A DNA stretch of 64,000 bases from assembly GCA_030683995.1 (NCBI GenBank), contig JAUXPH010000057.1, positions 27,876 to 91,875 on the forward strand, read 5' to 3'. The notes beneath the pieces were generated by a model that saw nothing but the letters and a program-made list of their open reading frames with translations, was not told where the DNA came from and ran no database searches. Positions 1 through 64,000 of the stretch are shown here, piece by piece; within the stretch, counting starts at the first letter, position 1, and each line of letters begins with the position of its first letter. The DNA comes from Lutibacter sp. GTDB lineage: Bacteria; Bacteroidota; Bacteroidia; Flavobacteriales; Flavobacteriaceae. The position numbers and the translations under genes are program-made.

Positions 1-20
1 CGTTCCAATTAAAAATGTAA

Positions 21-602
21 TTAAATTTTTGCCAATTCCACTTTTGCGGTAATGGTCACTTCTTCACCAATCATAAGGCTTCCGGCTTCCAAAACTGAGT
101 TGTATTTTAAGCCGAAATCTGTTCTGTTGATCACGCCCGTAACTTTCAATCCGGCTTTTGTGTTTCCCCAAGGATCTTTGGTAGTGCCACCGTAAGTCAT
201 CATCAATGCAATATCTTTGGTAACGCCGTGCAAGGTTAATTTTCCTTTTAAATTGTACTTTCCGGTTCCTGTTTTTGTAACAGAACTGCTTACGAATGTC
301 ATTTTTGGAAACTTTTCAGTTTCAAAAAAGTCGGCGCTCCTTAAATGCTCATCTCTTTTTGCATTGTCGGTATTCACGCTGTTTACATCAACAGTGAAGT
401 TAATTTTTGCGTTAGAAAAATCATCTTTTGTGGCGATTACAGATCCTTCATACTTAGAAAAGATGCCTTCAACTTCAGAAATTACCATATGGTCAACGGC
501 AAAACGGATAGAGGAATGTGACGGATCAATTTTCCACGTAGTTTGTGCTTGCACCAAGGCAACACTTAATAAGGCAATTACGATACTTAATTTTTTCATC
601 AT
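21..602 (-). CDS. YceI family (polyisoprenoid-binding) secreted protein
   Basis: Signal peptide followed by WKIDPSHSSIRFAVDHMVIS, RDEHLRSADFF and GKLTLHGVTK motifs typical of YceI. Confidence 0.92.
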   Translation of the reverse strand: MMKKLSIVIALLSVALVQAQTTWKIDPSHSSIRFAVDHMVISEVEGIFSKYEGSVIATKDDFSNAKINFTVDVNSVNTDNAKRDEHLRSADFFETEKFPKMTFVSSSVTKTGTGKYNLKGKLTLHGVTKDIALMMTYGGTTKDPWGNTKAGLKVTGVINRTDFGLKYNSVLEAGSLMIGEEVTITAKVELAKI

Positions 603-636
603 TTAGATTTTTTAATATTGTTAATAAATTAGACTG

Positions 637-644
637 CAAATATA
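637..644 (-). promoter_or_regulatory. Bacteroidota sigma70 -7 element for yceI
   Basis: TATATTTG on the minus strand matches TAnnTTTG, about 35 bp upstream of the start codon. Confidence 0.55.
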
Positions 645-654
645 TGTTAAAACA

Positions 655-674
655 ATGTATGTTGCAACATATAA
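655..674. promoter_or_regulatory. Palindromic operator in the yceI/idi divergent promoter region
   Basis: Perfect 14-bp palindrome TATGTTGCAACATA (658-671), extendable to 20 bp with one mismatch. Confidence 0.55.
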
Positions 675-774
675 TATGAATTATTTTAAATAAATTCAAT
701 ATAAATAATTTATATTGTTGAATATCATATAATTATATTTATAAAATTAAATTTTATTTACCGCCTAAAAAGCG

Positions 775-782
775 TAAATTTG
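775..782 (+). promoter_or_regulatory. sigma70 -7 element for idi
   Basis: TAAATTTG 18 bp upstream of the ATG. Confidence 0.55.
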
Positions 783-799
783 CGGTACATAAATGAAGG

Positions 800-1318
800 A
801 TGCAAGAAGAGCAAGTCATATTGGTAAACGAGAAAGATGAAAAAATTGGGTTAATGCCAAAAATGGAGGCGCATAAAAAAGCGATGCTCCACAGGGCGTT
901 TTCGGTATTTATATTCAACGCTAAAAACCAATTGTTGTTGCAGCAACGCGCTGCGCATAAGTACCATTCGCCTTTATTGTGGACAAATACCTGTTGCAGC
1001 CACCAGCGTGACGGGGAAGGGAATACAGAAGCCGGCAAACGGCGTTTGGAAGAAGAGATGGGCTTTGTCTGCGAGTTAAAAGAAGTGACCTGGTTTATCT
1101 ATAAAGCGCCTTTCGAAAATGGGCTGACAGAACACGAATTGGACCATATTCTGATTGGTTATTATAATGATGATCCAATTTTGAATAGGGAAGAGGTTGA
1201 AAGTTTTAAATGGATGACCATAGAAGAGGTAAAACTTGATATGGAAAAAAATTCAGAAATTTATACCGAATGGTTTAAAATCATTTTCGACAAATATTAC
1301 AGTTTTATAAGTCATTAA
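800..1318 (+). CDS. idi: Isopentenyl-diphosphate delta-isomerase, type 1
   Basis: LHRAFSVFIFN, WTNTCCSH and EHELDHIL motifs. Confidence 0.96.
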   Translation: MQEEQVILVNEKDEKIGLMPKMEAHKKAMLHRAFSVFIFNAKNQLLLQQRAAHKYHSPLLWTNTCCSHQRDGEGNTEAGKRRLEEEMGFVCELKEVTWFIYKAPFENGLTEHELDHILIGYYNDDPILNREEVESFKWMTIEEVKLDMEKNSEIYTEWFKIIFDKYYSFISH

Positions 1319-1413
1319 AAACCACCGATGAAATGAGCCATAACAAATTTTGGTACACACAGAAATGATTAATGGCGAACTGCATCTGTACCAAAAAAAT
1401 AAATAATAAACAG

Positions 1414-1824
1414 ATGAAAGTAACCGTAAACAGAAAAGCCCATTTTAACGCAGCACACCGTTTGTACAATGCAGATTGGACAGATGCGCGAAATGCCACC
1501 GTGTTTGGGAAATGCGCTAACCCACATTATCACGGACATAATTACGAGCTCATTGTTTCGGTGAAAGGAGAAATTCATCCAGAAACCGGTTTTGTGATGG
1601 ATATGAAAATTCTGAAAACTTTGATCGAGACAGAAATTGAAGAACAATTCGACCATAAAAATTTAAATGAAGAAGTTCCGGAATTCAAAACACTGAATCC
1701 AACCGCCGAAAATATTGCGGTGGTAATATGGAACAAACTGCATCAAAAAATTGATAAAAACCTGCAACTTTCCATAACATTGTATGAAACCCCGAGAAAT
1801 TTTGTCACTTATTCAGGAGAATGA
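1414..1824 (+). CDS. queD: 6-carboxytetrahydropterin / 6-pyruvoyltetrahydropterin synthase
   Basis: HFNAAHRL, KCANPHYHGHNY, DHKNLN, PTAENIA and LYETPRN motifs; start moved to the ATG at 1414. Confidence 0.92.
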   Translation: MKVTVNRKAHFNAAHRLYNADWTDARNATVFGKCANPHYHGHNYELIVSVKGEIHPETGFVMDMKILKTLIETEIEEQFDHKNLNEEVPEFKTLNPTAENIAVVIWNKLHQKIDKNLQLSITLYETPRNFVTYSGE

Positions 1825-1826
1825 AA

Positions 1827-1895
1827 AAAAGTTAAAAGTTATATGTTATACGTTATTGGTTGATTTTAACATATAACATATAACAAATAACACGA
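1827..1895. repeat. Inverted heptamer repeat array between convergent genes
   Basis: AAAAGTT AAAAGTT ATATGTT ATACGTT ATTGGTT facing AACATAT AACATAT AACAAAT AACACGA. Confidence 0.7.
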
Positions 1896-1896
1896 T

Positions 1897-2106
1897 CTAT
1901 TTAGCCTCTTTTTTACAGGTATTGATATCGAAAATTACGTAAAGCGGACAAAAACTGAACAAGCTTGTCACTAAGAAAATGAGCGAGAAAGCCAAAAGCA
2001 CTAAGGCAAGTGTGCCTTCAATTTTACCCAAATAATACAAAACGGCAATTACAACAGCGATTAAAACGCGTATCAATTTGTCGGCTGAACCCATGTTTTT
2101 TTTCAT
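1897..2106 (-). CDS. DUF2892 (YgaP-like) small membrane protein
   Basis: KNMGSADKLIRV start, two TM helices, C-terminal FCPLY motif. Confidence 0.9.
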   Translation of the reverse strand: MKKNMGSADKLIRVLIAVVIAVLYYLGKIEGTLALVLLAFSLIFLVTSLFSFCPLYVIFDINTCKKEAK

Positions 2107-2151
2107 TATTTCTCTTTTTTAAAATTAATAATGAATAAAGATAACATAAAT

Positions 2152-2766
2152 TTAGGAATCCTTTTTATTTTTATTCAGCTCATCCTGAAGCCTTCTCATT
2201 GCTTTTTGTTCTCTTTCCAACGCTTTTTCTTTGTAAATGGCAAATTCTTCTTCTGCCTGTTTTAAAGAAACTTTACAATGTGTGGTGATGCTGTTGCTTT
2301 GTTTAAATTTGGTGATAAAAAATAGGAGTGCGCCTAGTAAACCTAAAACAATTAGAAAAAACAAAGTCTTAAATGCAGATTTGTCTAATTGCATCCCAAA
2401 TAGTGATATACTTTCTTTTTCGGCGATTAAGCTGCCAATCGTGGTTTCTGCTTCAGACAGTTTGGTATTTAAACTGTCGATTATCATTTTTTGTGAATTC
2501 ATTGTGCCTGAATTGTCAAAAATCCTCTTTTTTGAGGCTGAAAGTGTATCGAGAACATTCGATTTTAACTTCAGCAGCCAAGCCGTTCGCACAACTTTAT
2601 AATCCTGTAAACTATTTGATTCGTTTATAAGATATTCAAACTGACTTTTTACAGAAACAGTATCTTTTAATTTATTGGCGGTCTGGCCATAAATGTTTGA
2701 AGTTATAAATAATACGGTCATCACCGTGAATGCTATTTTGTTCATATTAAAATTCTTTGATTGCAT
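2152..2766 (-). CDS. Conserved membrane protein with coiled coils, function unknown
   Basis: N-terminal signal/TM segment, periplasmic coiled coil, second TM segment and C-terminal coiled coil (REQKAMRRLQDELNK). Confidence 0.75.
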   Translation of the reverse strand: MQSKNFNMNKIAFTVMTVLFITSNIYGQTANKLKDTVSVKSQFEYLINESNSLQDYKVVRTAWLLKLKSNVLDTLSASKKRIFDNSGTMNSQKMIIDSLNTKLSEAETTIGSLIAEKESISLFGMQLDKSAFKTLFFLIVLGLLGALLFFITKFKQSNSITTHCKVSLKQAEEEFAIYKEKALEREQKAMRRLQDELNKNKKDS

Positions 2767-2780
2767 AACGAACTTAAAAA

Positions 2781-3788
2781 CTAGTTATTGTTATTATAGT
2801 AGACTTCCAGTTCATTTAAATAGGCTTGTTTTTTATTTTCTTCTAATAATGAATATTGAAAAGAATTTTTAGCCAGCTGGTAAAGATCAAATTTAGAAAG
2901 ATTTAAAGCCTCTTGAATGGCTTCATAATTTTTATTTATTTGTCCGCCAAAATAAGCCGGATCGTCAGAATTTACGGTAACCTTCAATCCCAAATCCATC
3001 ATTTTTTTTAACGGATGATTTTTTAAATCGTCCACCACCTGAAGCGCTGTATTTGAAAGCGGGCAAACCGTTAAGGCCATATCTCGGCTGATGATTTCCT
3101 GCACCAAAATTTCATCCTGCAATGAATTGTTGCCGTGGTCAATGCGTTTGATGCCCAAAATATCGATGGCTTCCCAAACATAAGCCGAAGAACCTTCTTC
3201 ACCGGCGTGTGCCAAAGGGATATAGCCTTCTTTTACGGAAGCTTCAAAGACCTTTTTGAATTTGGAAGGCGGATTTCCTTTTTCTGAAGAATCCAATCCA
3301 ACCGCAATAATTTTATCCTTAAAAGGAAGCGATTGTTTCAAGGTTTTAAAAGCAGCTTCTTCACTTAAATGGCGCAAATAACTCATTATTAATAACGAAG
3401 AAACACCCAAATTCTTTTTGGCATCAGCACAGGCTTTTGATATGCCTCTGATGACCGTTTCAAAGGCAATGCCACGATCGGTATGCGTTTGCGGATCGAA
3501 CATAATTTCTGTATGTCTTACATTTTGATCCGCACATTTTTGCAGATAGCTATAGGTTAAATCATAAAAATCCTGTTCGGTAACCAAAACGCCGGCGCCC
3601 TGATAATAAATATTTAAAAAATCCTGCAGGCAATTGAATTGATAGGCATCTTCAATCTCTTTTACTGAAGTATATGGAATCCTGATGTTGTTTCTTTGGG
3701 CTATTTTAAACATCAGTTCAGGCTCAAAAGAACCTTCAATGTGCAAATGCAATTCAGCCTTGGGCAATTTTGCTATAAATGTTTTCAT
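2781..3788 (-). CDS. add: Adenosine/adenine deaminase
   Basis: LPKAELHLHIEGS, AHAGEEG, RIDHG, CPLSN and NSDDPAYF amidohydrolase motifs. Confidence 0.94.
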   Translation of the reverse strand: MKTFIAKLPKAELHLHIEGSFEPELMFKIAQRNNIRIPYTSVKEIEDAYQFNCLQDFLNIYYQGAGVLVTEQDFYDLTYSYLQKCADQNVRHTEIMFDPQTHTDRGIAFETVIRGISKACADAKKNLGVSSLLIMSYLRHLSEEAAFKTLKQSLPFKDKIIAVGLDSSEKGNPPSKFKKVFEASVKEGYIPLAHAGEEGSSAYVWEAIDILGIKRIDHGNNSLQDEILVQEIISRDMALTVCPLSNTALQVVDDLKNHPLKKMMDLGLKVTVNSDDPAYFGGQINKNYEAIQEALNLSKFDLYQLAKNSFQYSLLEENKKQAYLNELEVYYNNNN

Positions 3789-3928
3789 CCTGCAAATTTA
3801 CATAAATCAATATTTTTTTTGGATTTTTGTTTGAAAATTTATGATGAAATTTATTTGGCCTATTTTTCATTAAAACAGGAATGAAATACCAATAATTTTA
3901 TTGGATTTGATCTGATTAAGATGGCATC

Positions 3929-3967
3929 AAAAAAAGCAATAAGGCGGCATAAAAGCGACCTTATTGC
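3929..3967 (-). terminator. Probable intrinsic terminator after the 3979-4344 gene
   Basis: GCAATAAGG...CCTTATTGC stem followed by a U-tract on the minus strand. Confidence 0.55.
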
Positions 3968-3978
3968 GCTATAAAATA

Positions 3979-4344
3979 TTAAGAAGCATTTGAAATTGAT
4001 GTAATTAAATTGAATTTAAATACGGCATTGCAGATTGGATTTTCTTCTAAATGATTGTGATTTATAACGGAGATTAATAGTTGTAATTCCGAATTATTGA
4101 ATTTAATAATTTTAGATTTAATCAGCAATTGGTCGTTTAAGGAGGCGTTTTTAAAAAGTTGCAATTTATATAAGCGAGGAATAGGATAGGTAAAATAAAA
4201 GTTATCAGAAATGATATTTGAAACAAAATTTTCTATTTCATTGTACAAGATATTCAGGTGTAATTCATTTTTTGTGTTGATGTCTTTTTTAGTTACGGTA
4301 AAATGTTTTTCCGGACTTTTATAAGTATTTTCTATTGTTTTCAT
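3979..4344 (-). CDS. Hypothetical protein, possibly hotdog-fold (thioesterase-like)
   Basis: 121-aa ORF; the F-x-V-x(3)-D-x-N motif, a central helix and then beta-strand periodicity resemble the hotdog fold (weak). Confidence 0.55.
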   Translation of the reverse strand: MKTIENTYKSPEKHFTVTKKDINTKNELHLNILYNEIENFVSNIISDNFYFTYPIPRLYKLQLFKNASLNDQLLIKSKIIKFNNSELQLLISVINHNHLEENPICNAVFKFNLITSISNAS

Positions 4345-4354
4345 ATTAATTCAG

Positions 4355-4468
4355 TTAAGGATTTTTAAATGGCAAACTGGGTTTGTGTATTTTGTTGACG
4401 GGTAAATTGCGCTGGCATTGCACCATAATTTCTTTAAAAATCTGCTGTAAAATGTTTAATTTTTTCAT
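4355..4468 (-). CDS. Small ORF (37 aa) MKKLNILQQIFKEIMVQCQRNLPVNKIHKPSLPFKNP
   Basis: Translated by hand; lies between the terminator hairpin and the hotdog-like gene, with a 10-bp gap to the next ATG. Confidence 0.45.
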   Translation of the reverse strand: MKKLNILQQIFKEIMVQCQRNLPVNKIHKPSLPFKNP

Positions 4469-4500
4469 AATGATTGTTTTTAATTAATAATTAGTTCATA

Positions 4501-4533
4501 AAAAAAGGTGCTTTTCGAAAAAAGCACCTTTTA
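4501..4533 (-). terminator. Intrinsic terminator, putative attenuator
   Basis: Minus strand reads AAAAGGTGCTTTT-TTCG-AAAAGCACCTTTT followed by a U run. Confidence 0.8.
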
Positions 4534-4561
4534 AAATTTGGTTTTATAATTTTAAATATCT

Positions 4562-4714
4562 TCAATAATAATTGAAAGTGCTTTTTTGTGTCCATACTTG
4601 TTGCTGTTGCACAAGATTGCAAATCGCATAACTATTTAATGCAACTGAAAACAAGGACTTCACATCCTTTAGAGTTTCCATCATAATAGTTTGTATGTTC
4701 AAAATTTCTTTCAT
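4562..4714 (-). CDS. Putative leader peptide (50 aa) MKEILNIQTIMMETLKDVKSLFSVALNSYAICNLVQQQQVWTQKSTFNYY
   Basis: Translated by hand; follows a TAATTTTG -7 element (4723-4730, minus strand) and precedes a terminator; its 3' end is complementary to the terminator 5' arm. Confidence 0.55.
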   Translation of the reverse strand: MKEILNIQTIMMETLKDVKSLFSVALNSYAICNLVQQQQVWTQKSTFNYY

Positions 4715-4828
4715 AATTGAATCAAAATTAAAAATTTATTTCAATAAACGAACATTATTTGAATAAAATATTAAATAATTACGCATTTTCTTGTAAATTT
4801 GCAGTCAAAATAAACCAATAGAAATTTT

Positions 4829-5095
4829 ATGGCAAGTATTAAAAATTTAAAAAAGGATATTAATTACGTTCTGGGAGATATTATTGAAGCGTGTTATACA
4901 TGGGAATTGTACAATCCTAAAGCCGGTTCAGCAGGGACAGAAGCAATTATAGATGAAGCAATTGAATCATTTGATGTTTTAATTGAGAAAGTGAATGTTA
5001 AAAAAGTTGAAGACAAAAAAGCTTATTTTAAGGCTATTAATTTAGAATTGGAAAAAACAGCCCACGATTTAATTGAAAAAGTTAATAAACTTTAA
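4829..5095 (+). CDS. Conserved hypothetical helical protein
   Basis: 88-aa ORF with a TAAATTTG -7 element at 4794-4801. Confidence 0.8.
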   Translation: MASIKNLKKDINYVLGDIIEACYTWELYNPKAGSAGTEAIIDEAIESFDVLIEKVNVKKVEDKKAYFKAINLELEKTAHDLIEKVNKL

Positions 5096-5214
5096 TTTTT
5101 ATTTAACATTTTTTAGGGGTGTTTTTTGTTAATAATGAAATTTATTGCGTAAATTCACACAATAATTAACGGAATACAACGTTCTTTAATCACCAACTAA
5201 AAACCTATTAACTT

Positions 5215-5427
5215 ATGGCAAGAGCAATGTTTGAGTACACTAAAACCATACTCGAAAAAGTCAGCTTTAATAAAGAGTTATTTAAAAAAGAATTGGAAAA
5301 AGCAGTAAACAGATTATTACCCTATGAAATAAAAGAATTATACTATTGGCTAAAGGAGTTCACAGTAAATAAACCGGAACTTCAATTGTGTTTAGTCGTA
5401 GTGGAAAATAAAAAAAGGAGCTTTTAG
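5215..5427 (+). CDS. Conserved small hypothetical protein
   Basis: 70-aa ORF (YTKTILEKVSFNKELFKKELEKA), a type of small protein I recognise from Bacteroidota. Confidence 0.75.
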   Translation: MARAMFEYTKTILEKVSFNKELFKKELEKAVNRLLPYEIKELYYWLKEFTVNKPELQLCLVVVENKKRSF

Positions 5428-5440
5428 GCTCCTTTTTTTT
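5411..5440. terminator. Bidirectional intrinsic terminator
   Basis: AAAAAAGGAGC-loop-GCTCCTTTTTTTT between convergent genes. Confidence 0.8.
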
Positions 5441-6371
5441 GTGCCAAAGGGCTAATTATTTGAACATCGTTAAAGGCGATAACGCCTCTTATTACACTAT
5501 CAATCACGTTTTTTAGCGTTTCAATTAACTGTATTTTTAATTGGGACTTGTGATAAATTAAACTTATTTCCCTGGCCGGAACCGGCGCATTAAACGGACG
5601 TAAATACTTTGTGTCTTTGTCGCCCAAGTCCAATGTTTGTAAATAGGGCAGCAAGGTCATACCCAAATCTTCTTTGGCCAATTTAATTAAAGTGTCAAAA
5701 CTGCCGCTTTGGATTTGAAAATGCTGATTTTTATAACCAATGGCACTGCATAAATTGATGATGTTTTCTTTAAAGCAATGACCGTCCTCCAATAACAGAA
5801 TATCTTCAATCTGCAATTCTTCCACAGCAATGGATTTGTTATTAAAAAGGCGATGTTCGGAAGGTACAAATCCAACAAAAGGCTCATAATATAAAACGCG
5901 CTCTATAATTTGGTCATTTTCCAGTGGCGTTGCGGCGATTGCCACATCTAAATGGCCGTCGGTCAATTTTCTCACCAGCTCTTCCGTGGTAATTTCTTCA
6001 ATAATGAGATTAACTTTCGGATATTTTTTAATAAATGTTTTCAAAAACAGCGGCAGTAAAGTAGGCATCACGGTGGGAATAATTCCCAATCTGAAATCGC
6101 CGCCTATAAATCCTTTTTGTTGGTCAATAATATCGTTTATCCGGTTGCTTTCATCAACAATAATTTTTGCCTGCTCAATAATCTTTTTGCCCACTTCGGT
6201 AAGCTGGATGGGCTTTTTGTTTCTGTTGAAAATTTGCGTGTCAAATTCCTCTTCAAGTTTCTGAATCTGCATACTCAAAGTGGGCTGGGTAACAAAGCAA
6301 TGTGTGGACGCTATTGTGAAGTTTTTGTGCTCTGCCACTGCCAAAACATACTTTAATTGTGTAATTGTCAT
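5424..6371 (-). CDS. oxyR: LysR-family peroxide-responsive regulator OxyR
   Basis: MTITQLKY HTH, VTQPTLSMQI, and LLEDGHCFK...LC with both redox cysteines; start moved to 6371. Confidence 0.93.
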   Translation of the reverse strand: MTITQLKYVLAVAEHKNFTIASTHCFVTQPTLSMQIQKLEEEFDTQIFNRNKKPIQLTEVGKKIIEQAKIIVDESNRINDIIDQQKGFIGGDFRLGIIPTVMPTLLPLFLKTFIKKYPKVNLIIEEITTEELVRKLTDGHLDVAIAATPLENDQIIERVLYYEPFVGFVPSEHRLFNNKSIAVEELQIEDILLLEDGHCFKENIINLCSAIGYKNQHFQIQSGSFDTLIKLAKEDLGMTLLPYLQTLDLGDKDTKYLRPFNAPVPAREISLIYHKSQLKIQLIETLKNVIDSVIRGVIAFNDVQIISPLAQKKGA

Positions 6372-6564
6372 AACTATCAATATTTGTGATAAAGATATTA
6401 AAACTATCAATAAAGATTATATTTATAAGGTTTTATTTTTTACCACAATTTGAAATAGTTAAGGGAAATAAATATGAACACAGCCAGCATATATTTCAAC
6501 AAAGAAATAGCTTAAATTTATTTAATCAAATAGGTTTAAGGTAATTATTTAAAACCTGCTTTTT

Positions 6565-7377
6565 TTAATACATATCCCAAAAGTTACGTTGTTTGTCAAG
6601 CTCCTCTTCCTGTTTTTTATATTCAGCCACAGAAATAACCTTTAAAAATGAAGGATGTTGCTCGATGCCAAACTCAATTTTTTTAACAATTTCATCAACA
6701 GTATCATTTTCATAATCTATTTCAATAGGTTTTTTTATCACCATAGATTGCAATACATTCCGCTTTTTGATGAGCAGTCCTTTCTTGTCGTACGCTCTTC
6801 TGAAGCCGTCAATTACAATAGGAATCACAATGGGTTTGCACGTTTTTATTATATGTGCGGTTCCGCGCCTGATGGGTTTAAAAGGTTTGGTGGTTCCTTG
6901 CGGAAAGGTGATCACCCATCCGTCGTCCAATGCTTTTTTGATATTGCTGATATCCGACATTTTTACTTGTCGGTTCACATTTTCCCCTGCGCTTCTCCAA
7001 GTTCTGTCTATGGAAACTGATCCTACATAGGCGAATATTTTTGGCAACAAACCCGATTTCATAGTTTCAGCGGCAGCAACATAATAAATATTTAATTTTG
7101 GATTCCATATATAGCCAATGTTTTTTAAAGAATCAACCCTTCCTTTTAACGAAGCGTTAAAAACGTGGTACATTGCGGCAACATCGGCAAAATAGGTTTG
7201 GTGGTTGGAAACAAATAACACATTGGTAGGGGGAAGGTCTCTTATAATTTCGGAACCATCAATTTGAAGTTGGTTGAAACGTCTATACCTTCCGTGAGAA
7301 ACAACTCCAATAATTCTAACCAGCCATCTTTTTAAAAATAAGATATGGCCAAAAGGATTTCTTTTAAAAATTGGCAT
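6565..7377 (-). CDS. Lysophospholipid acyltransferase (PlsC family)
   Basis: NHQTYFAD (HX4D) and FPQGT motifs. Confidence 0.88.
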   Translation of the reverse strand: MPIFKRNPFGHILFLKRWLVRIIGVVSHGRYRRFNQLQIDGSEIIRDLPPTNVLFVSNHQTYFADVAAMYHVFNASLKGRVDSLKNIGYIWNPKLNIYYVAAAETMKSGLLPKIFAYVGSVSIDRTWRSAGENVNRQVKMSDISNIKKALDDGWVITFPQGTTKPFKPIRRGTAHIIKTCKPIVIPIVIDGFRRAYDKKGLLIKKRNVLQSMVIKKPIEIDYENDTVDEIVKKIEFGIEQHPSFLKVISVAEYKKQEEELDKQRNFWDMY

Positions 7378-7424
7378 TTAGGTGGTTTAGTTTTGAATGA
7401 AGAGCAAATTTAATAAAAAATAAA

Positions 7425-8057
7425 TTAAATTTCTTTTAATAACAATTTGATTTCATTTAACATCATTGCAGTTGCGCCCCATACCATAAAATTGCTCAGA
7501 TTAAAACAAGGAACTGGAATATTTTCAGCATAGGATGTGGTTACGACGGCTGTTGAACAAGCGCGGTCATCAAACAAATCTTCCAGCAAAACCGAAATAT
7601 TTTTTGCCACTTCCTCATTTTTTGTCAGGGTAGGCGTATAGTCCAACAATCCTAGAAACGGGGTGACCATAAAATTGCTGGGAGGGATAAAAACATCGGT
7701 CATTTGTTTAAAAATATACACATCATCCTTATATATACCCACTTCTTCGTGAGCTTCTCGCAAAGCGGTATGTTTCAGGGAAACATCAGATCTTTCGAAT
7801 TTTCCGCCTGGAAAACTTATTTGCGATGCGTGTGTTCCGTCATAGTTTGCGCGTAAGGTTAACAAAAAACAAGTTTTTCCTTGGTCATTCGGATAAAACA
7901 AGGCCAACACCGCCGCTTTTTTTGCATTTTTGGATATAAGAAATTCCTGTGTATATTTTTCCCTGAATTTTGGCGCCAATTCAAACTGCGCCTCAAGTCC
8001 GCCTAGAGGTATTTTTTCCAGCTTTGAAACGCTATTTTTAAAATTATTGAAATCCAT
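7425..8057 (-). CDS. Nudix hydrolase, CoA pyrophosphatase type
   Basis: QISFPGGK...TALREAHEEVG Nudix box and VWGATA motif. Confidence 0.92.
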   Translation of the reverse strand: MDFNNFKNSVSKLEKIPLGGLEAQFELAPKFREKYTQEFLISKNAKKAAVLALFYPNDQGKTCFLLTLRANYDGTHASQISFPGGKFERSDVSLKHTALREAHEEVGIYKDDVYIFKQMTDVFIPPSNFMVTPFLGLLDYTPTLTKNEEVAKNISVLLEDLFDDRACSTAVVTTSYAENIPVPCFNLSNFMVWGATAMMLNEIKLLLKEI

Positions 8058-8668
8058 TAATTTTTGGAATAAAAAGTGGGTAAAGTCAACTGATATTTTA
8101 CGGCTACCAGCCTTATGGCAATGACAATTAATGATGTTGACACATAGACAATGCTTTGGCCAATATTAAAATGAACTAAAATAATGAAGGCGACTGACCC
8201 AAAAATACAGGCAGTGGCATAAATTTCTTTTCTGAATAGAATAGGAACTTCATTACATAAAATATCGCGGATTACGCCCCCAAAACAAGCCGTCATTGTT
8301 CCCAACGCTATTGAAATTATTGGGTGAAAATTAGCGTTGATCCCAATTTCTGTTCCCGTAATGGTAAATATACCCAATCCGATAGTGTCGAATAGAAACA
8401 AAGATTTGTGTAAGTATTTCAATTTTTTTCGAAATAAAATAGCGATGAAAACAGAAAAACCAATTAAGAAAATATACGTAATGTCATTCATCCAAATTAC
8501 GGGTTGCCTGCCAATTAAAACATCTCGCAAAGTGCCGCCGCCAACAGCTGTGACAAATGCAATAATAAACACACCAAATGGATCCATTTTTTTATTAATT
8601 GCAACCAATGCGCCTGATATGGCAAATGCTATGGTTCCCAATATATCCAATGCGTAAAATAAGGTCAT
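8057..8668 (-). CDS. Trimeric intracellular cation channel (TRIC/YadS) family membrane protein
   Basis: AFAISGAL, GGGTLRD and GGVIRDILCNEVP repeats; TAATG overlap with the Nudix gene. Confidence 0.92.
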   Translation of the reverse strand: MTLFYALDILGTIAFAISGALVAINKKMDPFGVFIIAFVTAVGGGTLRDVLIGRQPVIWMNDITYIFLIGFSVFIAILFRKKLKYLHKSLFLFDTIGLGIFTITGTEIGINANFHPIISIALGTMTACFGGVIRDILCNEVPILFRKEIYATACIFGSVAFIILVHFNIGQSIVYVSTSLIVIAIRLVAVKYQLTLPTFYSKN

Positions 8669-8753
8669 AAATGATAATTTGTGAAAATGTCAAAAAATAT
8701 TTATTATAATTTAATCATAATCAGGTAGTTAATTTAAATAGAGTGAATTTGCT

Positions 8754-9497
8754 TTAGTCAATTCCAACTTTGGCAGCCATTGCAGCACCAATAATTCCAG
8801 CCTCATTTTCTGCTTCTGCTGGAGCTATAGGCGTGTCAATCTCAATTTTGTGCATAAACTTATGAATCCTTTTGCTGGCACCGCCGCCAATAATAATTAA
8901 GTCGGGAGACATAATGAAATTGATGTGGTCAAAATATTTATGAAGCCTTTTCCCCCATTTTTTCTGACTTAATTTTTCTCTTTTTCGGGCAGAATCGGCT
9001 GCATAGCTTTCAAAACTTTCGCCGTACCGATTGAGCAAATGGCCAAATTCTGTATTTGGAATTAATTTTCCGTCTAAAAATACGGCCGATCCAATTCCAG
9101 TTCCCAAAGTAATCATCATAACCACTCCTTTTTTATCTTTTCCTGCGCCAAAGTTTATTTCTGCAATTCCTGCAGCATCGGCGTCATTTACAACGGTAAA
9201 CTCATTTCCTGTGGCATTTTTAAAAAGTTCGGCAACATTTACGTCTTTCCAATCTTCGTGCAAATTTCCGCCCGACATACATTTGCCGTGTTTTAAAGGC
9301 GTGGGAAATCCGCAGCCAACCGGACCTTCCCAGTTAAAATGCTTCACAATTTTTTGTATAACTTTGGCGATAGCCTCGGGTGTTGCAGGTCTTGGTGTTG
9401 GGATTCTTTTTTTTTCGGCAGAAAGCGCGCCAGTTTCAACAGTGACCATAGCGGCTTTTATTCCTGTGCCTCCAACATCGATACCCAATATTTCCAT
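8754..9497 (-). CDS. ppgK: Polyphosphate glucokinase (ROK family)
   Basis: [37 protein letters not shown] and PNTEFGH motifs. Confidence 0.88.
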
Positions 9498-9533
9498 AAT
9501 GCTAAATTTTAAGTGTTTGCCAATTTAAGGATT

Positions 9534-9611
9534 AAAATATAAAATATTAAAAGTTAAATATTAAAAGTTAAAAGTTAAATGTTGAATGTTAAAAGTTAAA
9601 TATTTAAAGTT
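9534..9611 (+). repeat. Tandem degenerate heptamer repeats (about 11 units)
   Basis: AAAAGTT/AAATATT/AAATGTT/GAATGTT units. Confidence 0.75.
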
Positions 9612-9735
9612 TTTTTAAACAGTATACTTTTTTCAGATCAAACGCCCTTTTTTGGAATGGGTGAGGGATAGGGTTGAATATTAGAGTAAAAAGTTTGAAA
9701 AAAATCGCACTTATATAAAAAGCAACCAATCAAAA

Positions 9736-10389
9736 TTACACCCTTTGTTCAATCCATTTGCTGAATTCGTAAAAATTCTTTGGAGAAACCCCGTGTCCAA
9801 CCGGAAATTCCTTATAACTGTATTTAATATTTAACCGGTCTAAAAATTCGGGCGCTTTATTGGCCCATTCTACAGGAATCACCTGATCAACGGTTCCGTG
9901 GGAAATATAAAAATCCAATTTGGAGTAATCTTTTAAACTTAGATCATCCGGCAATAATTCGCTGTTTACATAACCGCTCAGCGCAATAATTTTCTGCACT
10001 TTTTCTGGATAATTGAAAGCTACGGCATAACTTAAAATGGTGCCCTGACTGAATCCAAGCAGGAATGTTTTTTTTGGTGAAACGTCATATTTTTGTTGCA
10101 CTTCATCAATAAAAACAGCAATGTTTTCTCTTGCTGAAATGGCTTCCGGCATATCGGAAAATTTTCCTTGCGGACTGTTAAAATGAATGGTGTACCAGGA
10201 ATAACTGCCAAATCCCAATGTTTGCGGCGCTCTTGCGCTCACAATAATCAGCTCGTCGGGCAATTCACCGGCAAATGAAAATAAATCTTCTTCATTGCTG
10301 CCATAACCGTGCAGCAAAATGAGCAATGAAGTTTTTTCTGTTATTATTTTAGGTTCTCTGACAATATAATGCAATGATAATTTTTCCAT
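9736..10389 (-). CDS. Phospholipase/carboxylesterase (alpha/beta hydrolase)
   Basis: LLHGYGSNE, GFSQG nucleophile motif, HGTVDQVIP and GHG motifs. Confidence 0.9.
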   Translation of the reverse strand: MEKLSLHYIVREPKIITEKTSLLILLHGYGSNEEDLFSFAGELPDELIIVSARAPQTLGFGSYSWYTIHFNSPQGKFSDMPEAISARENIAVFIDEVQQKYDVSPKKTFLLGFSQGTILSYAVAFNYPEKVQKIIALSGYVNSELLPDDLSLKDYSKLDFYISHGTVDQVIPVEWANKAPEFLDRLNIKYSYKEFPVGHGVSPKNFYEFSKWIEQRV

Positions 10390-10448
10390 AATTTAAATAT
10401 AAAAGTCGCGTTTTTTGGCGCGACTTCAAAAGTAAATTAAAAATTCGG

Positions 10449-10772
10449 TTAACCTATTGCTTTAAACCAATCTTGAAATAAATCGCCTACAAATGGCACT
10501 TTTTTCTCTTCGCCATTTATAGCGCCAATCAAACCAATGATCCACAGTACAAACAATATGATGGCTAAAATTCCGGCAACGAACCAAACATATTTTCCAA
10601 TAAAAGAAACGCCTACCGAAAGAAGGGACAAGCCAACCATTTGGCGAATATGAAAAGCCGCAAAAGAATTGTGTTTGTCATTGTTCATCACAAAGGCAAT
10701 TAAAGTGCCGATCCAAGTAATATAGCTGATAATAGCCATTGTTTTTCCTTCTTGAACAGTTTGATTTTCCAT
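10449..10772 (-). CDS. DUF4870-like small membrane protein
   Basis: Three TM helices, FHIRQ motif and C-terminal VPFVGD. Confidence 0.75.
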   Translation of the reverse strand: MENQTVQEGKTMAIISYITWIGTLIAFVMNNDKHNSFAAFHIRQMVGLSLLSVGVSFIGKYVWFVAGILAIILFVLWIIGLIGAINGEEKKVPFVGDLFQDWFKAIG

Positions 10773-10916
10773 AAATATGATTTAATTAATGACGGTTACT
10801 TGATGATTTACCATATATAAATGTCAAAATAAGCAATTCACCAGATTATTTAATTTTTTTCTTAGCCCAACATTTCCAAGGCAAAGATAATAAATTTAAA
10901 CACTGAAATTAACAAC

Positions 10917-13637
10917 TCATTTAATGGCGGCTTGTGCTGCAGCAACTCTAGCGATTGGGACTCTAAATGGCGAGCAGCTCACATAATCCAAACCGGTTTT
11001 GTGGCAAAATGCAATAGAGCTTGGCTCGCCGCCGTGTTCGCCGCAAATGCCGACTTTCAGATTTGGTTTTGTGCTTCTGCCTTTTTCGGTTCCCATTTTA
11101 ACCAATTGACCTACGCCTTCCTGATCTAAAACATCAAAAGGATCAACAGTTAAAATTCCTTTTTTAATATAAATAGGTAAAAATTTACCTGCGTCGTCGC
11201 GCGAATATCCAAAGGTCATTTGGGTTAAATCGTTGGTGCCAAAGGAGAAAAATTCGGCGCGTTGTGCAATTAAATCGGCTGTTAAAGCAGCTCTTGGAAT
11301 TTCAATCATCGTACCAACCAAATACACAATGCTGTCGTTTCTTTCCATAAAAACTTTGTTCGCAGTGGCTCTTATGATTTCTTCTTGGGCAACATATTCT
11401 TTTAGTGTGCCAATTAACGGCACCATAATTTCAGGAATTGCTATAATTCCTTTGGCTTTTAAATTTAAGGCAGCTTCAATAATTGCCCTGGTTTGCATTT
11501 CGGTAATTTCTGGGTAGGTATTTCCCAATCGGCAACCTCTATGGCCCAACATTGGATTGAATTCTGCCAATTCGGCCACTTTATGAATAATAGCATTTAA
11601 AGAAACATTCATTTCCAGCGCAAGTTCTTTTTGATGCACCAATTCGTGGGGAACAAATTCGTGTAAAGGCGGATCTAACAAGCGGATTGTTACAGGAAAT
11701 CCTTGCATTGCTTCAAATATTCCTTCAAAATCTGTGCGTTGCATTGGGAGTAATTTTATCAATGCGGCTTTTCTGCCGTCTACATTTTCGGATAAAATCA
11801 TTTCGCGCATTGCCTTGATGCGATTTTCTTGAAAAAACATATGCTCTGTTCGGGTTAGCCCAATTCCTTGGGCACCAAAATTGCGGGCAATTTTTGCATC
11901 TTTTGGCGTATCGGCATTTGTGCGAACTTTCATCGTTGCAAATTTGTCGGCCAATTCCATTACCTCCCCAAATTCACCACTTAATTCTGGCTCAACCGTT
12001 GCTAAATTTCCTTCATAAATATTTCCTAATGAACCATTTAATGAAATCCAGTCGCCTTCATTGTATACTTTTCCATTAATTCCCATTGTGCGACTTTTGT
12101 AATCAATTTTTAAAGCGCCAACGCCAGAAATACAACATTTCCCCATACCGCGTGCAACAACTGCCGCGTGGGAAGTCATACCGCCTCTCGCCGTTAAAAT
12201 ACCTTTAGCAATGTTCATTCCTTCCAAATCTTCGGGAGAAGTTTCAATACGTGCCAATATGGCATTTTTATATTTGCGTGCTTCGTCTGCAAAGAAAACC
12301 AACTGACCGCTGGCTGCGCCGGGTGAAGCCGGCAATCCTTGAGCTATGACTTTTGCTTTATTCAATGCTTTTGGATCAAAAACGGGATGCAATAGTTCAT
12401 CCAATTTATTTGGTTCAATGCGCAAAAGGGCTTCCTTTTCAGTAATCAGACCCGCTTTTAACAAGTCCATCGCAATTTTCACCATCGCAGCGCCAGTGCG
12501 CTTGCCGTTTCTTGTTTGCAGCATCCAAAGTTTGCCTTCCTGAATGGTAAACTCCATATCTTGCATATCCCGATAATGATTTTCCAGTTTTTGCTGATAT
12601 TCATTAAGTTCTTTAAAAATTTCAGGCATTAATTCTTCTAAAGAAGGATAATTTTTTACCCTTTCGGCTTCTTCAACCTTGGCCAATTTTGCCCAACGCA
12701 TAGAACCTGTTTTGGTGATTTGTTGCGGCGTTCTTGCACCGGAAACCACATCTTCCCCTTGCGCATTGATCAAATATTCCCCATTAAACAAATTTTCGCC
12801 GGTTGCGGCATCACGGGTAAAACATACGCCTGTACCCGATTGGCTGCCCATATTTCCATATACCATCGCTTGTACGCTTACCGCGGTTCCCCAATCATCA
12901 GGATAACCGTGCATATTCCGATAATAAATAGCTCTGTCACCGTTCCAACTGTTAAAAACGGCGATAACTGCACCCCAAAGCTGATCCCAAGGATTTGTTG
13001 GAAAATCGTGGCCAGTGCGCTTTTTTACCGCATCTTTAAACGCTGTTACTAACATTTTTAAATCCTGCACCGTAAATTCAGTATCCAATTTAATGCCTCT
13101 TTTTTCTTTCAAATCCTCCATAATTTCCTCAAAAGGATCAATGTCTTCTTTTGATTCGGGTTTCATTCCCATAACAACATCCCCATACATTTGAACAAAA
13201 CGGCGATAAGAATCCCAGGCAAAACGTTCATTGTTCGTTTTTTTGGTGATTCCAATGACTGCGTCATCGTTTAAGCCTAAATTTAAAACCGTATCCATCA
13301 TTCCCGGCATAGAAGCTCTTGCGCCAGAACGCACAGAAAGCAATAAAGGGTTTTCTTTGTCGCTAAATTTAGTGCCCATTATTTTTTCAATATTATCTAT
13401 GGATTGTTTAACTTCAGAATGAATTAAATTTATTACGGCCTCTTTTCCCAATAGATTATATTCCGTACAAACTTCTGTAGTAATGGTAAAGCCAGGAGGA
13501 ACAGGTATTCCAATTAAACTCATTTCTGCAAGGTTGGCGCCTTTGCCACCTAACTGATTTTTCATTTTACTGTTTCCGTCGGCATTGTTATTTCCAAATT
13601 TAAATACCCTTTTTTTGACTTTTTCCAGAGATTCCAT
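10917..13637 (-). CDS. ppdK: Pyruvate, phosphate dikinase
   Basis: LGGKGANLAEM, SVRSGARASMPGMMDT, GGMTSHAAVV (phospho-His), FSFGTNDLTQ and GICGEHGG motifs. Confidence 0.98.
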   Translation of the reverse strand: MESLEKVKKRVFKFGNNNADGNSKMKNQLGGKGANLAEMSLIGIPVPPGFTITTEVCTEYNLLGKEAVINLIHSEVKQSIDNIEKIMGTKFSDKENPLLLSVRSGARASMPGMMDTVLNLGLNDDAVIGITKKTNNERFAWDSYRRFVQMYGDVVMGMKPESKEDIDPFEEIMEDLKEKRGIKLDTEFTVQDLKMLVTAFKDAVKKRTGHDFPTNPWDQLWGAVIAVFNSWNGDRAIYYRNMHGYPDDWGTAVSVQAMVYGNMGSQSGTGVCFTRDAATGENLFNGEYLINAQGEDVVSGARTPQQITKTGSMRWAKLAKVEEAERVKNYPSLEELMPEIFKELNEYQQKLENHYRDMQDMEFTIQEGKLWMLQTRNGKRTGAAMVKIAMDLLKAGLITEKEALLRIEPNKLDELLHPVFDPKALNKAKVIAQGLPASPGAASGQLVFFADEARKYKNAILARIETSPEDLEGMNIAKGILTARGGMTSHAAVVARGMGKCCISGVGALKIDYKSRTMGINGKVYNEGDWISLNGSLGNIYEGNLATVEPELSGEFGEVMELADKFATMKVRTNADTPKDAKIARNFGAQGIGLTRTEHMFFQENRIKAMREMILSENVDGRKAALIKLLPMQRTDFEGIFEAMQGFPVTIRLLDPPLHEFVPHELVHQKELALEMNVSLNAIIHKVAELAEFNPMLGHRGCRLGNTYPEITEMQTRAIIEAALNLKAKGIIAIPEIMVPLIGTLKEYVAQEEIIRATANKVFMERNDSIVYLVGTMIEIPRAALTADLIAQRAEFFSFGTNDLTQMTFGYSRDDAGKFLPIYIKKGILTVDPFDVLDQEGVGQLVKMGTEKGRSTKPNLKVGICGEHGGEPSSIAFCHKTGLDYVSCSPFRVPIARVAAAQAAIK

Positions 13638-14144
13638 AAGAATATGATTTTAAATTATTGACCTTCTTTATGATATGATTTACACAAAATTAAATGCTAA
13701 AGTTTTTAATTTAAATGATTTATATCATTTTACGTTATCTGAGCATTCAATTTTTAATACTTCAAATTTTAAACAAATACTAAACAACCTTGGTTATAAT
13801 CGAATTAAACGATCTTATGCTATTAAAGTATTTGACAAGCTTTTTGATTTTCAGCTTAGGACTTACTTAATAATCATATTTGTAACGGTTTAAATCAGTT
13901 TTATTGATAATTAAAAAAAACAAACAAAACGTAAAGAATAATTCAAAGAAATAATTAAAAATTTTTATAAAATTAACATAATAAGTGTATTTGTTAAATA
14001 TAATGAAAATTAAATACAGTTTATTTTTGTTTGAAATTTTTTTCAATCTTTAGCATTTTGATAAAAATTCAAGAAGAAGAATATTTTTTAAATAATGATC
14101 AAATATTTTGTTGACTGATCGGAATTTCATTCTATATTAGCGCT

Positions 14145-14516
14145 GTGAAAAAACTGTTTAGAATCCTAGGAATTACATTGTTAACCGTGCTTTATTGTTT
14201 TGCAATAAGTTTGGTTGGCGACACTTTTCAAAATTCGGGTTTCACAAATAAATCAACAAACGAAAAGGGAAGTGATGATGTAACAGTATCCATAAAATTT
14301 TTCAGCAATACTTCTCAAGCTGAAAGTTTGGTAAATCCTTTCAGCAATTCACTGCCAACTACGTTTAAAGAATCAAAAAACGAGTTTTCTGCAATTTTGA
14401 AATTCAGAGAATTATTTTTTGCCAATGAATTTTCTCAATATATTTTCAGTGCAAGAAATTTTCTTATCAAGTATGGGAAAGTCAACATTATCTTCCCCTT
14501 CCATTATTTTTGGTAA
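14145..14516 (+). CDS. Hypothetical secreted/membrane protein
   Basis: GTG start, signal-like N-terminus, aromatic C-terminus (FPFHYFW). Confidence 0.65.
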   Translation: MKKLFRILGITLLTVLYCFAISLVGDTFQNSGFTNKSTNEKGSDDVTVSIKFFSNTSQAESLVNPFSNSLPTTFKESKNEFSAILKFRELFFANEFSQYIFSARNFLIKYGKVNIIFPFHYFW

Positions 14517-14630
14517 CCTGTCCATTTTAAAAGCATAATTGCCCATAAGCGGCAATTTAATTGATTTTTTGCTGGTTTTGTATCACAACAAAATCCGTTC
14601 AATATTCTATAAAATCAAAAAAAATTTAAA

Positions 14631-15116
14631 ATGAATTTAGGAACCGCTATTGTAGGTGCTATTTTTATAGCCATTTTTATGCTGCCATTTATATTTATGC
14701 TTAGTGGCAGAAAAAAGAAAGAAAAACAACTAAGGCAATCGATTTTAGCCATTGCGAACAATCACAATTGTAAAATTTCGCAACAAGAAATAAGTGATGA
14801 ATTTGCGATCGGACTCGATGAATCATTGAACCAACTGTTCTTTTTTAAAAAAACATCAGAAAAAGAAATCGCACAACACGTTAATTTAGCTGAAATTAAA
14901 TGGTGTAAAGTGATTAAAACTGAACATTACACTGGAAATAAGCAAGATAGCGCTAAATTAATAGACAAACTTGATTTGCATTTTTCGTTTTTGGACCGAA
15001 AAAATCCGGATATTTCATTGGTGTTTTACGATTCGGAAGAAAATTTTGGAATGGATGGTGAAATTCAGATGATTGAAAAGTGGTCAAGAATTGTGAATGA
15101 CAGGTTAAAATCGTAA
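14631..15116 (+). CDS. Hypothetical membrane-anchored protein
   Basis: N-terminal TM helix followed by a basic stretch and a soluble domain; terminator downstream. Confidence 0.75.
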   Translation: MNLGTAIVGAIFIAIFMLPFIFMLSGRKKKEKQLRQSILAIANNHNCKISQQEISDEFAIGLDESLNQLFFFKKTSEKEIAQHVNLAEIKWCKVIKTEHYTGNKQDSAKLIDKLDLHFSFLDRKNPDISLVFYDSEENFGMDGEIQMIEKWSRIVNDRLKS

Positions 15117-15136
15117 AGAAAAAAATATTATTAGAG

Positions 15137-15172
15137 AAAAAGCCCTGTTACAAACGTAAACAGGGCTTTTTT
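15137..15172 (+). terminator. Intrinsic terminator
   Basis: AAAAAGCCCTGTT...AACAGGGCTTTTTT. Confidence 0.8.
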
Positions 15173-15421
15173 ATATGCAATAAAATTATTTAAAATAAAG
15201 CCATCCAATCAAACTATAAATCAGTTTTTAATAAAAAAATCAATTTTAACTTGTTGATTTTCATAAAATAAGCACCGCCAATTCCAAAAAATCGCGTTGA
15301 TAATATTGTAAATATATTTAATAATTATGTAATGCTTTATTGCAATAATTTATCCATATTTATGCCCAAAAATTCAGTATCTTAACCCCATATATTTTAA
15401 AGCAATATTTTATCAAACCAA

Positions 15422-16618
15422 ATGAAAAAAAACGAAGAAAAAACAAAAATTTTGAAAAGCAGGTACGTGCCTACAGCAGAATTTTACAGTCAGATTATAG
15501 ATAGTTTGCAGGATTATTCAATTTTAACATTGGATAATGAGTTTATAATTAACAGCTGGAGTTCGGGTGCCGAAAAAATATTTGGTTATAAAACGGAAGA
15601 AATTATAGGCGAGCATTTTGATATTATTTTTACGGATGAAGATAAAAAAAGTGGCGTCCCTAAAGTTGAAATAGATACATCTTTAAAAGAGGGAAGGGCA
15701 GTGGACAACAGATGGCATACTTGTAAAGACGGAAGCAAATTTTACGCCTACGGTTTGGTTTTTCCATTAAAAGGCCTTGAGGGAGAATTGTTGGGTTATG
15801 TTAAAATACTGCGCGATTTAACCGTGAGAAGAAAAAATGAAGAAGCCATTAAAAAGTATGTAAAAGAGCTGGAAGAGCTTAACAATCATAAAGAAAATAT
15901 TTTGGCCATCGTTTCCCACGATTTAAGAAGTCCGTTATCAGGCATCATAGGTGCCGCAAAATATTTGAGTGCAAATTTTGAAAAGATGCCTAATAATGAG
16001 GTGAAAGAAATGCTTGACCTTCTTTATAAATCATCAAAAGATGAGTTAAATACGCTTGATTATTTGGTGGAATGGGCGAGAATAAAATATGCCACAGAAG
16101 TTTTTTCTCCTAAAAAAATCAAACTTATTGAGTATGTGCAAAAAGTTTTCGAAAAGCTAAGCGATAATGCGCAGTTGAAAAATGTAAGCCTTCACAATGA
16201 AATTGATGAAAATGAAGGTGTTTTTGCCGATGGAAAAATGTTGATTTCTGTGCTGCAAAACATTGTTTCAAATGCGATAAAGCATTCAAAACCAGATGGA
16301 AAAATTACAATTTCCGCAATAAAAAAAGAAGATAAAATAATTGTGGAGATTAAAGATAATGGCGTAGGCATGTCAAAAGAAATCAAGGAAAAGCTTTTTA
16401 CGCCACAAATGAATGTTTTAGCAAGTGCCAGAGAAAAAGATAAAGGCGCCGGAATTGGGTTGTTGTTGGTGAAGGGGTTTTTAGAAAAAAATGATGGAGA
16501 AATATGGGTTGAAAGCACCGAAGGAGTGGGTTCTTCATTTTATTTTACTTTGCCAATAGAAGAGCCGTTAGATAAAATTGTGAGTGCAGATAAAATTGAA
16601 TTTGATGAAAGTGCATAA
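15422..16618 (+). CDS. Cytoplasmic PAS-domain sensor histidine kinase
   Basis: PAS (WSSGAEKIFGY...EIIG), HisKA SHDLRSPL, and HATPase NAIK, DNGVGM and GAGIGL boxes; no TM segment. Confidence 0.93.
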   Translation: MKKNEEKTKILKSRYVPTAEFYSQIIDSLQDYSILTLDNEFIINSWSSGAEKIFGYKTEEIIGEHFDIIFTDEDKKSGVPKVEIDTSLKEGRAVDNRWHTCKDGSKFYAYGLVFPLKGLEGELLGYVKILRDLTVRRKNEEAIKKYVKELEELNNHKENILAIVSHDLRSPLSGIIGAAKYLSANFEKMPNNEVKEMLDLLYKSSKDELNTLDYLVEWARIKYATEVFSPKKIKLIEYVQKVFEKLSDNAQLKNVSLHNEIDENEGVFADGKMLISVLQNIVSNAIKHSKPDGKITISAIKKEDKIIVEIKDNGVGMSKEIKEKLFTPQMNVLASAREKDKGAGIGLLLVKGFLEKNDGEIWVESTEGVGSSFYFTLPIEEPLDKIVSADKIEFDESA

Positions 16619-16719
16619 ATAGCATCATTCATAAATACCATTAAAAAATGACTGAACATTTTAAAGGGGTGGGTTCTGAAAAACCTTAAGAGTGGGAATA
16701 AAATTAAAAATATATAAAA

Positions 16720-17118
16720 ATGAAATCACTTATAAATTTATTATTCGTAGTCGTTTTGGTGTTATTGACATCTTGTGCAACAACGGCAAAATTTCCGGTA
16801 TCAAGTGTTACGCCCGCTGCAGAAATAACAGCTAAAAAGAAGCAAGACAAAAATAAAAATTATGTTATTGAAGTGACTGCCAAAAATTTGGCAAGTGCCA
16901 ATAGAGTTGATCCTACTAAAAAAAATTACAATGTGTGGATTGTAACTGATAATAACGGCACTAAAAATGCAGGAATGTTGGTAAATAAAAATGCAAAAAC
17001 AGCCTCATTAAAAACAGTTACACCTTTTGATGTGAAAGAAATATTTATCACTGCCGAAGATCAAGGTGATTATTCTTATCCTGTAGGAATTGAAATTGCC
17101 AGAACATCTTTTAAATAA
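16720..17118 (+). CDS. Hypothetical lipoprotein
   Basis: Lipobox LLTSC after a hydrophobic core. Confidence 0.8.
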   Translation: MKSLINLLFVVVLVLLTSCATTAKFPVSSVTPAAEITAKKKQDKNKNYVIEVTAKNLASANRVDPTKKNYNVWIVTDNNGTKNAGMLVNKNAKTASLKTVTPFDVKEIFITAEDQGDYSYPVGIEIARTSFK

Positions 17119-17140
17119 AAACAAAATATCATAATTAACC

Positions 17141-17175
17141 AACCTCTCTTAAAACGTTTTAGGAGAGGTTTTTTT
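17141..17175 (+). terminator. Intrinsic terminator
   Basis: AACCTCTCTTAAAA-CG-TTTTAGGAGAGGTT followed by a T run. Confidence 0.7.
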
Positions 17176-17416
17176 ATGAAATTTGTGCTTTTTCTACGTT
17201 TTTTATTGTTATAATAAGTATCCTGCTTGACCAAAATATTTAAGAATAAACTACTTGAAACCAACCTAATTTCTTAGGTTTTTTTTCTTACTTTTGGTGC
17301 ATGCCGATTATATTTTATCCGTTTTTAAATATTCTTGTAAAACCGTAAATAATTTCGAACATTAGCCATAAAGATTCATCATATTTTAATAAATAATATC
17401 AAACTAAAAAAATTGA

Positions 17417-18319
17417 ATGAGGAAATTTTTCAGAACACATGACAACGAATTGGTTAGACAACTGATCCTTAAAAGGAACTTAAAGGATATTGCTTTTATA
17501 TGCGTTGGTGTAACACTGGCAAGTATTGGTTTAAAAGGATTTTTGTTTCCAAATAATTTTTTGGATGGCGGTGCAATGGGCGTTTCTTTGTTACTGCAAA
17601 TTTTAACGGGAATTAACCTTTCTGTTTTAATTATTTTAGTCAATTTGCCATTTATTCTATTGGGCGCCAAGCAAATTTCCATATCATTTGCTGTTAAAAG
17701 CAGTTTGGCGATTTTTGCATTGGCTATATTGGTGCATTTTATTCAATTACCTGTAATTACGGACGATAAACTTTTAATTGCTGTTTTTGGAGGGTTTTTT
17801 CTAGGAGCGGGCATAGGCTTTTCCATTCGTGGCGGTGCTGTAATAGACGGTACTGAAGTGCTTGCCATTTCCGTAAGCCGAAAATCAAGTTTAACAGTGG
17901 GCGATTTTATTGCGGTGTTTAATGTTTGCCTTTTTATACTTGCAGCTACCATTGTTAGTGTAGAGACAGCCTTGTATTCCATGCTTACGTATTTTTCTGC
18001 TTCCAAAACCGTAGATTTTATCATAAATGGAATTGAAGAATACATTGGAGTTATGATTATTTCTAATGATTATGAATTGATAAAAACAATGATTGCGACA
18101 AAACTAGAGCGTGGAGTCACTGTTTTTAGATCTGATGGCGGATATGGCACTCAAGAAAATGCAGTACCCGATCGAAAAATACTTTTTTGCGTGGTTACGA
18201 GGCTCGAGGTTTCCAGAGTGCTCTTAGAAGTCGATAAAATTGACAGAACGGCATTCGTAATTCAATATCCAATAAATGACACCAAAGGCGGAATGATTAA
18301 GAAAAGGCCTTTACATTAG
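17417..18319 (+). CDS. YitT family membrane protein
   Basis: FLDGGAMG, NLPF, GGAVIDGTEVLA motifs and a C-terminal DUF2179-type domain (RGVTV...VVTRLE). Confidence 0.92.
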   Translation: MRKFFRTHDNELVRQLILKRNLKDIAFICVGVTLASIGLKGFLFPNNFLDGGAMGVSLLLQILTGINLSVLIILVNLPFILLGAKQISISFAVKSSLAIFALAILVHFIQLPVITDDKLLIAVFGGFFLGAGIGFSIRGGAVIDGTEVLAISVSRKSSLTVGDFIAVFNVCLFILAATIVSVETALYSMLTYFSASKTVDFIINGIEEYIGVMIISNDYELIKTMIATKLERGVTVFRSDGGYGTQENAVPDRKILFCVVTRLEVSRVLLEVDKIDRTAFVIQYPINDTKGGMIKKRPLH

Positions 18320-18329
18320 ATAGGGAATG

Positions 18330-19649
18330 TTATAATTCTGTATTTAACAATTCTCCCGTAAGCTGCAACAATTTCAACTCCGCATTTTTTGCATCGTAAG
18401 TTGCTTGGTTTAAATTTGATTGTGCATTCAACAAATTTACCTGTGCCTGCCTAAATTCAATTGAGGAAATTTGGCCAAGTTTAAAAGCTTCCTCGGTTCT
18501 TAAAAAATTGCGTTTATTGGTTTCCACATTTTTTTCTTCCGCTGAAAGAATAAATAAAGCATTGTTGTAAATTTCAAGAAAATTGGCAACATTTCGTTCC
18601 AATTCATTTAAAATAAGTTCTTTTCGAATGATTAAATTGTCATTGTAAATTTTTGCATTTTGAATGCGAACTTTTGTGCTTCCGCCGTCAAATAAATTCC
18701 AGTTTAAACTAAGTCCGGCGTTTAACCCTTTTGATAATTGTTCGGCATAATTAAAACTTGCGTCATTATCGGATTTATTGAATCCGTAAGAACTTTTAAA
18801 ATCTAAGGTTGGATATAAATTTGATTTGTTGATTTTTATGTCAAATTCACTCAATTCAATACTTTTTGTCGCTTTTTGCATTTCAATATTGTGTTGTTTG
18901 GCTTTTTCCAACAGACCTTCCAATTCAAATACCAGATTGAATGTAATGTTGGTTTCAACCTTAAAATCGGTTTCAACACTGCGTCCCAACAGCAAATTTA
19001 AATCGCGTTTTGAATTTGCCAAAAACCGCTGCGCATTGATATAGCGAATGCTGTCATTGTTTACGTCAACTTCTGCATTCAGCAATTGAAGTTTGGTGTT
19101 TTGCCCATAATCAAACCCATATTGTGTTCGGGTTAAACGCTGTTTTGAGATGTTTAAGGATTCCAGAATATTTTTGTTGTTTTCCAGCAATTGCGCCACT
19201 TCATAATAGACCGAAAAAATTTGCAGCACGGAATTTTCAATAATTGCCTGCGCTTCAAGTTCAGATAAATTAAAGGATTCTTTTAATTTTTTGTAATTAT
19301 AGGATCTTCCCAAACCATCAAAAAGCGTGTAATTTAATCCGACAGAAGCATTGTACAGTTTGGACTCGGCATCATTAATTTCTGTTTGCGTTCCGTTTTG
19401 AGCGGTAAATTCGGTTGTTGCATTGCTGTAATTTGCACCGGCATTTACGGCAACTCTCGGCAAATAATCGCTGTTGAAAATGCTGGCATTATTTTCAGCG
19501 GCTTGCACATTGTTTTTGGCGATTTTTATGCCGTAATTATTTTCTAGGGCAATGCCTATCGCATTTTCTTTTGTAAGCAGTTCTTGCCCAAAAATACCGG
19601 AAAAACTTAACAGAAATAAGATTGACAGTTTATTCTTGTAATTCATCAT
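18330..19649 (-). CDS. TolC family outer membrane efflux protein
   Basis: Signal peptide, AIGIALENN and duplicated YLP/LYP repeat halves; last gene of the RND operon. Confidence 0.9.
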   Translation of the reverse strand: MMNYKNKLSILFLLSFSGIFGQELLTKENAIGIALENNYGIKIAKNNVQAAENNASIFNSDYLPRVAVNAGANYSNATTEFTAQNGTQTEINDAESKLYNASVGLNYTLFDGLGRSYNYKKLKESFNLSELEAQAIIENSVLQIFSVYYEVAQLLENNKNILESLNISKQRLTRTQYGFDYGQNTKLQLLNAEVDVNNDSIRYINAQRFLANSKRDLNLLLGRSVETDFKVETNITFNLVFELEGLLEKAKQHNIEMQKATKSIELSEFDIKINKSNLYPTLDFKSSYGFNKSDNDASFNYAEQLSKGLNAGLSLNWNLFDGGSTKVRIQNAKIYNDNLIIRKELILNELERNVANFLEIYNNALFILSAEEKNVETNKRNFLRTEEAFKLGQISSIEFRQAQVNLLNAQSNLNQATYDAKNAELKLLQLTGELLNTEL

Positions 19650-22600
19650 TTTCACTTTTTAATTCGATAATTGCCCTTTCAACTTCTTCTTTTGTGACTT
19701 TTTCGCCTGTTCGCATCCACTTGATAAATACTTTAATGGAGTTTGAAACCGACAATAATAATGGCAACATCACCAATGTTAAAACGGTTGCAATGAGCAT
19801 TCCGTATGAAATTGAGATTGCCATAGGTTTTAAAAATTGTGCTTGTCGGCTTTTTTCCAAAAGCAATGGCGCCAATCCGGCCACCGTTGTTAAGGTTGTG
19901 AGCAAAATTGCCCTAAACCTTGAAATTCCTGCTTGTATAAGCGCGTCATCATATTTCATCCCGGCTTTTAAATAGCCGTTAAATTTTTCGATGAGCACCA
20001 AACCGTCATTCACCATAATTCCAATCAATGCAATGATTCCTAACCAAGACAAAATATTAATTGGAAAATCGTGAAGCCAATGGCCCCAAACCACGCCAAT
20101 TAAGCTAAAAGGAATAAGTAATATTAATAAAATTGGTTGTTCGTAAGATCTAAAAGTAAAAGCAATCACTATATATATTAACGCTAAAATAATAAGTCCA
20201 ACTTTTTTTACGGATGTAATTGTTTTTTGCGCTTCCCTGTTTTGGCCTTCATACATTGCGCTAACCGTAGGGTATTTAGATGAAATTTCGGGCATAACAT
20301 TTGTCTTAATGTCATCTAAAATGTCCGTAGCGCTTTCAGTTGGGGATTTCGTGTCTGCAGTAACCTGAATTTCACGTTTGCTGTTTAAATGGTTGATCAA
20401 AACATCACCGCGTTCAATTTCATAAGAGGCAATTTCAGAGAAAGGGACTTTTTGGTTGGTTGGCGTTGTAATCCACATATCGTCTAAATTTTTAAGCGAT
20501 GACCTGTCTTCTTTTTTATAGCGCACCCAAACTTTAATTTCATCCTGTCCGCGCTGAAAACGTTGTGTTTGCAATCCGAAAAATCCAGAACGAACCTGGC
20601 TCATCACCATTTGCAAATTTAAACCGAGCAAATGCGCATTTTCTTTAAGTTTAATTCGCACTTCTTTGATACCGGCAGGATCATTGTCGGAAATATCTTT
20701 AAGCATTGCATTGTTGCTTAAAACGGCTTTCAATTCTTCTTTGGCAGCCTTTAATTCCTGAATATTATTGCTTAACAAAGAAACTGCGACCGGACTTCCG
20801 CCAAAATTTCCTCCCGAGCCAAAAGTTAAACTTTCTACCCCATTAACTTTTCCCACTTTATCACGAATGGCATTTGTAATTTCGGGCGATGAAAAATCGC
20901 GTGCTTCACCGGGCAGCAGGTTAATGGTTAAACTTCCATTTGCAGAACCGGGACCAATGCGTTTGATGATATTTTGAATAACGGCTTCTCCGCTTACTTG
21001 CTTTCCGGTAAATTCTTCATTCACTTCCCAGGCAACTTTTTCAATTTCGGAAATGATGGAATCGGTTATTTTTTCATTTGTTCCTTCAAGCATTTTTAAA
21101 TCAATAGAAACGCGATCGCTGGCAACTGAAGGGAAAAATGAAGTTCTTACAATGCCGCCTTGAATTCCGCCAATACTGATGATTAGCAATGATATTGGCA
21201 GCGCAAAACCCAAGGCTTTGTTTCTTAAAAAGAATTTTAAAAAGGGTGCGTAAAAATTGTCTCTTACGTAAAACAACCCTACTTCGGCCTTTTGGTTTAT
21301 CTGATAAAAAAAGTGGTTGATTTTATTTCTCTGTTTTTCTTTTCGTTCCAAAGCTTTTGAATGCGCAATGTGCGCAGGCAATATGATTAAAGCTTCAATT
21401 AAAGAAACCAATAATGTTAAAATTACGATTACGGCAACTTCGCTAAAATTGTCGCCCATCCTTCCGTCCAAAAAGAAAAAAGTGGAAAAAGCGATCACCG
21501 TTGTTAAAATAGCGGAAACCACTGGCGGAATAACTTCCAAAGTACCGTCTATTGCCGCCCTAATTGGTGTTTTTCCCTTTTCATAATGGTGGTAAATATT
21601 TTCCCCAATCACAATCCCGTCATCCACTAAAATACCAATAACGATAATCATCCCAAATAACGAAAGCACATTGATGGTTACCCCAAAATAAGCAGCAAAA
21701 ATAAACATTCCAAAAAATGAAATGGGAATTCCCACAGCAACCCACAAAGCCAATCGAACATTTAAAAATAGTGCCAAGAAAAACAGCACTAAAATAATGC
21801 CCATTACTGCATTTTTGACCAATAGCTCCGTTCTTTGGTTTAAAGTGGTTGAATTATCGCTTGAAACGTCTAACTGAACGGTATCATGTTGTTGGTTAAA
21901 TTTCTCGATATATTTATTTACGCTTTCGGCCGTTGACAATAAATCTTCACTGTTGGTGTTGCTTACGGTGATGTCAATCGATTTTTTTCCGTTAAAATAT
22001 AACCTGTCCGGATTTTCAGACCAAGTGTCGGTAACATCGGCAATATCGCTTAACCGAATAATATTTCCCGACGCATCGGCCCTAACCACCAAATTTACAA
22101 ACTCGTTTCCGAAGTAATTTTTATTTCTGGCCCTAATTAAATAATCTTCCTCATCGGTTTTAATATTTCCTCCCGAAATCAATAAATTTGATTTGCTGAC
22201 CGCATTGGCAACTTCTTCAAACGACAGGTTATAGGCAAGCAAATCATTTTGGCGAACGGCTATTTCAATTTCCTGCTCCGGAAAACCCGAAAGCCTGACC
22301 TGTGAAATTCCGTCAATAGTTCTTAACTCGTTTTCAATATTTCGGGCATATTGTTTTAAGGTAGCCAACGAAATATTTTCACCGCTTATTGTGAAACTGA
22401 TGGTTGGCCTAATGTTTTCAATTTTTGCGATGATGGGCGGTTCCATCCCAGAAGGAAAGGAGGGAACCCTGTCCACCGCATTTTTTACGTCGGATAAAAC
22501 AACATCAATATTTTTTCCTTTTACGATTTCAATATTTATGGATGCCGAATTTTCTCTTGAAACAGAAGTTACGCGGTCAATGCCAACAATTCCTTTTAAA

Positions 22601-22812
22601 TTGTCTTCTATTTTTAAAACAATGCCTTCTTCCATTTCTTCAGGAGAAGCACCAGGATAGGTTAAGTTTATGGAGATGTTTCTTGATTCAACCAAAGGAA
22701 AAAAGGAAGATTTCATAGATAAGGCACCCGCCAGTCCGAAACCAATAAAAGCAAGAATAAAGATGTTTACTGCAACAGGGAATTTAATAAAATAGGTGAT
22801 TATATTTCTCAT
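19630..22812 (-). CDS. RND efflux transporter permease
   Basis: 1060 aa; GILVDDGIVIGENI, GIMVNDGLV and RFRAILLTTLTT motifs. Confidence 0.95.
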   Translation of the reverse strand: MRNIITYFIKFPVAVNIFILAFIGFGLAGALSMKSSFFPLVESRNISINLTYPGASPEEMEEGIVLKIEDNLKGIVGIDRVTSVSRENSASINIEIVKGKNIDVVLSDVKNAVDRVPSFPSGMEPPIIAKIENIRPTISFTISGENISLATLKQYARNIENELRTIDGISQVRLSGFPEQEIEIAVRQNDLLAYNLSFEEVANAVSKSNLLISGGNIKTDEEDYLIRARNKNYFGNEFVNLVVRADASGNIIRLSDIADVTDTWSENPDRLYFNGKKSIDITVSNTNSEDLLSTAESVNKYIEKFNQQHDTVQLDVSSDNSTTLNQRTELLVKNAVMGIILVLFFLALFLNVRLALWVAVGIPISFFGMFIFAAYFGVTINVLSLFGMIIVIGILVDDGIVIGENIYHHYEKGKTPIRAAIDGTLEVIPPVVSAILTTVIAFSTFFFLDGRMGDNFSEVAVIVILTLLVSLIEALIILPAHIAHSKALERKEKQRNKINHFFYQINQKAEVGLFYVRDNFYAPFLKFFLRNKALGFALPISLLIISIGGIQGGIVRTSFFPSVASDRVSIDLKMLEGTNEKITDSIISEIEKVAWEVNEEFTGKQVSGEAVIQNIIKRIGPGSANGSLTINLLPGEARDFSSPEITNAIRDKVGKVNGVESLTFGSGGNFGGSPVAVSLLSNNIQELKAAKEELKAVLSNNAMLKDISDNDPAGIKEVRIKLKENAHLLGLNLQMVMSQVRSGFFGLQTQRFQRGQDEIKVWVRYKKEDRSSLKNLDDMWITTPTNQKVPFSEIASYEIERGDVLINHLNSKREIQVTADTKSPTESATDILDDIKTNVMPEISSKYPTVSAMYEGQNREAQKTITSVKKVGLIILALIYIVIAFTFRSYEQPILLILLIPFSLIGVVWGHWLHDFPINILSWLGIIALIGIMVNDGLVLIEKFNGYLKAGMKYDDALIQAGISRFRAILLTTLTTVAGLAPLLLEKSRQAQFLKPMAISISYGMLIATVLTLVMLPLLLSVSNSIKVFIKWMRTGEKVTKEEVERAIIELKSENDELQE

Positions 22813-23933
22813 TATTGCTTTTTGTTTTCAGTAAATACCTTTACCAACATGCCCGCGTGAGCGCCGGGAATAGGTTTTGCCAAAATTTGGGTACCGTCGC
22901 TTAACCCTTTTACAACAACAGTTTGTTGATTTTCAAAAATCGGATTTACGGTTACCAAATCTAAAATGGAATCTTTTACAACATACAATTTGGTATTCTC
23001 AACCAACAAATTTCTTGAAACTTCAAAAGCATTTTCTTCAGATTTGGCGCTTAGGGCAACTTCCAAATACTGGCCTTCTTTTAAATCGGCGCCGGCAACT
23101 TCAATAATCGCTTTTATGGTTTGTGTGGCAGTTTCCACTTTACCGTTTATCCTGATCACTTTGCCCGTCCAGGTTTTTGTTTTTTCCAAATTTTGCAATT
23201 CAACCTGTTTGCCAACTTGAAGCAAATCGCGAAATTCGGATTTCACCGAAACCGCAACTTCATAAATGGCCGGATTTATAAATTCCCCCAATTTTTGTCC
23301 GGGCCTGATCAATGTTCCCGGATTCACCAATGATTCGGTCAAAATTCCGTTAAAAGGAGCGCGCAACGTATATTTTCCCAATTTAACTTCTGAATTTTTT
23401 ACGTTGTAGTAGTTTGTGTAAATACCGCGGCCCGAAATAAAGAATTTTTCTTTTTCTGATGATGTTTCCGGCAGTTTTTGGACCGTTTTGTTTAAATCGA
23501 AATTTCTCAAATAAGTTTGCCACTTATCGTAACTTTCAGGAAAATCTAACCTAATATCTGGCATTATGGCCGTTAAGGCATTAAAAAGCGTGCTTTTTTG
23601 GGCCTGTAAATTTGCGTAAAACTCATCGCTGTTAACCCTAATCAATATTTCGCCCTTTCCGTAAGTAGTGCCGGCTTTAAACTCTTTTGAAGTATTTTCC
23701 AAAATTCCCTGAACTTCTGCATACAATTCAATTTTGTTTTTGGCCACCAAATTTCCGTTTGCGGTGATAATAATTGGAATTGTTTTATTGGTCACTGTTT
23801 TGGTAAAAACCGTATTTACTACTTTTTCAACTTTTGGTTTTGGTTTTTGCTTAGTAGCAATTAAATATTTTGATAATAAGATGGCGCCTAATAAAAGCAA
23901 TGCCGCCAATGCTATTGATATTATTTTTCTCAT
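22812..23933 (-). CDS. RND periplasmic adaptor (membrane fusion protein)
   Basis: N-terminal anchor, lipoyl halves (AEVQGIL / APFNGIL); TAATG coupling to the permease. Confidence 0.9.
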   Translation of the reverse strand: MRKIISIALAALLLLGAILLSKYLIATKQKPKPKVEKVVNTVFTKTVTNKTIPIIITANGNLVAKNKIELYAEVQGILENTSKEFKAGTTYGKGEILIRVNSDEFYANLQAQKSTLFNALTAIMPDIRLDFPESYDKWQTYLRNFDLNKTVQKLPETSSEKEKFFISGRGIYTNYYNVKNSEVKLGKYTLRAPFNGILTESLVNPGTLIRPGQKLGEFINPAIYEVAVSVKSEFRDLLQVGKQVELQNLEKTKTWTGKVIRINGKVETATQTIKAIIEVAGADLKEGQYLEVALSAKSEENAFEVSRNLLVENTKLYVVKDSILDLVTVNPIFENQQTVVVKGLSDGTQILAKPIPGAHAGMLVKVFTENKKQ

Positions 23934-23949
23934 TGTTTTTTTGGATGGT

Positions 23950-23968
23950 TTAACTTAAACTAAGTTAA
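23950..23968. promoter_or_regulatory. Inverted-repeat operator upstream of the RND operon
   Basis: TTAACTTA-AAC-TAAGTTAA between the -7 element (TATATTTG, minus strand, about 23980-23987) and the ATG. Confidence 0.55.
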
Positions 23969-24239
23969 GTTATTTTTTGCAAATATATCATTACAAAAAG
24001 AATAGTTGCCAATGTAACTATATTTAAAATCAATGGTATTATAAATAAAATTTGTTTGGTTTACAAATCAAAAATGACCATAATTTTATGACTTTTAAGG
24101 ACAGGAAAAAAATGATGAAACTATTTTATTTAGAGAAAGATTAAGCACGAAATATAATTAATAAAAAAAGAGGCTGTGTGGGCAGTCTCTTTTTCCTAAC
24201 GTAAATTAATTAATCAAACACTTATTTATTGTGATATAT

Positions 24240-25088
24240 TTAAAATGACTGTGTAATTGGATTTGCAGCTCTTGATGAAACTTGAACCTCATTTAAATTA
24301 TGGTATTCAAAATTTAATAGTTTAGGCAAATTTTGTATGGATGGATTTATTTTTCCGGTAAATTTATTGTTAAAAAGCAATAAGGTTTCCAGTTTTGCAA
24401 GCTGGTTAAGTTCGGTTGGAATTGTTCCTTCAAATGAGTTGTTGGCCAAAGAAAGTTCTGTTAAATTTGATAAGGATCCTATTTGTGCAGGAAGCATTCC
24501 AATCATTGCATTGTCAAACAAACTTAAAGTTTTTAGGTTTTTTAAATTTTTAACGGAAGGTGAAATGATTCCAGTTAAATTATTGCTGCTTAATTGCAAT
24601 ATTTCAAGACTTGAAATGTCATAAATTGATTCAGGTAAATTTCCGTTGATAAAATTGTTGAATAACACCAATTCTTTAAGGTTTTTCAAATTTCCAATGG
24701 CAGCAGGAATTTGGCCTTCCAACTGATTCATAAACAATTGGATGGTGACCAATGATGTGATGGTTGCAAGTTCGGCAGGTATTGTGCCGCTTATTTTATT
24801 GAAGCCTAAATTTAAATGACGCAACGATGTTAAATTGCTTATTGAGGCAGGAATTGGGCCGGTTAAATTATTCATACTTAAATTAATTTCGGTCACTGTA
24901 TTATTTTCAACAGTTATTCCATACCAAGACGAAACATCTTTGCTTAAATCCCATTTGGTGTTCCAGGTGGTACCTTTGGTTGATTTGTATAAATCCAACA
25001 AGGCGCTTTTTTCCAAATCCGAAATTTGTGAGAAAGCGATATGCGATAAGGCCAGGATAAATGCGAAAGTTAGTGCCAGTTTTTTCAT
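24240..25088 (-). CDS. Secreted leucine-rich repeat protein (plant-type LRR)
   Basis: Signal peptide, LRR N-cap (ALLDLYKST...W...W) and about eight LxxLxLxxNxxxGxIP repeats. Confidence 0.9.
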   Translation of the reverse strand: MKKLALTFAFILALSHIAFSQISDLEKSALLDLYKSTKGTTWNTKWDLSKDVSSWYGITVENNTVTEINLSMNNLTGPIPASISNLTSLRHLNLGFNKISGTIPAELATITSLVTIQLFMNQLEGQIPAAIGNLKNLKELVLFNNFINGNLPESIYDISSLEILQLSSNNLTGIISPSVKNLKNLKTLSLFDNAMIGMLPAQIGSLSNLTELSLANNSFEGTIPTELNQLAKLETLLLFNNKFTGKINPSIQNLPKLLNFEYHNLNEVQVSSRAANPITQSF

Positions 25089-25324
25089 CGTCTTTGGGAT
25101 TTAGGGGTTAATTTTTTTAATTTCCTAGTGCTAAGGTAATTAAACAATTTGAATCCACCAAATTTATTTTACCATTTATGCAAATATTTATACCGTTTGT
25201 GCATAATAATACACATTTTATTTAAAATTACAAGATTTACAGGCATTAAATAACTGAGATTTTTGCAATATAACCATCGCCAAAAAATTGTACTATCTTT
25301 GCATAAAATTAAATAAAGATATTT

Positions 25325-26041
25325 ATGAAGTTAGCAATTTTAGCCATTGGCGCACATCCGGATGATGTTGAATTGGGATGTGGTGCAACCATTGCAAAAG
25401 AAATTTCATTGGGAAAAAAAGTAGGTATTTTAGATTTAACCAAAGGAGAATTAGGTACCAGAGGTTCTGCTGAAATTAGGGACGAAGAAGCAAAAAAAGG
25501 TGCAAAAATTTTAGGCGTAACAGTTAGGGAAAACTTGGGTTTTGCAGATGGTTTTTTTGTAAATGATGAAAAAAATCAGATTGAAGTGATAAAAATAATA
25601 AGAAAATACAAACCTGAAATTGTGCTGTGCAATGCTTTTGACGACCGGCATATTGACCATCCAAAAGGCAGTAAATTGGTTTCCGACGCTTGTTTTTTAT
25701 CTGGTTTGTTGAAAGTTGAAACCGAGCTTAATGGCATAAAGCAAGAAGCCTGGCGTCCTAAGTTTGTGTATCATTATATTCAATGGAAGAATTTAGAACC
25801 CGATTTTGTGGTAGATGTTACCGGTTTTTTGGATAAAAAAATGGAAGCTGTAAAAGCATACAGTTCCCAGTTCTATGATCCGAACAGCAGAGAGCCCACC
25901 TCGCCAATTTCGAGTAAAAACTTTTTAGACAGTGTGCTATACAGGGCGCAGGATCTGGGCCGATTGGTTGGTGTAGAGGCTGCAGAAGGCTTCAATACAG
26001 AGCGTTATGTGGCCGTAAATTCTTTTGATAATTTAGTGTAA
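25325..26041 (+). CDS. bshB1: Bacillithiol biosynthesis deacetylase BshB1
   Basis: AHPDDVELG, LTKGELGTRG, DRHIDH and YSSQF motifs. Confidence 0.92.
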   Translation: MKLAILAIGAHPDDVELGCGATIAKEISLGKKVGILDLTKGELGTRGSAEIRDEEAKKGAKILGVTVRENLGFADGFFVNDEKNQIEVIKIIRKYKPEIVLCNAFDDRHIDHPKGSKLVSDACFLSGLLKVETELNGIKQEAWRPKFVYHYIQWKNLEPDFVVDVTGFLDKKMEAVKAYSSQFYDPNSREPTSPISSKNFLDSVLYRAQDLGRLVGVEAAEGFNTERYVAVNSFDNLV

Positions 26042-26046
26042 AAATG

Positions 26047-26077
26047 TTTGTGGAAAAACAGAAATGTTTTACATTTG
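26047..26077 (+). promoter_or_regulatory. Consensus sigma70 promoter for tRNA-His
   Basis: TTTG (26047-26050), 19-nt spacer, TACATTTG (26070-26077). Confidence 0.8.
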
Positions 26078-26093
26078 CATCCGCAAGTTATAT

Positions 26094-26168
26094 GGTGGTT
26101 GTAGCTCAGCTGGTTAGAGCATCGGTTTGTGGTACCGAGGGTCGCCGGTTCGAACCCGGTCTTCCACC
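26094..26168 (+). tRNA. tRNA-His (GTG)
   Basis: Cloverleaf with G-1/C73, D-arm GCTC/GAGC, anticodon stem TCGGT/ACCGA with loop TTGTGGT, and T-loop TTCGAAC; CCA not encoded. Confidence 0.95.
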
Positions 26169-26175
26169 CAAAATT

Positions 26176-26202
26176 AAAGGTCTGTTTTTCAGACCTTTTT
26201 TT
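26176..26202 (+). terminator. tRNA terminator
   Basis: AAAGGTCTG-TTTTT-CAGACCTTT followed by a T run. Confidence 0.8.
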
Positions 26203-26298
26203 GTGCTTATTTATTTGTACTGAATAATGATACCTCTTTTTCTGATTTTATTCAATCCCTTCATCAAGTTTATAAACTTGGGATTGAAAAATATCAAA

Positions 26299-26526
26299 TT
26301 AATCATTTTTTATTTTCACATCCAATTCCTCCGATTTCAACTCTACACCTTTTTTATCTAAGCTGATGGAAGTTGATTTTGCCGGTGCGTCTTTTTCAAC
26401 TACAACAGTTTTGGCGGGTACGATGATGACTTCTTTTTCCGCTGGTGTTTCTTTACAGCCCATTATCATTAAGGCAACAGTTATCATAAAAAACCCGATG
26501 ATATTTTTCATTTTAGTATTTTTCAT
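26299..26526 (-). CDS. Small hypothetical lipoprotein
   Basis: Lipobox IMGC followed by KETPAEKE; start is 26526 or 26511. Confidence 0.75.
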   Translation of the reverse strand: MKNTKMKNIIGFFMITVALMIMGCKETPAEKEVIIVPAKTVVVEKDAPAKSTSISLDKKGVELKSEELDVKIKND

Positions 26527-26828
26527 TTTATTTATTTTTATTGGTTTAACAGTATTTAATAATTTTTTTAGGAAAAACAAAGATGGCCTTATAAAAAATA
26601 GGAAGTATTACACAATTAAAATAATAATTTATATTATTCACACATTTATAGAAATTTCTTTAATAAGCTGAATAAATTAACTTCAATGGTTTATTTTTAG
26701 TAAATATTCTTGAAGATGTAAAGCAATTGACCTTTTGAAATTTAAAACCATAAATTTTTATCTAGTTAAATACGTCGTTTTTAGCATTAATTTAATATTT
26801 TCACTCTTTAATGTTTAAACTTTGATTG

Positions 26829-27512
26829 ATGAAACGTTTTTTTATAATAATTTCTTTTTTTATGGCTGCTGTTTCTATGGCACAAACCGCTAACGGAGTG
26901 GCTTTTGAACAACAAAAGATGAAGCAGGCTTTAGCGTTTGGAGATAAAAATGTTGCCGCAAATGCGATGTATTCCATCATTTTATTGGAAGGCCCAAAAA
27001 GTGTTTATAAAGACAGTTTGGCTTATTTGTATTTTAACGATCGGAATTTTATTTCATGTTTTTTGGTGACCAACGATATTTTGAAAACGAATCCCGGAAA
27101 TTTGGATTTGTTGGAAATGAACGCTATTTCCTTAGAGTCTATGGGCGCCACCGAAAAAGCTGTGGAAGCGTACCAAAACTTATTTACAAAAACCAATAAC
27201 AATTATCACGCTTATAAATTGGCCGGATTGCAATTTGGATTGGGTAAATTTGAGGAAGCTTACGCATCGATAAAAAAAGCGGACAAACTTCCTGACGACG
27301 GATCGGTAAAAATAACATTTCAGGTCAATAAAAATTACAACCAAAATGTTGATTTAAAAGCGGCCATCGCTTATTTGGAAGGTATTATTGCCACAAATTT
27401 GAGCAAAAATGCCGAGGCGAAGCTGAGCTTTGAGCGCGCTACAAAATTGTTCCCTGAATTTGTGCTGGCAAAAACCAAGTTGGATGCTTTAAATGCTGAA
27501 AAGAAAGAGTAA
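26829..27512 (+). CDS. Secreted TPR-like repeat protein
   Basis: Signal peptide and helical repeats (A..AY..L, LA...F..G...EA...I). Confidence 0.75.
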   Translation: MKRFFIIISFFMAAVSMAQTANGVAFEQQKMKQALAFGDKNVAANAMYSIILLEGPKSVYKDSLAYLYFNDRNFISCFLVTNDILKTNPGNLDLLEMNAISLESMGATEKAVEAYQNLFTKTNNNYHAYKLAGLQFGLGKFEEAYASIKKADKLPDDGSVKITFQVNKNYNQNVDLKAAIAYLEGIIATNLSKNAEAKLSFERATKLFPEFVLAKTKLDALNAEKKE

Positions 27513-27516
27513 TAAT

Positions 27517-30300
27517 TTATAATAATTTCTCGGCCAAATAAGGCGCGGTATAAGATTCCTTACATTTTATAAGATTTTCCGGCGTTCCCTGAAAAATGAG
27601 TTCACCGCCGAGTTTTCCGCCTTCTTTGCCCAAATCAATTACATAATCGGCGCATTTTATCAGATCAATATTGTGTTCAATCACAATAATGGAATGTCCG
27701 TTTTCAATTAAGGCGTTAAACGATTTTAACAGCTTTTTGATATCGTGAAAATGCAATCCGGTTGTAGGTTCATCAAAAATGAACAGAGACTTGTCTTGTC
27801 GCGTTCCTTTCACTAAAAAGGAAGCCAGTTTAATACGTTGCGCTTCACCGCCGGAAAGGGTAGAAGATGATTGTCCTAAAGTAACATAGCCCAATCCCAC
27901 ATCTTGCAGCGGTTTTAATTTTTTGGCGATTTTTGTTTCTTTGTATTTGGTAAAAAAAGTTACGGCATCATCAATGGTGCTGTTTAAAACATCGTTGATA
28001 GACAATCCCTGAAAAGTTACCTGCAACACTTCTTTTTTGAATCTTTTTCCTTTACAGGCTTCACATTCCAAATGCACATCGGCCATAAATTGCATTTCAA
28101 TGGTCACTTCACCGTCACCTTTACAAGTCTCGCACCTGCCGCCTTCCACATTGAAAGAAAAGTGTTTTGGCTGGTAATTTCTTATTTTTGACAATTTTTC
28201 TGAAGCAAATAAGGTTCGGATGTCATCAAAAGCTTTTACGTAAGTCACCGGATTTGAGCGACTTGAACGTCCGATTGGATTTTGGTTGATGAATTCAATA
28301 TTTTCTAGGGTATTTACGGCACCTTTTAATTCGGTGAACTGCCCAACTTTTTCCCCGTAACCACCCAATTGTTTTTGAATTGCCGGATACAATATTTTAC
28401 TGACCAAGGTGCTTTTTCCGCTACCCGAAACACCGGTGATTACCGTTAAACAATTTAAAGGAAAAGTGACATCAATATTTTTTAGATTGTGTTCTCGAGC
28501 GCCAATCACTTCAATGCTTTGATCAGTTTTTCTGCGGATTTTAGGGACTTCAATTTTTAACTGATGATTTAAATATTTTGCAGTTAAGGATTCTGATTTT
28601 AAAATTTCCTCGTAATTTCCTTCGGCCACAATTTCGCCGCCAAAAGTTCCTGCTTCCGGACCAATATCAATAATAAAATCGGCCGCTTTCATAATATCTT
28701 CATCGTGCTCCACCACAATAACGGTATTTCCCAAATTGCGCAAATCCTTCAAAACTTTTATCAATCTTTCGGTATCTTTTGGATGCAATCCGATGCTTGG
28801 CTCATCTAAAATATACATAGATCCCACCAAACTGCTTCCCAGCGAAGTGGCCAGATTAATGCGCTGACTTTCGCCGCCTGATAAGGTTGTGGAAGTTCGG
28901 TTTAAGATTAAATAACTCAATCCTACATCATTTAAAAATTGCAATCGGTTGTTGATTTCCACCAGCAATCGTTTGGCAATTTGCTGGTCGTAAACATTGA
29001 GTTGTATGTTTTTAAAGAAATCGGCCAATTCATTCAACGGCAAATCAACCAATTCACTGATATTTTTGTGGTCAATTTTTATGTTGTTGGTTTCTGGTCT
29101 AAGTCGTTTTCCATTGCAAACCGTACATTTTGTCTTTCCGCGATAGCGTGAAAGCATCACCCGATATTGAATTTTATAACTTTTTTCCTCTAGATATTTG
29201 AAAAAATCGTGGATTCCCTGAAAAGATTTATTGCCATTCCAAATAAGCTTTTTTTGTTCCTCAGAAAGTTGAAACCAAGGTTTGTGAATGGGAATATCGA
29301 ATTTATAAGCATTGTCAATTAAATCATTTTTGTATTGCGCAAACGAATCTGTTTTCCACGGCAATATTGCGTTTTCATAAATGGACAAGGAAGTGTTTGG
29401 AATCACCAAATCATCATCAACGCCAATTACGTTTCCGAAACCATCGCAGGCCGGACAAGCGCCATACGGATTGTTAAAACTGAATAAATGGGTGTTTGGT
29501 TCTAAAAATTGAATCCCGTCCAATTCAAATTTGTTGTTAAAAGTTGTTTGCTTTTCGGCTTTTACATCTTCAATAATGCATTCGCCTTTTCCTTCAAAAA
29601 AAGCAGTTTGCACCGCATCGCCCAAACGGTTATAAAAATCTTCATCATCCTGAACTACAATTCGGTCAATCACCAAATGAAAATCGTGCTCAATTTCCGT
29701 ATTAACATCTTCAATTCTAATAATTTCGCCTTTGTATTTTATTCTGGAATAACCCTGTTGCGCCAATATTTTTAATGTTTGCAACAAATTTCTTTCCTCT
29801 GGAATATGAACGGGCGAAAGCAGCAAAACTTTTGTGTTTACGTCTAAACTTTTGATATAATTGATGACATCTGCAACTGTTTGTTTTTTGACTTCACTTC
29901 CTGAAACTGGCGAATAGGTTTTCCCAATTCTTGCAAACAGCAGTTTTAAATAATCGTAAATTTCTGTTGAAGTGCCAACGGTAGAACGCGGATTGGTGGA
30001 ATTCACTTTTTGCTCAATGGCAATGGCCGGTGAAATTCCTTTGATATAATCTACATTCGGCTTGTTTAGCCTTCCCAAAAATTGGCGTGCGTAAGACGAT
30101 AAACTTTCCACATAACGTCGCTGTCCTTCTGCAAATAAGGTGTCAAATGCCAAACTCGATTTCCCGGAACCCGAAAGTCCGGTAATCACCACCAATTTAT
30201 TTCTCGGAATGGCAACATCAATATTTTTTAAATTGTGGAGTTTTGCTCCTTTAATGAGTATATTTTCTTTCGGACTAAGTGCAGCAATATTGTGAGTCAT
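27517..30300 (-). CDS. uvrA: Excinuclease ABC subunit A
   Basis: Two Walker A motifs (GLSGSGKSS, GVSGSGKST), zinc fingers and LSGGESQRI/LSGGEAQRI; TACCTTTG -7 element at 30324-30331. Confidence 0.98.
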   Translation of the reverse strand: MTHNIAALSPKENILIKGAKLHNLKNIDVAIPRNKLVVITGLSGSGKSSLAFDTLFAEGQRRYVESLSSYARQFLGRLNKPNVDYIKGISPAIAIEQKVNSTNPRSTVGTSTEIYDYLKLLFARIGKTYSPVSGSEVKKQTVADVINYIKSLDVNTKVLLLSPVHIPEERNLLQTLKILAQQGYSRIKYKGEIIRIEDVNTEIEHDFHLVIDRIVVQDDEDFYNRLGDAVQTAFFEGKGECIIEDVKAEKQTTFNNKFELDGIQFLEPNTHLFSFNNPYGACPACDGFGNVIGVDDDLVIPNTSLSIYENAILPWKTDSFAQYKNDLIDNAYKFDIPIHKPWFQLSEEQKKLIWNGNKSFQGIHDFFKYLEEKSYKIQYRVMLSRYRGKTKCTVCNGKRLRPETNNIKIDHKNISELVDLPLNELADFFKNIQLNVYDQQIAKRLLVEINNRLQFLNDVGLSYLILNRTSTTLSGGESQRINLATSLGSSLVGSMYILDEPSIGLHPKDTERLIKVLKDLRNLGNTVIVVEHDEDIMKAADFIIDIGPEAGTFGGEIVAEGNYEEILKSESLTAKYLNHQLKIEVPKIRRKTDQSIEVIGAREHNLKNIDVTFPLNCLTVITGVSGSGKSTLVSKILYPAIQKQLGGYGEKVGQFTELKGAVNTLENIEFINQNPIGRSSRSNPVTYVKAFDDIRTLFASEKLSKIRNYQPKHFSFNVEGGRCETCKGDGEVTIEMQFMADVHLECEACKGKRFKKEVLQVTFQGLSINDVLNSTIDDAVTFFTKYKETKIAKKLKPLQDVGLGYVTLGQSSSTLSGGEAQRIKLASFLVKGTRQDKSLFIFDEPTTGLHFHDIKKLLKSFNALIENGHSIIVIEHNIDLIKCADYVIDLGKEGGKLGGELIFQGTPENLIKCKESYTAPYLAEKLL

Positions 30301-30572
30301 TTTCCTTAAAAACTGAATAAATGCAAAGGTACTCACAAAATTTCAAAATGACTGCAATGGGGTTTTGTATTCTATAAAATATTGGTAAATTTTATGAAAC
30401 ATTTTAGTCAGAAGTCATTATTTTAAATTTTATTCAAAAAAACATTGTGTTTTTAAAATTAATTACTGATATTTGTTATAGAAATCCTTAAAAAAACGCC
30501 TATTCTGCAACATTACTTTTTATAAAATTAGATAAATACACATTTAACCAACCCCTATAATGTATTTAAATT

Positions 30573-31157
30573 ATGGAAAGTAAAACTATTCTTGACAGCG
30601 TTTTAGTCAACAATTACATCAATGGACACGAAAAATCTTTAGAGATTTTAATAATTCGTCATAAACAACGAATTTTTAGTTTTATACTGTCTAAAGTTTC
30701 CGACAGAGAAGTAGCAGAAGATATTTTTCAAGACACGTTTATTAAAGTTATCAACACTTTAAAAAGAGGTGCTTATAATGAAGAAGGTAAGTTTTTGCCT
30801 TGGGTGATGCGGATTTCGCACAACTTAATCATAGATCATTTTCGCCGCAACAAACGTTTACCAAAATTTAACAATACCGATGATTTTGATATATTCGATG
30901 TGTTAAGCGATGAAATGCTCTCTGTTGAAAATCAGATAATTAAAGAACAAATTTTGGAAGATGTAAAGAAACTTGTTGAAGAATTACCTGAAGACCAGAA
31001 GGAAGTGTTGATTATGAGAATGTATAAAGATATGAGTTTTAAGGAAATAGCCGAAAATACGGATGTAAGTATTAACACCGCTTTGGGCAGAATGCGTTAT
31101 GCACTTATAAATTTGAGAAAATTAATTGAGAAACACCATATTATTTTAGTAAATTAA
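30573..31157 (+). CDS. ECF-type RNA polymerase sigma-70 factor
   Basis: AEDIFQDTFIK, FLPWVMRISHNLIIDHFR, SFKEIAE and TALGRMRYAL motifs. Confidence 0.93.
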   Translation: MESKTILDSVLVNNYINGHEKSLEILIIRHKQRIFSFILSKVSDREVAEDIFQDTFIKVINTLKRGAYNEEGKFLPWVMRISHNLIIDHFRRNKRLPKFNNTDDFDIFDVLSDEMLSVENQIIKEQILEDVKKLVEELPEDQKEVLIMRMYKDMSFKEIAENTDVSINTALGRMRYALINLRKLIEKHHIILVN

Positions 31158-31213
31158 ATAAAAACACAATAAAGGTAAAAATTCATCGTTTAAGTAGTAT
31201 AAACCAACTATTT

Positions 31214-31354
31214 ATGATGAAACTTTACTCTCAAAAGTCTCCAATGATGGAGCAGCCTAGACCCGAAATAATTCAATATTTGCTCAACTATTCCAGGCAA
31301 TTGATGATAGTTAAAACCAACAAAAACAACCATATTGAATTACATTTGAATTAA
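31214..31354 (+). CDS. Small protein (46 aa) downstream of the sigma factor
   Basis: Translated by hand: MMKLYSQKSPMMEQPRPEIIQYLLNYSRQLMIVKTNKNNHIELHLN; below the ORF-track cutoff. Confidence 0.65.
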   Translation: MMKLYSQKSPMMEQPRPEIIQYLLNYSRQLMIVKTNKNNHIELHLN

Positions 31355-31379
31355 TGTTCTTTAGAACCCACTTTATAAC

Positions 31380-32027
31380 CTAAAGTGGGTTTTTTGATAA
31401 AAATTCTTTTCTTCCAATTGTTTTTGTAATCAGATCCTTCTCTAAATCCCAGCCTCTTGCCGGAGAATATTCCCGGCCGTAATAGATAATTTGTAAATGC
31501 AGTTTGTTCCATAATTCTTCCGGAAATAACCTTTTGGCATCCTTTTCCGTTTGCACCACGTTTTTTCCGTTGGTTAAATTCCAACGATACATTAAACGAT
31601 GAATATGTGTATCAACAGGAAAGGCAGGAATTCCGAAAGCCTGACACATTACCACACTCGCCGTTTTATGTCCGACTGAAGGCAATTCCTCCAAAGCTGC
31701 AAAATTTTGAGGAACTTTTCCGTTGTGTTTTTCAATCAATATTTTCGACAATCCGTGAATTCCTTTCGATTTCATAGGCGATAAACCGGCAGGTTTTATA
31801 ATTTCACGAATTTCTTCCACCGAAAGTTTTACCATATCATACGGATTATCGGCTTTGGCAAATAATTTAGGGGTGATTTTATTGACGCCAACATCTGTGC
31901 TTTGTGCCGATAACAAAACTGCAATTAAAAGGGTATAAGGATCTTTATGATGAAGCGGAATTTGCGGATTTGGATATATTTTTTCCAATGTTTCAATTAC
32001 AAATTGGACTTTTTCGGCTTTGGTCAT
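31380..32027 (-). CDS. nth: Endonuclease III (HhH-GPD family)
   Basis: LLIAVLLSAQSTD, LPSVGHKTA and VDTHIHR motifs; the C-terminal 4Fe-4S cysteine motif is absent. Confidence 0.92.
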   Translation of the reverse strand: MTKAEKVQFVIETLEKIYPNPQIPLHHKDPYTLLIAVLLSAQSTDVGVNKITPKLFAKADNPYDMVKLSVEEIREIIKPAGLSPMKSKGIHGLSKILIEKHNGKVPQNFAALEELPSVGHKTASVVMCQAFGIPAFPVDTHIHRLMYRWNLTNGKNVVQTEKDAKRLFPEELWNKLHLQIIYYGREYSPARGWDLEKDLITKTIGRKEFLSKNPL

Positions 32028-32032
32028 TTTTT

Positions 32033-32155
32033 AATTGGTTAAAGTGTTAAAGGTTGTAAAGTTAAAAGTTTTTAAAGTTATTTTTATAAGTTTTATCCCC
32101 ATATCATTATTATTTCTGATTTTAAGTTTTTAACTTTCAATTTTTAAACTTAAAT
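32033..32155. repeat. Degenerate 7-9-mer repeats in the nth/bcp divergent intergenic region
   Basis: AAAGTGTT AAAGGTT GTAAAGTT AAAAGTT TTTAAAGTT, with complementary-sense AACTT units near 32130-32150. Confidence 0.55.
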
Positions 32156-32165
32156 ACTAAATCCA

Positions 32166-32615
32166 ATGAAAACATTAAAAATTGGCGACGAAGCACCAAA
32201 TTTTGAAGCACTTGACCAACAAGGAAAACCCATAAAACTTTCTGATTATAAAGGAAAAAAATTGGTATTGTTTTTTTATCCGAAAGCAAGTACGCCAGGC
32301 TGCACGACGGAATCTTGCAATTTGCGAGACAATTATCATTCTTTTTTGGCGAAAGGATATGAAGTTTTGGGCGTAAGCGCAGATTCTGCAAAACGCCAGC
32401 AAAGTTTTATTGAAAAATACCAATTGCCTTTTCCGTTATTGGCAGATGAGGACAAAAAAGTTATCAATGCTTTTGGCGTTTGGGGACCAAAAAAATTTAT
32501 GGGACGAGAATTTGACGGAATTCACAGAGTTACTTTTGTGATTGACGAAAAAGGTATTATTGAAAATGTAATCACAAAAGTGAAAACCAAAGAGCACGCA
32601 AGCCAGATTATTTGA
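32166..32615 (+). CDS. bcp: Thioredoxin-dependent peroxiredoxin Bcp
   Basis: FYPKASTPGCTTESC motif. Confidence 0.95.
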   Translation: MKTLKIGDEAPNFEALDQQGKPIKLSDYKGKKLVLFFYPKASTPGCTTESCNLRDNYHSFLAKGYEVLGVSADSAKRQQSFIEKYQLPFPLLADEDKKVINAFGVWGPKKFMGREFDGIHRVTFVIDEKGIIENVITKVKTKEHASQII

Positions 32616-32690
32616 CAGGGCGGATAGATGGTTTGTGTTTTTTATTGATATTTTGAATTGTAAAACGGAATACTCACAACATAAAACCAA

Positions 32691-33467
32691 TTAAATAAGG
32701 CCTTCCCGAATACATTTAGCAACCAATTCGGGCGTATTTTTACAGCCCGATTTCACTAAAATATTTTTTTTGTGTGTGTTAATGGTGTGTGGGGAAACAA
32801 AAAAATCTTTGGCTATTTCCTTGAAATTTTCTCCTTCAGACAGCTTAACAATAATTTCAATTTCCCTATGGGTAAAGAGATTTTTAAAATCGGTTACTAT
32901 AAAATTAATAACTTCTCCAGTTTTAATGCAATGATAAGAAGGTCTTACATTACTGATAAAAGACACATTGTGATTGAATGGAATATTCAAAAAAGAAACA
33001 TCAGTATGAATCCCCAGTACGTGTTGAATTTTGCCGTCATCTGAAACATTTAAAGCTTTTGCCTGATGTAAAATTGTTTTGTAATGACCATCTGTATGCT
33101 TCAATCTCATCATATAAACCACTTTGTACAAAAGGATGTCTTCAAAAGGAATTTTATTGAAAAGAAAGTCGGTGGCAGTTGCCTCTTTTTCATATAATTT
33201 GGAAAGATCTTCGGGATGCAATAGGTCAAAAGCTGTCTGAAGGCAAAATTGATTGGGTTCTAACCCCAATACTTCACGAGTTCCTTGATGCACAATGTCC
33301 ATACTTAAATTCTCAAAATTGAGTACATAATAGTAAAAATGCCCAATAGAAAATAAGGAAGCGACCTGATTTGTGATTTCTAAAAACAGCTCTTTTGTAT
33401 TTGGAATCAGGACTTTATTTCCCGATTCCCATACATCCATAATTTTTACAATATCTTTTTCACTCAT
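32691..33467 (-). CDS. PAS-fold sensor plus LuxR-type HTH transcriptional regulator (one-component)
   Basis: PAS-like LHPEDL...RLKHTDGHYK; C-terminal FTHREIEII..LSEG...KEIA..FFVSPHTINTHKKNI HTH; no receiver domain. Confidence 0.9.
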   Translation of the reverse strand: MSEKDIVKIMDVWESGNKVLIPNTKELFLEITNQVASLFSIGHFYYYVLNFENLSMDIVHQGTREVLGLEPNQFCLQTAFDLLHPEDLSKLYEKEATATDFLFNKIPFEDILLYKVVYMMRLKHTDGHYKTILHQAKALNVSDDGKIQHVLGIHTDVSFLNIPFNHNVSFISNVRPSYHCIKTGEVINFIVTDFKNLFTHREIEIIVKLSEGENFKEIAKDFFVSPHTINTHKKNILVKSGCKNTPELVAKCIREGLI

Positions 33468-33500
33468 TTTATTGAAAATAAACGTAGTTAAATATAAGTA

Positions 33501-33528
33501 AAAATACTCAATATTAGGTATTTACATT
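33501..33528 (+). promoter_or_regulatory. 28-bp box, copy 1 (putative LuxR-family operator)
   Basis: AAAATACTCAATATTAGGTATTTACATT, 33 bp upstream of the LuxR start and identical to four copies at 53.8-56.7 kb. Confidence 0.85.
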
Positions 33529-33941
33529 AAATAATTTTGATTCAAAACTTAATTGGGAAATTTTTTAAAAGTTAAGCGCATTCAATAAATGACAATTACA
33601 GTCGAAAAAATAAGACGCATTCAGCATTGGGTATTGCTTATAATGCAAGGATAAACTGAACCATTAAAGAAGCGCCATAGATTACAGGAAACCAACAGCC
33701 TTTGGGCTGCTAAAAATGCAAAGACAAAATAGTTTATCATTATAACAATAAAAGATTCCCTAATAATATTGGCAAATTAAGTCTTGAGAATTTTGAAAAT
33801 AAATGGTTAAAAAATCGAATTAATACTAAGCCAATTTTTACTATTTTTGATTACGATAAATTAACAGTAACCGGTCAACACTAATTAAGGAAATGCAAAA
33901 CAAATACCGGCAACCAAATTATACCAGATACCCAAGAAGCA

Positions 33942-34880
33942 ATGAAAAAAATATTAGTTACCGGAGGCGCCGGATTTATAGGATCTCATTTATGTGAACG
34001 ATTGCTGAAAGAAGGCAACGAAGTTATTTGTCTTGACAATTATTTTTCGAGCAACAAAAGCAACATCATTGGGTTGACTGCCAATCCGTATTTTGAATTG
34101 GTGCGGCACGACATCACGCAGCCTTACTTTGCCGAAGTGGATGAAATTTACAATTTAGCTTGTCCGGCAAGCCCTATTTACTACCAGCACGATCCCATAA
34201 AAACAATCCAAACTTCTGTGATGGGCGCCATCAATATGTTGGGTTTGGCAAAGCGGCTGAATGCAAAAATTTTGCAGGCAAGCACCAGTGAAGTATATGG
34301 TGATCCAATTGTTCATCCGCAAAAAGAAGATTATTGGGGCAATGTAAATCCAATTGGATTGCGCTCTTGTTACGATGAAGGAAAACGTTGTGCAGAGACT
34401 TTATTTATGGATTACCACCATCAAAATAAAGTGGCCATTAAAATTATACGCATATTTAACACCTACGGACCCAATATGAATGTGAACGACGGCAGGGTAG
34501 TGTCCAATTTTATTGTTCAGGCCTTAAAAGGCGAAAATATCACCATGTATGGCGATGGAATGCAAACACGTTCCTTTCAATATGTGGATGATTTGGTGGA
34601 AGGCATGGTACGCATGATGAATTCCGATCCGCAATTTTTGGGCCCGGTAAATCTGGGAAATCCCAACGAGTTTAGTATGTTGGAACTGGCAAAAACCATC
34701 ATCGATTTATCAGGAAGCGCCTCTAAAATTATTTTTATGCCTTTGCCAAAAGACGATCCAAAACAACGTCAGCCAAACATTGGACTTGCCAAAGAAAAGC
34801 TAAACGGCTGGGAACCTAAAGTTCAATTGAAAGAAGGACTTGTAAAAACGATTGCATATTTTGAGGGAATACTCAAGTAA
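33942..34880 (+). CDS. UDP-glucuronate decarboxylase (UDP-xylose synthase), extended SDR
   Basis: [38 protein letters not shown] and DDPKQRQP motifs. Confidence 0.93.
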
Positions 34881-35089
34881 AGTTGAAATTACGAAGACTG
34901 AAGACGGAAGTCGGGAACACTTGCAAACAATTAAAATACCAACAACCAGAAACACCATAAGGCTACTAAAAAAATAAATAAATTAAAATAATTCGCCTTT
35001 ATGTTTTTTGTAAGCTTTTAAAGTGTACTTTTGCACCCGATTTTAACCGATTTATAGATGGGCATCTGTAGATCATAATATTTACAGAA

Positions 35090-36955
35090 ATGTCGACATT
35101 TAAAGAACTAGGGCTTAACAGCCAAATTTTACAAGCATTAACTGATTTAGGGTATGAGAACCCAACTGAAATTCAGAAAAAAGCAATCCCTCAAGTATTA
35201 TCTTCCAAGCAAGATTTAAAAGCATTTGCGCAAACAGGCACAGGGAAAACTGCAGCTTTCAGTTTGCCAATTTTAGAGCAAATTGACGCTGAAAGTGGTG
35301 ATACCCAAGCAATCATTTTATCGCCAACACGTGAGTTGGCTTTGCAAATCGCCAATAACATCACCGATTTTTCAAAACATTTAAAAGGCGTTAAAACACT
35401 TGCCGTTTATGGCGGTGCCAGCATTGAAGACCAAGTCAGAAAACTAAATAAAGGCGTACAAATTATTGTTGGAACTCCGGGAAGAACGGTTGATTTGATC
35501 AACAGAAAGCAATTAAAACTTTCAAATCTTAAATGGCTTATTTTGGATGAAGCCGATGAGATGTTGAATATGGGTTTTAAAGATGAGTTGGATAAAATTT
35601 TGGCCGTTACGCCAAAAGAAAAACAAACATTGTTGTTTTCTGCAACGTTTCCAAAAGAAGTGGAAGGCATTGCTAAAGCTTATTTAAAAAATCCGATTGA
35701 AATCAGCGCCGGAGAAAAAAACAAAGGAACTGACCAGGTTTCTCATCAATATTATGTGGTTTCAGAAAGAAACAGGTACAATGCCATCAAAAGAATTGCT
35801 GACGTAAATCCTGATATATATTGCATCATTTTTTGCAGAACCAGAAGAGAAACACAAGAAGTTGCCGATAAATTAATCAGCGACGGATACAATGTTGATG
35901 CGCTTCACGGCGATTTGTCACAAGCGCAACGCGACAGTGTGATGGAAAAATTCCGAAGCAAAACGCTGCAAATATTGGTTGCTACGGATGTTGCCGCAAG
36001 GGGATTGGATGTAACGGATTTAACACACGTTATCAACCACAAACTTCCGGACCAGATTGAATCTTACACGCACCGTAGCGGCAGAACTGGCCGTGCAGGA
36101 AAAGAGGGAATTTCAATCGCTATTGTAACCGTTAGAGAAAAAAGCAAATTGCACCCAATTGAAAGATTGATCGGCAAAAAATTCATCAGCACCCCAATTC
36201 CTACAGGAAAAGAAATTTGTCAAAATCAATTGTTAAAATTGATTGACAAGGTTCAGGATATTCAGGTGAACGAGACTGAAATCAGTGATTTCTTACCTTC
36301 TATTTACGAGAAATTGAAAGATTTAGACCGTGAAGAACTGATTAAAAAGTTTGTTTCGATTGAATTCAATACTTTTTTAACCTACTATCAAAATGCACCT
36401 GATTTAAATGACAGCGAGCATATGAGAGGTGTTGACAGAAATTCTGATAGAGGAAGCAAACGAAGAGATGATGAAAATATGACGCGTTTCTTTATCAATA
36501 TTGGTAAAAAAGACAAATTAAATCCTGCCAGATTGATTGGTTTGATCAATGACCAAAGAATTGCCAAAAATATTGAAATCGGACAAATTGAAATTTTAGA
36601 CACTTTTTCTTTCTTTGAATTGGATAAAACCTATGAAAAAGAAACAATGAGCGCTTTTGAAGGAAATGATGTTGATTTTGAAGGAAGAAGCGTAAATGTT
36701 GAAATTACCACCAAACAACGTACCGGCCAAGCAAGAAGCGGCGGTGGATTTCGTGGAGGAGATAGAGACAGAGGTCCAAGAAAAAGAACCGGTGACAGCG
36801 ATAGAGGAAACGACAGAAAAAGATCTGGTGACGGTGACAGAAAACCTAAAACCGATTTTGGCGGATTTGGAAGAAAACGACCGGGTGCTCCAGGAACAAT
36901 CAGCAAAAGCACTTTTGGATCGGATCAAAATCCGAAAAGAAGAAAAAGAATATAA
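35090..36955 (+). CDS. deaD: DEAD-box RNA helicase (DeaD/CsdA-like, with DbpA-type RNA-binding domain)
   Basis: AQTGTGKT, PTRELA, LDEADEM, FSAT, ARGLD and HRSGRTGRAG motifs; R/G-rich tail; TACTTTTG -7 element at 35026. Confidence 0.92.
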   Translation: MSTFKELGLNSQILQALTDLGYENPTEIQKKAIPQVLSSKQDLKAFAQTGTGKTAAFSLPILEQIDAESGDTQAIILSPTRELALQIANNITDFSKHLKGVKTLAVYGGASIEDQVRKLNKGVQIIVGTPGRTVDLINRKQLKLSNLKWLILDEADEMLNMGFKDELDKILAVTPKEKQTLLFSATFPKEVEGIAKAYLKNPIEISAGEKNKGTDQVSHQYYVVSERNRYNAIKRIADVNPDIYCIIFCRTRRETQEVADKLISDGYNVDALHGDLSQAQRDSVMEKFRSKTLQILVATDVAARGLDVTDLTHVINHKLPDQIESYTHRSGRTGRAGKEGISIAIVTVREKSKLHPIERLIGKKFISTPIPTGKEICQNQLLKLIDKVQDIQVNETEISDFLPSIYEKLKDLDREELIKKFVSIEFNTFLTYYQNAPDLNDSEHMRGVDRNSDRGSKRRDDENMTRFFINIGKKDKLNPARLIGLINDQRIAKNIEIGQIEILDTFSFFELDKTYEKETMSAFEGNDVDFEGRSVNVEITTKQRTGQARSGGGFRGGDRDRGPRKRTGDSDRGNDRKRSGDGDRKPKTDFGGFGRKRPGAPGTISKSTFGSDQNPKRRKRI

Positions 36956-36957
36956 TT

Positions 36958-36985
36958 AAAAAAGCCGCGTTTAGCGGCTTTTTTT
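36958..36985. terminator. Bidirectional intrinsic terminator
   Basis: AAAAAAGCCGC-GTTTA-GCGGCTTTTTTT between convergent genes. Confidence 0.8.
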
Positions 36986-37017
36986 ATGTTCAATTGCGTG
37001 CAATACCCCAAGAATTT

Positions 37018-37905
37018 TTATTGAAATTGTTTGGCAATTTTCTCCGCTTTCCTTGATTCGGAATAATCGTAAAAACCTTCGCCCGATTTAATCCCCAGTT
37101 TGCCGGCTTGCACCATATTCACCAAAAGCGGACAAGGCGCATACTTCGGATTTTTAAAGCCGTTGTACATCACTTCCAAAATCGACAAACACACATCCAA
37201 CCCAATAAAATCAGCCAATTGTAATGGTCCCATTGGATGCGCCATTCCTAATTTCATCACCGTGTCAATTTCATAAACGCCGGCAACACCATTGTACAAA
37301 GTTTCTATGGCTTCGTTTAGCATAGGCATTAAAATTCGGTTGGCTACAAATCCGGGATAGTCATTGACTTCAACAGGCGTTTTTTGCAAGTTTTGCGAAA
37401 GTTCCATAATGGTTTTAGTCACTTCTTCAGAAGTGTTGTATCCTCTAATGATTTCAACCAATTTCATAATGGGCACCGGATTCATAAAGTGCATTCCTAT
37501 CACTTTTTCAGGTCGTTTTGTGACCGACGCAATTTTAGTGATTGAAATGGAAGAAGTGTTGGAAGCTAAAATGGCTTTTTCTGGTGCCTCTTCGTCAATT
37601 TGCTTGAATATTTTTAATTTTAAGTCCACATTTTCTGTGGCGGCTTCAACCACCAAATCCACATTTTTTACGCCTTCAGCAATAGAAGTGAATGTGGTGA
37701 TATTGGCCAAAGTTTGCGTTTTAATTTCGGCGGTGATGGTTCCTTTATCAACTAAACGATCCAGATTTTTAACAATGGTGGACAAACCGCGATCTATTGC
37801 TTCCTGTGAAATATCAATTAAATGTACTTGGTAATTATTTTGGGCGAAAACGTGGGCAATGCCATTTCCCATGGTTCCGGCGCCAATAACAGCTATATTT
37901 TTCAT
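37018..37905 (-). CDS. 3-hydroxybutyryl-CoA (3-hydroxyacyl-CoA) dehydrogenase
   Basis: GAGTMGNGIA, EAATEN, SNTSS, GMHFMNP and GFVANR motifs. Confidence 0.95.
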   Translation of the reverse strand: MKNIAVIGAGTMGNGIAHVFAQNNYQVHLIDISQEAIDRGLSTIVKNLDRLVDKGTITAEIKTQTLANITTFTSIAEGVKNVDLVVEAATENVDLKLKIFKQIDEEAPEKAILASNTSSISITKIASVTKRPEKVIGMHFMNPVPIMKLVEIIRGYNTSEEVTKTIMELSQNLQKTPVEVNDYPGFVANRILMPMLNEAIETLYNGVAGVYEIDTVMKLGMAHPMGPLQLADFIGLDVCLSILEVMYNGFKNPKYAPCPLLVNMVQAGKLGIKSGEGFYDYSESRKAEKIAKQFQ

Positions 37906-37961
37906 ATTCAATATTGGTTGTTTTTATAGATTATGCCTTTTCCCGCCAATGCGGAAGGTGA

Positions 37962-38738
37962 TTATATAATTAATTTCCCTTTTAAATAGGTAACAGCTTG
38001 TCCGCTCATTTCAACACGGTCATTTAAATACTCGCATTTTAAAATTCCAGTTCTTTTTGAAAGCTGAACAGCTTCCAGCTTTGTTTTATTGAGTTTTTTA
38101 GCCCAATACGGAATAAGCAAAGTATGCGCAGAACCTGTTACCGGATCTTCATTTACGCCAATCTTTGGTGCAAAAAATCGCGAAACAAAGTCGGCTGAAT
38201 CTCCTTTTGCAGTCACGCCAATTCCTAAATATTCCAATTGTGTCAATAAGTGGAAGTTTGGCGTTAAATTTTTAATTATTGCTTCACTTTCCAACAAAAC
38301 CAACAATTTCCATTTCCCCTTAAAAGTTTTTAAAACAGGAACATTTAACGCTTGTTTTAAAAGATCAGGCGTTTCAATTTCCACGATTTCTTCTGAAGGA
38401 AAATTTAAAGTGTACCAATCTCCATTTTTTGTAACAGTCAATTTGCCGCTTTTTGAATTGAATTTAAGCTGTTTTTCTTTGTAGTTTAATTCGCTGAAGA
38501 TAATATGTGCCGCAGCCAAAGTTGCATGGCCGCATAAATCGATTTCACAAGTTGGCGTATACCATTTTATGTCGAATGAATTTCCATTTTTTACGAAGAA
38601 AACAGTTTCTGATAAATTGTTTTCTTCAGCAATTGCTTGCATTAAGTCATCAGAAATCCATTTTTCCAACGGACAAACAGCAGCGGGGTTTCCTTTAAAA
38701 ACAGCATTGTTAAATGCGTCAACTTGGTAAATATCCAT
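37962..38738 (-). CDS. PhzF/DAP-epimerase-like isomerase
   Basis: QVDAF...GNPAAV, ENNLSETVF, DLCGHATLA and EDPVTGSAH motifs. Confidence 0.92.
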   Translation of the reverse strand: MDIYQVDAFNNAVFKGNPAAVCPLEKWISDDLMQAIAEENNLSETVFFVKNGNSFDIKWYTPTCEIDLCGHATLAAAHIIFSELNYKEKQLKFNSKSGKLTVTKNGDWYTLNFPSEEIVEIETPDLLKQALNVPVLKTFKGKWKLLVLLESEAIIKNLTPNFHLLTQLEYLGIGVTAKGDSADFVSRFFAPKIGVNEDPVTGSAHTLLIPYWAKKLNKTKLEAVQLSKRTGILKCEYLNDRVEMSGQAVTYLKGKLII

Positions 38739-38739
38739 A

Positions 38740-39699
38740 CTAAAAATCGTTAATGATCATTTGGGCAACACGAAGCGCTTCTGCGCCTTGTTCCAAAGTA
38801 ACAATTGGTGTTGTATTGTTTTTGATGGCATCGGCAAAAGTTTCCAGTTCATCTAAAATGGCATTGTTTGCTGCGATTTTCGGATTTTCAAAATAGATTT
38901 GCTTTTTTAAACCTTCCGCATTTTGTAAAATCATATCAAAATCGCCCGGAGTCTCAGGTGCATCTTTCATTCTGACCACTTCAGTTGCTTTTTCAAAGAA
39001 ATCAACAGCAATATAGGCATCACGCTGAAAAAATCGTGTTTTGCGCATGTTTTTTAAAGAAATTCTGCTGGCGGTTAAATTGGCCACGCATCCGTTTTCA
39101 AATTCAATGCGTGCATTCGCAATATCTGGCGTATCGCTCAAAATGGAAACGCCGCTGGCATTGATACTTTTTACTTTCGATTTCACCACGCTCAAAATAA
39201 TGTCGATGTCGTGAATCATTAAATCCAATACTACAGGAACATCTGTTCCTCTCGGATTGAATTCGGCCAAACGATGTGTTTCAATAAACATTGGATTGTG
39301 AATGGCGTCTTTAACCGCGGTAAAAGCCGGATTAAAGCGTTCAACGTGGCCAACCTGACCCTTTACGTTGTGTTTTTTCAAAAGTTCAATAAGAATTTCA
39401 GCTTCTTCAACCGTTTTGGTGATGGGTTTTTCAATAAAAACGTGTTTTCCTTTTTCTATGGCTTCTTTTGCACAGTCGAAATGAGAAAGTGTTGGCGTTA
39501 CAATGTCAATAACGTCAACGGCATCAATTAATTCCTGAATTGAATCAAAAGATTTGTAGCCAAATTCTTTTGCAACTTTTTCTGCGTTTTCTTTAATTGG
39601 GTCATAAAAACCGACCAATTCGTATTTATCTGATTGATTTATTAATTTTAAATGAATTTTTCCTAGATGTCCCGCACCTAAAACTCCTGCTTTCAGCAT
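38740..39699 (-). CDS. Gfo/Idh/MocA oxidoreductase
   Basis: GAGHLG, EKP, VGHVERFNP and DLMIHD motifs. Confidence 0.92.
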   Translation of the reverse strand: MLKAGVLGAGHLGKIHLKLINQSDKYELVGFYDPIKENAEKVAKEFGYKSFDSIQELIDAVDVIDIVTPTLSHFDCAKEAIEKGKHVFIEKPITKTVEEAEILIELLKKHNVKGQVGHVERFNPAFTAVKDAIHNPMFIETHRLAEFNPRGTDVPVVLDLMIHDIDIILSVVKSKVKSINASGVSILSDTPDIANARIEFENGCVANLTASRISLKNMRKTRFFQRDAYIAVDFFEKATEVVRMKDAPETPGDFDMILQNAEGLKKQIYFENPKIAANNAILDELETFADAIKNNTTPIVTLEQGAEALRVAQMIINDF

Positions 39700-39785
39700 A
39701 TTTAAAGTCGTTAATATTTATACAGGTAAAAGTACATTCTTTAGGCATTTATTCCTATTTTTAGGCATTCAAATTTTAGGGAATA

Positions 39786-40427
39786 GTGAAGGACACGCAC
39801 AAGCATAACGGGCTTAGAAATCAGCTGGTAAAGATAATTGCACAGAAAGGAATAACGGACAAAAATGTGTTGACTGCTATGGGAAATGTGCCCAGGCACT
39901 TGTTTATGGATTCAAGTTTTGCCGATTTTGCCTATCAGGATAAAGCATTTCCAATAGGTTCCGACCAAACCATTTCCCAACCTTATACGGTTGCTTTTCA
40001 GACTGAATTGCTGCAAATAAAAGAACATCACCAAATTTTGGAAATTGGCACAGGTTCGGGATACCAAACGGCTGTTTTACTGGAAATGGGCGCCAAAGTG
40101 TATACCATTGAACGGCAGCAGGAATTGTTCAAAAAAACAAAATTGTTTCTGCCAAAACTGGGCTACAAGCCTAAAAAAATAATTTTTGGCGATGGTTATA
40201 AAGGATTGCCGGAAAATGCGCCTTTTGACGGAATTATTGTAACTGCCGGGGCGCCTATTGTGCCAAAAGCTTTATTAAGTCAGTTAAAAATAGGAGGAAG
40301 GCTGGTGATTCCTGTGGGTGATAAAGAACAAATTATGACCTTATTTATTAGAACCAGCGAAAAAGATTTTGAAAAACACGAGTTGGGCAAATTTAAATTT
40401 GTGCCTATGCTGAATAAGAAAAATTAG
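39786..40427 (+). CDS. pcm: Protein-L-isoaspartate O-methyltransferase
   Basis: VPRHLF, QTISQPY, LEIGTGSGYQ and APFDGIIVTAG motifs; GTG start. Confidence 0.95.
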   Translation: MKDTHKHNGLRNQLVKIIAQKGITDKNVLTAMGNVPRHLFMDSSFADFAYQDKAFPIGSDQTISQPYTVAFQTELLQIKEHHQILEIGTGSGYQTAVLLEMGAKVYTIERQQELFKKTKLFLPKLGYKPKKIIFGDGYKGLPENAPFDGIIVTAGAPIVPKALLSQLKIGGRLVIPVGDKEQIMTLFIRTSEKDFEKHELGKFKFVPMLNKKN

Positions 40428-40432
40428 TTTAA

Positions 40433-40861
40433 TTACACCTTTACTTTGTACCAATATTGCGTTCTTCCCAACAAAGCAAAACCCAAATAACCGCGCACTT
40501 TTAGTTTGTTAGGCTCTTCTAAGGTTAGGTAGCATTTGTATTCTTTTCCTGTTTTTGGGTCAAGTATTTTTGCGCCATTCCATTCGTCACCGTCTTTTTT
40601 TAAGCCATCTATAACTATCAAACCTTTAAGTGGCTTGTTTTTATTGGCGCCTTTACAATTTTCGCAAACCCGATTTTCTTCGCTTTTTTCCAATAATTTT
40701 ACAATTTTCGCATATATTTTTCCTTCTGATTCGTAAATTTCAACAATGGATCTTTCTTTGCCTGTTTCATCGTCAATGGTTTTCCATTTTCCTGTAATTG
40801 ATTGAGAGAAACTATTAAAAGATAGCGATAAAATATAGATAAACAGTATGTATTTTTTCAT
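40433..40861 (-). CDS. DUF2147 family secreted protein
   Basis: GKWKTIDD, ILDPKTGKEY, LKVRGYLG and GRTQYW motifs. Confidence 0.9.
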   Translation of the reverse strand: MKKYILFIYILSLSFNSFSQSITGKWKTIDDETGKERSIVEIYESEGKIYAKIVKLLEKSEENRVCENCKGANKNKPLKGLIVIDGLKKDGDEWNGAKILDPKTGKEYKCYLTLEEPNKLKVRGYLGFALLGRTQYWYKVKV

Positions 40862-40868
40862 AATAGTA

Positions 40869-41396
40869 TTAAAATAATTTAGCGTCAAATTGAAAATCCC
40901 ATTTCCCCTGAACTTTCAGCACTTGTTCAATCACATCACGGACACAGCCGTTTCCGCCTTTTTTTTGAGAAATATAGCTGGAAATATGCTGAATTTCGGG
41001 AACTGCGTCTTTCGGACAACAAGGCAATCCAACAATTTTCATTACTTGATAATCGGGAATATCATCACCCATATATAAAACTTCCTCTGGTTTAATGCCG
41101 TAAAGCACCATATAATCTTCAAACTGATCTGTTTTATGGTGCGTTCCCAAATAGATATCAGTAATTCCCAAAGCCATAAAGCGAGCGCGCACGCCTTCGT
41201 TGGTTCCGCCGGAAATAATGCAAACACGATAGCCGGCAGTTAAGGCTGTTTTAAGGGCATATCCATCTTTAATATTCATTTCACGCAACAATTCACCGGT
41301 TTCGGTGACTCTTACATTTCCGTTGGTAAGTACGCCGTCAACATCAAAAATAAAGGTGGTGATCTGGGGCATTATTTCTTTATAACTTTTTTCCAT
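40869..41396 (-). CDS. kdsC: KDO-8-phosphate phosphatase (HAD family)
   Basis: DVDGVLT, NIKDG, YMGDDIPD and GGNGCVR motifs. Confidence 0.9.
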   Translation of the reverse strand: MEKSYKEIMPQITTFIFDVDGVLTNGNVRVTETGELLREMNIKDGYALKTALTAGYRVCIISGGTNEGVRARFMALGITDIYLGTHHKTDQFEDYMVLYGIKPEEVLYMGDDIPDYQVMKIVGLPCCPKDAVPEIQHISSYISQKKGGNGCVRDVIEQVLKVQGKWDFQFDAKLF

Positions 41397-42141
41397 AAAT
41401 ATTGTAAATAGATTTGGTGAGCAATGTATAAATTTCTTGTTGATTTTTATTGAGCATTGCTATATGTTTTTCAATGGTTTTGGTGTCGTTTCTTTTTGCG
41501 GGTCCGGTTTGTGCTTCAAGCGGCGACAAAGTAGTAATTTTATTTGCCGTTTCAAGTATTAATGGCAACAAAATTTCAAAAGGAACCTTATTTTGCTCGC
41601 AAATTTCATGTCCGATGTGGTACAAATGATTCACAAAATTATTGACAAAAACAGCAGCAACGTGCAAACTTTTTCGTTGATCTGAATGAATGCGGTAACA
41701 ATTTTTCGACATTGATTTTGCCAATGTTTCCAACAAAAATAAATCTTTTTCAGTTTCGGCTTCAATGCAAATTGGCACAGATGAAAAATCGATTTTTCTT
41801 TCTTTGGAAAAGCTTTGCAACAAATAAAACACGCCTTTATTGGAAATGGATTTAATCTCGTCCATTGCCATACTTCCTGAAGTATGCACCACCAATTTGT
41901 TTTTAAAATTTAAGGCCGAAGAAAGCTCAGAAATGGCATTGTCGGAAACCGCAAGGATGTAAATATCGGCATCTTTCAATTCCGATAATTTATTTGTGAT
42001 TAAAATGTTGTTTTTAAAGCAGTTAATATTTTTTAAACTTCTATTGTAAACCTGAACAACATTTACCGCACTGTTTTGCAACAATGCATTTGTTAAATGA
42101 TAGGCCACATTTCCGCCGCCAAGGATTACGATATTAATCAT
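41380..42141 (-). CDS. Rossmann-like plus DUF2520 domain protein
   Basis: GGGNVA, VHTSGS, LHVAAVFVNNF and QTGPAKRND motifs. Confidence 0.88.
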   Translation of the reverse strand: MINIVILGGGNVAYHLTNALLQNSAVNVVQVYNRSLKNINCFKNNILITNKLSELKDADIYILAVSDNAISELSSALNFKNKLVVHTSGSMAMDEIKSISNKGVFYLLQSFSKERKIDFSSVPICIEAETEKDLFLLETLAKSMSKNCYRIHSDQRKSLHVAAVFVNNFVNHLYHIGHEICEQNKVPFEILLPLILETANKITTLSPLEAQTGPAKRNDTKTIEKHIAMLNKNQQEIYTLLTKSIYNIYGKKL

Positions 42142-42240
42142 ATTGCGAATGTAAATAACAATTGACGATTGATTATAAATAATTAACAATAAATAGAGTT
42201 AAAAATAACTCTTTCCAATTAATAAACCACCCTTTCTGGG

Positions 42241-43497
42241 TTAGTGGATTATCATTTTATTGTTCGAAATAATCCCATACACTTTTCCGTTTAAATTTTT
42301 ATGCAGGAAAATGGCATTTTTTGAAGTTGATAAGATGTTTTGTTCGGAAAAAGTATATTCAAAATCGGGATTGAAAAGCGTGATGTTTGCTTGTTGTCCT
42401 TCTGCAATCGAATAAGTTGGCAACTTAAACCGTTCCCGTGGTTTTGTCGTCAAACAACCGATTAAGGTTTCCAGTCCGATGGCTTTATTTAACGCACCGA
42501 ACAAACTTTCCAGTCCGATAGTTCCAAATTTTGCATTGCTGTATTCCACTTTCTTATGTTCAACATCCATAGGATTGTGATCGCTGGTCACCATATCAAT
42601 CACGCCTTCTTTGATGCCTTTTATCAACGCTTTAATGTCTTTTGAAGTTCTTAACGGCGGCAAAACCTTGGTATTTGTGTTAAAGGTTTTTAATTCATCA
42701 TCGGTCAGCACCAAATGATGTGCGGCAACGCTGCAGGTGACATTTAAATTTTTCTTTTTGGCCTCTTTAATAAGTTCTACCGATTTTGCCGTGGAAATTG
42801 TAGGGATGTGCAATTTTCCGCCGGTATATTCCAGCAAAAATAAATCACGGACAATTTGCAATTCTTCCGACAAAGCAGGGATTCCTTTTAATCCAAGTTT
42901 TGTGCTGTTGATTTCTTCATTGGCCAAACCGATGCCGGCAATGGAATCGTTCTGCGGGAAACTTAATATTAAGGCATCAAAATTTTGTGCGTACTGCAAA
43001 CCGATTTTCAACAGATTGGCATTTGAAACTGCTTTGTTGTAATCCCCAAAAGCAATGGCACCGGCATTTTGCATATCATACAATTCCGCAATGTCTTCGC
43101 TTTTGCCTATTTTTGTCAGATTTCCTATCGGAAACAGGGCAGTGGCAGCATTGGCGGCTTTATTTTTTAAGAACTGCACGGCCGATTTATTGTCGGTAGC
43201 CGGAAAAGTGTTGGGATTTACGGCAACCGCGCTAAAACCGCTTTTGGAAGCTGTTTTTAATCCGTTTTCAATCGTTTCCCGATCCTCATATCCCGGTTCT
43301 CCAAAGCACACGCTCGAATCGAACCAGCCTTGCGAAATATGCAGGTTGTCAAGTATAATTTCTTTATAATTTTTTGGGTTTTTAAGCTTTCCGCCAATTT
43401 TTGTGATGGTGCCGTTTTCAATAAGGATATCTTTAATTTGAAGGTGAAACGGACTAGAAGAATCGATAATGGTAGCAGACTTTAGCAGTAAATTCAT
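42241..43497 (-). CDS. Dihydroorotase-like amidohydrolase
   Basis: EDRETI, KVLPPLR, SDHNP and GTIGLES motifs; the N-terminal HxH metal motif is replaced by DSSV. Confidence 0.8.
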   Translation of the reverse strand: MNLLLKSATIIDSSSPFHLQIKDILIENGTITKIGGKLKNPKNYKEIILDNLHISQGWFDSSVCFGEPGYEDRETIENGLKTASKSGFSAVAVNPNTFPATDNKSAVQFLKNKAANAATALFPIGNLTKIGKSEDIAELYDMQNAGAIAFGDYNKAVSNANLLKIGLQYAQNFDALILSFPQNDSIAGIGLANEEINSTKLGLKGIPALSEELQIVRDLFLLEYTGGKLHIPTISTAKSVELIKEAKKKNLNVTCSVAAHHLVLTDDELKTFNTNTKVLPPLRTSKDIKALIKGIKEGVIDMVTSDHNPMDVEHKKVEYSNAKFGTIGLESLFGALNKAIGLETLIGCLTTKPRERFKLPTYSIAEGQQANITLFNPDFEYTFSEQNILSTSKNAIFLHKNLNGKVYGIISNNKMIIH

Positions 43498-45452
43498 ATT
43501 TTGAAATATTTTAATAACAGCATTTCAATGAGCAAAAATAGCACAGAAAATGCTAAAAACCATTTAAAAAGCCAATTGATTTTATGTTGATTTTCAATTT
43601 CGCCAAAAAGATCGTCAATTGACGTGTAAACACTCACATTTTCAGCATTTTTAACCAAGGATTTTAAATCGGAATAATTGGCTTCGCTCTCTTCCCGGTT
43701 GTAATTTAGTGCGATGGTTTTCAGGACTTCATTGTTGCTGGACACTTTGTAAAATCCGCTTTGTAAAATAACATCAGTCAAAATCAGGTCTACTTTATTT
43801 TGGAAAACTTTTTGAAGCGGAATAAAAGCATTGGTTTCGTTAGAAATTTTCAATACTTCATCTTTTCTGATGGAAGCATTGATTTCAATATTGTTTTGTG
43901 GCGCAATGGTGTAATAAAGTTGGGTTGTTTTTAAGCTTGTTTTGGAAAAATTATAAAATATGGGCACCACCAATGGCGACTGGGTAAAATCGGAAATTCT
44001 TTTGTTTAAAGGTGATGAAACCCAATAAAAATTGCCGTTTTTATTTTTTACGGAAGAGATAAACGGACTGTTATTGTCGAATTTTAGAATGGCAGCACTG
44101 TTTATGGAATTGTTTTGGTAATGCAAGGACGTTTTCGGGTATTGAAAATTGGTCACTTTCTTTTCAAAAACATCATCAATTAAAGGATGTCCGTAATTTA
44201 TGGAAGTAATTAAATGTTCATTTTCGATTTTAGCGCTTATTTTTCCCGCCTGAAATGCGTTCAAAAGTCGGTTATAGGAATCTATATTTGCATTTTGTGA
44301 AGGAATCACCGCCAAATTTCCGCCGTTTTCCATAAACTCGCTTAAACTGCGTTGCAATTCAGCAGGAATATCGACCAATTCATTCAAAATAATTAAATTC
44401 TGATTTTGAATGTTATTGTAATTTAAGTTAGAAAGCGGGGAAGCGGTAAAATTAAATTCTTTTTCAGTATAAATTTTTGATAAAAATTCGGCCGGATTCC
44501 CAATACTTAACACGTTTATTTTTTTGGGCGCGGAAATCGAAAAATAAAAGTCGTTGTCAAATTCCAAACCGTCATCAATTATAGAGATTTTTCCATCAAA
44601 ATGAGCGGAATTTGGTATGGTAAATTGAACATTTTGCTTAATGGAATTTGCAAATCTCGCCGTTGTTTTTCCTATTAAGGTTTCGTCTTGGAATAGGGAA
44701 ACAGGAATCGTTTCAGTGATCATTTTGCTGCTTTTCACCAATACATTCAAGGTTAATTCTGTCAAAGATTTTTGTTCAACAAACACACTGTCCAAATATA
44801 TATTTTGTGATGCTTTTGGGGAGAGTTGCAGCAAAGAAACGGGCATTTTTAAAGCGGCGAAATCAATGTTGTTTTGAATGTTAATATTTTGAAAATCAGA
44901 TATTAATATTATCTTATTTGAGGTGTTTATTTCATCAATATAATTGCTTTTTGCTTTTAACAATACAGTATTCAAATCAAGCTTATTTGGTGAATAATCA
45001 AGGTTTATCAACTCATTTTTTAAACCGTTGGCGTCTAAATTTTTTAAATTTTCATCATTGGTGATCATCGCAAAAGCGCTGTTTTGGAGGTTGTTGTTTT
45101 CAATGATTTTTTGGGCGGCACTTTTTAACATTTCCCCTTTTTCACCCTTTGCCTGCATGCTGTAAGAATTGTCTAAATAAATGGTGACATTCACATTATT
45201 TCCGGCAGACGATTCCGAAAAATACGGCTGGGAAAAGGCTAAAATGATGCAGCTTAAAGCCAGTAATCGACTTATTAAAACAAGCCATTTTTTAATTTGT
45301 GAACTTTTTCTGGTTTGCCTTTCTATATTTTTTAGAAAAGCGACATTGGTAAAAGGGACTTTAACGAAACGTTGCAGCTGAAATAAATGAACAATTATCG
45401 GGATGATAAGAAGCAGAAGTGCGTAAAGAATTTCCGGATGCTTAAATTGCAT
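43494..45452 (-). CDS. BatA N-terminal / vWA-like domain membrane protein
   Basis: PIIVHL BatA motif, DNSYSM MIDAS-like motif and C-terminal TM segment. Confidence 0.85.
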   Translation of the reverse strand: MQFKHPEILYALLLLIIPIIVHLFQLQRFVKVPFTNVAFLKNIERQTRKSSQIKKWLVLISRLLALSCIILAFSQPYFSESSAGNNVNVTIYLDNSYSMQAKGEKGEMLKSAAQKIIENNNLQNSAFAMITNDENLKNLDANGLKNELINLDYSPNKLDLNTVLLKAKSNYIDEINTSNKIILISDFQNINIQNNIDFAALKMPVSLLQLSPKASQNIYLDSVFVEQKSLTELTLNVLVKSSKMITETIPVSLFQDETLIGKTTARFANSIKQNVQFTIPNSAHFDGKISIIDDGLEFDNDFYFSISAPKKINVLSIGNPAEFLSKIYTEKEFNFTASPLSNLNYNNIQNQNLIILNELVDIPAELQRSLSEFMENGGNLAVIPSQNANIDSYNRLLNAFQAGKISAKIENEHLITSINYGHPLIDDVFEKKVTNFQYPKTSLHYQNNSINSAAILKFDNNSPFISSVKNKNGNFYWVSSPLNKRISDFTQSPLVVPIFYNFSKTSLKTTQLYYTIAPQNNIEINASIRKDEVLKISNETNAFIPLQKVFQNKVDLILTDVILQSGFYKVSSNNEVLKTIALNYNREESEANYSDLKSLVKNAENVSVYTSIDDLFGEIENQHKINWLFKWFLAFSVLFLLIEMLLLKYFKI

Positions 45453-45494
45453 TGTTCAAAATGGTTTCTCAAAGATATAAAAATTAGGAGTTAC

Positions 45495-46229
45495 TTATGA
45501 AAAATAGTTTTTCAAAATTCCTAAGGCGTATTTGCTCGCAATGGAATTGGCGAATTTCGGAAAATCTATGGTCGCATTGTCATTTGCCTTGTCGGAAATA
45601 ACGCGAATGATGGAAAACGGCACTTCATATTCAAAACAAACTTGCGCCACCGCGGCGCCTTCCATTTCAACACAAATGGCTGTTGGAAGCTTTTTGTTCA
45701 GGTTTTTAATTTTTTTAAGACTTGAAATAAACTGGTCGCCGCTGGCAATGTCGCCATGAACCACTTTTGGGGTTTGGATGTCAAAAAGCTGAGAATCTTC
45801 CAGTGCAATATATTGCTGGTAAGTGGCTAAAAACACATTTGTGGCTTCCAGTAATTTTTCTGAATCATTGGTTTCCAGAAACTTCTTTCTTAAAATGGGA
45901 ATTTCAAATTTTTCGTAAAACGGAAACGCATTTAAATCGTGCTGGTACAAATTTTTGCCAATCACAATGTCGCCAATATTTAAATCTTGATGAATGGCAC
46001 CGGCCACACCCGTAAAAATGATTTCCTTAACATCAAAATCGTTGATCAATTGCGTAGCAGTCGCTGCAGAAGCAACTTTTCCCCATCTGGAAAAAACGAG
46101 CACCACTTTCTTGCCGAATAAAATTCCTGAATAATAGGTTCTCATTCCTTTTTCGGTTTTGGAAACGTGCTGAAGTTCGTGGAGCAACGCCTGAATTTCT
46201 TCCTGCATCGCGCTAATAATTCCTGTCAT
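45495..46229 (-). CDS. mtnN: 5'-methylthioadenosine/S-adenosylhomocysteine nucleosidase
   Basis: GIISAMQEE, GKVASA, FTGVAG, SGDQF, EMEGAAVAQV and RVISD motifs. Confidence 0.93.
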   Translation of the reverse strand: MTGIISAMQEEIQALLHELQHVSKTEKGMRTYYSGILFGKKVVLVFSRWGKVASAATATQLINDFDVKEIIFTGVAGAIHQDLNIGDIVIGKNLYQHDLNAFPFYEKFEIPILRKKFLETNDSEKLLEATNVFLATYQQYIALEDSQLFDIQTPKVVHGDIASGDQFISSLKKIKNLNKKLPTAICVEMEGAAVAQVCFEYEVPFSIIRVISDKANDNATIDFPKFANSIASKYALGILKNYFS

Positions 46230-46230
46230 T

Positions 46231-46902
46231 TTATAAAGGTCTGTTGCTTATTCTGCCGTCAATCATTTCCAGTTTCCGGTCGGCCATCTCCGCCAATTCC
46301 TGATTGTGCGTCACAATCACAAAAGTTTGGTTGAATTTATCGCGCAAAGTGAAAAATAATTCGTGCAAATTTTTGGCAGAAGAGGAATCTAAATTTCCGC
46401 TGGGCTCATCGGCAAAAATAACATCGGGATTGTTTATTAATGCTCTGGCAACTGCAACACGTTGCTGCTCGCCGCCCGACAATTCGTTTGGTTTGTGGTG
46501 CATTCTGCTCGAAAGTCCCAAAAAATTAAGCAATTCCTTGGCTTTGTTTTCCGCATCTTTTTTAGAAGTATTTCCTATAAAAGCGGGGATACACACATTT
46601 TCAAGCGCCGTAAATTCGGGAAGCAATTGATGAAACTGAAAAATAAAACCGATATGCTGATTTCTGAACTTAGAAAGTTCGTTGTCTTTTAATTCGAGGA
46701 TGTTTTTGGTGCTGATGGCAAGCTTGGAATCCTTGCCTTTACTTGGATAATCCAACGTGCCAAGAATTTGCAGCAACGTTGTTTTACCGGCTCCTGACGG
46801 ACCAACAATCGCCACAATTTCTCCTTTTTTAATGGACAAATCCACGCCTTTTAAAACCTCTAAATCCCCGTAAAATTTATGAATATTTTTAGCCTCTATC
46901 AT
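46231..46902 (-). CDS. ABC transporter ATP-binding protein (LolD-like)
   Basis: [38 protein letters not shown] and VTHN motifs. Confidence 0.9.
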
Positions 46903-46929
46903 TCGGTAAAAGTAAGCATTTTTGTTTTA

Positions 46930-47010
46930 AAATTGTTTAACTGTTTATTTGTTTAATCGTTGAACAGTTTGATTCACTGTTTATTTGCCCAATCGATTTA
47001 CAAATGATTG
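46930..47010 (+). repeat. Degenerate 8-mer repeats
   Basis: AATTGTTT AACTGTTT ATTTGTTT AATCGTTG AACAGTTT ... CACTGTTT. Confidence 0.55.
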
Positions 47011-47121
47011 ATTTAATCTTGATTTAACTGAACATATAACTTTTATTGCCAATGCGCAGGCTGGCCTTATCGCTAAAAACAGCTACCAGCTGTTTTTTTT
47101 AACGCTCTGTCCCCCTTCGGG

Positions 47122-47256
47122 GCAATGTCATTAAGTTAAGCGATATACTCCTTTTTTTGTCCTTACGAGGTACGAGGAATCTCATAATGATAGCCGGTTT
47201 GATGCGATTCCTCCTTTGTCGGAATGACAAATATTCCCTTAACTTAATGACATTGC
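47122..47256. mobile_element. 135-bp MITE with 19-bp TIRs and an 8-bp target duplication
   Basis: GCAATGTCATTAAGTTAAG ... CTTAACTTAATGACATTGC, flanked by CCTTCGGG at 47114-47121 and 47257-47264. Confidence 0.85.
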
Positions 47257-47275
47257 CCTTCGGGGGCTAGGGGGC

Positions 47276-49684
47276 TTACATCCAGGTTTTAACATTGTTA
47301 TAATCTAGATAATAGATAAATTTAACAGAAAAATTGTTGTTTACAGGTTCTGTAAAAAGATTGTCTAAGTTCTTCTTGAAATTTAAATGCGCTAATTGAT
47401 CCTCATTAAAAATAGAGTTTCTGTATAAAACCACCAGCTGGCTTCCAGGGGCAAATTCCCAGGAATAGCTTAAATCCAAATTCCAGATATTGTAATTGAT
47501 ATTGTGGTTTCCTTGGTAAAAACTGGTGTTTAAAGTGCCTTCATTGTTCAGTTCAAAAAAATTGGCGTCATATTTCACAGGCGACCAATAATGCCGGAAT
47601 GAAAGCGCTAAATTTGATTTTATATTGAAACTTAAATTGCCCGTTAAAGTATTTGTCACCGTTTTAACATCCCTGTTCCCAAAAATAATGTTTCCGTTAT
47701 CCAAATTGGTCACCCATCCTTTATCATTAATAAGTTTGGAGAAATTCAACTTATAAACAGTAGAAAATTTGTCGGAAAAGCGATAGCGCGGAGAAAAGGA
47801 AAGTTCTGCAAATTCATTATTGAGCGTATATCTTTTGGCATAAGTGCTTCTGACGTCAATTGCGAATTTTTTTCTGTAATCTGAAGAAATCCAGCCGTTT
47901 AGCACATACACCGATTTTTGTTTAAAAAACCGTTGGTCAACCCGAGGCGCATAAAAATCGTATTGGTCGCCTAAATTTGTCGCCAATTCTCCGCCAAAGG
48001 CAAATCTGCTCTTAGTGAAAAAGAAATAATCCAATTCAAAATAATTTCCTGCGTAATCATTGGAATTGTTTTGATAATTGAGAACGCCTGTAAATGTAAA
48101 TTTATAATCGTCAAAAGTTTTTGTGGGCTCAAATATTCTATAGGACATCTGCGTCCAATAGTCGGCATAATTATTTTTGCTCTGATAGCCTAAATCTTTA
48201 ATGTCATATTTTTTATCGCTTCTTTTGTGGCCAATTTCATATTGATAATTGCCAAATATTTTGCCAGCTTCCAAATAACCGGAATAACCCGATTTGTTTT
48301 CGCCATTTTCCAGAATGTTGCTAATTTTAAGATCTCCCGAAGTTTTAAACCTATTTTTTTTGTCGGCAACACTAAAAAGAAATGCTGATACGTTGGCGTC
48401 CCTAAAGCTGCCGTTTCGGGTAACATTGGTATTTATAAAACTTACAGAGGAGTTTTTGTTGAATTGCTGATCCAAAACAAGCACATTATAATTGGCAAGC
48501 GGTTCTGTAACTATTTCCCGCGTTTCTTGGGTGACGGTATTTTTAATTTCTGCGGATGTTTTTTCGGTGATGGCATTGAAAAAACCGATGCCCAATCCTT
48601 TTTTTGTCCTGCCTGAAATTTTTAAGGCATTGATCATATTGACTTTTGCCGGATTGTTCGTAATTTCTTCATTTTCATTTAAATTGGATTGAACATTTCC
48701 ATAACCTACAGGCGTATTTCCAATTCTTCTGGAATAAAACAGTCCTCCTTTGTTAAAAAGTTCTGTGCCTTCGGTAAAAAAGGAACGTTTTTCTGAATAT
48801 TTCTGTTCAAACGGACCTAAATTTAAAACCTGGTCGTCAAAAGCTGTTTGCCCAAAATCGGGAATAAGGGTTGCATCCAAAGTAAAACTTTCGTTAATGC
48901 CATATTTTAAATCCATTCCAACTGCATAATCTGTTTCTGAATTCCCGTTATAAGAATTAACGGCGGCAAAAGCGTAGGGAGAAAAACTGAGTCGGGTAGG
49001 AGGTTTAATGTCTTTTATGCCTGAGATTATTCCTGAATATTGCGTGAATAAACCAACTTTTTTATCAATATAATTCCAAGAGTATTGCTCATTAAGCCTG
49101 TTTATTCTTCTGTGAAAATTTACGCCCCAAGTTTGCTCGGTTGAATTGCTGAATCGTAAGGCCGAATATGGGATTTTGATTTCTGCCACCCAACTGTCTC
49201 CATTAATTTTAACATCACTTTCCCAAACGGCATTCCAGCTAAAATCTTCGCCTTTAGAAGAAACTTTGGCATCGCCCTGTGCACCTGTGCTCATCACCAC
49301 AAATTCTGTGTCATTTTGACCGTCGTTATTTGGGTTGATGCTGATTAAAAAAAAATCGACTTGTCCAAACTCGTCTCTTCCGCCAAATTGTAAAGGAATT
49401 GCTTTTGGGTTAAAGTCGTACATCGTTGCGCCAAAATAAATGGCTTCATCATCATAGGCAATTTTCACAACCGTTTTCATATTATCCCTTTCTTGGCCAC
49501 CATCGCCAGGCTTAAACATTTGAAAGTTTTGTGCAGGTTCGGCATTTTTCCAAAAATCTTCATCCAAAACACCGTCAATTGAAGGGGATCTGACAATTCT
49601 TAAAGCATTAACCGATTTAATTTTTTCTTGGGAATGGGAGAGGGAGAAAATAAAAAAGCTTATTATTAAAAGGTATTTCTTCAT
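47276..49684 (-). CDS. CBM9-like / DUF5916-type outer membrane protein
   Basis: Signal peptide, PSIDGVLDE...W N-terminal domain, PDFGQ and FYSRRIG motifs, beta-barrel-like C-terminus. Confidence 0.85.
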   Translation of the reverse strand: MKKYLLIISFFIFSLSHSQEKIKSVNALRIVRSPSIDGVLDEDFWKNAEPAQNFQMFKPGDGGQERDNMKTVVKIAYDDEAIYFGATMYDFNPKAIPLQFGGRDEFGQVDFFLISINPNNDGQNDTEFVVMSTGAQGDAKVSSKGEDFSWNAVWESDVKINGDSWVAEIKIPYSALRFSNSTEQTWGVNFHRRINRLNEQYSWNYIDKKVGLFTQYSGIISGIKDIKPPTRLSFSPYAFAAVNSYNGNSETDYAVGMDLKYGINESFTLDATLIPDFGQTAFDDQVLNLGPFEQKYSEKRSFFTEGTELFNKGGLFYSRRIGNTPVGYGNVQSNLNENEEITNNPAKVNMINALKISGRTKKGLGIGFFNAITEKTSAEIKNTVTQETREIVTEPLANYNVLVLDQQFNKNSSVSFINTNVTRNGSFRDANVSAFLFSVADKKNRFKTSGDLKISNILENGENKSGYSGYLEAGKIFGNYQYEIGHKRSDKKYDIKDLGYQSKNNYADYWTQMSYRIFEPTKTFDDYKFTFTGVLNYQNNSNDYAGNYFELDYFFFTKSRFAFGGELATNLGDQYDFYAPRVDQRFFKQKSVYVLNGWISSDYRKKFAIDVRSTYAKRYTLNNEFAELSFSPRYRFSDKFSTVYKLNFSKLINDKGWVTNLDNGNIIFGNRDVKTVTNTLTGNLSFNIKSNLALSFRHYWSPVKYDANFFELNNEGTLNTSFYQGNHNINYNIWNLDLSYSWEFAPGSQLVVLYRNSIFNEDQLAHLNFKKNLDNLFTEPVNNNFSVKFIYYLDYNNVKTWM

Positions 49685-49876
49685 TGTAACGTAATAAACA
49701 GACTCAAATTTTGGTTAAAATATTTAAGATGCAAAACAAACCATCTTAAATAAATGCTACTATATAGACGTACAAAAATACACATTGTTACACTATATAA
49801 AACTTTTTTTAAATACACTTATATTTTAAGTTAGGATTACTACATTTGTTGATATTTACAAAAACCATTATCTCTA

Positions 49877-51070
49877 ATGAATTTACACGAATATCAAGGA
49901 AAAGAATTACTAAGTAGTTTTGGCGTAAAAATACAGCGCGGCATTGTTGCCGATAACCATTTAAAAGCGGTGGAAGCGGCAAAGCAATTGGCTGTAGAAA
50001 CCGGAACTGGCTGGTGGGTTGTTAAAGCACAAATTCATGCGGGTGGACGAGGAAAAGGCGGTGGCGTGAAATTGGCTAAAAGTTTAAAAGACGTTGAATC
50101 AATTTCTGAAAGTATTATCGGGATGATGTTGATCACACCCCAAACTCCACCTCAAGGTAAAAAAGTGCATCAGGTTTTGGTTGCTGAAGACGTATATTAT
50201 CCTGGAGCGAATGAACCTGAAGAATATTATATGTCGGTTTTGTTGAACAGAGCAACCGGAAAAAATATGATTATGTATTCTACAGAAGGCGGAATGGATA
50301 TTGAAACGGTTGCCGAAAAAACACCTCACTTAATTTTTACCGAAGAAATGGATCCATTATTGGGATTGCAAGCTTTTCAGGCGCGTAAAATTGCCTTTAA
50401 TTTGGGATTGTCGGGAAATGCGTTAAAAGAAATGATAAAGTTTGTGACTTCTTTATATACTGCTTTTGTTCAGTCTGATGCCACTTTATTTGAAATAAAC
50501 CCAGTGTTAAAAACATCGGATGATAAAATTTTAGCGGTTGATTCAAAAGTTGTTTTGGATGATAACGCTTTATTTCGCCATCAAGATTTAGCGGTACTTA
50601 GAGATTTTCGTGAAGAAAGTCCGATTGAGGTTGAAGCCAACGCTGCAGGATTGAATTATGTTGATTTAGACGGAAATGTGGGTTGTATGGTAAACGGAGC
50701 CGGTTTGGCGATGAGCACCATGGATTTAATCAAACAATCGGGCGGAGAACCGGCAAACTTTTTGGATGTTGGCGGTACGGCAGATGCAAAACGTGTTGAG
50801 ACAGCCTTCAGAATTATTTTAAAAGACAAGAACGTAAAAGCGATATTGGTCAATATTTTTGGCGGAATTGTACGTTGCGACCGTGTGGCGCAAGGCGTTA
50901 TTGATGCTTATAAAAATATGGGCGATGCCATTAACATACCAATTATTGTGCGTTTACAAGGCACCAACGCCAAAGAAGCGCAAGAGCTTTTAGACAATAG
51001 CGGATTGGATTTAATTTCAGCAACTGAATTTCAGGAAGCTGCGGATAAAGTGCAAAAAGTATTGGCATAA
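49877..51070 (+). CDS. sucC: Succinyl-CoA ligase (ADP-forming) beta subunit
   Basis: MNLHEYQGK, KAQIHAGGRGKGGGV, GCMVNGAGLAM, NFLDVGG and NIFGGIVRCD motifs; TACATTTG -7 element at 49841. Confidence 0.97.
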   Translation: MNLHEYQGKELLSSFGVKIQRGIVADNHLKAVEAAKQLAVETGTGWWVVKAQIHAGGRGKGGGVKLAKSLKDVESISESIIGMMLITPQTPPQGKKVHQVLVAEDVYYPGANEPEEYYMSVLLNRATGKNMIMYSTEGGMDIETVAEKTPHLIFTEEMDPLLGLQAFQARKIAFNLGLSGNALKEMIKFVTSLYTAFVQSDATLFEINPVLKTSDDKILAVDSKVVLDDNALFRHQDLAVLRDFREESPIEVEANAAGLNYVDLDGNVGCMVNGAGLAMSTMDLIKQSGGEPANFLDVGGTADAKRVETAFRIILKDKNVKAILVNIFGGIVRCDRVAQGVIDAYKNMGDAINIPIIVRLQGTNAKEAQELLDNSGLDLISATEFQEAADKVQKVLA

Positions 51071-51089
51071 CCGAGCATAAAATACAATC

Positions 51090-51124
51090 AAAAAAAGCTG
51101 ATGATCAATTCATTAGCTTTTTTT
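51090..51124 (+). terminator. sucC terminator
   Basis: AAAAAAAGCTGATG...CATTAGCTTTTTTT. Confidence 0.75.
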
Positions 51125-51137
51125 GGTCTAAAAAATG

Positions 51138-51209
51138 GCTAGCGCGAGCTTACGGCTCATGACTGCGCTAACAAGGTAACAAAAGCACGAGCGAGACGCT
51201 CGCGCCAGC
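51138..51209. repeat. REP-like inverted doublet
   Basis: GCTAGCGCGAGCTTACGGCTCATG ... CACGAGCGAGACGCTCGCGCCAGC; imperfect 24-bp inverted pair, each unit with a GAGC-n5-GCTC hairpin. Confidence 0.65.
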
Positions 51210-51319
51210 AGATGGATTCTGTAACAAGCCTACCGGTTGGATAAGAGGGTTCTAATACTTTAAGGCATAAAAAAAACACTTCAATGGAAGTGCTTTTTTA
51301 TTTTATCGAAGCCAATTGA

Positions 51320-51700
51320 TTAAATATCTTCAAAATTTACGTCGGTAAAACTTTCTGATCCCGATACGGTTTCTTCAGTTTCTTCGGTTCCGTCAGATGG
51401 TCTTTTAAAATCTTTTTGGTGACGTTCAGAAATTACTTCTTCACCTTTTTCATTTAAAATATAATTTGTTGCTTCTTTTAACATATCATTAAACTCTACA
51501 AAATCTTCTTTGTATAAATAAATTTTATGCTTTTTGTAATGGAAAGATCCATCGTCGTGTGTGAATTTTTTACTTTCGGTAATAGTTAAGTAATAATCTT
51601 CGGCTTTTGTTGCTCTTACATCAAAAAAGTAAGTTCTTCTTCCTGCTCTAAGAACCTGAGAGAATATCTCTTCTTGTTCTAAATGTTCATTGTCATTCAT
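51320..51700 (-). CDS. DUF3276 (Pur-alpha-like) protein
   Basis: IFSQVLRAGRRTYFFDV, YLTITESKK and HKIYLYKEDF motifs. Confidence 0.9.
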   Translation of the reverse strand: MNDNEHLEQEEIFSQVLRAGRRTYFFDVRATKAEDYYLTITESKKFTHDDGSFHYKKHKIYLYKEDFVEFNDMLKEATNYILNEKGEEVISERHQKDFKRPSDGTEETEETVSGSESFTDVNFEDI

Positions 51701-51779
51701 ATATAACTCTCTATTTAATTAATCTTTTTATTAGATATTGACACAAATCTATAAAATAATTTGACTTTTTACACTATTT

Positions 51780-53534
51780 TCAAATTTCTTTTTCCAAAAG
51801 TTGCTGTTCATAAAGTTCTTTATAGTAGCCATCAATTTTAATCAACTCAGTATGTGAACCTTGCTGAATTACTTTCCCTTTTTCCAATACCAAAATGCTG
51901 TCGGCATTTTTTACCGATGAAATTCTGTGGCTTACAATAATGGTGGTTTTATTTTGGCTTATTTTAAACAAGTTGTTGAGTATAATTTCTTCTGTTTCTG
52001 TATCCACTGCGGATAAGCAATCATCAAAAATTAAAATTTCAGGTTCTTTAATCAGCGCACGGGCAATGGAAACCCGCTGTTTTTGTCCGCCCGACAAGGT
52101 AACGCCTCTTTCTCCTACAAAGGTGTTGTAACCTTCGTTAAACTCGATGATATTGTGGTGAATGTAGGCATCTTTGGCAGCTTGCTCAATTTTTTCGTCA
52201 GAAGCAGCTTCCTCGCCAAATTTGATATTGTTTTTTATGGTATCAGAAAACAAAAAAGCTTCTTGCGGAACAAAACCGATGCTTTGTCGCAGATTGTCTA
52301 AATTGAGTTGTTCAATAGGTTTTTGGTCGATTAAAATCACCCCCGATTTTACATCATACAAACGGGCAATTAAACTGATAAGCGTTGTTTTTCCCGATCC
52401 TGTATTTCCTAAAACACCGAGTGTTTTCCCTTTTTCAAGTTTGAAATTGATGTGCTGCAGCGCTTCAATATTGGTGTCGTCATAGGTAAACGACACATTT
52501 TTAAATTCGATTTCACCTTCAATTTTTGATGGTTTATCGTTGTTGTTAACAATTTCAGGTTCCTGTTTTAAAAACTCGTTGATCCGTATTTGCGATGCTT
52601 CAGCCTCCTGAATGATGGAAGTTACCCAGCCCACAACGGCAACCGGCCAAGTAAGCATATTGATGTACATAATAAATTCGGCAATAACGCCCAATTTAAT
52701 GGTGCCTTCAATATAGCGCAATCCGCCGACATAAATAACCAAAATATTGCTTAAACCAATCAATAAAATCATGGATGGAAAAAACAAGGCTTGAACTTTA
52801 AACAAGCTGATGTTTTTTTCTTTGGCTTTATCGGACAAGTGTTCGAATTCATCCATTGCTTTTTCTTCAACGCCATACGATTTTAAAATGCTGATTCCAG
52901 AAAAAGTTTCTTGGGCGCTTGAAGTTAATTTCGATAAATATTGTTGTACAACGGTGCTTCGTTGGTTAATGATATTGCTTAAATAATAAATCAATACCGA
53001 TAAAATAGGCAAGGGCAAAAGCGTGTAGTTGGTTAAAGTGACATCAATATGGTACATTTTAATAATAGCCACGGAAAATAACACCAGCATATTGATGCTG
53101 TACATAATGGCCGGCCCGGCGTACATACGCACTTTGCTCACATCTTCGGTTATGCGATTCATTAAATCGCCAGTTCGGTTTTTTTTGTAAAAATTTAAGG
53201 ATAAAAGCTGGTATTGCCGGTAAATTTCATTTTTTAAGTCGAATTCAATCAACCGCGACATCACAATAATGGTTTGACGCATTAAAAAAGTGAAAAACCC
53301 CGAAAGCAGGGCTGCCGCAACAATTAAAAGGATGTTATAAAGCAATTCTGATTTCACCACGGCCAAATCGGTAACAATACCATTTCTGTAATCTTCGGCA
53401 ACATTTATCGATTCCCTAATAATTTGGGGAACCTGCAATGCCAATATTTTAGACGCAATGGTGATAATGATGCCTAATAAAAGTCGGTATTTATATTTTA
53501 AAAAGTATTTGTTTAGGTATGATAAAGCTTTCAT
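51780..53534 (-). CDS. ABC exporter, fused permease and ATPase (MdlA/MsbA-like)
   Basis: Six-TM domain (TGDLMNR), GNTGSGKT, LSGGQKQR and DDCLSAVD motifs. Confidence 0.95.
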   Translation of the reverse strand: MKALSYLNKYFLKYKYRLLLGIIITIASKILALQVPQIIRESINVAEDYRNGIVTDLAVVKSELLYNILLIVAAALLSGFFTFLMRQTIIVMSRLIEFDLKNEIYRQYQLLSLNFYKKNRTGDLMNRITEDVSKVRMYAGPAIMYSINMLVLFSVAIIKMYHIDVTLTNYTLLPLPILSVLIYYLSNIINQRSTVVQQYLSKLTSSAQETFSGISILKSYGVEEKAMDEFEHLSDKAKEKNISLFKVQALFFPSMILLIGLSNILVIYVGGLRYIEGTIKLGVIAEFIMYINMLTWPVAVVGWVTSIIQEAEASQIRINEFLKQEPEIVNNNDKPSKIEGEIEFKNVSFTYDDTNIEALQHINFKLEKGKTLGVLGNTGSGKTTLISLIARLYDVKSGVILIDQKPIEQLNLDNLRQSIGFVPQEAFLFSDTIKNNIKFGEEAASDEKIEQAAKDAYIHHNIIEFNEGYNTFVGERGVTLSGGQKQRVSIARALIKEPEILIFDDCLSAVDTETEEIILNNLFKISQNKTTIIVSHRISSVKNADSILVLEKGKVIQQGSHTELIKIDGYYKELYEQQLLEKEI

Positions 53535-53849
53535 AAGGAATTTAAATGCAATGAATTTTGTAAGATGCGAAGATACGGGAAAAAAAAATTAAAAAGAGGA
53601 AGACAGAAGTCCGAAATTGAATAAGGCAATAGAAACTGACCAACACTAATCTGGGAAGATTATGTCATAAAACAGCTTGTCAATTTAAATGAGAAAAACA
53701 AAACAAAGTATTCAGGAGTAACTCAGCAAAGGGCCAATATTTATTAAAATGATTCTTTGAATTCGAATCATTTAATCTTATATGTGACTAACATTCATTT
53801 CCAATTTCAATAAACATTTAGTGAAATTAATTTCAATAATTACTGATGA

Positions 53850-53900
53850 AAAATACTCAATATTAGGTATTTACATTCGTAAATTTTGGTTGTAACTTTA
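53850..53900 (+). promoter_or_regulatory. 28-bp box, copy 2, plus weak sigma70 promoter
   Basis: Box at 53850-53877; TTTA (53870-53873), 19-nt spacer, TAACTTTA (53893-53900). Confidence 0.85.
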
Positions 53901-53993
53901 ATTGGGAATTTTATAAACGCTAAATGTATTTAAGTTTTGTAATAGTAATGATGTTTTATGAATAGAATAGGTAACCTTTAAATTTTTAAAATT

Positions 53994-54617
53994 ATGAAAA
54001 AGCTTAGTTTTTTAGCCGTAATGGCTTTGTTAATGATGTTCGGTTGTTCTAAAGAAGAAATGACAAATACCGATCAAGAACTGTTTTCTGTTGAGAAAAA
54101 TAACCAACCTAGTATTGGTGCGAAAAGGGGGTTAGGTAATCCAGATGCATTTGGGAGTGAAATAAAGTTCTATTTTAAATCTGATATTACTTCGATTCCA
54201 ATAGATTGTCTAAAACCATACAAGTTTCCTATAACTGGTAAAGTTGAAGGAAAAATTCATGGATATGGTATTATTAATCCAAATTTGAGTTTTTACAATG
54301 TGATTAATTGTGAAAAAGTTACCGATGTAAGAGAATTATGGGGTGAAAAAGATAAATATAATATAGAAATAACAGCAACGGTATTTATAACTGTTAATGA
54401 TTCTTTCAATATTCATCTTAATGGGAACTTTTATCCTTGGTTTGTGAATCCTCCTTATGGATATCCATGTGGTAGTTTTGAGCAAATATCTTGCACCACT
54501 TTGGGTGGAAAAGGTAAATTTGAAGATTTTAATAATATCGATTTTGATGTAAGAGGTGGATTGAGGGGAATTAACTTAGAAACTGGCGAAATGATATTAT
54601 CAATTTTTAAACTCTAA
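53994..54617 (+). CDS. Lipoprotein paralogue 1 (L1), unknown family
   Basis: Lipobox FGC18 followed by SKEE; shares GxIxGYGxIN, GNxYP and GINLxTGE motifs with L2-L4. Confidence 0.88.
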   Translation: MKKLSFLAVMALLMMFGCSKEEMTNTDQELFSVEKNNQPSIGAKRGLGNPDAFGSEIKFYFKSDITSIPIDCLKPYKFPITGKVEGKIHGYGIINPNLSFYNVINCEKVTDVRELWGEKDKYNIEITATVFITVNDSFNIHLNGNFYPWFVNPPYGYPCGSFEQISCTTLGGKGKFEDFNNIDFDVRGGLRGINLETGEMILSIFKL

Positions 54618-54649
54618 AATCTTTAAATTTAATTCAATAAAAAATAATG

Positions 54650-54700
54650 AAAATACTCAATATTAGGTATTTACATTCGTAAAATTAGGTTGTAACTTTA
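54650..54700 (+). promoter_or_regulatory. 28-bp box, copy 3, plus weak sigma70 promoter
   Basis: Box at 54650-54677; TTTA, 19-nt spacer, TAACTTTA (54693-54700). Confidence 0.85.
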
Positions 54701-54762
54701 TTTAGAAGTTTTTTTCAGACAATTAAAACTATTATGTTTTGTGATATAAATCCTTTTTTCGG

Positions 54763-54804
54763 AATAGAATTAGTAACATTTAAATTATTAAAATAATGAA
54801 ATGA
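54763..54804 (+). pseudogene. Remnant 5' leader and start (ATG AAA TGA) of a lost lipoprotein paralogue
   Basis: 54763-54801 matches the L3 leader (56743-56781) at 38 of 39 bases, then hits an immediate stop. Confidence 0.65.
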
Positions 54805-54910
54805 ACAAACTAAAAAGAGCACTAACACCGATGTTATATTAATTGTATTCAAATTTGTAAGAAATTAAATTGATAAATAAAATAAAAAAATAACAGTAAA
54901 TATTTTACCT

Positions 54911-55714
54911 ATGAAAACACCAGCTTATTTTATTCTCATCATGTTGATATTATGCTCAACAACTACAAATGCCCAATTTCTTAAAGACCTTAAAAAGAGG
55001 GTGGAGGAGAGATTAGTAGAAACCGTAATCGAAAAAACTGCGGAAAAGGTCTCCCAAAAAGCCAGTAATTCTATGGATAGAGCTTTTGACCTCGATTTAA
55101 AAACCAATAATCAAGGGAAAAAAATTTCTCCTCAAAATTTACCGGGCTCATTTGATTTTGATTATAAATATCGTTTATCAATCACCAATGGAAAAGGTGC
55201 AATGAACTTGGATTATTTATTGAAATCAGAGGCGAATTATCTTGGCATTAAGGCAGATATGGATTCCGAAATATTAATGATTATGGATAGAGGTCAGAAT
55301 ATAAACTATATGTTTATGAATACTGTAGATGATAAAATTTGTACTTCCACGGAGCTTATCATAAATAACGAGCCCTGTAATTTAAGTGATTACACGGTTA
55401 CAGAGTTACCTAACAAAACATTTTTAAGGTATGATTGCAAGGGCCTGAGAATTGAAAACAGTGATTATGTTTTTACTATGTACTTCGCCAATGAAACACC
55501 GATAAGTATTAATGATGTTTTTAAAACAGATTCAAGTAGATTTCCAACGATAATACAAAGCCAGTTACAAGGTAGCGAAAATGCGCTTATAATGTATATG
55601 GAAATGAAAGATAAGAAAAATAAAGGGAAAAAAAGCAACTCGGGAATTATGGAATGTACTTTGCTTGAACCTATTAGCTTTACTTTTAACACAAGTGGGT
55701 ATCAATTTATGTAA
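54911..55714 (+). CDS. Secreted protein, DUF4412/GLPGLI-like
   Basis: Sec signal followed by AQFLKDLKKRVEE helical N-terminus and KTFLRYDCKG motif; unrelated to L1-L4. Confidence 0.7.
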   Translation: MKTPAYFILIMLILCSTTTNAQFLKDLKKRVEERLVETVIEKTAEKVSQKASNSMDRAFDLDLKTNNQGKKISPQNLPGSFDFDYKYRLSITNGKGAMNLDYLLKSEANYLGIKADMDSEILMIMDRGQNINYMFMNTVDDKICTSTELIINNEPCNLSDYTVTELPNKTFLRYDCKGLRIENSDYVFTMYFANETPISINDVFKTDSSRFPTIIQSQLQGSENALIMYMEMKDKKNKGKKSNSGIMECTLLEPISFTFNTSGYQFM

Positions 55715-55818
55715 ATATATAAAAATCTCTTAAATACAATTTCAAAACTTTTGGTGACTTATTATTGTTATGTGTTTAAAATTTTTAAAAAAGTAAAAAC
55801 AACAATGAAACAACTTAA

Positions 55819-55869
55819 AAAATACTCAATATTAGGTATTTACATTCATAAATTTTGGATGTAACTTTA
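55819..55869 (+). promoter_or_regulatory. 28-bp box, copy 4, plus weak sigma70 promoter
   Basis: Box at 55819-55846; TTTA, 19-nt spacer, TAACTTTA (55862-55869). Confidence 0.85.
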
Positions 55870-55897
55870 ATATGCAATTTCTTAAATTTTTAAAATC

Positions 55898-56593
55898 ATG
55901 AAAAAGCTTAGTTTTTTAGCCGTTTTGGCTTTGTTAATTATGTTCGGTTGCTCAAAAGAAGAAATGACAAATACCGAACAAGAACTGTTTTCTGTAGAGA
56001 AAAATAACCAATCTATTTTCAATAATGACCAAAGTGGCAAATCAGTAAGTACAGTTTCTGAAATTAGGTTCGTGAGTAATTCTATTGAAAATGGTAACTT
56101 TATTGAGGATGGATGCCTTATATCTCCATATAATCCCCCACTGATAAGAAGATTACTTGAAGAAGGAATGTTTAGTGGTTCTATTGAAGGTTATGGAAAC
56201 ATCAACCCAAAAATTAGTAAGTACCAAATAGTTGGTTGTGATATAGCTCTTAATGATGGTGGAATAAATAGGCAAATTGAACCTGAATATGTAGAAGCTA
56301 ATATGTATAAATTAACAATAGTAGGAAAAATTTCGTTAAGTCCAAGAGATTATTTTACCATCCAAATTTCTGGAAATGTATATCCTATTAGTTATACAGA
56401 AGCTGCAGGAGGACCACACGCGTGGATAAATTTTGATGGAGGAAATTTTGAAGGGATTGGAACAGTTAATACTGTATCTGGAAAACTTAATGGTTTGTTA
56501 TATAAAGAATTCCGTGTTTACGGTTTAATTTGGAGAGGAATAAACGATTTTAGAAACGGTAAAATGTATTTAGATATCACTGATCAGTATTAA
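55898..56593 (+). CDS. Lipoprotein paralogue 2 (L2)
   Basis: First 38 aa nearly identical to L1; lipobox FGC followed by SKEE. Confidence 0.88.
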   Translation: MKKLSFLAVLALLIMFGCSKEEMTNTEQELFSVEKNNQSIFNNDQSGKSVSTVSEIRFVSNSIENGNFIEDGCLISPYNPPLIRRLLEEGMFSGSIEGYGNINPKISKYQIVGCDIALNDGGINRQIEPEYVEANMYKLTIVGKISLSPRDYFTIQISGNVYPISYTEAAGGPHAWINFDGGNFEGIGTVNTVSGKLNGLLYKEFRVYGLIWRGINDFRNGKMYLDITDQY

Positions 56594-56627
56594 TAAGTGA
56601 ACAAAATTAATTTCAATCATCTTATGA

Positions 56628-56678
56628 AAAATACTCAATATTAGGTATTTACATTTATAAATTTTTGTTATAAATTTA
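56628..56678 (+). promoter_or_regulatory. 28-bp box, copy 5, plus weak sigma70 promoter
   Basis: Box at 56628-56655; TTTA, 19-nt spacer, TAAATTTA (56671-56678). Confidence 0.85.
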
Positions 56679-56775
56679 ATAAGTAAGGAATTTTTTTAAA
56701 TGATTTAGTAATAAAGTTTTAATATAATAATCTTGTTTTGTAAATAGAATTAGTAACATTTAAATTATTAAAATT

Positions 56776-57390
56776 ATGAAAAAGTTTAAATTTTTAGCCG
56801 TAATGGCTTTGTTTATGGTGTTCGGTTGCGCTAAAGATGAGGTGATAACCGATGAACATAAACTGTTTTCTGAAGAGAATAACCAATCTGTTAATTGGAA
56901 ATCAGGTGTTGGGCCAAGAATTAATTTTTACGGTACTTCTAATGAATCTGGGGGGTATTATGATTTACTTAAAAATCCCACGACAGATGCTGACAGGAAA
57001 TTACTTAAAAAAGGAACTTTTAGCGGTAAATTACCTGGTTTTGGGCATATTAAGTTTAAAGTAAGCACATATGAATTCTCTACACCTGAAGAAACTGTCA
57101 GTCAAAAGAATGATTCAATATATTGTGATGAATCCGGTTATTTATTGACAGCTGAAGGGAAGATTATTTTAGAATCCAGAGATTCATGTTCTATTTCCAT
57201 AACTGGATATTTATGTACAACGGCAGATAATTTTGCAGGTTTTAGTGGGGTAGCCAAAACTCATTCGGGAGTTGGTAAATTAAAAAATTTTAATAAATGG
57301 TTTAAAGTTTACCAGAATGGAATTTCTTCACCAGGAATTAACTTAACTACTGGTGAAATAAGACTGTATTTGTCTGAAAGTAATTTTTAA
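56776..57390 (+). CDS. Lipoprotein paralogue 3 (L3)
   Basis: Lipobox FGC followed by AKDE; GTFSGKLPGFG, GKLKNFNK and GINLTTGE motifs. Confidence 0.88.
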   Translation: MKKFKFLAVMALFMVFGCAKDEVITDEHKLFSEENNQSVNWKSGVGPRINFYGTSNESGGYYDLLKNPTTDADRKLLKKGTFSGKLPGFGHIKFKVSTYEFSTPEETVSQKNDSIYCDESGYLLTAEGKIILESRDSCSISITGYLCTTADNFAGFSGVAKTHSGVGKLKNFNKWFKVYQNGISSPGINLTTGEIRLYLSESNF

Positions 57391-57416
57391 ATAAAAAAAA
57401 TTAAAATTTAATAATC

Positions 57417-58079
57417 ATGAAAAAGTTTGGAATTTTAGCCGTATTGGCTATGTCAATGATGTTCAGTTGTTCAAAAGATGAAGTGATAACTACCGAACAA
57501 GTACCAATCTCTGTAGAGAAAAATAGCCAACCTATTATCAATGGTGAAAAAGGACCGACTAATGGGAATTCTGGAGTCGGTGGAATAAGTTTTTTTAGTA
57601 CTTCCAATAAAGATGGTGATTTTATTAAAGAATGGACACAAGAAGCTGTGAATCCATATCCTAATATTAAATTAGACAGAAAAATACTTCGTAACGGAAC
57701 ATTTAGAGGTAAATTAAATGGGTATGGAACAATTAATTCGACTTTAAGTTCTTCGTACACATTTGCTTCTTGTGAACCAGCGCCTATTGATTGTCCGCCA
57801 AATTGTGGAGAACCTTTAATGTTTAAACTAATAGGTTACGGAACAATTTATATAAGTACGAGGGATTATTGTTCAATTACCATTACAGGAAATCTTTATC
57901 CTTGGTATTATACTGATATACGGTTTGATGGCGGATTTTTTATAGGAATTGCCACAACTTATGGTGGTGCTGGTAAATTAAAAAATTTTAATAAAACTTT
58001 TTGGATTTGGAGGAGTGGTATGGATAGAAGTGGTATTAATTTAACAACGGGAGAAATAAGTTTTGATATTAGGGAATAG
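57417..58079 (+). CDS. Lipoprotein paralogue 4 (L4)
   Basis: Lipobox FSC followed by SKDE; GTFRGKLNGYG, GKLKNFNK and GINLTTGE motifs; 26 bp after L3, with no box of its own. Confidence 0.88.
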   Translation: MKKFGILAVLAMSMMFSCSKDEVITTEQVPISVEKNSQPIINGEKGPTNGNSGVGGISFFSTSNKDGDFIKEWTQEAVNPYPNIKLDRKILRNGTFRGKLNGYGTINSTLSSSYTFASCEPAPIDCPPNCGEPLMFKLIGYGTIYISTRDYCSITITGNLYPWYYTDIRFDGGFFIGIATTYGGAGKLKNFNKTFWIWRSGMDRSGINLTTGEISFDIRE

Positions 58080-58173
58080 CTTAAAGAATTTAAAATTATT
58101 TCAAATTAATTGGAAGAGTAAGCATTTCTTTTTAAAACACCATCTCAAAAAGAGTTTAAGCTAATAACTATTT

Positions 58174-58209
58174 AAAAAATCTCTTGGTTCTTGAGTCGTG
58201 AGATTTTTT
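58174..58209. terminator. Probable terminator at the end of the lipoprotein array
   Basis: AAAAAATCTC...GAGATTTTTT inverted repeat between convergent genes. Confidence 0.55.
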
Positions 58210-58282
58210 ATGGTTTTAAAGTTTCTTGGGTACTTTCATTTTAACTTTTAAACAGATAAACAAATAAACGACTAACAGCAAC

Positions 58283-60736
58283 TTAAAACTTCACATCAAC
58301 CTTAATATTTAGCACCCGTTGCGTCATATAATTTGGGATGCCGTAAAATTGTTTGGAATACACATCGCGAACCCAGGTATTTGTGATGGCGTTTTGCACA
58401 TCGAACATATTAAATATTTCAAAACCAGCGGATAATTCTTTAAAATCGCGTAGCCAGCCGCTTTGATATTGGTTTTTTGCATCAGTAAAAACATAAGAAA
58501 TTCCGATATCGGCTCTTTTGTAGGAATTTAACCTATTTTGATATTGGTACGGATTTGAATAGGAGGGAGAACCGCCGGGAACACCCGTGTTAAAAACCAG
58601 ATTTAAATACATTTTTATGTTTGGAATGTTGGGCACATAATCCTGAAACAACATCCCAAATTTAAAACGCTGGTCGGTGGGACGTGGAATATAACCTTGG
58701 TTGTTTTTATTTTCTTCTGTTTTTAAAAACCCGATGCTCACCCAGCTTTCCGTTCCGGGAACAAATTCTCCGTTCAATCTTAAATCGATGCCCGTTGCAT
58801 AGGCAATCGCATTGTTATCGGCGCTGTAACGCACTTTTACGTTATCGACTGTATAGGTATTTACATCGGTTAAATGTTTATAATAAACTTCAGAAATCAG
58901 CTTAAATGGTCGTTCCCAAAGCTTGAAACTGTAATCGTTGCCCAAAATTACCTGTAACGATTTTTGCGCATCAACGTTTGGAATTACCATTCCGGTATAA
59001 TCTCTGAGTTCTTTGTAAAATGGCGGTTGGCTATACATTCCACCAGAAATTCTGAAAAGCATATCCTTTTCCCAGTCGGGTTTTATGGAAAACTGGCCGC
59101 GCAGGCTGTAACTCGTTTTGCTTACTTTGCTGGAAATTTGGTCATTTACGCTCCAATTATGGGAACGAAGTCCAACATTATACCAAATTTTATGATTGTT
59201 CCAAAAAGCATTTTTGCTGTATTGCGCAAACCAAACCAATCTATTTATGGCAACGTGATTGTCGGCGCGGATGCTTTGAAAAGGAAGCAATTCTCCCGTA
59301 AAAGGCTCGTAAGGCTGATTGTTAGATATGAAATTTGGCGGACGAACGCTAAATCCCAAGGAATCTATCACTTCCCATTCATTTACCCGGTCTTTGGTGT
59401 CTTCATTTTGATATTTAATGCCAAAATTTATTTGATGGCTGTTCTTTTTGAAGGTGCCATTTATTTCAATATTGCTTATTAAAGCATCTAAATCGTTGCG
59501 GGCGTGACTTAATTGCGAGCCAATTCCTTTATAAAAATCAACATCCCCAAAATTGTCTGAACCAAAATCGCTGTTTACTTCGCCTAAATTATAACTGGCC
59601 AAAACATCATAATATTCTTCTTCAATAGTGTGATAGCTTGAGGTTGTTACATTGACATTTAAATTTTCATTAACCAAGTAACTTCCTTTTAAAGCGCCAA
59701 AAACTGTTTTGAATTTGTCTTTCTCTTGGCCTTCATAATAAACAATTAATTCCTGCGGATTGGTAATGGTTCCAAATTTTGTTCTTCGTGATTGTGGCGA
59801 AAAATTGTAATTGTTGAGCGAAAAATTTCCCAGAAAATCGATTTTTAATTTTGGATTTACCAAATAAGACAAAAATGTTTGGGCATCGGTAAAATTTGGA
59901 TTTGAAGTCGTTTCAACATCTTTGCTGTTGATAAACAAATTGTTATCTCGGTATCTGACCCCAACTATTGCGCTTAATCTATTTTGAAGCATCACGCCTT
60001 CAACAGTAACACTTCCGCCCAACAAACTTGCATTTATCGTAGTTGCTAATTCTGTTGGCGTTCTGTAGGTGATGTCTAAAACCGAGGAAAGTTTGTCTCC
60101 GTATTTTGCCTGAAAACCGCCTGCAGAAAAATTGACGTTTTGCACCATGGCGCTGTTTACAAAACTCAAGCCCTCTTGTTGTCCGGAACGCACTAAAAAC
60201 GGACGGTAAACTTCAATGCCGTTTACATACACCAAATTCTCATCAAAATTTCCGCCGCGCACATTGTATTGGGTGCTTAATTCGTTGTTGTTATTCACTC
60301 CGGGCAACGTCATTAAAATGTTTTCAACGCCTTGATTTGCACCCGGAATTTTGGCAATATCAGTCGGATTTACTTTAATAAAACCTTGGGCGTCTTTTTT
60401 CACATCTTTGACAATCACTTCATTGATGACTTCCGTTTTAGGTTCCAAAATGGGTGAAAATTGCAGTATCTTGTTTTTTGGCAGATTTACAATTTTGACC
60501 AAAGTGGTAAATGCAATATGGCTAAATATGACGGTAATTTCTGTATTTGCTGGGATTTTTAATACATATTCCCCATTTTCATCAGAAGTGGTTCCGGTAT
60601 TTAAAAAGGTAATTGCAACGCCTTCAACAGGTATTTTATTGCTGGTTTTTAAAACACCTTTAACAGTTGCCGTTTGGGCTGTTAAAAGTGTTGTAGCCAA
60701 TAAAAAACACAAGGTAAGCGTTGCTTTTTGTAGCAT
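58283..60736 (-). CDS. TonB-dependent outer membrane receptor
   Basis: Carboxypeptidase-like N-domain, plug motif (YNVRGGNFDENLVYVNG), barrel ending in aromatic F. Confidence 0.93.
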   Translation of the reverse strand: MLQKATLTLCFLLATTLLTAQTATVKGVLKTSNKIPVEGVAITFLNTGTTSDENGEYVLKIPANTEITVIFSHIAFTTLVKIVNLPKNKILQFSPILEPKTEVINEVIVKDVKKDAQGFIKVNPTDIAKIPGANQGVENILMTLPGVNNNNELSTQYNVRGGNFDENLVYVNGIEVYRPFLVRSGQQEGLSFVNSAMVQNVNFSAGGFQAKYGDKLSSVLDITYRTPTELATTINASLLGGSVTVEGVMLQNRLSAIVGVRYRDNNLFINSKDVETTSNPNFTDAQTFLSYLVNPKLKIDFLGNFSLNNYNFSPQSRRTKFGTITNPQELIVYYEGQEKDKFKTVFGALKGSYLVNENLNVNVTTSSYHTIEEEYYDVLASYNLGEVNSDFGSDNFGDVDFYKGIGSQLSHARNDLDALISNIEINGTFKKNSHQINFGIKYQNEDTKDRVNEWEVIDSLGFSVRPPNFISNNQPYEPFTGELLPFQSIRADNHVAINRLVWFAQYSKNAFWNNHKIWYNVGLRSHNWSVNDQISSKVSKTSYSLRGQFSIKPDWEKDMLFRISGGMYSQPPFYKELRDYTGMVIPNVDAQKSLQVILGNDYSFKLWERPFKLISEVYYKHLTDVNTYTVDNVKVRYSADNNAIAYATGIDLRLNGEFVPGTESWVSIGFLKTEENKNNQGYIPRPTDQRFKFGMLFQDYVPNIPNIKMYLNLVFNTGVPGGSPSYSNPYQYQNRLNSYKRADIGISYVFTDAKNQYQSGWLRDFKELSAGFEIFNMFDVQNAITNTWVRDVYSKQFYGIPNYMTQRVLNIKVDVKF

Positions 60737-60741
60737 TTAAT

Positions 60742-62454
60742 TTATATTTTTCTGAAGAAAGTTGCGTTCAGCGTATTTGTATTCCCAACATTGTCGGTTA
60801 CCGTTACTTTTAATTCGTGTTTTGAATCAGTAAAAACCAGATCTTTAAAATCATACGTTAAAACGCCCGTGGTTACATCATATTCCATTAAAATCCATTG
60901 TCCGTTAATTTCAGCCCTGTAAGTATTAATGCCCGATTTATAATCGAAAATCTTAACTTTTAACGTTTCGTGGTTTGTGATCCATTGGTCATTTTTAAAA
61001 TTATGCAACTGAATATTTGGCGCATCCTTGTCTGACAGCAACGTAAATTTTCCCAATTTTTTTGTTGAAGCATAAAAAATAGAATCTTTTTTTACGGTTG
61101 ATTCATAGCTTTTAGTTCCTTTTTTGTTGATGGATGCGATATACATTTGTTTCTTTTCGGATTCAGAATATTTTGACACATCAAAAGTGATGGTATAATT
61201 ATAATGAATCGGCACATTTGGGTAGTGCACATTGGCAACCGAATCTACCACATCAAAATCCAGCCATAAATCGGCATAAAAAGTATTTTTAGGAAATGCA
61301 ACAGTGACACCATTTTTACTGAACTGATTAAATTGCGCAAAACTAATTTTATACGGGGTTTGAGTTTCTGTTTTCCGAACTAAAACAGGGTCGTTTTTTC
61401 CAACAACAGGAATGGTAATTTTTTGGGTATTGCCGCTAAAATCTTTTGCGATAATGTCCACATTATAAGATTTTTTGTCTTCAATGGTCAAATATCCATT
61501 GTTAACGGAAGCTGCGTACATATTTAATTTATTTGAAGGTTCTATAAAACACTTCTGAATTCTTTGGCCCATTTTATCAAGCCGTTCATAATCTACCAGT
61601 AAATTAATGTATTTGTCTTCGGAAAAGGCTAAAACACTGGCCTTAAATTCGTGAAATTTTTCTCCATTTACAGAAAGTTCCAAACTGTACAATCCGTTTT
61701 GATTGCTTGCATTGTCCAATTGATCAAAAGCATTTACGCCAAAACCAATTTTTCCGAAGGCATTAATTTTGTCGGCAAGCAAATCACCGTTGCTTAATCT
61801 TTTGAATGAAAGCTGTAACGGAATATTGGCCTGGTTAATTTGAGCATCATCACTTAAGGAATAACCAACCAAAGTATTGATTGTCGGTCGTTTAGAGTCG
61901 TTTATTTGAATGCCAAAAAGGAATGGATTTATTGTTTTTTCTGAAGAGGAATCCCTAATTTCAAAATGCAAATGAGGTCCCATAAATCCGCCCGTGCTGC
62001 CGCTTAACGCAATAATTTCACCTTTTTTGATGGGCAATTCCGAAGCAGAAGGATACGCCTGAACTTCAAAACTTTCATTTTTATATTGTTGTTTTTTGAT
62101 ATAAGTTTCAATTTTATCGCTAAATTTTTGCAAATGTCCGTAAACAGTTGTGTAACCATTGGAATGCGTAATATAAAGTGCTTTTCCATAACCCCAATGC
62201 GCAATTCTAATTCGAGAAATATAGCCATCTGCAGAGGCCAACACATTTAATCCCTCTCTTTGTTGCGTTTTAATATCCAATCCAGCGTGAAAATGATTGG
62301 GACGCAATTCGCCAAAAGTTCCTGATAATATCAAAGGAATATCAAGCGGACTGCCAAAATAGTTTGTTGGATAGGTATTTTGCATAGTAACAGTCGCTTG
62401 CCCGTATGCAAGTATGCTGGAACAGAGAATAAAAAGTGCTATTAGTTTTTTCAC
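60742..62454 (-). CDS. M23 family metallopeptidase
   Basis: HFHAGLD (HxxxD), YGHL and GPHLHFE (HxH) motifs; GTG start. Confidence 0.92.
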   Translation of the reverse strand: MKKLIALFILCSSILAYGQATVTMQNTYPTNYFGSPLDIPLILSGTFGELRPNHFHAGLDIKTQQREGLNVLASADGYISRIRIAHWGYGKALYITHSNGYTTVYGHLQKFSDKIETYIKKQQYKNESFEVQAYPSASELPIKKGEIIALSGSTGGFMGPHLHFEIRDSSSEKTINPFLFGIQINDSKRPTINTLVGYSLSDDAQINQANIPLQLSFKRLSNGDLLADKINAFGKIGFGVNAFDQLDNASNQNGLYSLELSVNGEKFHEFKASVLAFSEDKYINLLVDYERLDKMGQRIQKCFIEPSNKLNMYAASVNNGYLTIEDKKSYNVDIIAKDFSGNTQKITIPVVGKNDPVLVRKTETQTPYKISFAQFNQFSKNGVTVAFPKNTFYADLWLDFDVVDSVANVHYPNVPIHYNYTITFDVSKYSESEKKQMYIASINKKGTKSYESTVKKDSIFYASTKKLGKFTLLSDKDAPNIQLHNFKNDQWITNHETLKVKIFDYKSGINTYRAEINGQWILMEYDVTTGVLTYDFKDLVFTDSKHELKVTVTDNVGNTNTLNATFFRKI

Positions 62455-62568
62455 AAATATTGTTATTTAATTTGTGCTAAAATACTAAATTATATTTTTT
62501 ATAAAGTTTAAATTATTAATCATTTAGCACAAAAGGTTTAAAGTTTTTTATAAAATACAAAAAAAACA

Positions 62569-62600
62569 GTTGTAATATTGCGTTACTAACACTAACTTTG
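62569..62600 (+). promoter_or_regulatory. sigma70 promoter of the coiled-coil/zapA operon
   Basis: GTTG, 20-nt spacer, TAACTTTG (62593-62600). Confidence 0.6.
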
Positions 62601-62629
62601 TATTTATAGTTTATATTCCTAAAGCAAAT

Positions 62630-62920
62630 ATGAGTTCTATAATACAAGTAGTTAATTTAGTCGAAGATAAACTCAAAAAACTTTTAGAAAATTATCATTT
62701 TTTGAAGGAAGAAAATGAGTTTTTATTCAATAAAATAGCGTTATTGGAGAATGAGTTGGCAGAAGGAAAGCAAATTTTTAATGAAATTGAAAAGAAGTAC
62801 CAAACATTAAAAATTGCAAAAACTTTAGAAGGCAGTAAAGAAGACAGAAGGGAAACAAAACTTAAAATAAATGCATTAATTCGTGAAATTGATACGTGTA
62901 TTGTTCAATTAAGCGAATAA
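62630..62920 (+). CDS. Coiled-coil protein upstream of zapA (ZapB-like position)
   Basis: Entirely heptad-like helical; C-terminal KINALIREIDTCI. Confidence 0.8.
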   Translation: MSSIIQVVNLVEDKLKKLLENYHFLKEENEFLFNKIALLENELAEGKQIFNEIEKKYQTLKIAKTLEGSKEDRRETKLKINALIREIDTCIVQLSE

Positions 62921-62930
62921 GATCTTTAAA

Positions 62931-63227
62931 ATGGCAGAACCTTTAAAAATAAAAGTAACTATCGCCGGCAGGGTATATCCAATCAACGTGAAAAACGAGA
63001 ATGAAGAGGAGGGTATGCGAAAAGCGGCAAAACATATCAACGACTTAGTTACCAAGTTTGAAAAGAATTATGCGGTAAGCGATAAACAAGATGTTTTGGC
63101 AATGTGTGCCTTGCAATTTGCTTCACTTATCGAAATTAATGCCATTAATAAAGATCAGGATATGACGGAAGTGACGGAAAAAATTAATAAATTGGGTGCG
63201 TTAATTGATACGCATTTAGAAAAATAA
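62931..63227 (+). CDS. zapA: Cell division protein ZapA
   Basis: IKVTIAGRVYPI, EEGMRKAA and DVLAMCAL motifs. Confidence 0.92.
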   Translation: MAEPLKIKVTIAGRVYPINVKNENEEEGMRKAAKHINDLVTKFEKNYAVSDKQDVLAMCALQFASLIEINAINKDQDMTEVTEKINKLGALIDTHLEK

Positions 63228-63257
63228 GTTCTTTAAAATAAATAAAATAATAATAAT

Positions 63258-63418
63258 ACTGCCTACATTAGTTATTGTTTGTTAAACTCAACATTATACC
63301 TTTATAAAGGATAAGTCTCAATTGTAAAAGCACGCCGTTTTAACGGATCCTTGACCAGTTAGTTAGTCCTAAACTTGTTTAAAGGAGTTTACAGAACCTC
63401 TCTAATGTAGGCTTTTTT
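63258..63418 (+). ncRNA. ssrS: 6S RNA (Flavobacteria type)
   Basis: Terminal helix GCCTACATTAG (63261-63271) / CTAATGTAGGC (63402-63412), inner AAACTC/GAGTTT helix, position downstream of zapA; ends approximate. Confidence 0.8.
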
Positions 63419-63435
63419 ATACCTAAAACCGAAAT

Positions 63436-64000
63436 ATGATAGATTATATAATGCCAATTATTTTTGGTATAGCAATAGGGCTCGCAATTGGCTACGTGAT
63501 AGCCAAAATGCTGGAAAAAACGAAAGCAACGCAGATTTTAAGAAATACAAGAAAGGAAGCTGCCACCATTATTAAAGAGGCTCAAATTGAAGCTGAGGCG
63601 TCCAGAAAAGACAAGATTTTACAAGCCAAGGAAAAGTTTATTGAGCTAAAATCGGAACACGAAAAAGTGATTATTGCCAGAGACCGTAAAATCGCTGAAG
63701 CTGAAAAACGCGCTCGTGATAAGGAGTCCCAAATTTCACAAGAACTCGATAAAAACAAAAAATTGAATCTTGATATTGCCACCAAAATGAGTGAGTACGA
63801 TAAGAAAGTGGAATATTATGATCGAAAAACGGAGGAAGTTGACAAACTTCACCGCAAACAGGTTGATCAACTGGAAGTTATTTCAGGATTGTCTGCTGTG
63901 GATGCCAAAAAAGAATTGATCGCTTCCCTAAAAGAACAAGCGAAATCGGATGCGATGGCCAGCATTCAGGAAACTATTGAAGAAGCCAAATTAACAGCGC
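63436..64000 (+). CDS. rny: Ribonuclease Y, 5' part (truncated by the window end)
   Basis: Translated by hand: N-terminal TM ([20 protein letters not shown]), coiled coil, [12 protein letters not shown] and LEVISGLS motifs; open frame to 64000. Confidence 0.93.

Follow-up and report, generated by a model that had tools for sequence, protein, structure and literature searches.

A putative ribosome-dependent transcription attenuator upstream of an orphan hotdog-fold gene in Lutibacter and other marine Flavobacteriaceae

The window analysed here is a stretch of 64,000 nucleotides of Lutibacter sp. DNA. On its minus strand, a promoter precedes a 50-codon ORF (ORF50, the leader ORF), an intrinsic terminator and two further ORFs, ORF37 and ORF121. 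A sequence-only reading of this locus had proposed a leader-peptide attenuator with a Gln4-Val-Trp sensing tract, in which the end of the leader ORF competes with the terminator for pairing. The features of the locus, in the direction of transcription, are as follows.

4723–4752, minus strand: leader promoter, with a −33-like TTCG at 4752-4749, an 18-nt spacer and the −7 box TAATTTTG at 4730-4723
4562–4714, minus strand: leader ORF of 50 codons (MKEILNIQ...QQQQVWTQKSTFNYY), with its ATG at 4714 and its stop codon UGA at 4564-4562
4700–4713, minus strand: candidate region 1, a possible anti-antiterminator strand that overlaps the start codon
4598–4609, minus strand: CAA-CAG-CAA-CAA (Gln36-39), the sensing tract proposed by the sequence-only reading
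4573–4587, minus strand: region 2 (strand 2), the predicted antiterminator 5′ strand AAAAAAGCACUUU(CA), spanning codons K44-S45-T46-F47
4561–4576, minus strand: small hairpin UUCAAU-UAUU-AUUGAA, which encloses the stop codon and is nested in the antiterminator loop
4500–4532, minus strand: intrinsic terminator (regions 3 and 4, or strands 3 and 4), with a 13-bp stem, a UUCG loop and U7
4355–4468, minus strand: ORF37, the second mini-ORF, 37 codons (...KPSLPFKNP), starting 31 nt past the terminator and ending 10 nt before ORF121
3979–4344, minus strand: ORF121, the putative regulated gene, encoding a 121-aa orphan protein with a predicted hotdog-fold structure (4HBT/PaaI thioesterase-like)
3929–3967, minus strand: operon-end terminator as read from the sequence (GCAAUAAGG...CCUUAUUGC, then U7)

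The −7 element claimed for positions 4723-4730 of the minus strand was found there as TAATTTTG and, judged by its sequence, is of the sigma-A type. In Flavobacterium, the TAnnTTTG box occupies positions −12 to −5 (PMC9723704), which puts the predicted transcription start near 4718. The 5′ UTR would then measure only about 4 nt, and the leader mRNA is predicted to be nearly leaderless. In every locus inspected, a TAnnTTT(G/A) box lies 5-8 nt 5′ of the leader ATG. The 50-codon ORF that had been described on this strand is likewise present (4714-4562), and its codons end in ...LVQQQQVWTQKSTFNYY at the window locus.

The strong terminator ahead of two more ORFs was also recovered, as a 13-bp/U7 hairpin at 4532-4500 followed by ORF37 and ORF121. 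Its 5′ arm AAAAGGUGCUUUU (4532-4520) and 3′ arm AAAAGCACCUUUU (4515-4503) flank the UUCG loop (4519-4516), the U-run extends to 4500, and the hairpin energy is −14.8 to −15.2 kcal/mol. A simple consensus terminator scan passed over the hairpin at 4532-4500, as part of its U-run is taken up by the stem. Across the alignment, 98.7% of the terminator cells are paired, and two pairs show compensatory changes. When RNAalifold was applied to 26 Lutibacter sequences and 18 sequences from the genera with short leaders, the terminator was the sole consensus structure. No conserved structure was found in the ORF body of these sequences, which argues against a riboswitch-like leader.

Two smaller hairpins were considered. 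The one around the stop codon is paired in 82% of cells and is present in the nascent-RNA fold. Of its six pairs, three have both partners changed in one locus or more; in L034, for example, the arms read UUCAAC/GUUGAA. A candidate hairpin in the middle of the ORF (AAGGAU...GUCCUU) was rejected, being paired in just 69% of cells. An Rfam scan of positions 3700-5300 with E-values up to 10 returned only chance-level matches, the best with an E-value of at least 0.4 and far below the gathering thresholds. The element is thus absent from Rfam and belongs to no Rfam cis-regulatory family.

The pairing at the centre of the earlier proposal was reproduced as well. AAAAAAGCACUUU (4587-4575) pairs with AAGGUGCUUUUUU (4530-4518), which lies largely in the 5′ arm of the terminator, over 13 bp with one G-U, and this helix and the terminator are mutually exclusive. 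In the window, AAAAAAGCACUUU is the best partner of the 5′ arm anywhere in the leader (−12.0 kcal/mol), a duplex energy that was matched or beaten in 2 of 300 leader shuffles. Folding supports the two alternative structures: in nascent RNA up to the terminator loop, the 5′ arm pairs with AAAAAAGCACUUU at an ensemble probability of about 1.0 and the fold is stabilised by 11 kcal/mol, while the full-length minimum-energy fold of the window locus contains the terminator and not the alternative pairing. The antiterminator probability is about 1.0 in the nascent RNA of nearly all Lutibacter loci. The 5′ strand of the antiterminator lies within reach of a ribosome on the last leader codons.

A profile built on the 121-aa protein was run against 401 Flavobacteriaceae genomes and detected the protein in 25 of them, from 19 genera. 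Carriers include Formosa, Mariniflexile, Lacinutrix, Gaetbulibacter, Aestuariibaculum and Snuella, as well as Mangrovimonas, Corallibacter, Gelidibacter, Pseudalgibacter and Flavicella. We found 49 loci with a promoter, leader ORF, terminator, second mini-ORF (ORF2, not always present) and hotdog gene in this order, 26 of Lutibacter type and 23 from other genera. The element therefore occurs in Lutibacter and about 18 other marine genera of the family (at least 19 genera in total). In the loci from other genera, the order 5′ of the gene is a TAnnTTT(G/A) box, the ATG of a 34-52-codon leader, the terminator and usually a second mini-ORF. A covariance model running from strand 2 through the terminator (R1) matches the genome of the window once only, at this locus, and its weak matches in other genera share the same architecture. 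No published description of the element turned up in a literature search.

All Lutibacter loci recovered show synteny of the three-ORF block. Its upstream neighbours are Dps, an OxyR-like LysR regulator and two small divergent ORFs, and the downstream genes vary. Across about 19 genera, the leader and terminator stay attached to the hotdog gene even where ORF2 is missing. Conservation among Flavobacteriaceae homologues, on which the sequence-only reading had staked its case, thus holds in 49 loci for the ORF frame and the pairing region. It does not hold for the leader peptide, which evolves nearly neutrally while strand 2 is conserved at the nucleotide level.

The leader frame is open in 49 of 49 loci (26 Lutibacter-type, 23 from other genera). 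In the 26 Lutibacter-type loci it contains no in-frame stops, against means of 4.2 and 3.3 in the other two frames. Leader length is 47-51 codons in Lutibacter and 34-52 across all loci, and the ATG keeps a fixed distance from the −7 box. Variable sites are spread almost evenly over the three codon positions of the leader (20/13/24), compared with 26/14/63 in ORF121. Leader dN/dS is 0.4-0.5, and leader dS is less than half of ORF121 dS in the same genome pairs. Eight pairs were compared for the other genera: leader pS is 0.15-0.47 in seven of them and 0.72 in the eighth (0.53-0.73 for the hotdog gene), and leader pN/pS is 0.6-1.6, or 0.4-1.6 overall. By these sequence comparisons, the leader peptide is barely constrained and evolves almost neutrally. 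The flat codon positions, the pN/pS, the low pS and the open frame together point to selection on the nucleotides and on the openness of the frame, as expected of a regulatory leader ORF, and we infer that the leader is translated. A functional micro-protein is disfavoured by the flat codon-position variability, a pN/pS near 1 and the frame-independent motif described below. A non-coding small RNA was rejected because the leader frame is open in all 49 loci.

Strand 2 shows at which level selection acts. Its motif GCA(C/U)C(U)UU is conserved, with the core GCACU in Lutibacter and GCAUC elsewhere, and 31 loci have the G of this motif in codon phase 2, while 16 have it in phase 3 and two in phase 1. 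The same strand is read as K-S-T-F in Lutibacter, as M-H-L-E-stop in many other genera, as S-I-F or S-I-L in some loci and as A-S-F in one. Because strand 2 is retained whichever of the three phases it is read in, it is constrained as RNA. Two loci illustrate this: in L036, a 1-nt indel alters the last seven residues, yet 24 nt remain identical to L037, and in L031, an A-to-G change turns Ser into Gly with a G-U pair retained. The leader is thereby a worked example of RNA-level versus peptide-level conservation in a small ORF, with one motif read in three frames.

When strand 3 was matched against the entire leader, 43 of the 49 loci had their best duplex 3-21 nt ahead of the stop codon. The distance from strand 2 to the stop codon varies from 0 to 22 nt across loci. 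In loci with 19-22 nt between the two, a ribosome at the stop codon would not fully cover strand 2.

Strand 3, which is common to both helices, keeps GUGC in 49 of 49 loci. Its partners vary: strand 4 reads GCACC, GCGCC, GGCACC, GCAUC or GCACU, and strand 2 reads GCACU, GCAUC, GUACU or GCACC. An invariant GUGC with both partners drifting in wobble-compatible ways is the pattern expected of a strand that has to fit two partners, as far as the aligned sequences can indicate. Covariation, which had been suggested as a check, backs the terminator through its two compensated pairs but not the antiterminator: among 25 sequences, the antiterminator helix showed no true double-sided covariation and its score was not above that of shuffles. 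The central pair of the antiterminator is broken by an A-to-C change in L038/L078 and in L040, and end pairs are lost in L022, L043 and L044. In several of the short-leader genera, the helix between strands 2 and 3 (2:3) is 7 bp long with a predicted probability below 0.15.

A third helix may form between the start region of the transcript and strand 2 (1:2). In the window, UGAAAG (4713-4708) pairs with CUUUCA (4578-4573), and UUUU (4704-4701) with part of the A-run, giving 6+4 bp. This duplex (−6.2 kcal/mol) is the best of 28 leader windows, with a shuffle p of 0.02. The pairings are stronger in the short-leader genera, at −7 to −13 kcal/mol, where segments such as AAGAUGUCAUAUA pair with UAUAUGCAUCUU, and genus-specific variants pair CCAAGG with CCUUG or GAUGAGCACA with UGUGCAUC. 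In about 18 of 20 of these loci, the segments lie within 25 nt of the transcript start. Start regions also pair better with the strand-2 window of their own locus than with those of other loci: −9.12 versus −7.12 kcal/mol in the short-leader genera and −5.86 versus −5.01 kcal/mol in Lutibacter, with 0 of 5000 permutations as good in either group. This preference is moderate evidence, since relatedness inflates such a test. The short-leader genera thus appear to have a classical layout of 1:2, 2:3 and 3:4 helices, and the predicted pairings in Lutibacter combine a strong 2:3 helix with a weak 1:2 helix.

Downstream of the terminator, the frame of ORF37 is kept open in nearly all loci, and its codon-position variability (11/17/12) lacks a coding-type periodicity. 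The tail of the second mini-ORF is Pro-rich (PSLPFKNP, IPIPIRINP, PLLLYP) and close to the start of the structural gene; in other genera it usually ends in PLLLYP. The mini-ORF is cut short in L036 and absent in L083, where the hotdog ATG follows the terminator by 28 nt. In some records, ORF50 and ORF37 have been called as genes.

ORF121 evolves under a dN/dS of 0.10-0.34. Its AF2 model has a pLDDT of 84.8, and the top matches in a Foldseek search against the PDB are thioesterases (TM about 0.64, E about 1e-6, probability 1.0). According to this model, ORF121 has a hotdog fold, in which a long central helix is wrapped by an antiparallel sheet. In a profile search, ORF121 had no match among PDB sequences, and searches of Pfam, NCBIfam and PADLOC gave no match for ORF50, ORF37, ORF121, ORF88 or ORF70; for ORF121, none in Pfam or NCBIfam rose above cut-off. 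Homologues of the hotdog gene in other genera are all annotated as hypothetical. Asp21 of the Lutibacter protein is Val, Ile or similar in other genera, and the Asp of an NDxL motif is invariant.

Considering the above results, we suggest that the locus carries a ribosome-dependent (leader-ORF) transcription attenuator that controls ORF37 and ORF121, and we give this reading a probability of roughly 0.6. The sequence-only reading had put forward ribosome-mediated attenuation. The layout of the locus, which recurs in 49 loci of about 19 genera, supports this part of it, but the Gln4-Val-Trp sensor is not supported. From the arrangement and conservation of the sequences, we also infer that termination is regulated and in which direction it would respond.

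Transcription would start about 4 nt before the leader ATG, and the outcome would be set by the position of the leading ribosome while the polymerase transcribes the terminator. A ribosome at the last codons or at the stop codon (4564-4562) would cover strand 2 (4587-4573) or have just unwound it. With strand 2 masked, strand 3 (4532-4520) would pair with strand 4 (4515-4503), and the transcript would end at about 4500. The stop codon lies 26-36 nt before the GUGC core of the arm, and a terminating ribosome therefore would not hinder the hairpin. If the ribosome lagged in the first 38 or so codons, or if the leader were untranslated, strand 2 would pair with strand 3. The resulting antiterminator of 11-13 bp would preclude the terminator, and the polymerase would proceed into ORF37 and ORF121. 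The weak pairing of the start region with strand 2, which is much stronger in the short-leader genera, may tilt untranslated RNA back to termination. In Lutibacter, a leader without any ribosome would probably be read through too. As the outcome hangs on the position of the ribosome, the signal would be the progress of translation relative to transcription.

More tentatively, the element may be a generic meter of translation progress. Here a long, nearly leaderless and otherwise meaningless ORF would time the ribosome against the polymerase and, together with the mini-ORF ending in Pro, turn on the orphan thioesterase-like enzyme once translation is slowed or uncoupled, perhaps by stress, cold or ribosome inhibitors. 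If true, this would be a family-wide stress device of marine Flavobacteriaceae with no described counterpart in Bacteroidota. On any reading, the predicted near-leaderless start of the element, its leader of 34-52 codons and its lack of an amino-acid theme are unusual. The inducing condition, once found, would point to the role of the orphan hotdog-fold protein family.

The locus could instead comprise two independent units, with ORF50 an ordinary small-protein gene that ends in an efficient terminator. A non-consensus promoter within or close to this terminator would then serve ORF37 and ORF121, and the alternative pairing would be functionless. We consider this unlikely. The strength of the terminator (13 bp, U7, −15 kcal/mol), the calling of ORF50 and ORF37 as genes in some records and the antiterminator's lack of compensatory covariation fit such an arrangement, as does a degenerate TAAATTTT box located 13-15 nt before ORF2 in 11 short-leader loci, which does not occur in the clade of the window but might act as a weak promoter of its own where it does. 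However, the spacers between the terminator and the next ORF measure only 18-45 nt in the 49 loci, and a motif test of these predicted spacers found TAnnTTTG in none of them. By motif, then, no consensus promoter lies between the terminator and 4468, in line with the sequence-only reading. An ordinary small-protein gene would also be at odds with a nearly unconstrained peptide in a frame that stays open and with a strand 2 conserved in three reading phases, and two separate units with the linkage of leader and terminator to the hotdog gene in about 19 genera, even where ORF2 was lost.

Factor-dependent antitermination, in which a protein, small RNA or metabolite binds the leader RNA (for example at AAAAGCACUUU or at the CAACAG block) and sets the choice between terminator and antiterminator, with translation of the ORF secondary, is rather improbable. 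It would account for the unusual conservation of synonymous sites throughout the leader, where pS or dS reaches about half the value seen in the gene next to it, and for conserved nucleotide blocks that the three helices leave unexplained. Against it, the terminator is the only conserved secondary structure in either group of sequences and Rfam holds no match, and if the ORF were not translated, one would hardly expect a frame of 34-52 codons to stay open in 49 of 49 loci and to begin at a constant distance from the promoter.

In the sensor model first proposed, starvation for Gln (and Trp) would leave uncharged tRNA-Gln, the ribosome would stall at CAA-CAG-CAA-CAA, and the free antiterminator would induce the operon. 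Q38 is the only invariant Gln and the only invariant internal residue among the Lutibacter leaders, most other genera have QQ at codons 17-18, and the Gln motif, unlike strand 2, is always in frame. By the coordinates, the footprint of a ribosome that has Q39 in the A site would end just before 4587. The genome encodes GlnRS, so that charging of tRNA-Gln would follow free glutamine and sensing of Gln is in principle possible. The trpL leader works with only two Trp codons. Yet the run of four Gln is confined to the clade of the window, several Lutibacter lineages are down to one Gln (KRQS, KLQH), and L081/L082 have none at codons 17-18. The surrounding CAACAG nucleotides are equally conserved at synonymous sites. 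In the short-leader genera, a ribosome at QQ would probably mask neither region 1 nor region 2, and the antiterminator would thus not be favoured.

The Trp part of the tract fares no better. Trp is not conserved, relatives having C, Y, P, F or H in its place, and stalling at TGG would not leave the antiterminator fully free as had been supposed: going by the coordinates and a standard footprint size, a ribosome that has this codon in the A site would overlap strand 2 and already cover half of it. A Gln or Trp sensor is improbable, since the leaders lack a conserved codon cluster and the downstream genes, a 37-codon ORF and a thioesterase-like protein, are not recognisable as genes of Gln or Trp synthesis, transport or charging; the hotdog-fold protein itself has no link to nitrogen, Gln or Trp metabolism. 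Ligand-induced arrest, the other route to read-through that had been offered, is disfavoured by a C-terminal motif that is a nucleotide motif in three frames and by a pN/pS of about 0.4-1.6. For the same reason, and with a distance to the stop codon of 0-22 nt, a regulatory arrest peptide like TnaC, SecM, MifM or the Erm leaders is not supported.

That the terminated leader transcript of about 215 nt is itself the product, as a trans-acting or dual-function small RNA or a micro-protein, is very improbable, for although its promoter box and terminator are strong and its nucleotides highly conserved, it has no evident target and, in the genomes searched, occurs once per genome and never apart from the hotdog gene.

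We finally compared the proposed ribosome-dependent attenuator with known systems. To our knowledge, leader-ORF attenuation is well understood for amino-acid operons, few cases control other genes and few have been described in Bacteroidota. Within this phylum, leader-peptide attenuation was reported upstream of amino-acid operons in Flavobacterium psychrophilum (PMC9723704). As in trpL, hisL, pheL, leuL, thrL and ilvL, a mini-ORF comes first in the Lutibacter element and is followed by competing helices that share one terminator strand. The stop codon would likewise put a terminating ribosome on or beside strand 2, and a 1:2 helix may be present, most clearly in the short-leader genera. Unlike these trp/his-type attenuators, the leader has 47-51 codons here (34-52 overall) rather than 14-32, contains no codon run for one amino acid and lies on a nearly leaderless mRNA, and the target is an orphan hotdog-fold gene rather than a biosynthetic operon. 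Because the 1:2 helix is weak in Lutibacter, untranslated RNA is predicted to read through there and not to super-attenuate.

Two other kinds of leader share single traits with the element. The Firmicute leader-ORF attenuators of bmrB-bmrCD, vmlR and Listeria lmo0919, which were found by Term-seq, respond to translation stress or antibiotics and control ABC-F, efflux or methyltransferase resistance genes. By analogy, the Lutibacter element would resemble them in a leader without an amino-acid theme, in ribosome progress as the read-out and in a non-biosynthetic target, but nothing at the Lutibacter locus points to resistance. The Salmonella mgtCBR leader has two short ORFs, mgtM and mgtP, and the two consecutive mini-ORFs before the structural gene may be likened to these as a lead only, there being no sequence relation between the two. 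The proposed mechanism of the element is that of the trp/his-type attenuators, and its missing amino-acid theme is a trait shared with leader-ORF attenuators of stress genes in Firmicutes.

The leader, its terminator and the two genes downstream are read from the minus strand, and the following features lie on or beside them.

3979-4344, minus strand: ORF121, an orphan family with a predicted hotdog/thioesterase fold
4355-4468, minus strand: second mini-ORF (ORF37), open in nearly all loci
Just 3' of 4500 (window equivalent): MITE-like insertion of loci L007, L025 (1380-1560) and L035 (2140-2330)
4595-4612, minus strand: block around the Gln codons, GCAACAACAG in the window
4829-5095, plus strand: small divergent 88-aa ORF
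5215-5427, plus strand: small divergent 70-aa ORF
5424-6410, minus strand: OxyR-like LysR gene, adjoining the 88-aa and 70-aa ORFs

The block around the Gln codons reads UCACAACAGUGGAA elsewhere, in the loci of other genera with shorter leaders (for example codons 15-20 of L062). Synonymous sites in the block are conserved as well, and its conservation is accounted for by none of the three helices (terminator, antiterminator and start-region pairing). The block could be either a binding site or a site of polymerase pausing. Beyond the terminator, the MITE-like insertion of about 160 nt occurs in three Lutibacter loci, which represent two species or more. It lies 6 nt 3' of the U-run and is bounded by the terminal inverted repeats GAACTCATCTTGACTTTTTT and AAAAAAGTCAAGTTGAGTTC. 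Contigs of the G018 and G011 assemblies break at this same site.

The second mini-ORF ends about 10 nt before the ATG of ORF121, and its Pro-rich C-terminus is conserved, reading PSLPFKNP, IPIPIRINP or, in other genera, YHNYxLxPLLLYP. Coding-type periodicity was not seen in this ORF, which is truncated to only 14 codons in L036 and missing from L083. This ORF might serve as a second control element, one that acts on translation. ORF121 itself belongs to a family of 140 clusters (E < 1e-5 in the protein collection searched), all hypothetical, all from Flavobacteriaceae and none with a Pfam domain. Structure prediction points to a hotdog/thioesterase fold. Across genera, K-N-A...D (KNAxLND) is invariant, while the Asp in the KKDIN motif of Lutibacter is not conserved.

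The two small divergent ORFs, neither of which matched a known family, have their own TAAATTTG box (4794-4801, in a plus-strand region spanning 4794-5427). In relatives they also adjoin a Dps/ferritin gene. An antisense trace of its start suggests that the 88-aa gene is a neighbour of the leader in other genera too.

On the leader side, 5-8 nt separate the -7 box from the leader ATG in the window (4715-4730, minus strand) and at the corresponding position of all 49 loci. Judged from this spacing, the leader mRNA should therefore be near-leaderless, with a predicted 5' UTR of 1-4 nt. In Bacteroides and Flavobacterium, roughly 4-5% of transcripts are of this kind (PMC7366714, PMC9723704).

Follow-up and report, generated by a model that had tools for sequence, protein, structure and literature searches.

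The window examined here, a 64,000-nucleotide stretch of DNA from Lutibacter, a marine flavobacterium, carries copies of a single box both beside the gene of a PAS-LuxR regulator and within a distant array of lipoprotein genes. The question raised by this locus is whether the box links the regulator to the array and, if so, why the two lie apart.

Five identical boxes with promoter-like surroundings

A scan of the window for the 28-mer AAAATACTCAATATTAGGTATTTACATT was performed. As claimed in an earlier reading made from the sequence alone (the sequence-only reading), the box was found on the plus strand at 33501, 53850, 54650, 55819, and 56628 with no mismatch; no copies beyond these five were detected in the window at up to three mismatches (shuffled expectation, 0). 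The whole-genome scan suggested by the same reading found the 22-mer core at no other position in the 3.08-Mb Lutibacter genome (up to three mismatches; reversed control, 0). Direct reading of the 22-bp dyad, AAATACTCAATATTAGGTATTT, bore out that 18 of its 22 positions equal its own reverse complement. Its heptamers, TACTCAA-TA-TTAGGTA, are inverted with a 2-bp gap, and each half matches the TACYYMT consensus of Escherichia coli NarL at six of seven positions. The box can be described as an 18- to 22-bp dyad, ATACTCAATATTAGGTAT, followed by a −33-like TTTA, with a putative Bacteroidota sigma-A −7 box, TAACTTTA, starting exactly 22 nt past the dyad. Similarity among the copies extends beyond the 28-mer over about 45 downstream bases, which are 70 to 90% alike and include the almost invariant −7 box, while the DNA upstream is at background identity. 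The elements are as follows.

33489..33496, minus strand: TATATTTA, a putative −7 box for transcription of the regulator itself, with 7 nt between it and the dyad; TAnnTTT[GA] is present there in all orthologues
33501..33528, plus strand: box copy 1, dyad 33504-33521; putative ancestral, regulator-proximal operator
33544..33551, plus strand: decayed outward −7 slot of copy 1, with AAAACTTA in place of TAACTTTA
53850..53877, plus strand: box copy 2, dyad 53853-53870; −7 box TAACTTTA at 53893-53900
54650..54677, plus strand: box copy 3, dyad 54653-54670; −7 box 54693-54700; the leader enters a remnant ATG AAA TGA at 54796-54804
55819..55846, plus strand: box copy 4, dyad 55822-55839; −7 box 55862-55869; short leader
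56628..56655, plus strand: box copy 5, dyad 56631-56648; −7 box TAAATTTA at 56671-56678

The −7 box of flavobacterial sigma-A promoters, TAnnTTTG, is located at −12 to −5 (PMC9723704). If the transcription start obeys this rule, the dyad is predicted to span approximately −52 to −35. The arrangement TTTA-N19-TAACTTTA matches the Bacteroidota sigma-A consensus, a TTTG-like −33 element placed some 19 nt before TAnnTTTG, at three of four and seven of eight positions, respectively, and is almost invariant across genomes; this sub-consensus state is kept in 23 cargo-bearing copies, some of whose loci are probably from the same genomes.

The neighboring gene encodes a PAS-LuxR one-component protein

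Box copy 1 lies 33 nt from the start codon of the regulator gene (ATG at 33467), at the distance given in the sequence-only reading.

32691..33467, minus strand: PAS-LuxR one-component regulator, 258 aa; PAS_3 at residues 61-154 and GerE/LuxR helix-turn-helix (HTH) at 198-249 (Pfam)

The sensor domain was assigned to PAS_3 (PF08447; 29.4 bits, with the cut-off at 25.6) and the C-terminal domain to the GerE/LuxR HTH (PF00196; 44.3 bits, with the cut-off at 23.5; E = 1.3e-11), such that the protein combines a GerE-type HTH with the PAS-LuxR one-component architecture. Consistent with its earlier description as receiver-less, neither a receiver nor an autoinducer-binding domain (PF03472) was found with Pfam and NCBIfam; response-regulator models matched residues 195-258 only, and the SdiA and PA1136-family models matched only the HTH, far below their cut-offs. 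Matches in the PDB include the HTH domains of GerE, FixJ, and VraR, with the best sequence match being 3clo_A, a 258-aa "Transcriptional regulator" (residues 83-247, E = 4e-6). Three assignments were examined and rejected: (i) an AHL-type quorum-sensing LuxR or LuxR solo, as PF03472 is missing; (ii) a NarL-type response regulator, as the phospho-receiver domain is missing; and (iii) membership of the PimM-type subfamily, as the operator ATACTCAATATTAGGTAT has the family form ATACCY-N6-RGGTAT versus the required CTVGGGAWWTCCCBAG. Orthologues of the regulator were 55 to 92% identical; one of these genes (G069) has masked stretches and was read only in part.

The dyad accompanies the regulator across genera

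Comparison of the regions around the orthologues revealed a common layout. From the start codon of the regulator outward come the −7 box of the regulator, a 7-nt gap, the dyad ATACCY-N6-RGGTAT, a 22-nt gap, an outward −7 box, and a gene for a secreted protein or lipoprotein. The full layout is kept in all close relatives examined, namely Lutibacter G008, G023, G006, G029, G018, G032, and UBA8495, as well as in Robiginitalea and around a second regulator copy of the window's own genome (the contig C62 paralogue), and its outward half is kept in Hyunsoonleella and Algibacter. The outward box in these relatives is TAnnTTT[GA], placed exactly 22 nt from the 18-bp dyad, and conservation is lacking in the other intergenic DNA. 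Type-B relatives have an outward −7 box at this same distance that agrees fully with TAnnTTTG, and in G006 a TTTG directly follows the dyad. Thus, the link between regulator, box, and lipoproteins proposed from the sequence alone was strengthened, with a dyad of the same form at the same distances in every close orthologue examined, and the dyad was found to accompany the PAS-LuxR gene in at least four genera at fixed distances and with changing neighbors. Strict dyads number 0 to 5 per genome, near the reversed-control level; in G006, G008, G018, and G023, one of these few lies before the regulator. Within the window's own genome, the full layout is confined to the four array copies, the C62 paralogue, and three unrelated sites.

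Regulator and array were parted by a 20-kb rearrangement

Wherever the lipoprotein family is present it is preceded by the identical box, and in most other Lutibacter contigs that carry the family the regulator is adjacent; the family was not found in the 60 relatives searched. This bears on a test named in the sequence-only reading, that of genomes with box and lipoproteins but lacking the regulator, and the outcome favors that reading. At five loci (L094/95, L096/97, L099/101, L108, and L112) the 258-aa PAS-LuxR gene adjoins a lipoprotein array with the identical box common to both, and L094, L096, L099, L108, and L112 have the same outer flanks as the window with the regulator abutting the array. 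In the window, the two are separated by the following block.

33576..53825, no strand: ordinary chromosomal genes, approximately 20.2 kb (epimerase and DEAD-box helicase through DUF3276 and an ABC transporter); bounds from blastn blocks

On the copy 1 side, synteny with the adjacent-state contigs stops at about 33570-33580 by blastn. Box modules lie at the bounds of the block. Since the regulator adjoins the array in most other Lutibacter contigs with the family, the 20-kb gap represents a lineage-specific rearrangement. Ancestrally, regulator and lipoprotein array form a compact divergent pair with the box between them and repeated within the array, and the "split regulon" of the sequence-only reading is a derived condition of one lineage rather than a designed arrangement. 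The outward −7 slot of the regulator-proximal copy reads AAAACTTA in four of four split-state genomes and TAACTTTA in five of five adjacent-state genomes. Where this copy lost its cargo, decay is confined to the outward −7 box and the dyad is retained; the outward promoter of copy 1 most likely drives nothing. On a metagenome contig (L105), an exact 24-mer of the box precedes a different, glycosidase-like lipoprotein, with no regulator within 10 kb.

The array encodes putative surface lipoproteins

As the sequence-only reading had it, copies 2 to 5 head units, with copy 2 preceding lp1, copy 3 a remnant start codon and a 267-aa protein, copy 4 lp2, and copy 5 lp3 and lp4.

53994..54617, plus strand: lipoprotein lp1, 207 aa, with SKEE after the lipobox FGC
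54911..55714, plus strand: secreted 267-aa protein unrelated to the lipoproteins, 3′ of box 3; weak match to DUF4412 that stays under the Pfam cut-off
55898..56593, plus strand: lipoprotein lp2, 231 aa; DNA 93% identical to the first L094 array gene
56776..57390, plus strand: lipoprotein lp3, 204 aa
57417..58079, plus strand: lipoprotein lp4, 220 aa; boxless, 26 nt after lp3; AlphaFold2 model

Having no box of its own, lp4 is presumably cotranscribed with lp3. The lipoprotein export signal K-(D/E)2 is known from surface-exposed lipoproteins of Bacteroidota (LES; PMC5080379). In lp1 to lp4 a signal peptide and lipobox cysteine are followed within the first few residues by this motif (FGC-SKEE, FGC-AKDE, and FSC-SKDE; that is, C-S/A-K-(D/E)2), which suggests that these proteins are surface exposed. 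The paralogous lipoproteins are 30 to 42% identical to one another. The 5′ coding ends of lp1 and lp2 are nearly identical, indicating that exchange between array units does occur. Copy 3 is a cassette head without its own gene, and array size and order vary among genomes, from 2 to 5 genes.

Proposed activation of the array and limitation of the regulator's own promoter

Considered together, we think it probable that the 28-mer comprises the operator and the −33 region of a promoter module run by the neighboring PAS-LuxR one-component regulator. Alongside the geometry, conservation, co-occurrence, and rearrangement observed here, we infer the binding of the regulator to the box, the direction of control at the individual promoters, the sites where transcription begins, and the sensing of a ligand. 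A regulator dimer would bind the dyad ATACTCAA-TA-TTAGGTAT via its GerE-type HTH, the two NarL-like heptamers being spaced 7-2-7. Within the array, the center of the dyad would lie at approximately −43 relative to a weak sigma-A promoter (TTTA, 19 nt, TAACTTTA); as this is the position of a class II activator, the regulator most likely switches on the array promoters. At the regulator gene the same dyad would fall between −33 and −7, centered at approximately −28, and its occupancy there most likely limits transcription of the regulator. In the active PAS state, lp1, the captured 267-aa gene, lp2, and lp3-lp4 would most likely be switched on together, the cargo being predicted Bacteroidota lipoproteins that combine the K-(D/E)2 surface-export signal with an all-beta body. 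With respect to history, the compact divergent unit came first and was followed by the rearrangement of about 20 kb that parted regulator from array in the window lineage.

A dyad touching the −33 position suits repression and class II activation alike. Of the alternatives, the one that survives best, though we regard it as distinctly the less likely, retains the same regulator and operator but has the protein repress both divergent promoters: in the ligand-free state the dimer would block the outward −33 region and the core of its own promoter, and ligand would release it from the dyad. Divergent gene pairs of the TetR type and LuxR proteins of the EsaR type offer parallels, and consensus −7 boxes, as in the type-B relatives, would be expected where promoters are repressed and not where they depend on an activator. 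The dyad borders on or overlaps a −33-like TTTA/TTTG and sits within the regulator's core promoter, and the perfect outward TAnnTTTG of type-B relatives and the TTTG after the G006 dyad make these promoters look strong unaided. However, the outward elements of the window lineage are sub-consensus (TTTA, TAACTTTA), as is typical of activator-dependent promoters, and a center near −43 is the classic class II position. Repression is also at odds with the characterized PAS-LuxR regulators, which are mainly described as activators (PMC9774167, PMC9394381).

An improbable explanation is that the box is the site of another DNA-binding protein encoded elsewhere, with the PAS-LuxR gene adjacent by coincidence or as a target. 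An ECF sigma factor gene is located 2.3 kb away (30573-31157) and the L105 box has no regulator nearby; yet the ECF gene is not conserved beside the orthologues, and the conserved downstream element is of the sigma-A type, TAnnTTT[GA], rather than an ECF-type −10. By comparison, the dyad tracks the PAS-LuxR gene through changing genera and neighbors, and its half-sites suit the TACYYMT heptamer and 7-2-7 spacing of GerE-type HTH dimers.

Array variation and selection on the dyad

The variation in array size and order, the geneless cassette head at copy 3, and the box modules bounding the 20-kb block could each be read as the work of a recombination system that uses the direct repeats as crossover sites to shuffle or delete lipoprotein cassettes. 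We consider this very unlikely, as no recombinase or invertase gene was found near the array in any genome examined, the repeats are all direct and carry promoter anatomy at fixed spacing, and ordinary homologous recombination between the 70-nt modules would explain the variation without a dedicated system. The unit of approximately 70 nt (operator, −33, spacer, and −7) may be a portable cassette, with recombination between copies expanding, contracting, and re-ordering the array and recruiting unrelated secreted proteins such as the 267-aa protein at copy 3 and the L105 glycosidase-like lipoprotein; we hold this to be possible rather than probable.

Among 13 copies of the box drawn from five genomes, minority bases made up a fraction of 0.007 at dyad positions, 0.154 at spacer positions, 0.038 within the −7 slot, and 0.28 to 0.34 in the flanks. 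Low variation in the dyad against high variation in the flanks points to selection rather than recent duplication. The sequence-only reading had argued for selection from a conserved box amid diverged genes and had named flanks conserved like the box as the sign of duplication; the argument holds, with minority bases at 0.7% in the dyad versus about 30% in flanks that are far less conserved across genomes. A functionless box, identical through recent promoter-gene duplication or gene conversion, is the least credible of the explanations: four copies do lie in a tandem paralogue array where exchange between lp1 and lp2 is real, but the array proteins have diverged, the DNA immediately 5′ is at background, the 15-nt 3′ spacer differs in 15% of cells with the dyad invariant, the dyad is identical in genomes whose flanking genes are just 80 to 93% identical in DNA, and distant orthologues have related dyads at the corresponding position. 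The five copies agree at every one of the 28 positions, even in the central 6 bp and in the half that is not palindromic; typical transcription-factor sites are less uniform, and this uniformity could stem partly from gene conversion among array modules.

Relationship to known systems

The closest known systems, likened by architecture and operator placement, appear to be the PimM-type activators of Streptomyces; the PAS-LuxR regulators of that genus recognize a palindromic site of 16 bp at the −35 region of the promoters they control (PMC9774167). PimM, PteF, AmphRIV, NysRIV, and CfaR resemble the Lutibacter regulator in being one-component proteins that join a PAS domain at the N terminus to a LuxR/GerE HTH at the C terminus. 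Identical boxes at several promoters of one cluster are shared as well, and the palindromic −35-region operator of Streptomyces (PMC9774167) has a predicted counterpart in Lutibacter. The operator sequences are unrelated (CTVGGGAWWTCCCBAG, 16 bp, in Streptomyces versus ATACCY-N6-RGGTAT, 18 to 22 bp, in Lutibacter); phylum and sigma-factor promoter type also differ, as does the cargo, which serves antibiotic biosynthesis in Streptomyces and consists of putative surface lipoproteins here. An operator common to the regulator's own divergent promoter was not found reported for the Streptomyces PAS-LuxR proteins. The sequence-only reading's statement that the system was undescribed therefore stands for the Bacteroidota subfamily, its operator, and its cargo, and not for the kind, since PAS-LuxR proteins with palindromic −35-region operators are known in Streptomyces (PMC9774167). 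The proposed control is well supported, but as a gene switch it is of an ordinary kind, with no new principle of regulation.

The NarL/NarP sites of E. coli, TACYYMT-NN-AKRRGTA, have the same 7-2-7 arrangement as TACTCAA and TACCTAA, which stand as an inverted pair 2 bp apart, and both systems use a GerE-type HTH; NarL, however, is a phosphorylated response regulator with a receiver, whereas the Lutibacter protein has a PAS domain and none. LuxR activates from the lux box in class II fashion at −42.5, which is mirrored here by a dyad of approximately 20 bp with a predicted center near −42/−43 over a −35/−33 element and a LuxR-type HTH without a partner synthase. In the PAS4-LuxR solos of Photorhabdus, a PAS-type sensor replaces the AHL domain (PMC4235431). 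Set against these systems, the Lutibacter regulator lacks an autoinducer-binding domain, and its Bacteroidota promoter type and PAS subtype (PAS_3) differ; no quorum-sensing link is evident. The PDB entry 3clo has the same length of 258 aa, and the match extends from the core of the sensor to the HTH; the entry stems from structural genomics, no function can be read from its listed name, and we know of no operator or regulon for it.

To our knowledge, transcription factors of Flavobacteriaceae have been paired with their operators in very few cases, and for most of the many surface lipoproteins of these bacteria no regulation is known. The present analysis yields a precise candidate regulator, an operator (ATACCY-N6-RGGTAT), and a promoter geometry, with a motif usable to annotate the regulon in other genera. 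If the cassette reading is true, one PAS-sensed signal would switch a rapidly changing set of surface proteins, and the PAS-LuxR family of Flavobacteriaceae, through its rigid two-faced promoter, would act as a general controller of cell-surface composition in marine and sediment Bacteroidota that has escaped recognition to date. The rearranged lineage also provides a natural experiment that parts the two faces of the operator, as the outward promoter decays only where the cargo has been lost.

Anatomy of the repeated box

The 28-mer AAAATACTCAATATTAGGTATTTACATT occurs at five positions on the plus strand of the window with 0 mismatches at each, as the sequence-only reading had reported. No near-copies at ≤3 mismatches were detected in the window (shuffles expect none), and a scan of the 3.08-Mb genome (71 contigs; the window is C21:27876-91875) for the 22-bp core AAATACTCAATATTAGGTATTT returned no further copies at ≤3 mismatches. 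The core is self-complementary at 18 of its 22 positions, and its half-sites, TACTCAA and TACCTAA, each agree at 6 of 7 bases with the NarL-type heptamer TACYYMT, in the 7-2-7 arrangement pointed out in the sequence-only reading. The boxes and the elements associated with them are as follows:

33501, plus strand: copy 1, starting 33 nt from the regulator's start codon
53850, plus strand: copy 2, leading into lipoprotein gene lp1
54650, plus strand: copy 3
55819, plus strand: copy 4, leading into lp2
56628, plus strand: copy 5, leading into lp3 and lp4, the latter without a box of its own
32691-33467, minus strand: regulator gene
33489-33496, minus strand: the regulator's own putative -7 box

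The regulator was found to combine a PAS_3 fold with a GerE/LuxR HTH, and domain-library scans detected no receiver domain in its 258 residues, which bears out the earlier description of a receiver-less PAS and LuxR-HTH gene 33 bp from copy 1. Among solved structures, 3clo, a 'Transcriptional regulator' of 258 aa, is closest to it in sequence.

The likeness among the repeats is one-sided: 5′ of the box, identity is at background (~35%), while about 45 nt on the 3′ side are still alike. Each unit runs in the order AAA, the 18-bp dyad ATACTCAATATTAGGTAT, TTACATT, a 15-nt variable spacer and TAACTTTA, with TAAATTTA in place of TAACTTTA in copy 5. The combination TTTA-N19-TAACTTTA nearly matches the sigma-A promoter of Bacteroidota. 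Because the flavobacterial -7 box, TAnnTTTG, is located at -12 to -5 (PMC9723704), the array dyad would lie at about -52 to -35, with its center near -43. A scan for E. coli-type promoters in the array gave no enrichment over shuffles, and the E. coli-type 'terminators' predicted there fall within the signal-peptide coding region. An Rfam scan of the whole window found nothing at the boxes or leaders, its sole matches being:

63286-63390, plus strand: 6S-Flavo RNA (94.5 bits), consistent with an origin in Lutibacter (Flavobacteriaceae)
26095-26168, plus strand: tRNA gene

A conserved dyad upstream of PAS-LuxR regulators

The upstream DNA of orthologues from Lutibacter species (55-69% identity) was compared together with that of a paralogue (57% identity) that the window genome carries on contig C62. 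Every examined sequence displayed one layout: (i) on the regulator side, the ATG, about 20-30 nt, a regulator-facing -7 box, 7 nt and an 18-bp dyad of the form ATACCY-N6-RGGTAT; and (ii) on the outward side, exactly 22 nt from the dyad to a TAnnTTT[GA] box, with a secreted-protein or lipoprotein gene 230-470 nt beyond it. This layout implies a two-faced promoter common to the regulator and its cargo. Type A dyads (ATACCT...AGGTAT) were found in genomes G008 and G023, and in an imperfect version in the window genome, and type B dyads (ATACCC...GGGTAT) in G006, G029, G018, G032 and on C62. The dyad recurs with unchanged outward spacing in Robiginitalea (57% identity), Hyunsoonleella and Algibacter, and a related dyad, ATAC-N10-GTAT, lies upstream of a Chitinophagaceae homologue that is 32% identical. 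The strict dyad is rare, at 0-5 per genome, a frequency similar to that of a reversed control. Genomes G006, G008, G018 and G023 have only 1-3 such sites each, one of them in front of the regulator. When the relaxed dyad, 22 nt and a -7 box were required together, the window genome contained only the four array copies, the C62 site and three unrelated places. This phylogenetic footprint ties the dyad to the PAS-LuxR regulator family. The idea that a recognition-helix Thr or Ala (xTHKKN vs xAHKKN) tracks dyad type A or B was dropped, since Thr in Robiginitalea accompanies an ATACCG...CGGGTAT dyad.

The C62 paralogue (L037:236-1033, minus strand; 57% identity) has its own type B dyad, TTACCCAATTTAGGGTAT, and 22 nt further on a perfect TATGTTTG box leading into a gene for a 378-aa secreted protein; thus the window genome has two regulator/operator pairs in parallel, and their boxes differ. 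In another Lutibacter species, locus L009 (G018:C35, 1223-1520) carries a type A dyad, ATACCTACTATTAGGTAT, 22 nt and TAAATTTG, followed first by a gene for an HTH-only LuxR protein of 70 aa and next by one for a lipoprotein of >387 aa; the site clusters with three more LuxR-type genes. The first cargo gene in G032 likewise encodes an HTH-only LuxR protein (81 aa).

Regulator and array in other genomes

The lipoprotein family was absent from 60 relatives; further Lutibacter assemblies have it, at 42-85% identity. In three sets of contigs (L094/L095, L096/L097 and L099-L101) the array's immediate neighbor is a divergently oriented 258-aa PAS-LuxR gene, with the identical box in the intergenic region and with outer flanks like those found in the window on the left (UvrA-like, ECF sigma, HhH-GPD, peroxiredoxin) and right (TonB-dependent receptor, M23 peptidase). 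Searching JGI metagenomes for the exact 24-mer yielded 8 contigs, 7 of which had the regulator (85-92% identity) and/or lipoprotein homologues beside the box, in both arrangements. Together with the orthologue layout, this co-occurrence supports the proposed link of regulator, box and lipoproteins. The exception was L105:1695-1718 (JGI contig Ga0160457_1000005, 622 kb), where a different, 637-aa lipoprotein is encoded 24 nt downstream of the exact 24-mer and no PAS-LuxR or lipoprotein-family homologue was found within the 10 kb fetched. By eye, this lipoprotein is glycoside hydrolase-like in sequence, and on the opposite side of the box is a 382-aa, desaturase-like membrane protein with histidine-box motifs. 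In L108 (JGI contig Ga0316629_10000367, 832-5157), in the adjacent state, a three-gene array lies between two PAS-LuxR genes encoded on the locus minus strand; the one at the box end is 87% identical and the one at the far end 72% identical.

By blastn, synteny with the adjacent-state contigs extends from 27000 to ~33575 and resumes in the array, which identifies the intervening ~20.2 kb (~33576-53825) as a rearrangement; this block contains ordinary genes of normal composition. The split state was found in one lineage, comprising the window, G069, L092 (Lutibacter sp. BRH_c52), L107 and L110, and two array boxes are 725 bp apart in both G069 and L092. Thus, the 20-kb separation described as a split regulon holds for the window lineage, but the adjacent contigs indicate that it is a secondary rearrangement and not the original state. 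The G069 regulator gene was readable in part, and its apparent breakage reflects masked N stretches, ruling out a pseudogene. The 360-nt gap between copy 1 and the epimerase gene (33580-33941) is 97% identical to G069, above the neighboring genes, and contains a CAGCC-TTTG-GGCTG hairpin and, near 33843, a perfect TATTTTTG -7 box, probably that of the epimerase gene.

Conservation of the dyad and the outward promoter

The minority-base fraction by region was compared across 13 box copies from five genomes. It was 0.007 in the dyad, 0.014 in the whole 28-mer, 0.038 in the -7 slot, 0.154 in the spacer and 0.28-0.34 in the flanks; the flanks are clearly less conserved than the box, in agreement with the earlier suggestion of selection on the site. 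Two dyad changes were observed, both single substitutions in second copies (L096_b and L099_b). In 4 of 4 split-state genomes, the regulator-proximal copy has lost its cargo and retains its dyad, while its outward -7 slot reads AAAACTTA and its spacer is shifted; the same slot reads TAACTTTA in 5 of 5 adjacent-state genomes. The dyad is therefore maintained even with the regulator gene as its sole neighbor, and the outward promoter only where cargo remains to transcribe, a natural experiment in which the two operator faces come apart. Recent duplication or conversion alone does not account for this pattern.

Proposed mode of control

A PAS-LuxR dimer would bind the dyad through the two inverted heptamers in 7-2-7 arrangement, with a ligand or physical cue presumably acting through the PAS domain to set DNA-binding activity. 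At the array, the site centered near -43 would abut a -33/-7 pair that stays sub-consensus in all cargo-bearing copies, and class II activation is favored on this basis; we consider it somewhat probable that the regulator activates the array promoters. Repression of these promoters with ligand-induced release is a weaker candidate that still deserves consideration. An ECF sigma factor as reader of the box was rejected on account of the non-conserved neighborhood and the motif type. At the regulator's own promoter, the dyad would span -37 to -20, where its occupancy would hinder RNA polymerase, and negative autoregulation would probably result.

Streptomyces has well-known one-component regulators of the PAS-LuxR kind, PimM and PteF among them, and these bind a 16-bp palindrome in the -35 region at several promoters per cluster (PMC9774167, PMC9394381). 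In Photorhabdus, many LuxR solos carry a PAS-type sensor (PMC4235431). The Lutibacter system would work like these. It differs in operator sequence, promoter type and cargo, and in that its operator is common with the regulator's divergent promoter at fixed spacing. Full-text literature searches for a PAS-LuxR system yielded no account of one from Bacteroidetes or Flavobacteriaceae.

Array lipoproteins and other cargo

The paralogous lp1-lp4 proteins share only 30-42% identity, and in all four S/A-K-(D/E)2 comes after the lipobox Cys; K-(D/E)2 is the lipoprotein surface-export signal defined in Capnocytophaga (PMC5080379). Pfam and NCBIfam scans assigned them to no family. Copy 3 runs into ATG AAA TGA (54796-54804), a lipoprotein start-codon relic, and downstream of it is a gene for a secreted 267-aa protein that is unrelated to the lipoproteins and weakly similar to DUF4412, below the Pfam cut-off. 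An AlphaFold2 model of lp4, built from a 22-sequence alignment (mean pLDDT 74), predicts an all-beta body at residues 58-219 and a disordered linker of about 35 residues between the lipidated Cys and the body; residues 1-54 have pLDDT <50. Foldseek found no match to this model in the PDB at E ≤ 0.001, the best being 3g7g (unknown function; E = 0.05, TM 0.34-0.46), and no function was therefore assigned.

A leader element, AATAGAATTAGTAACATTTAAAT..., is positioned about 15-40 nt before lipoprotein start codons (53955-53993, 54757-54795 and 56737-56775; also L094:8943-8996 and L096:9941-10003); it precedes box-less array genes in other genomes too, and most of it is missing at copy 4. This element may act in translation initiation or as an internal promoter. 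The signal peptide and first ~20 mature residues of lp1 and lp2 are almost identical (53994-54110 vs 55898-56014), whereas their bodies share ~40% identity, which suggests either that 5′ ends are exchanged among array units or that the export region is strongly constrained.
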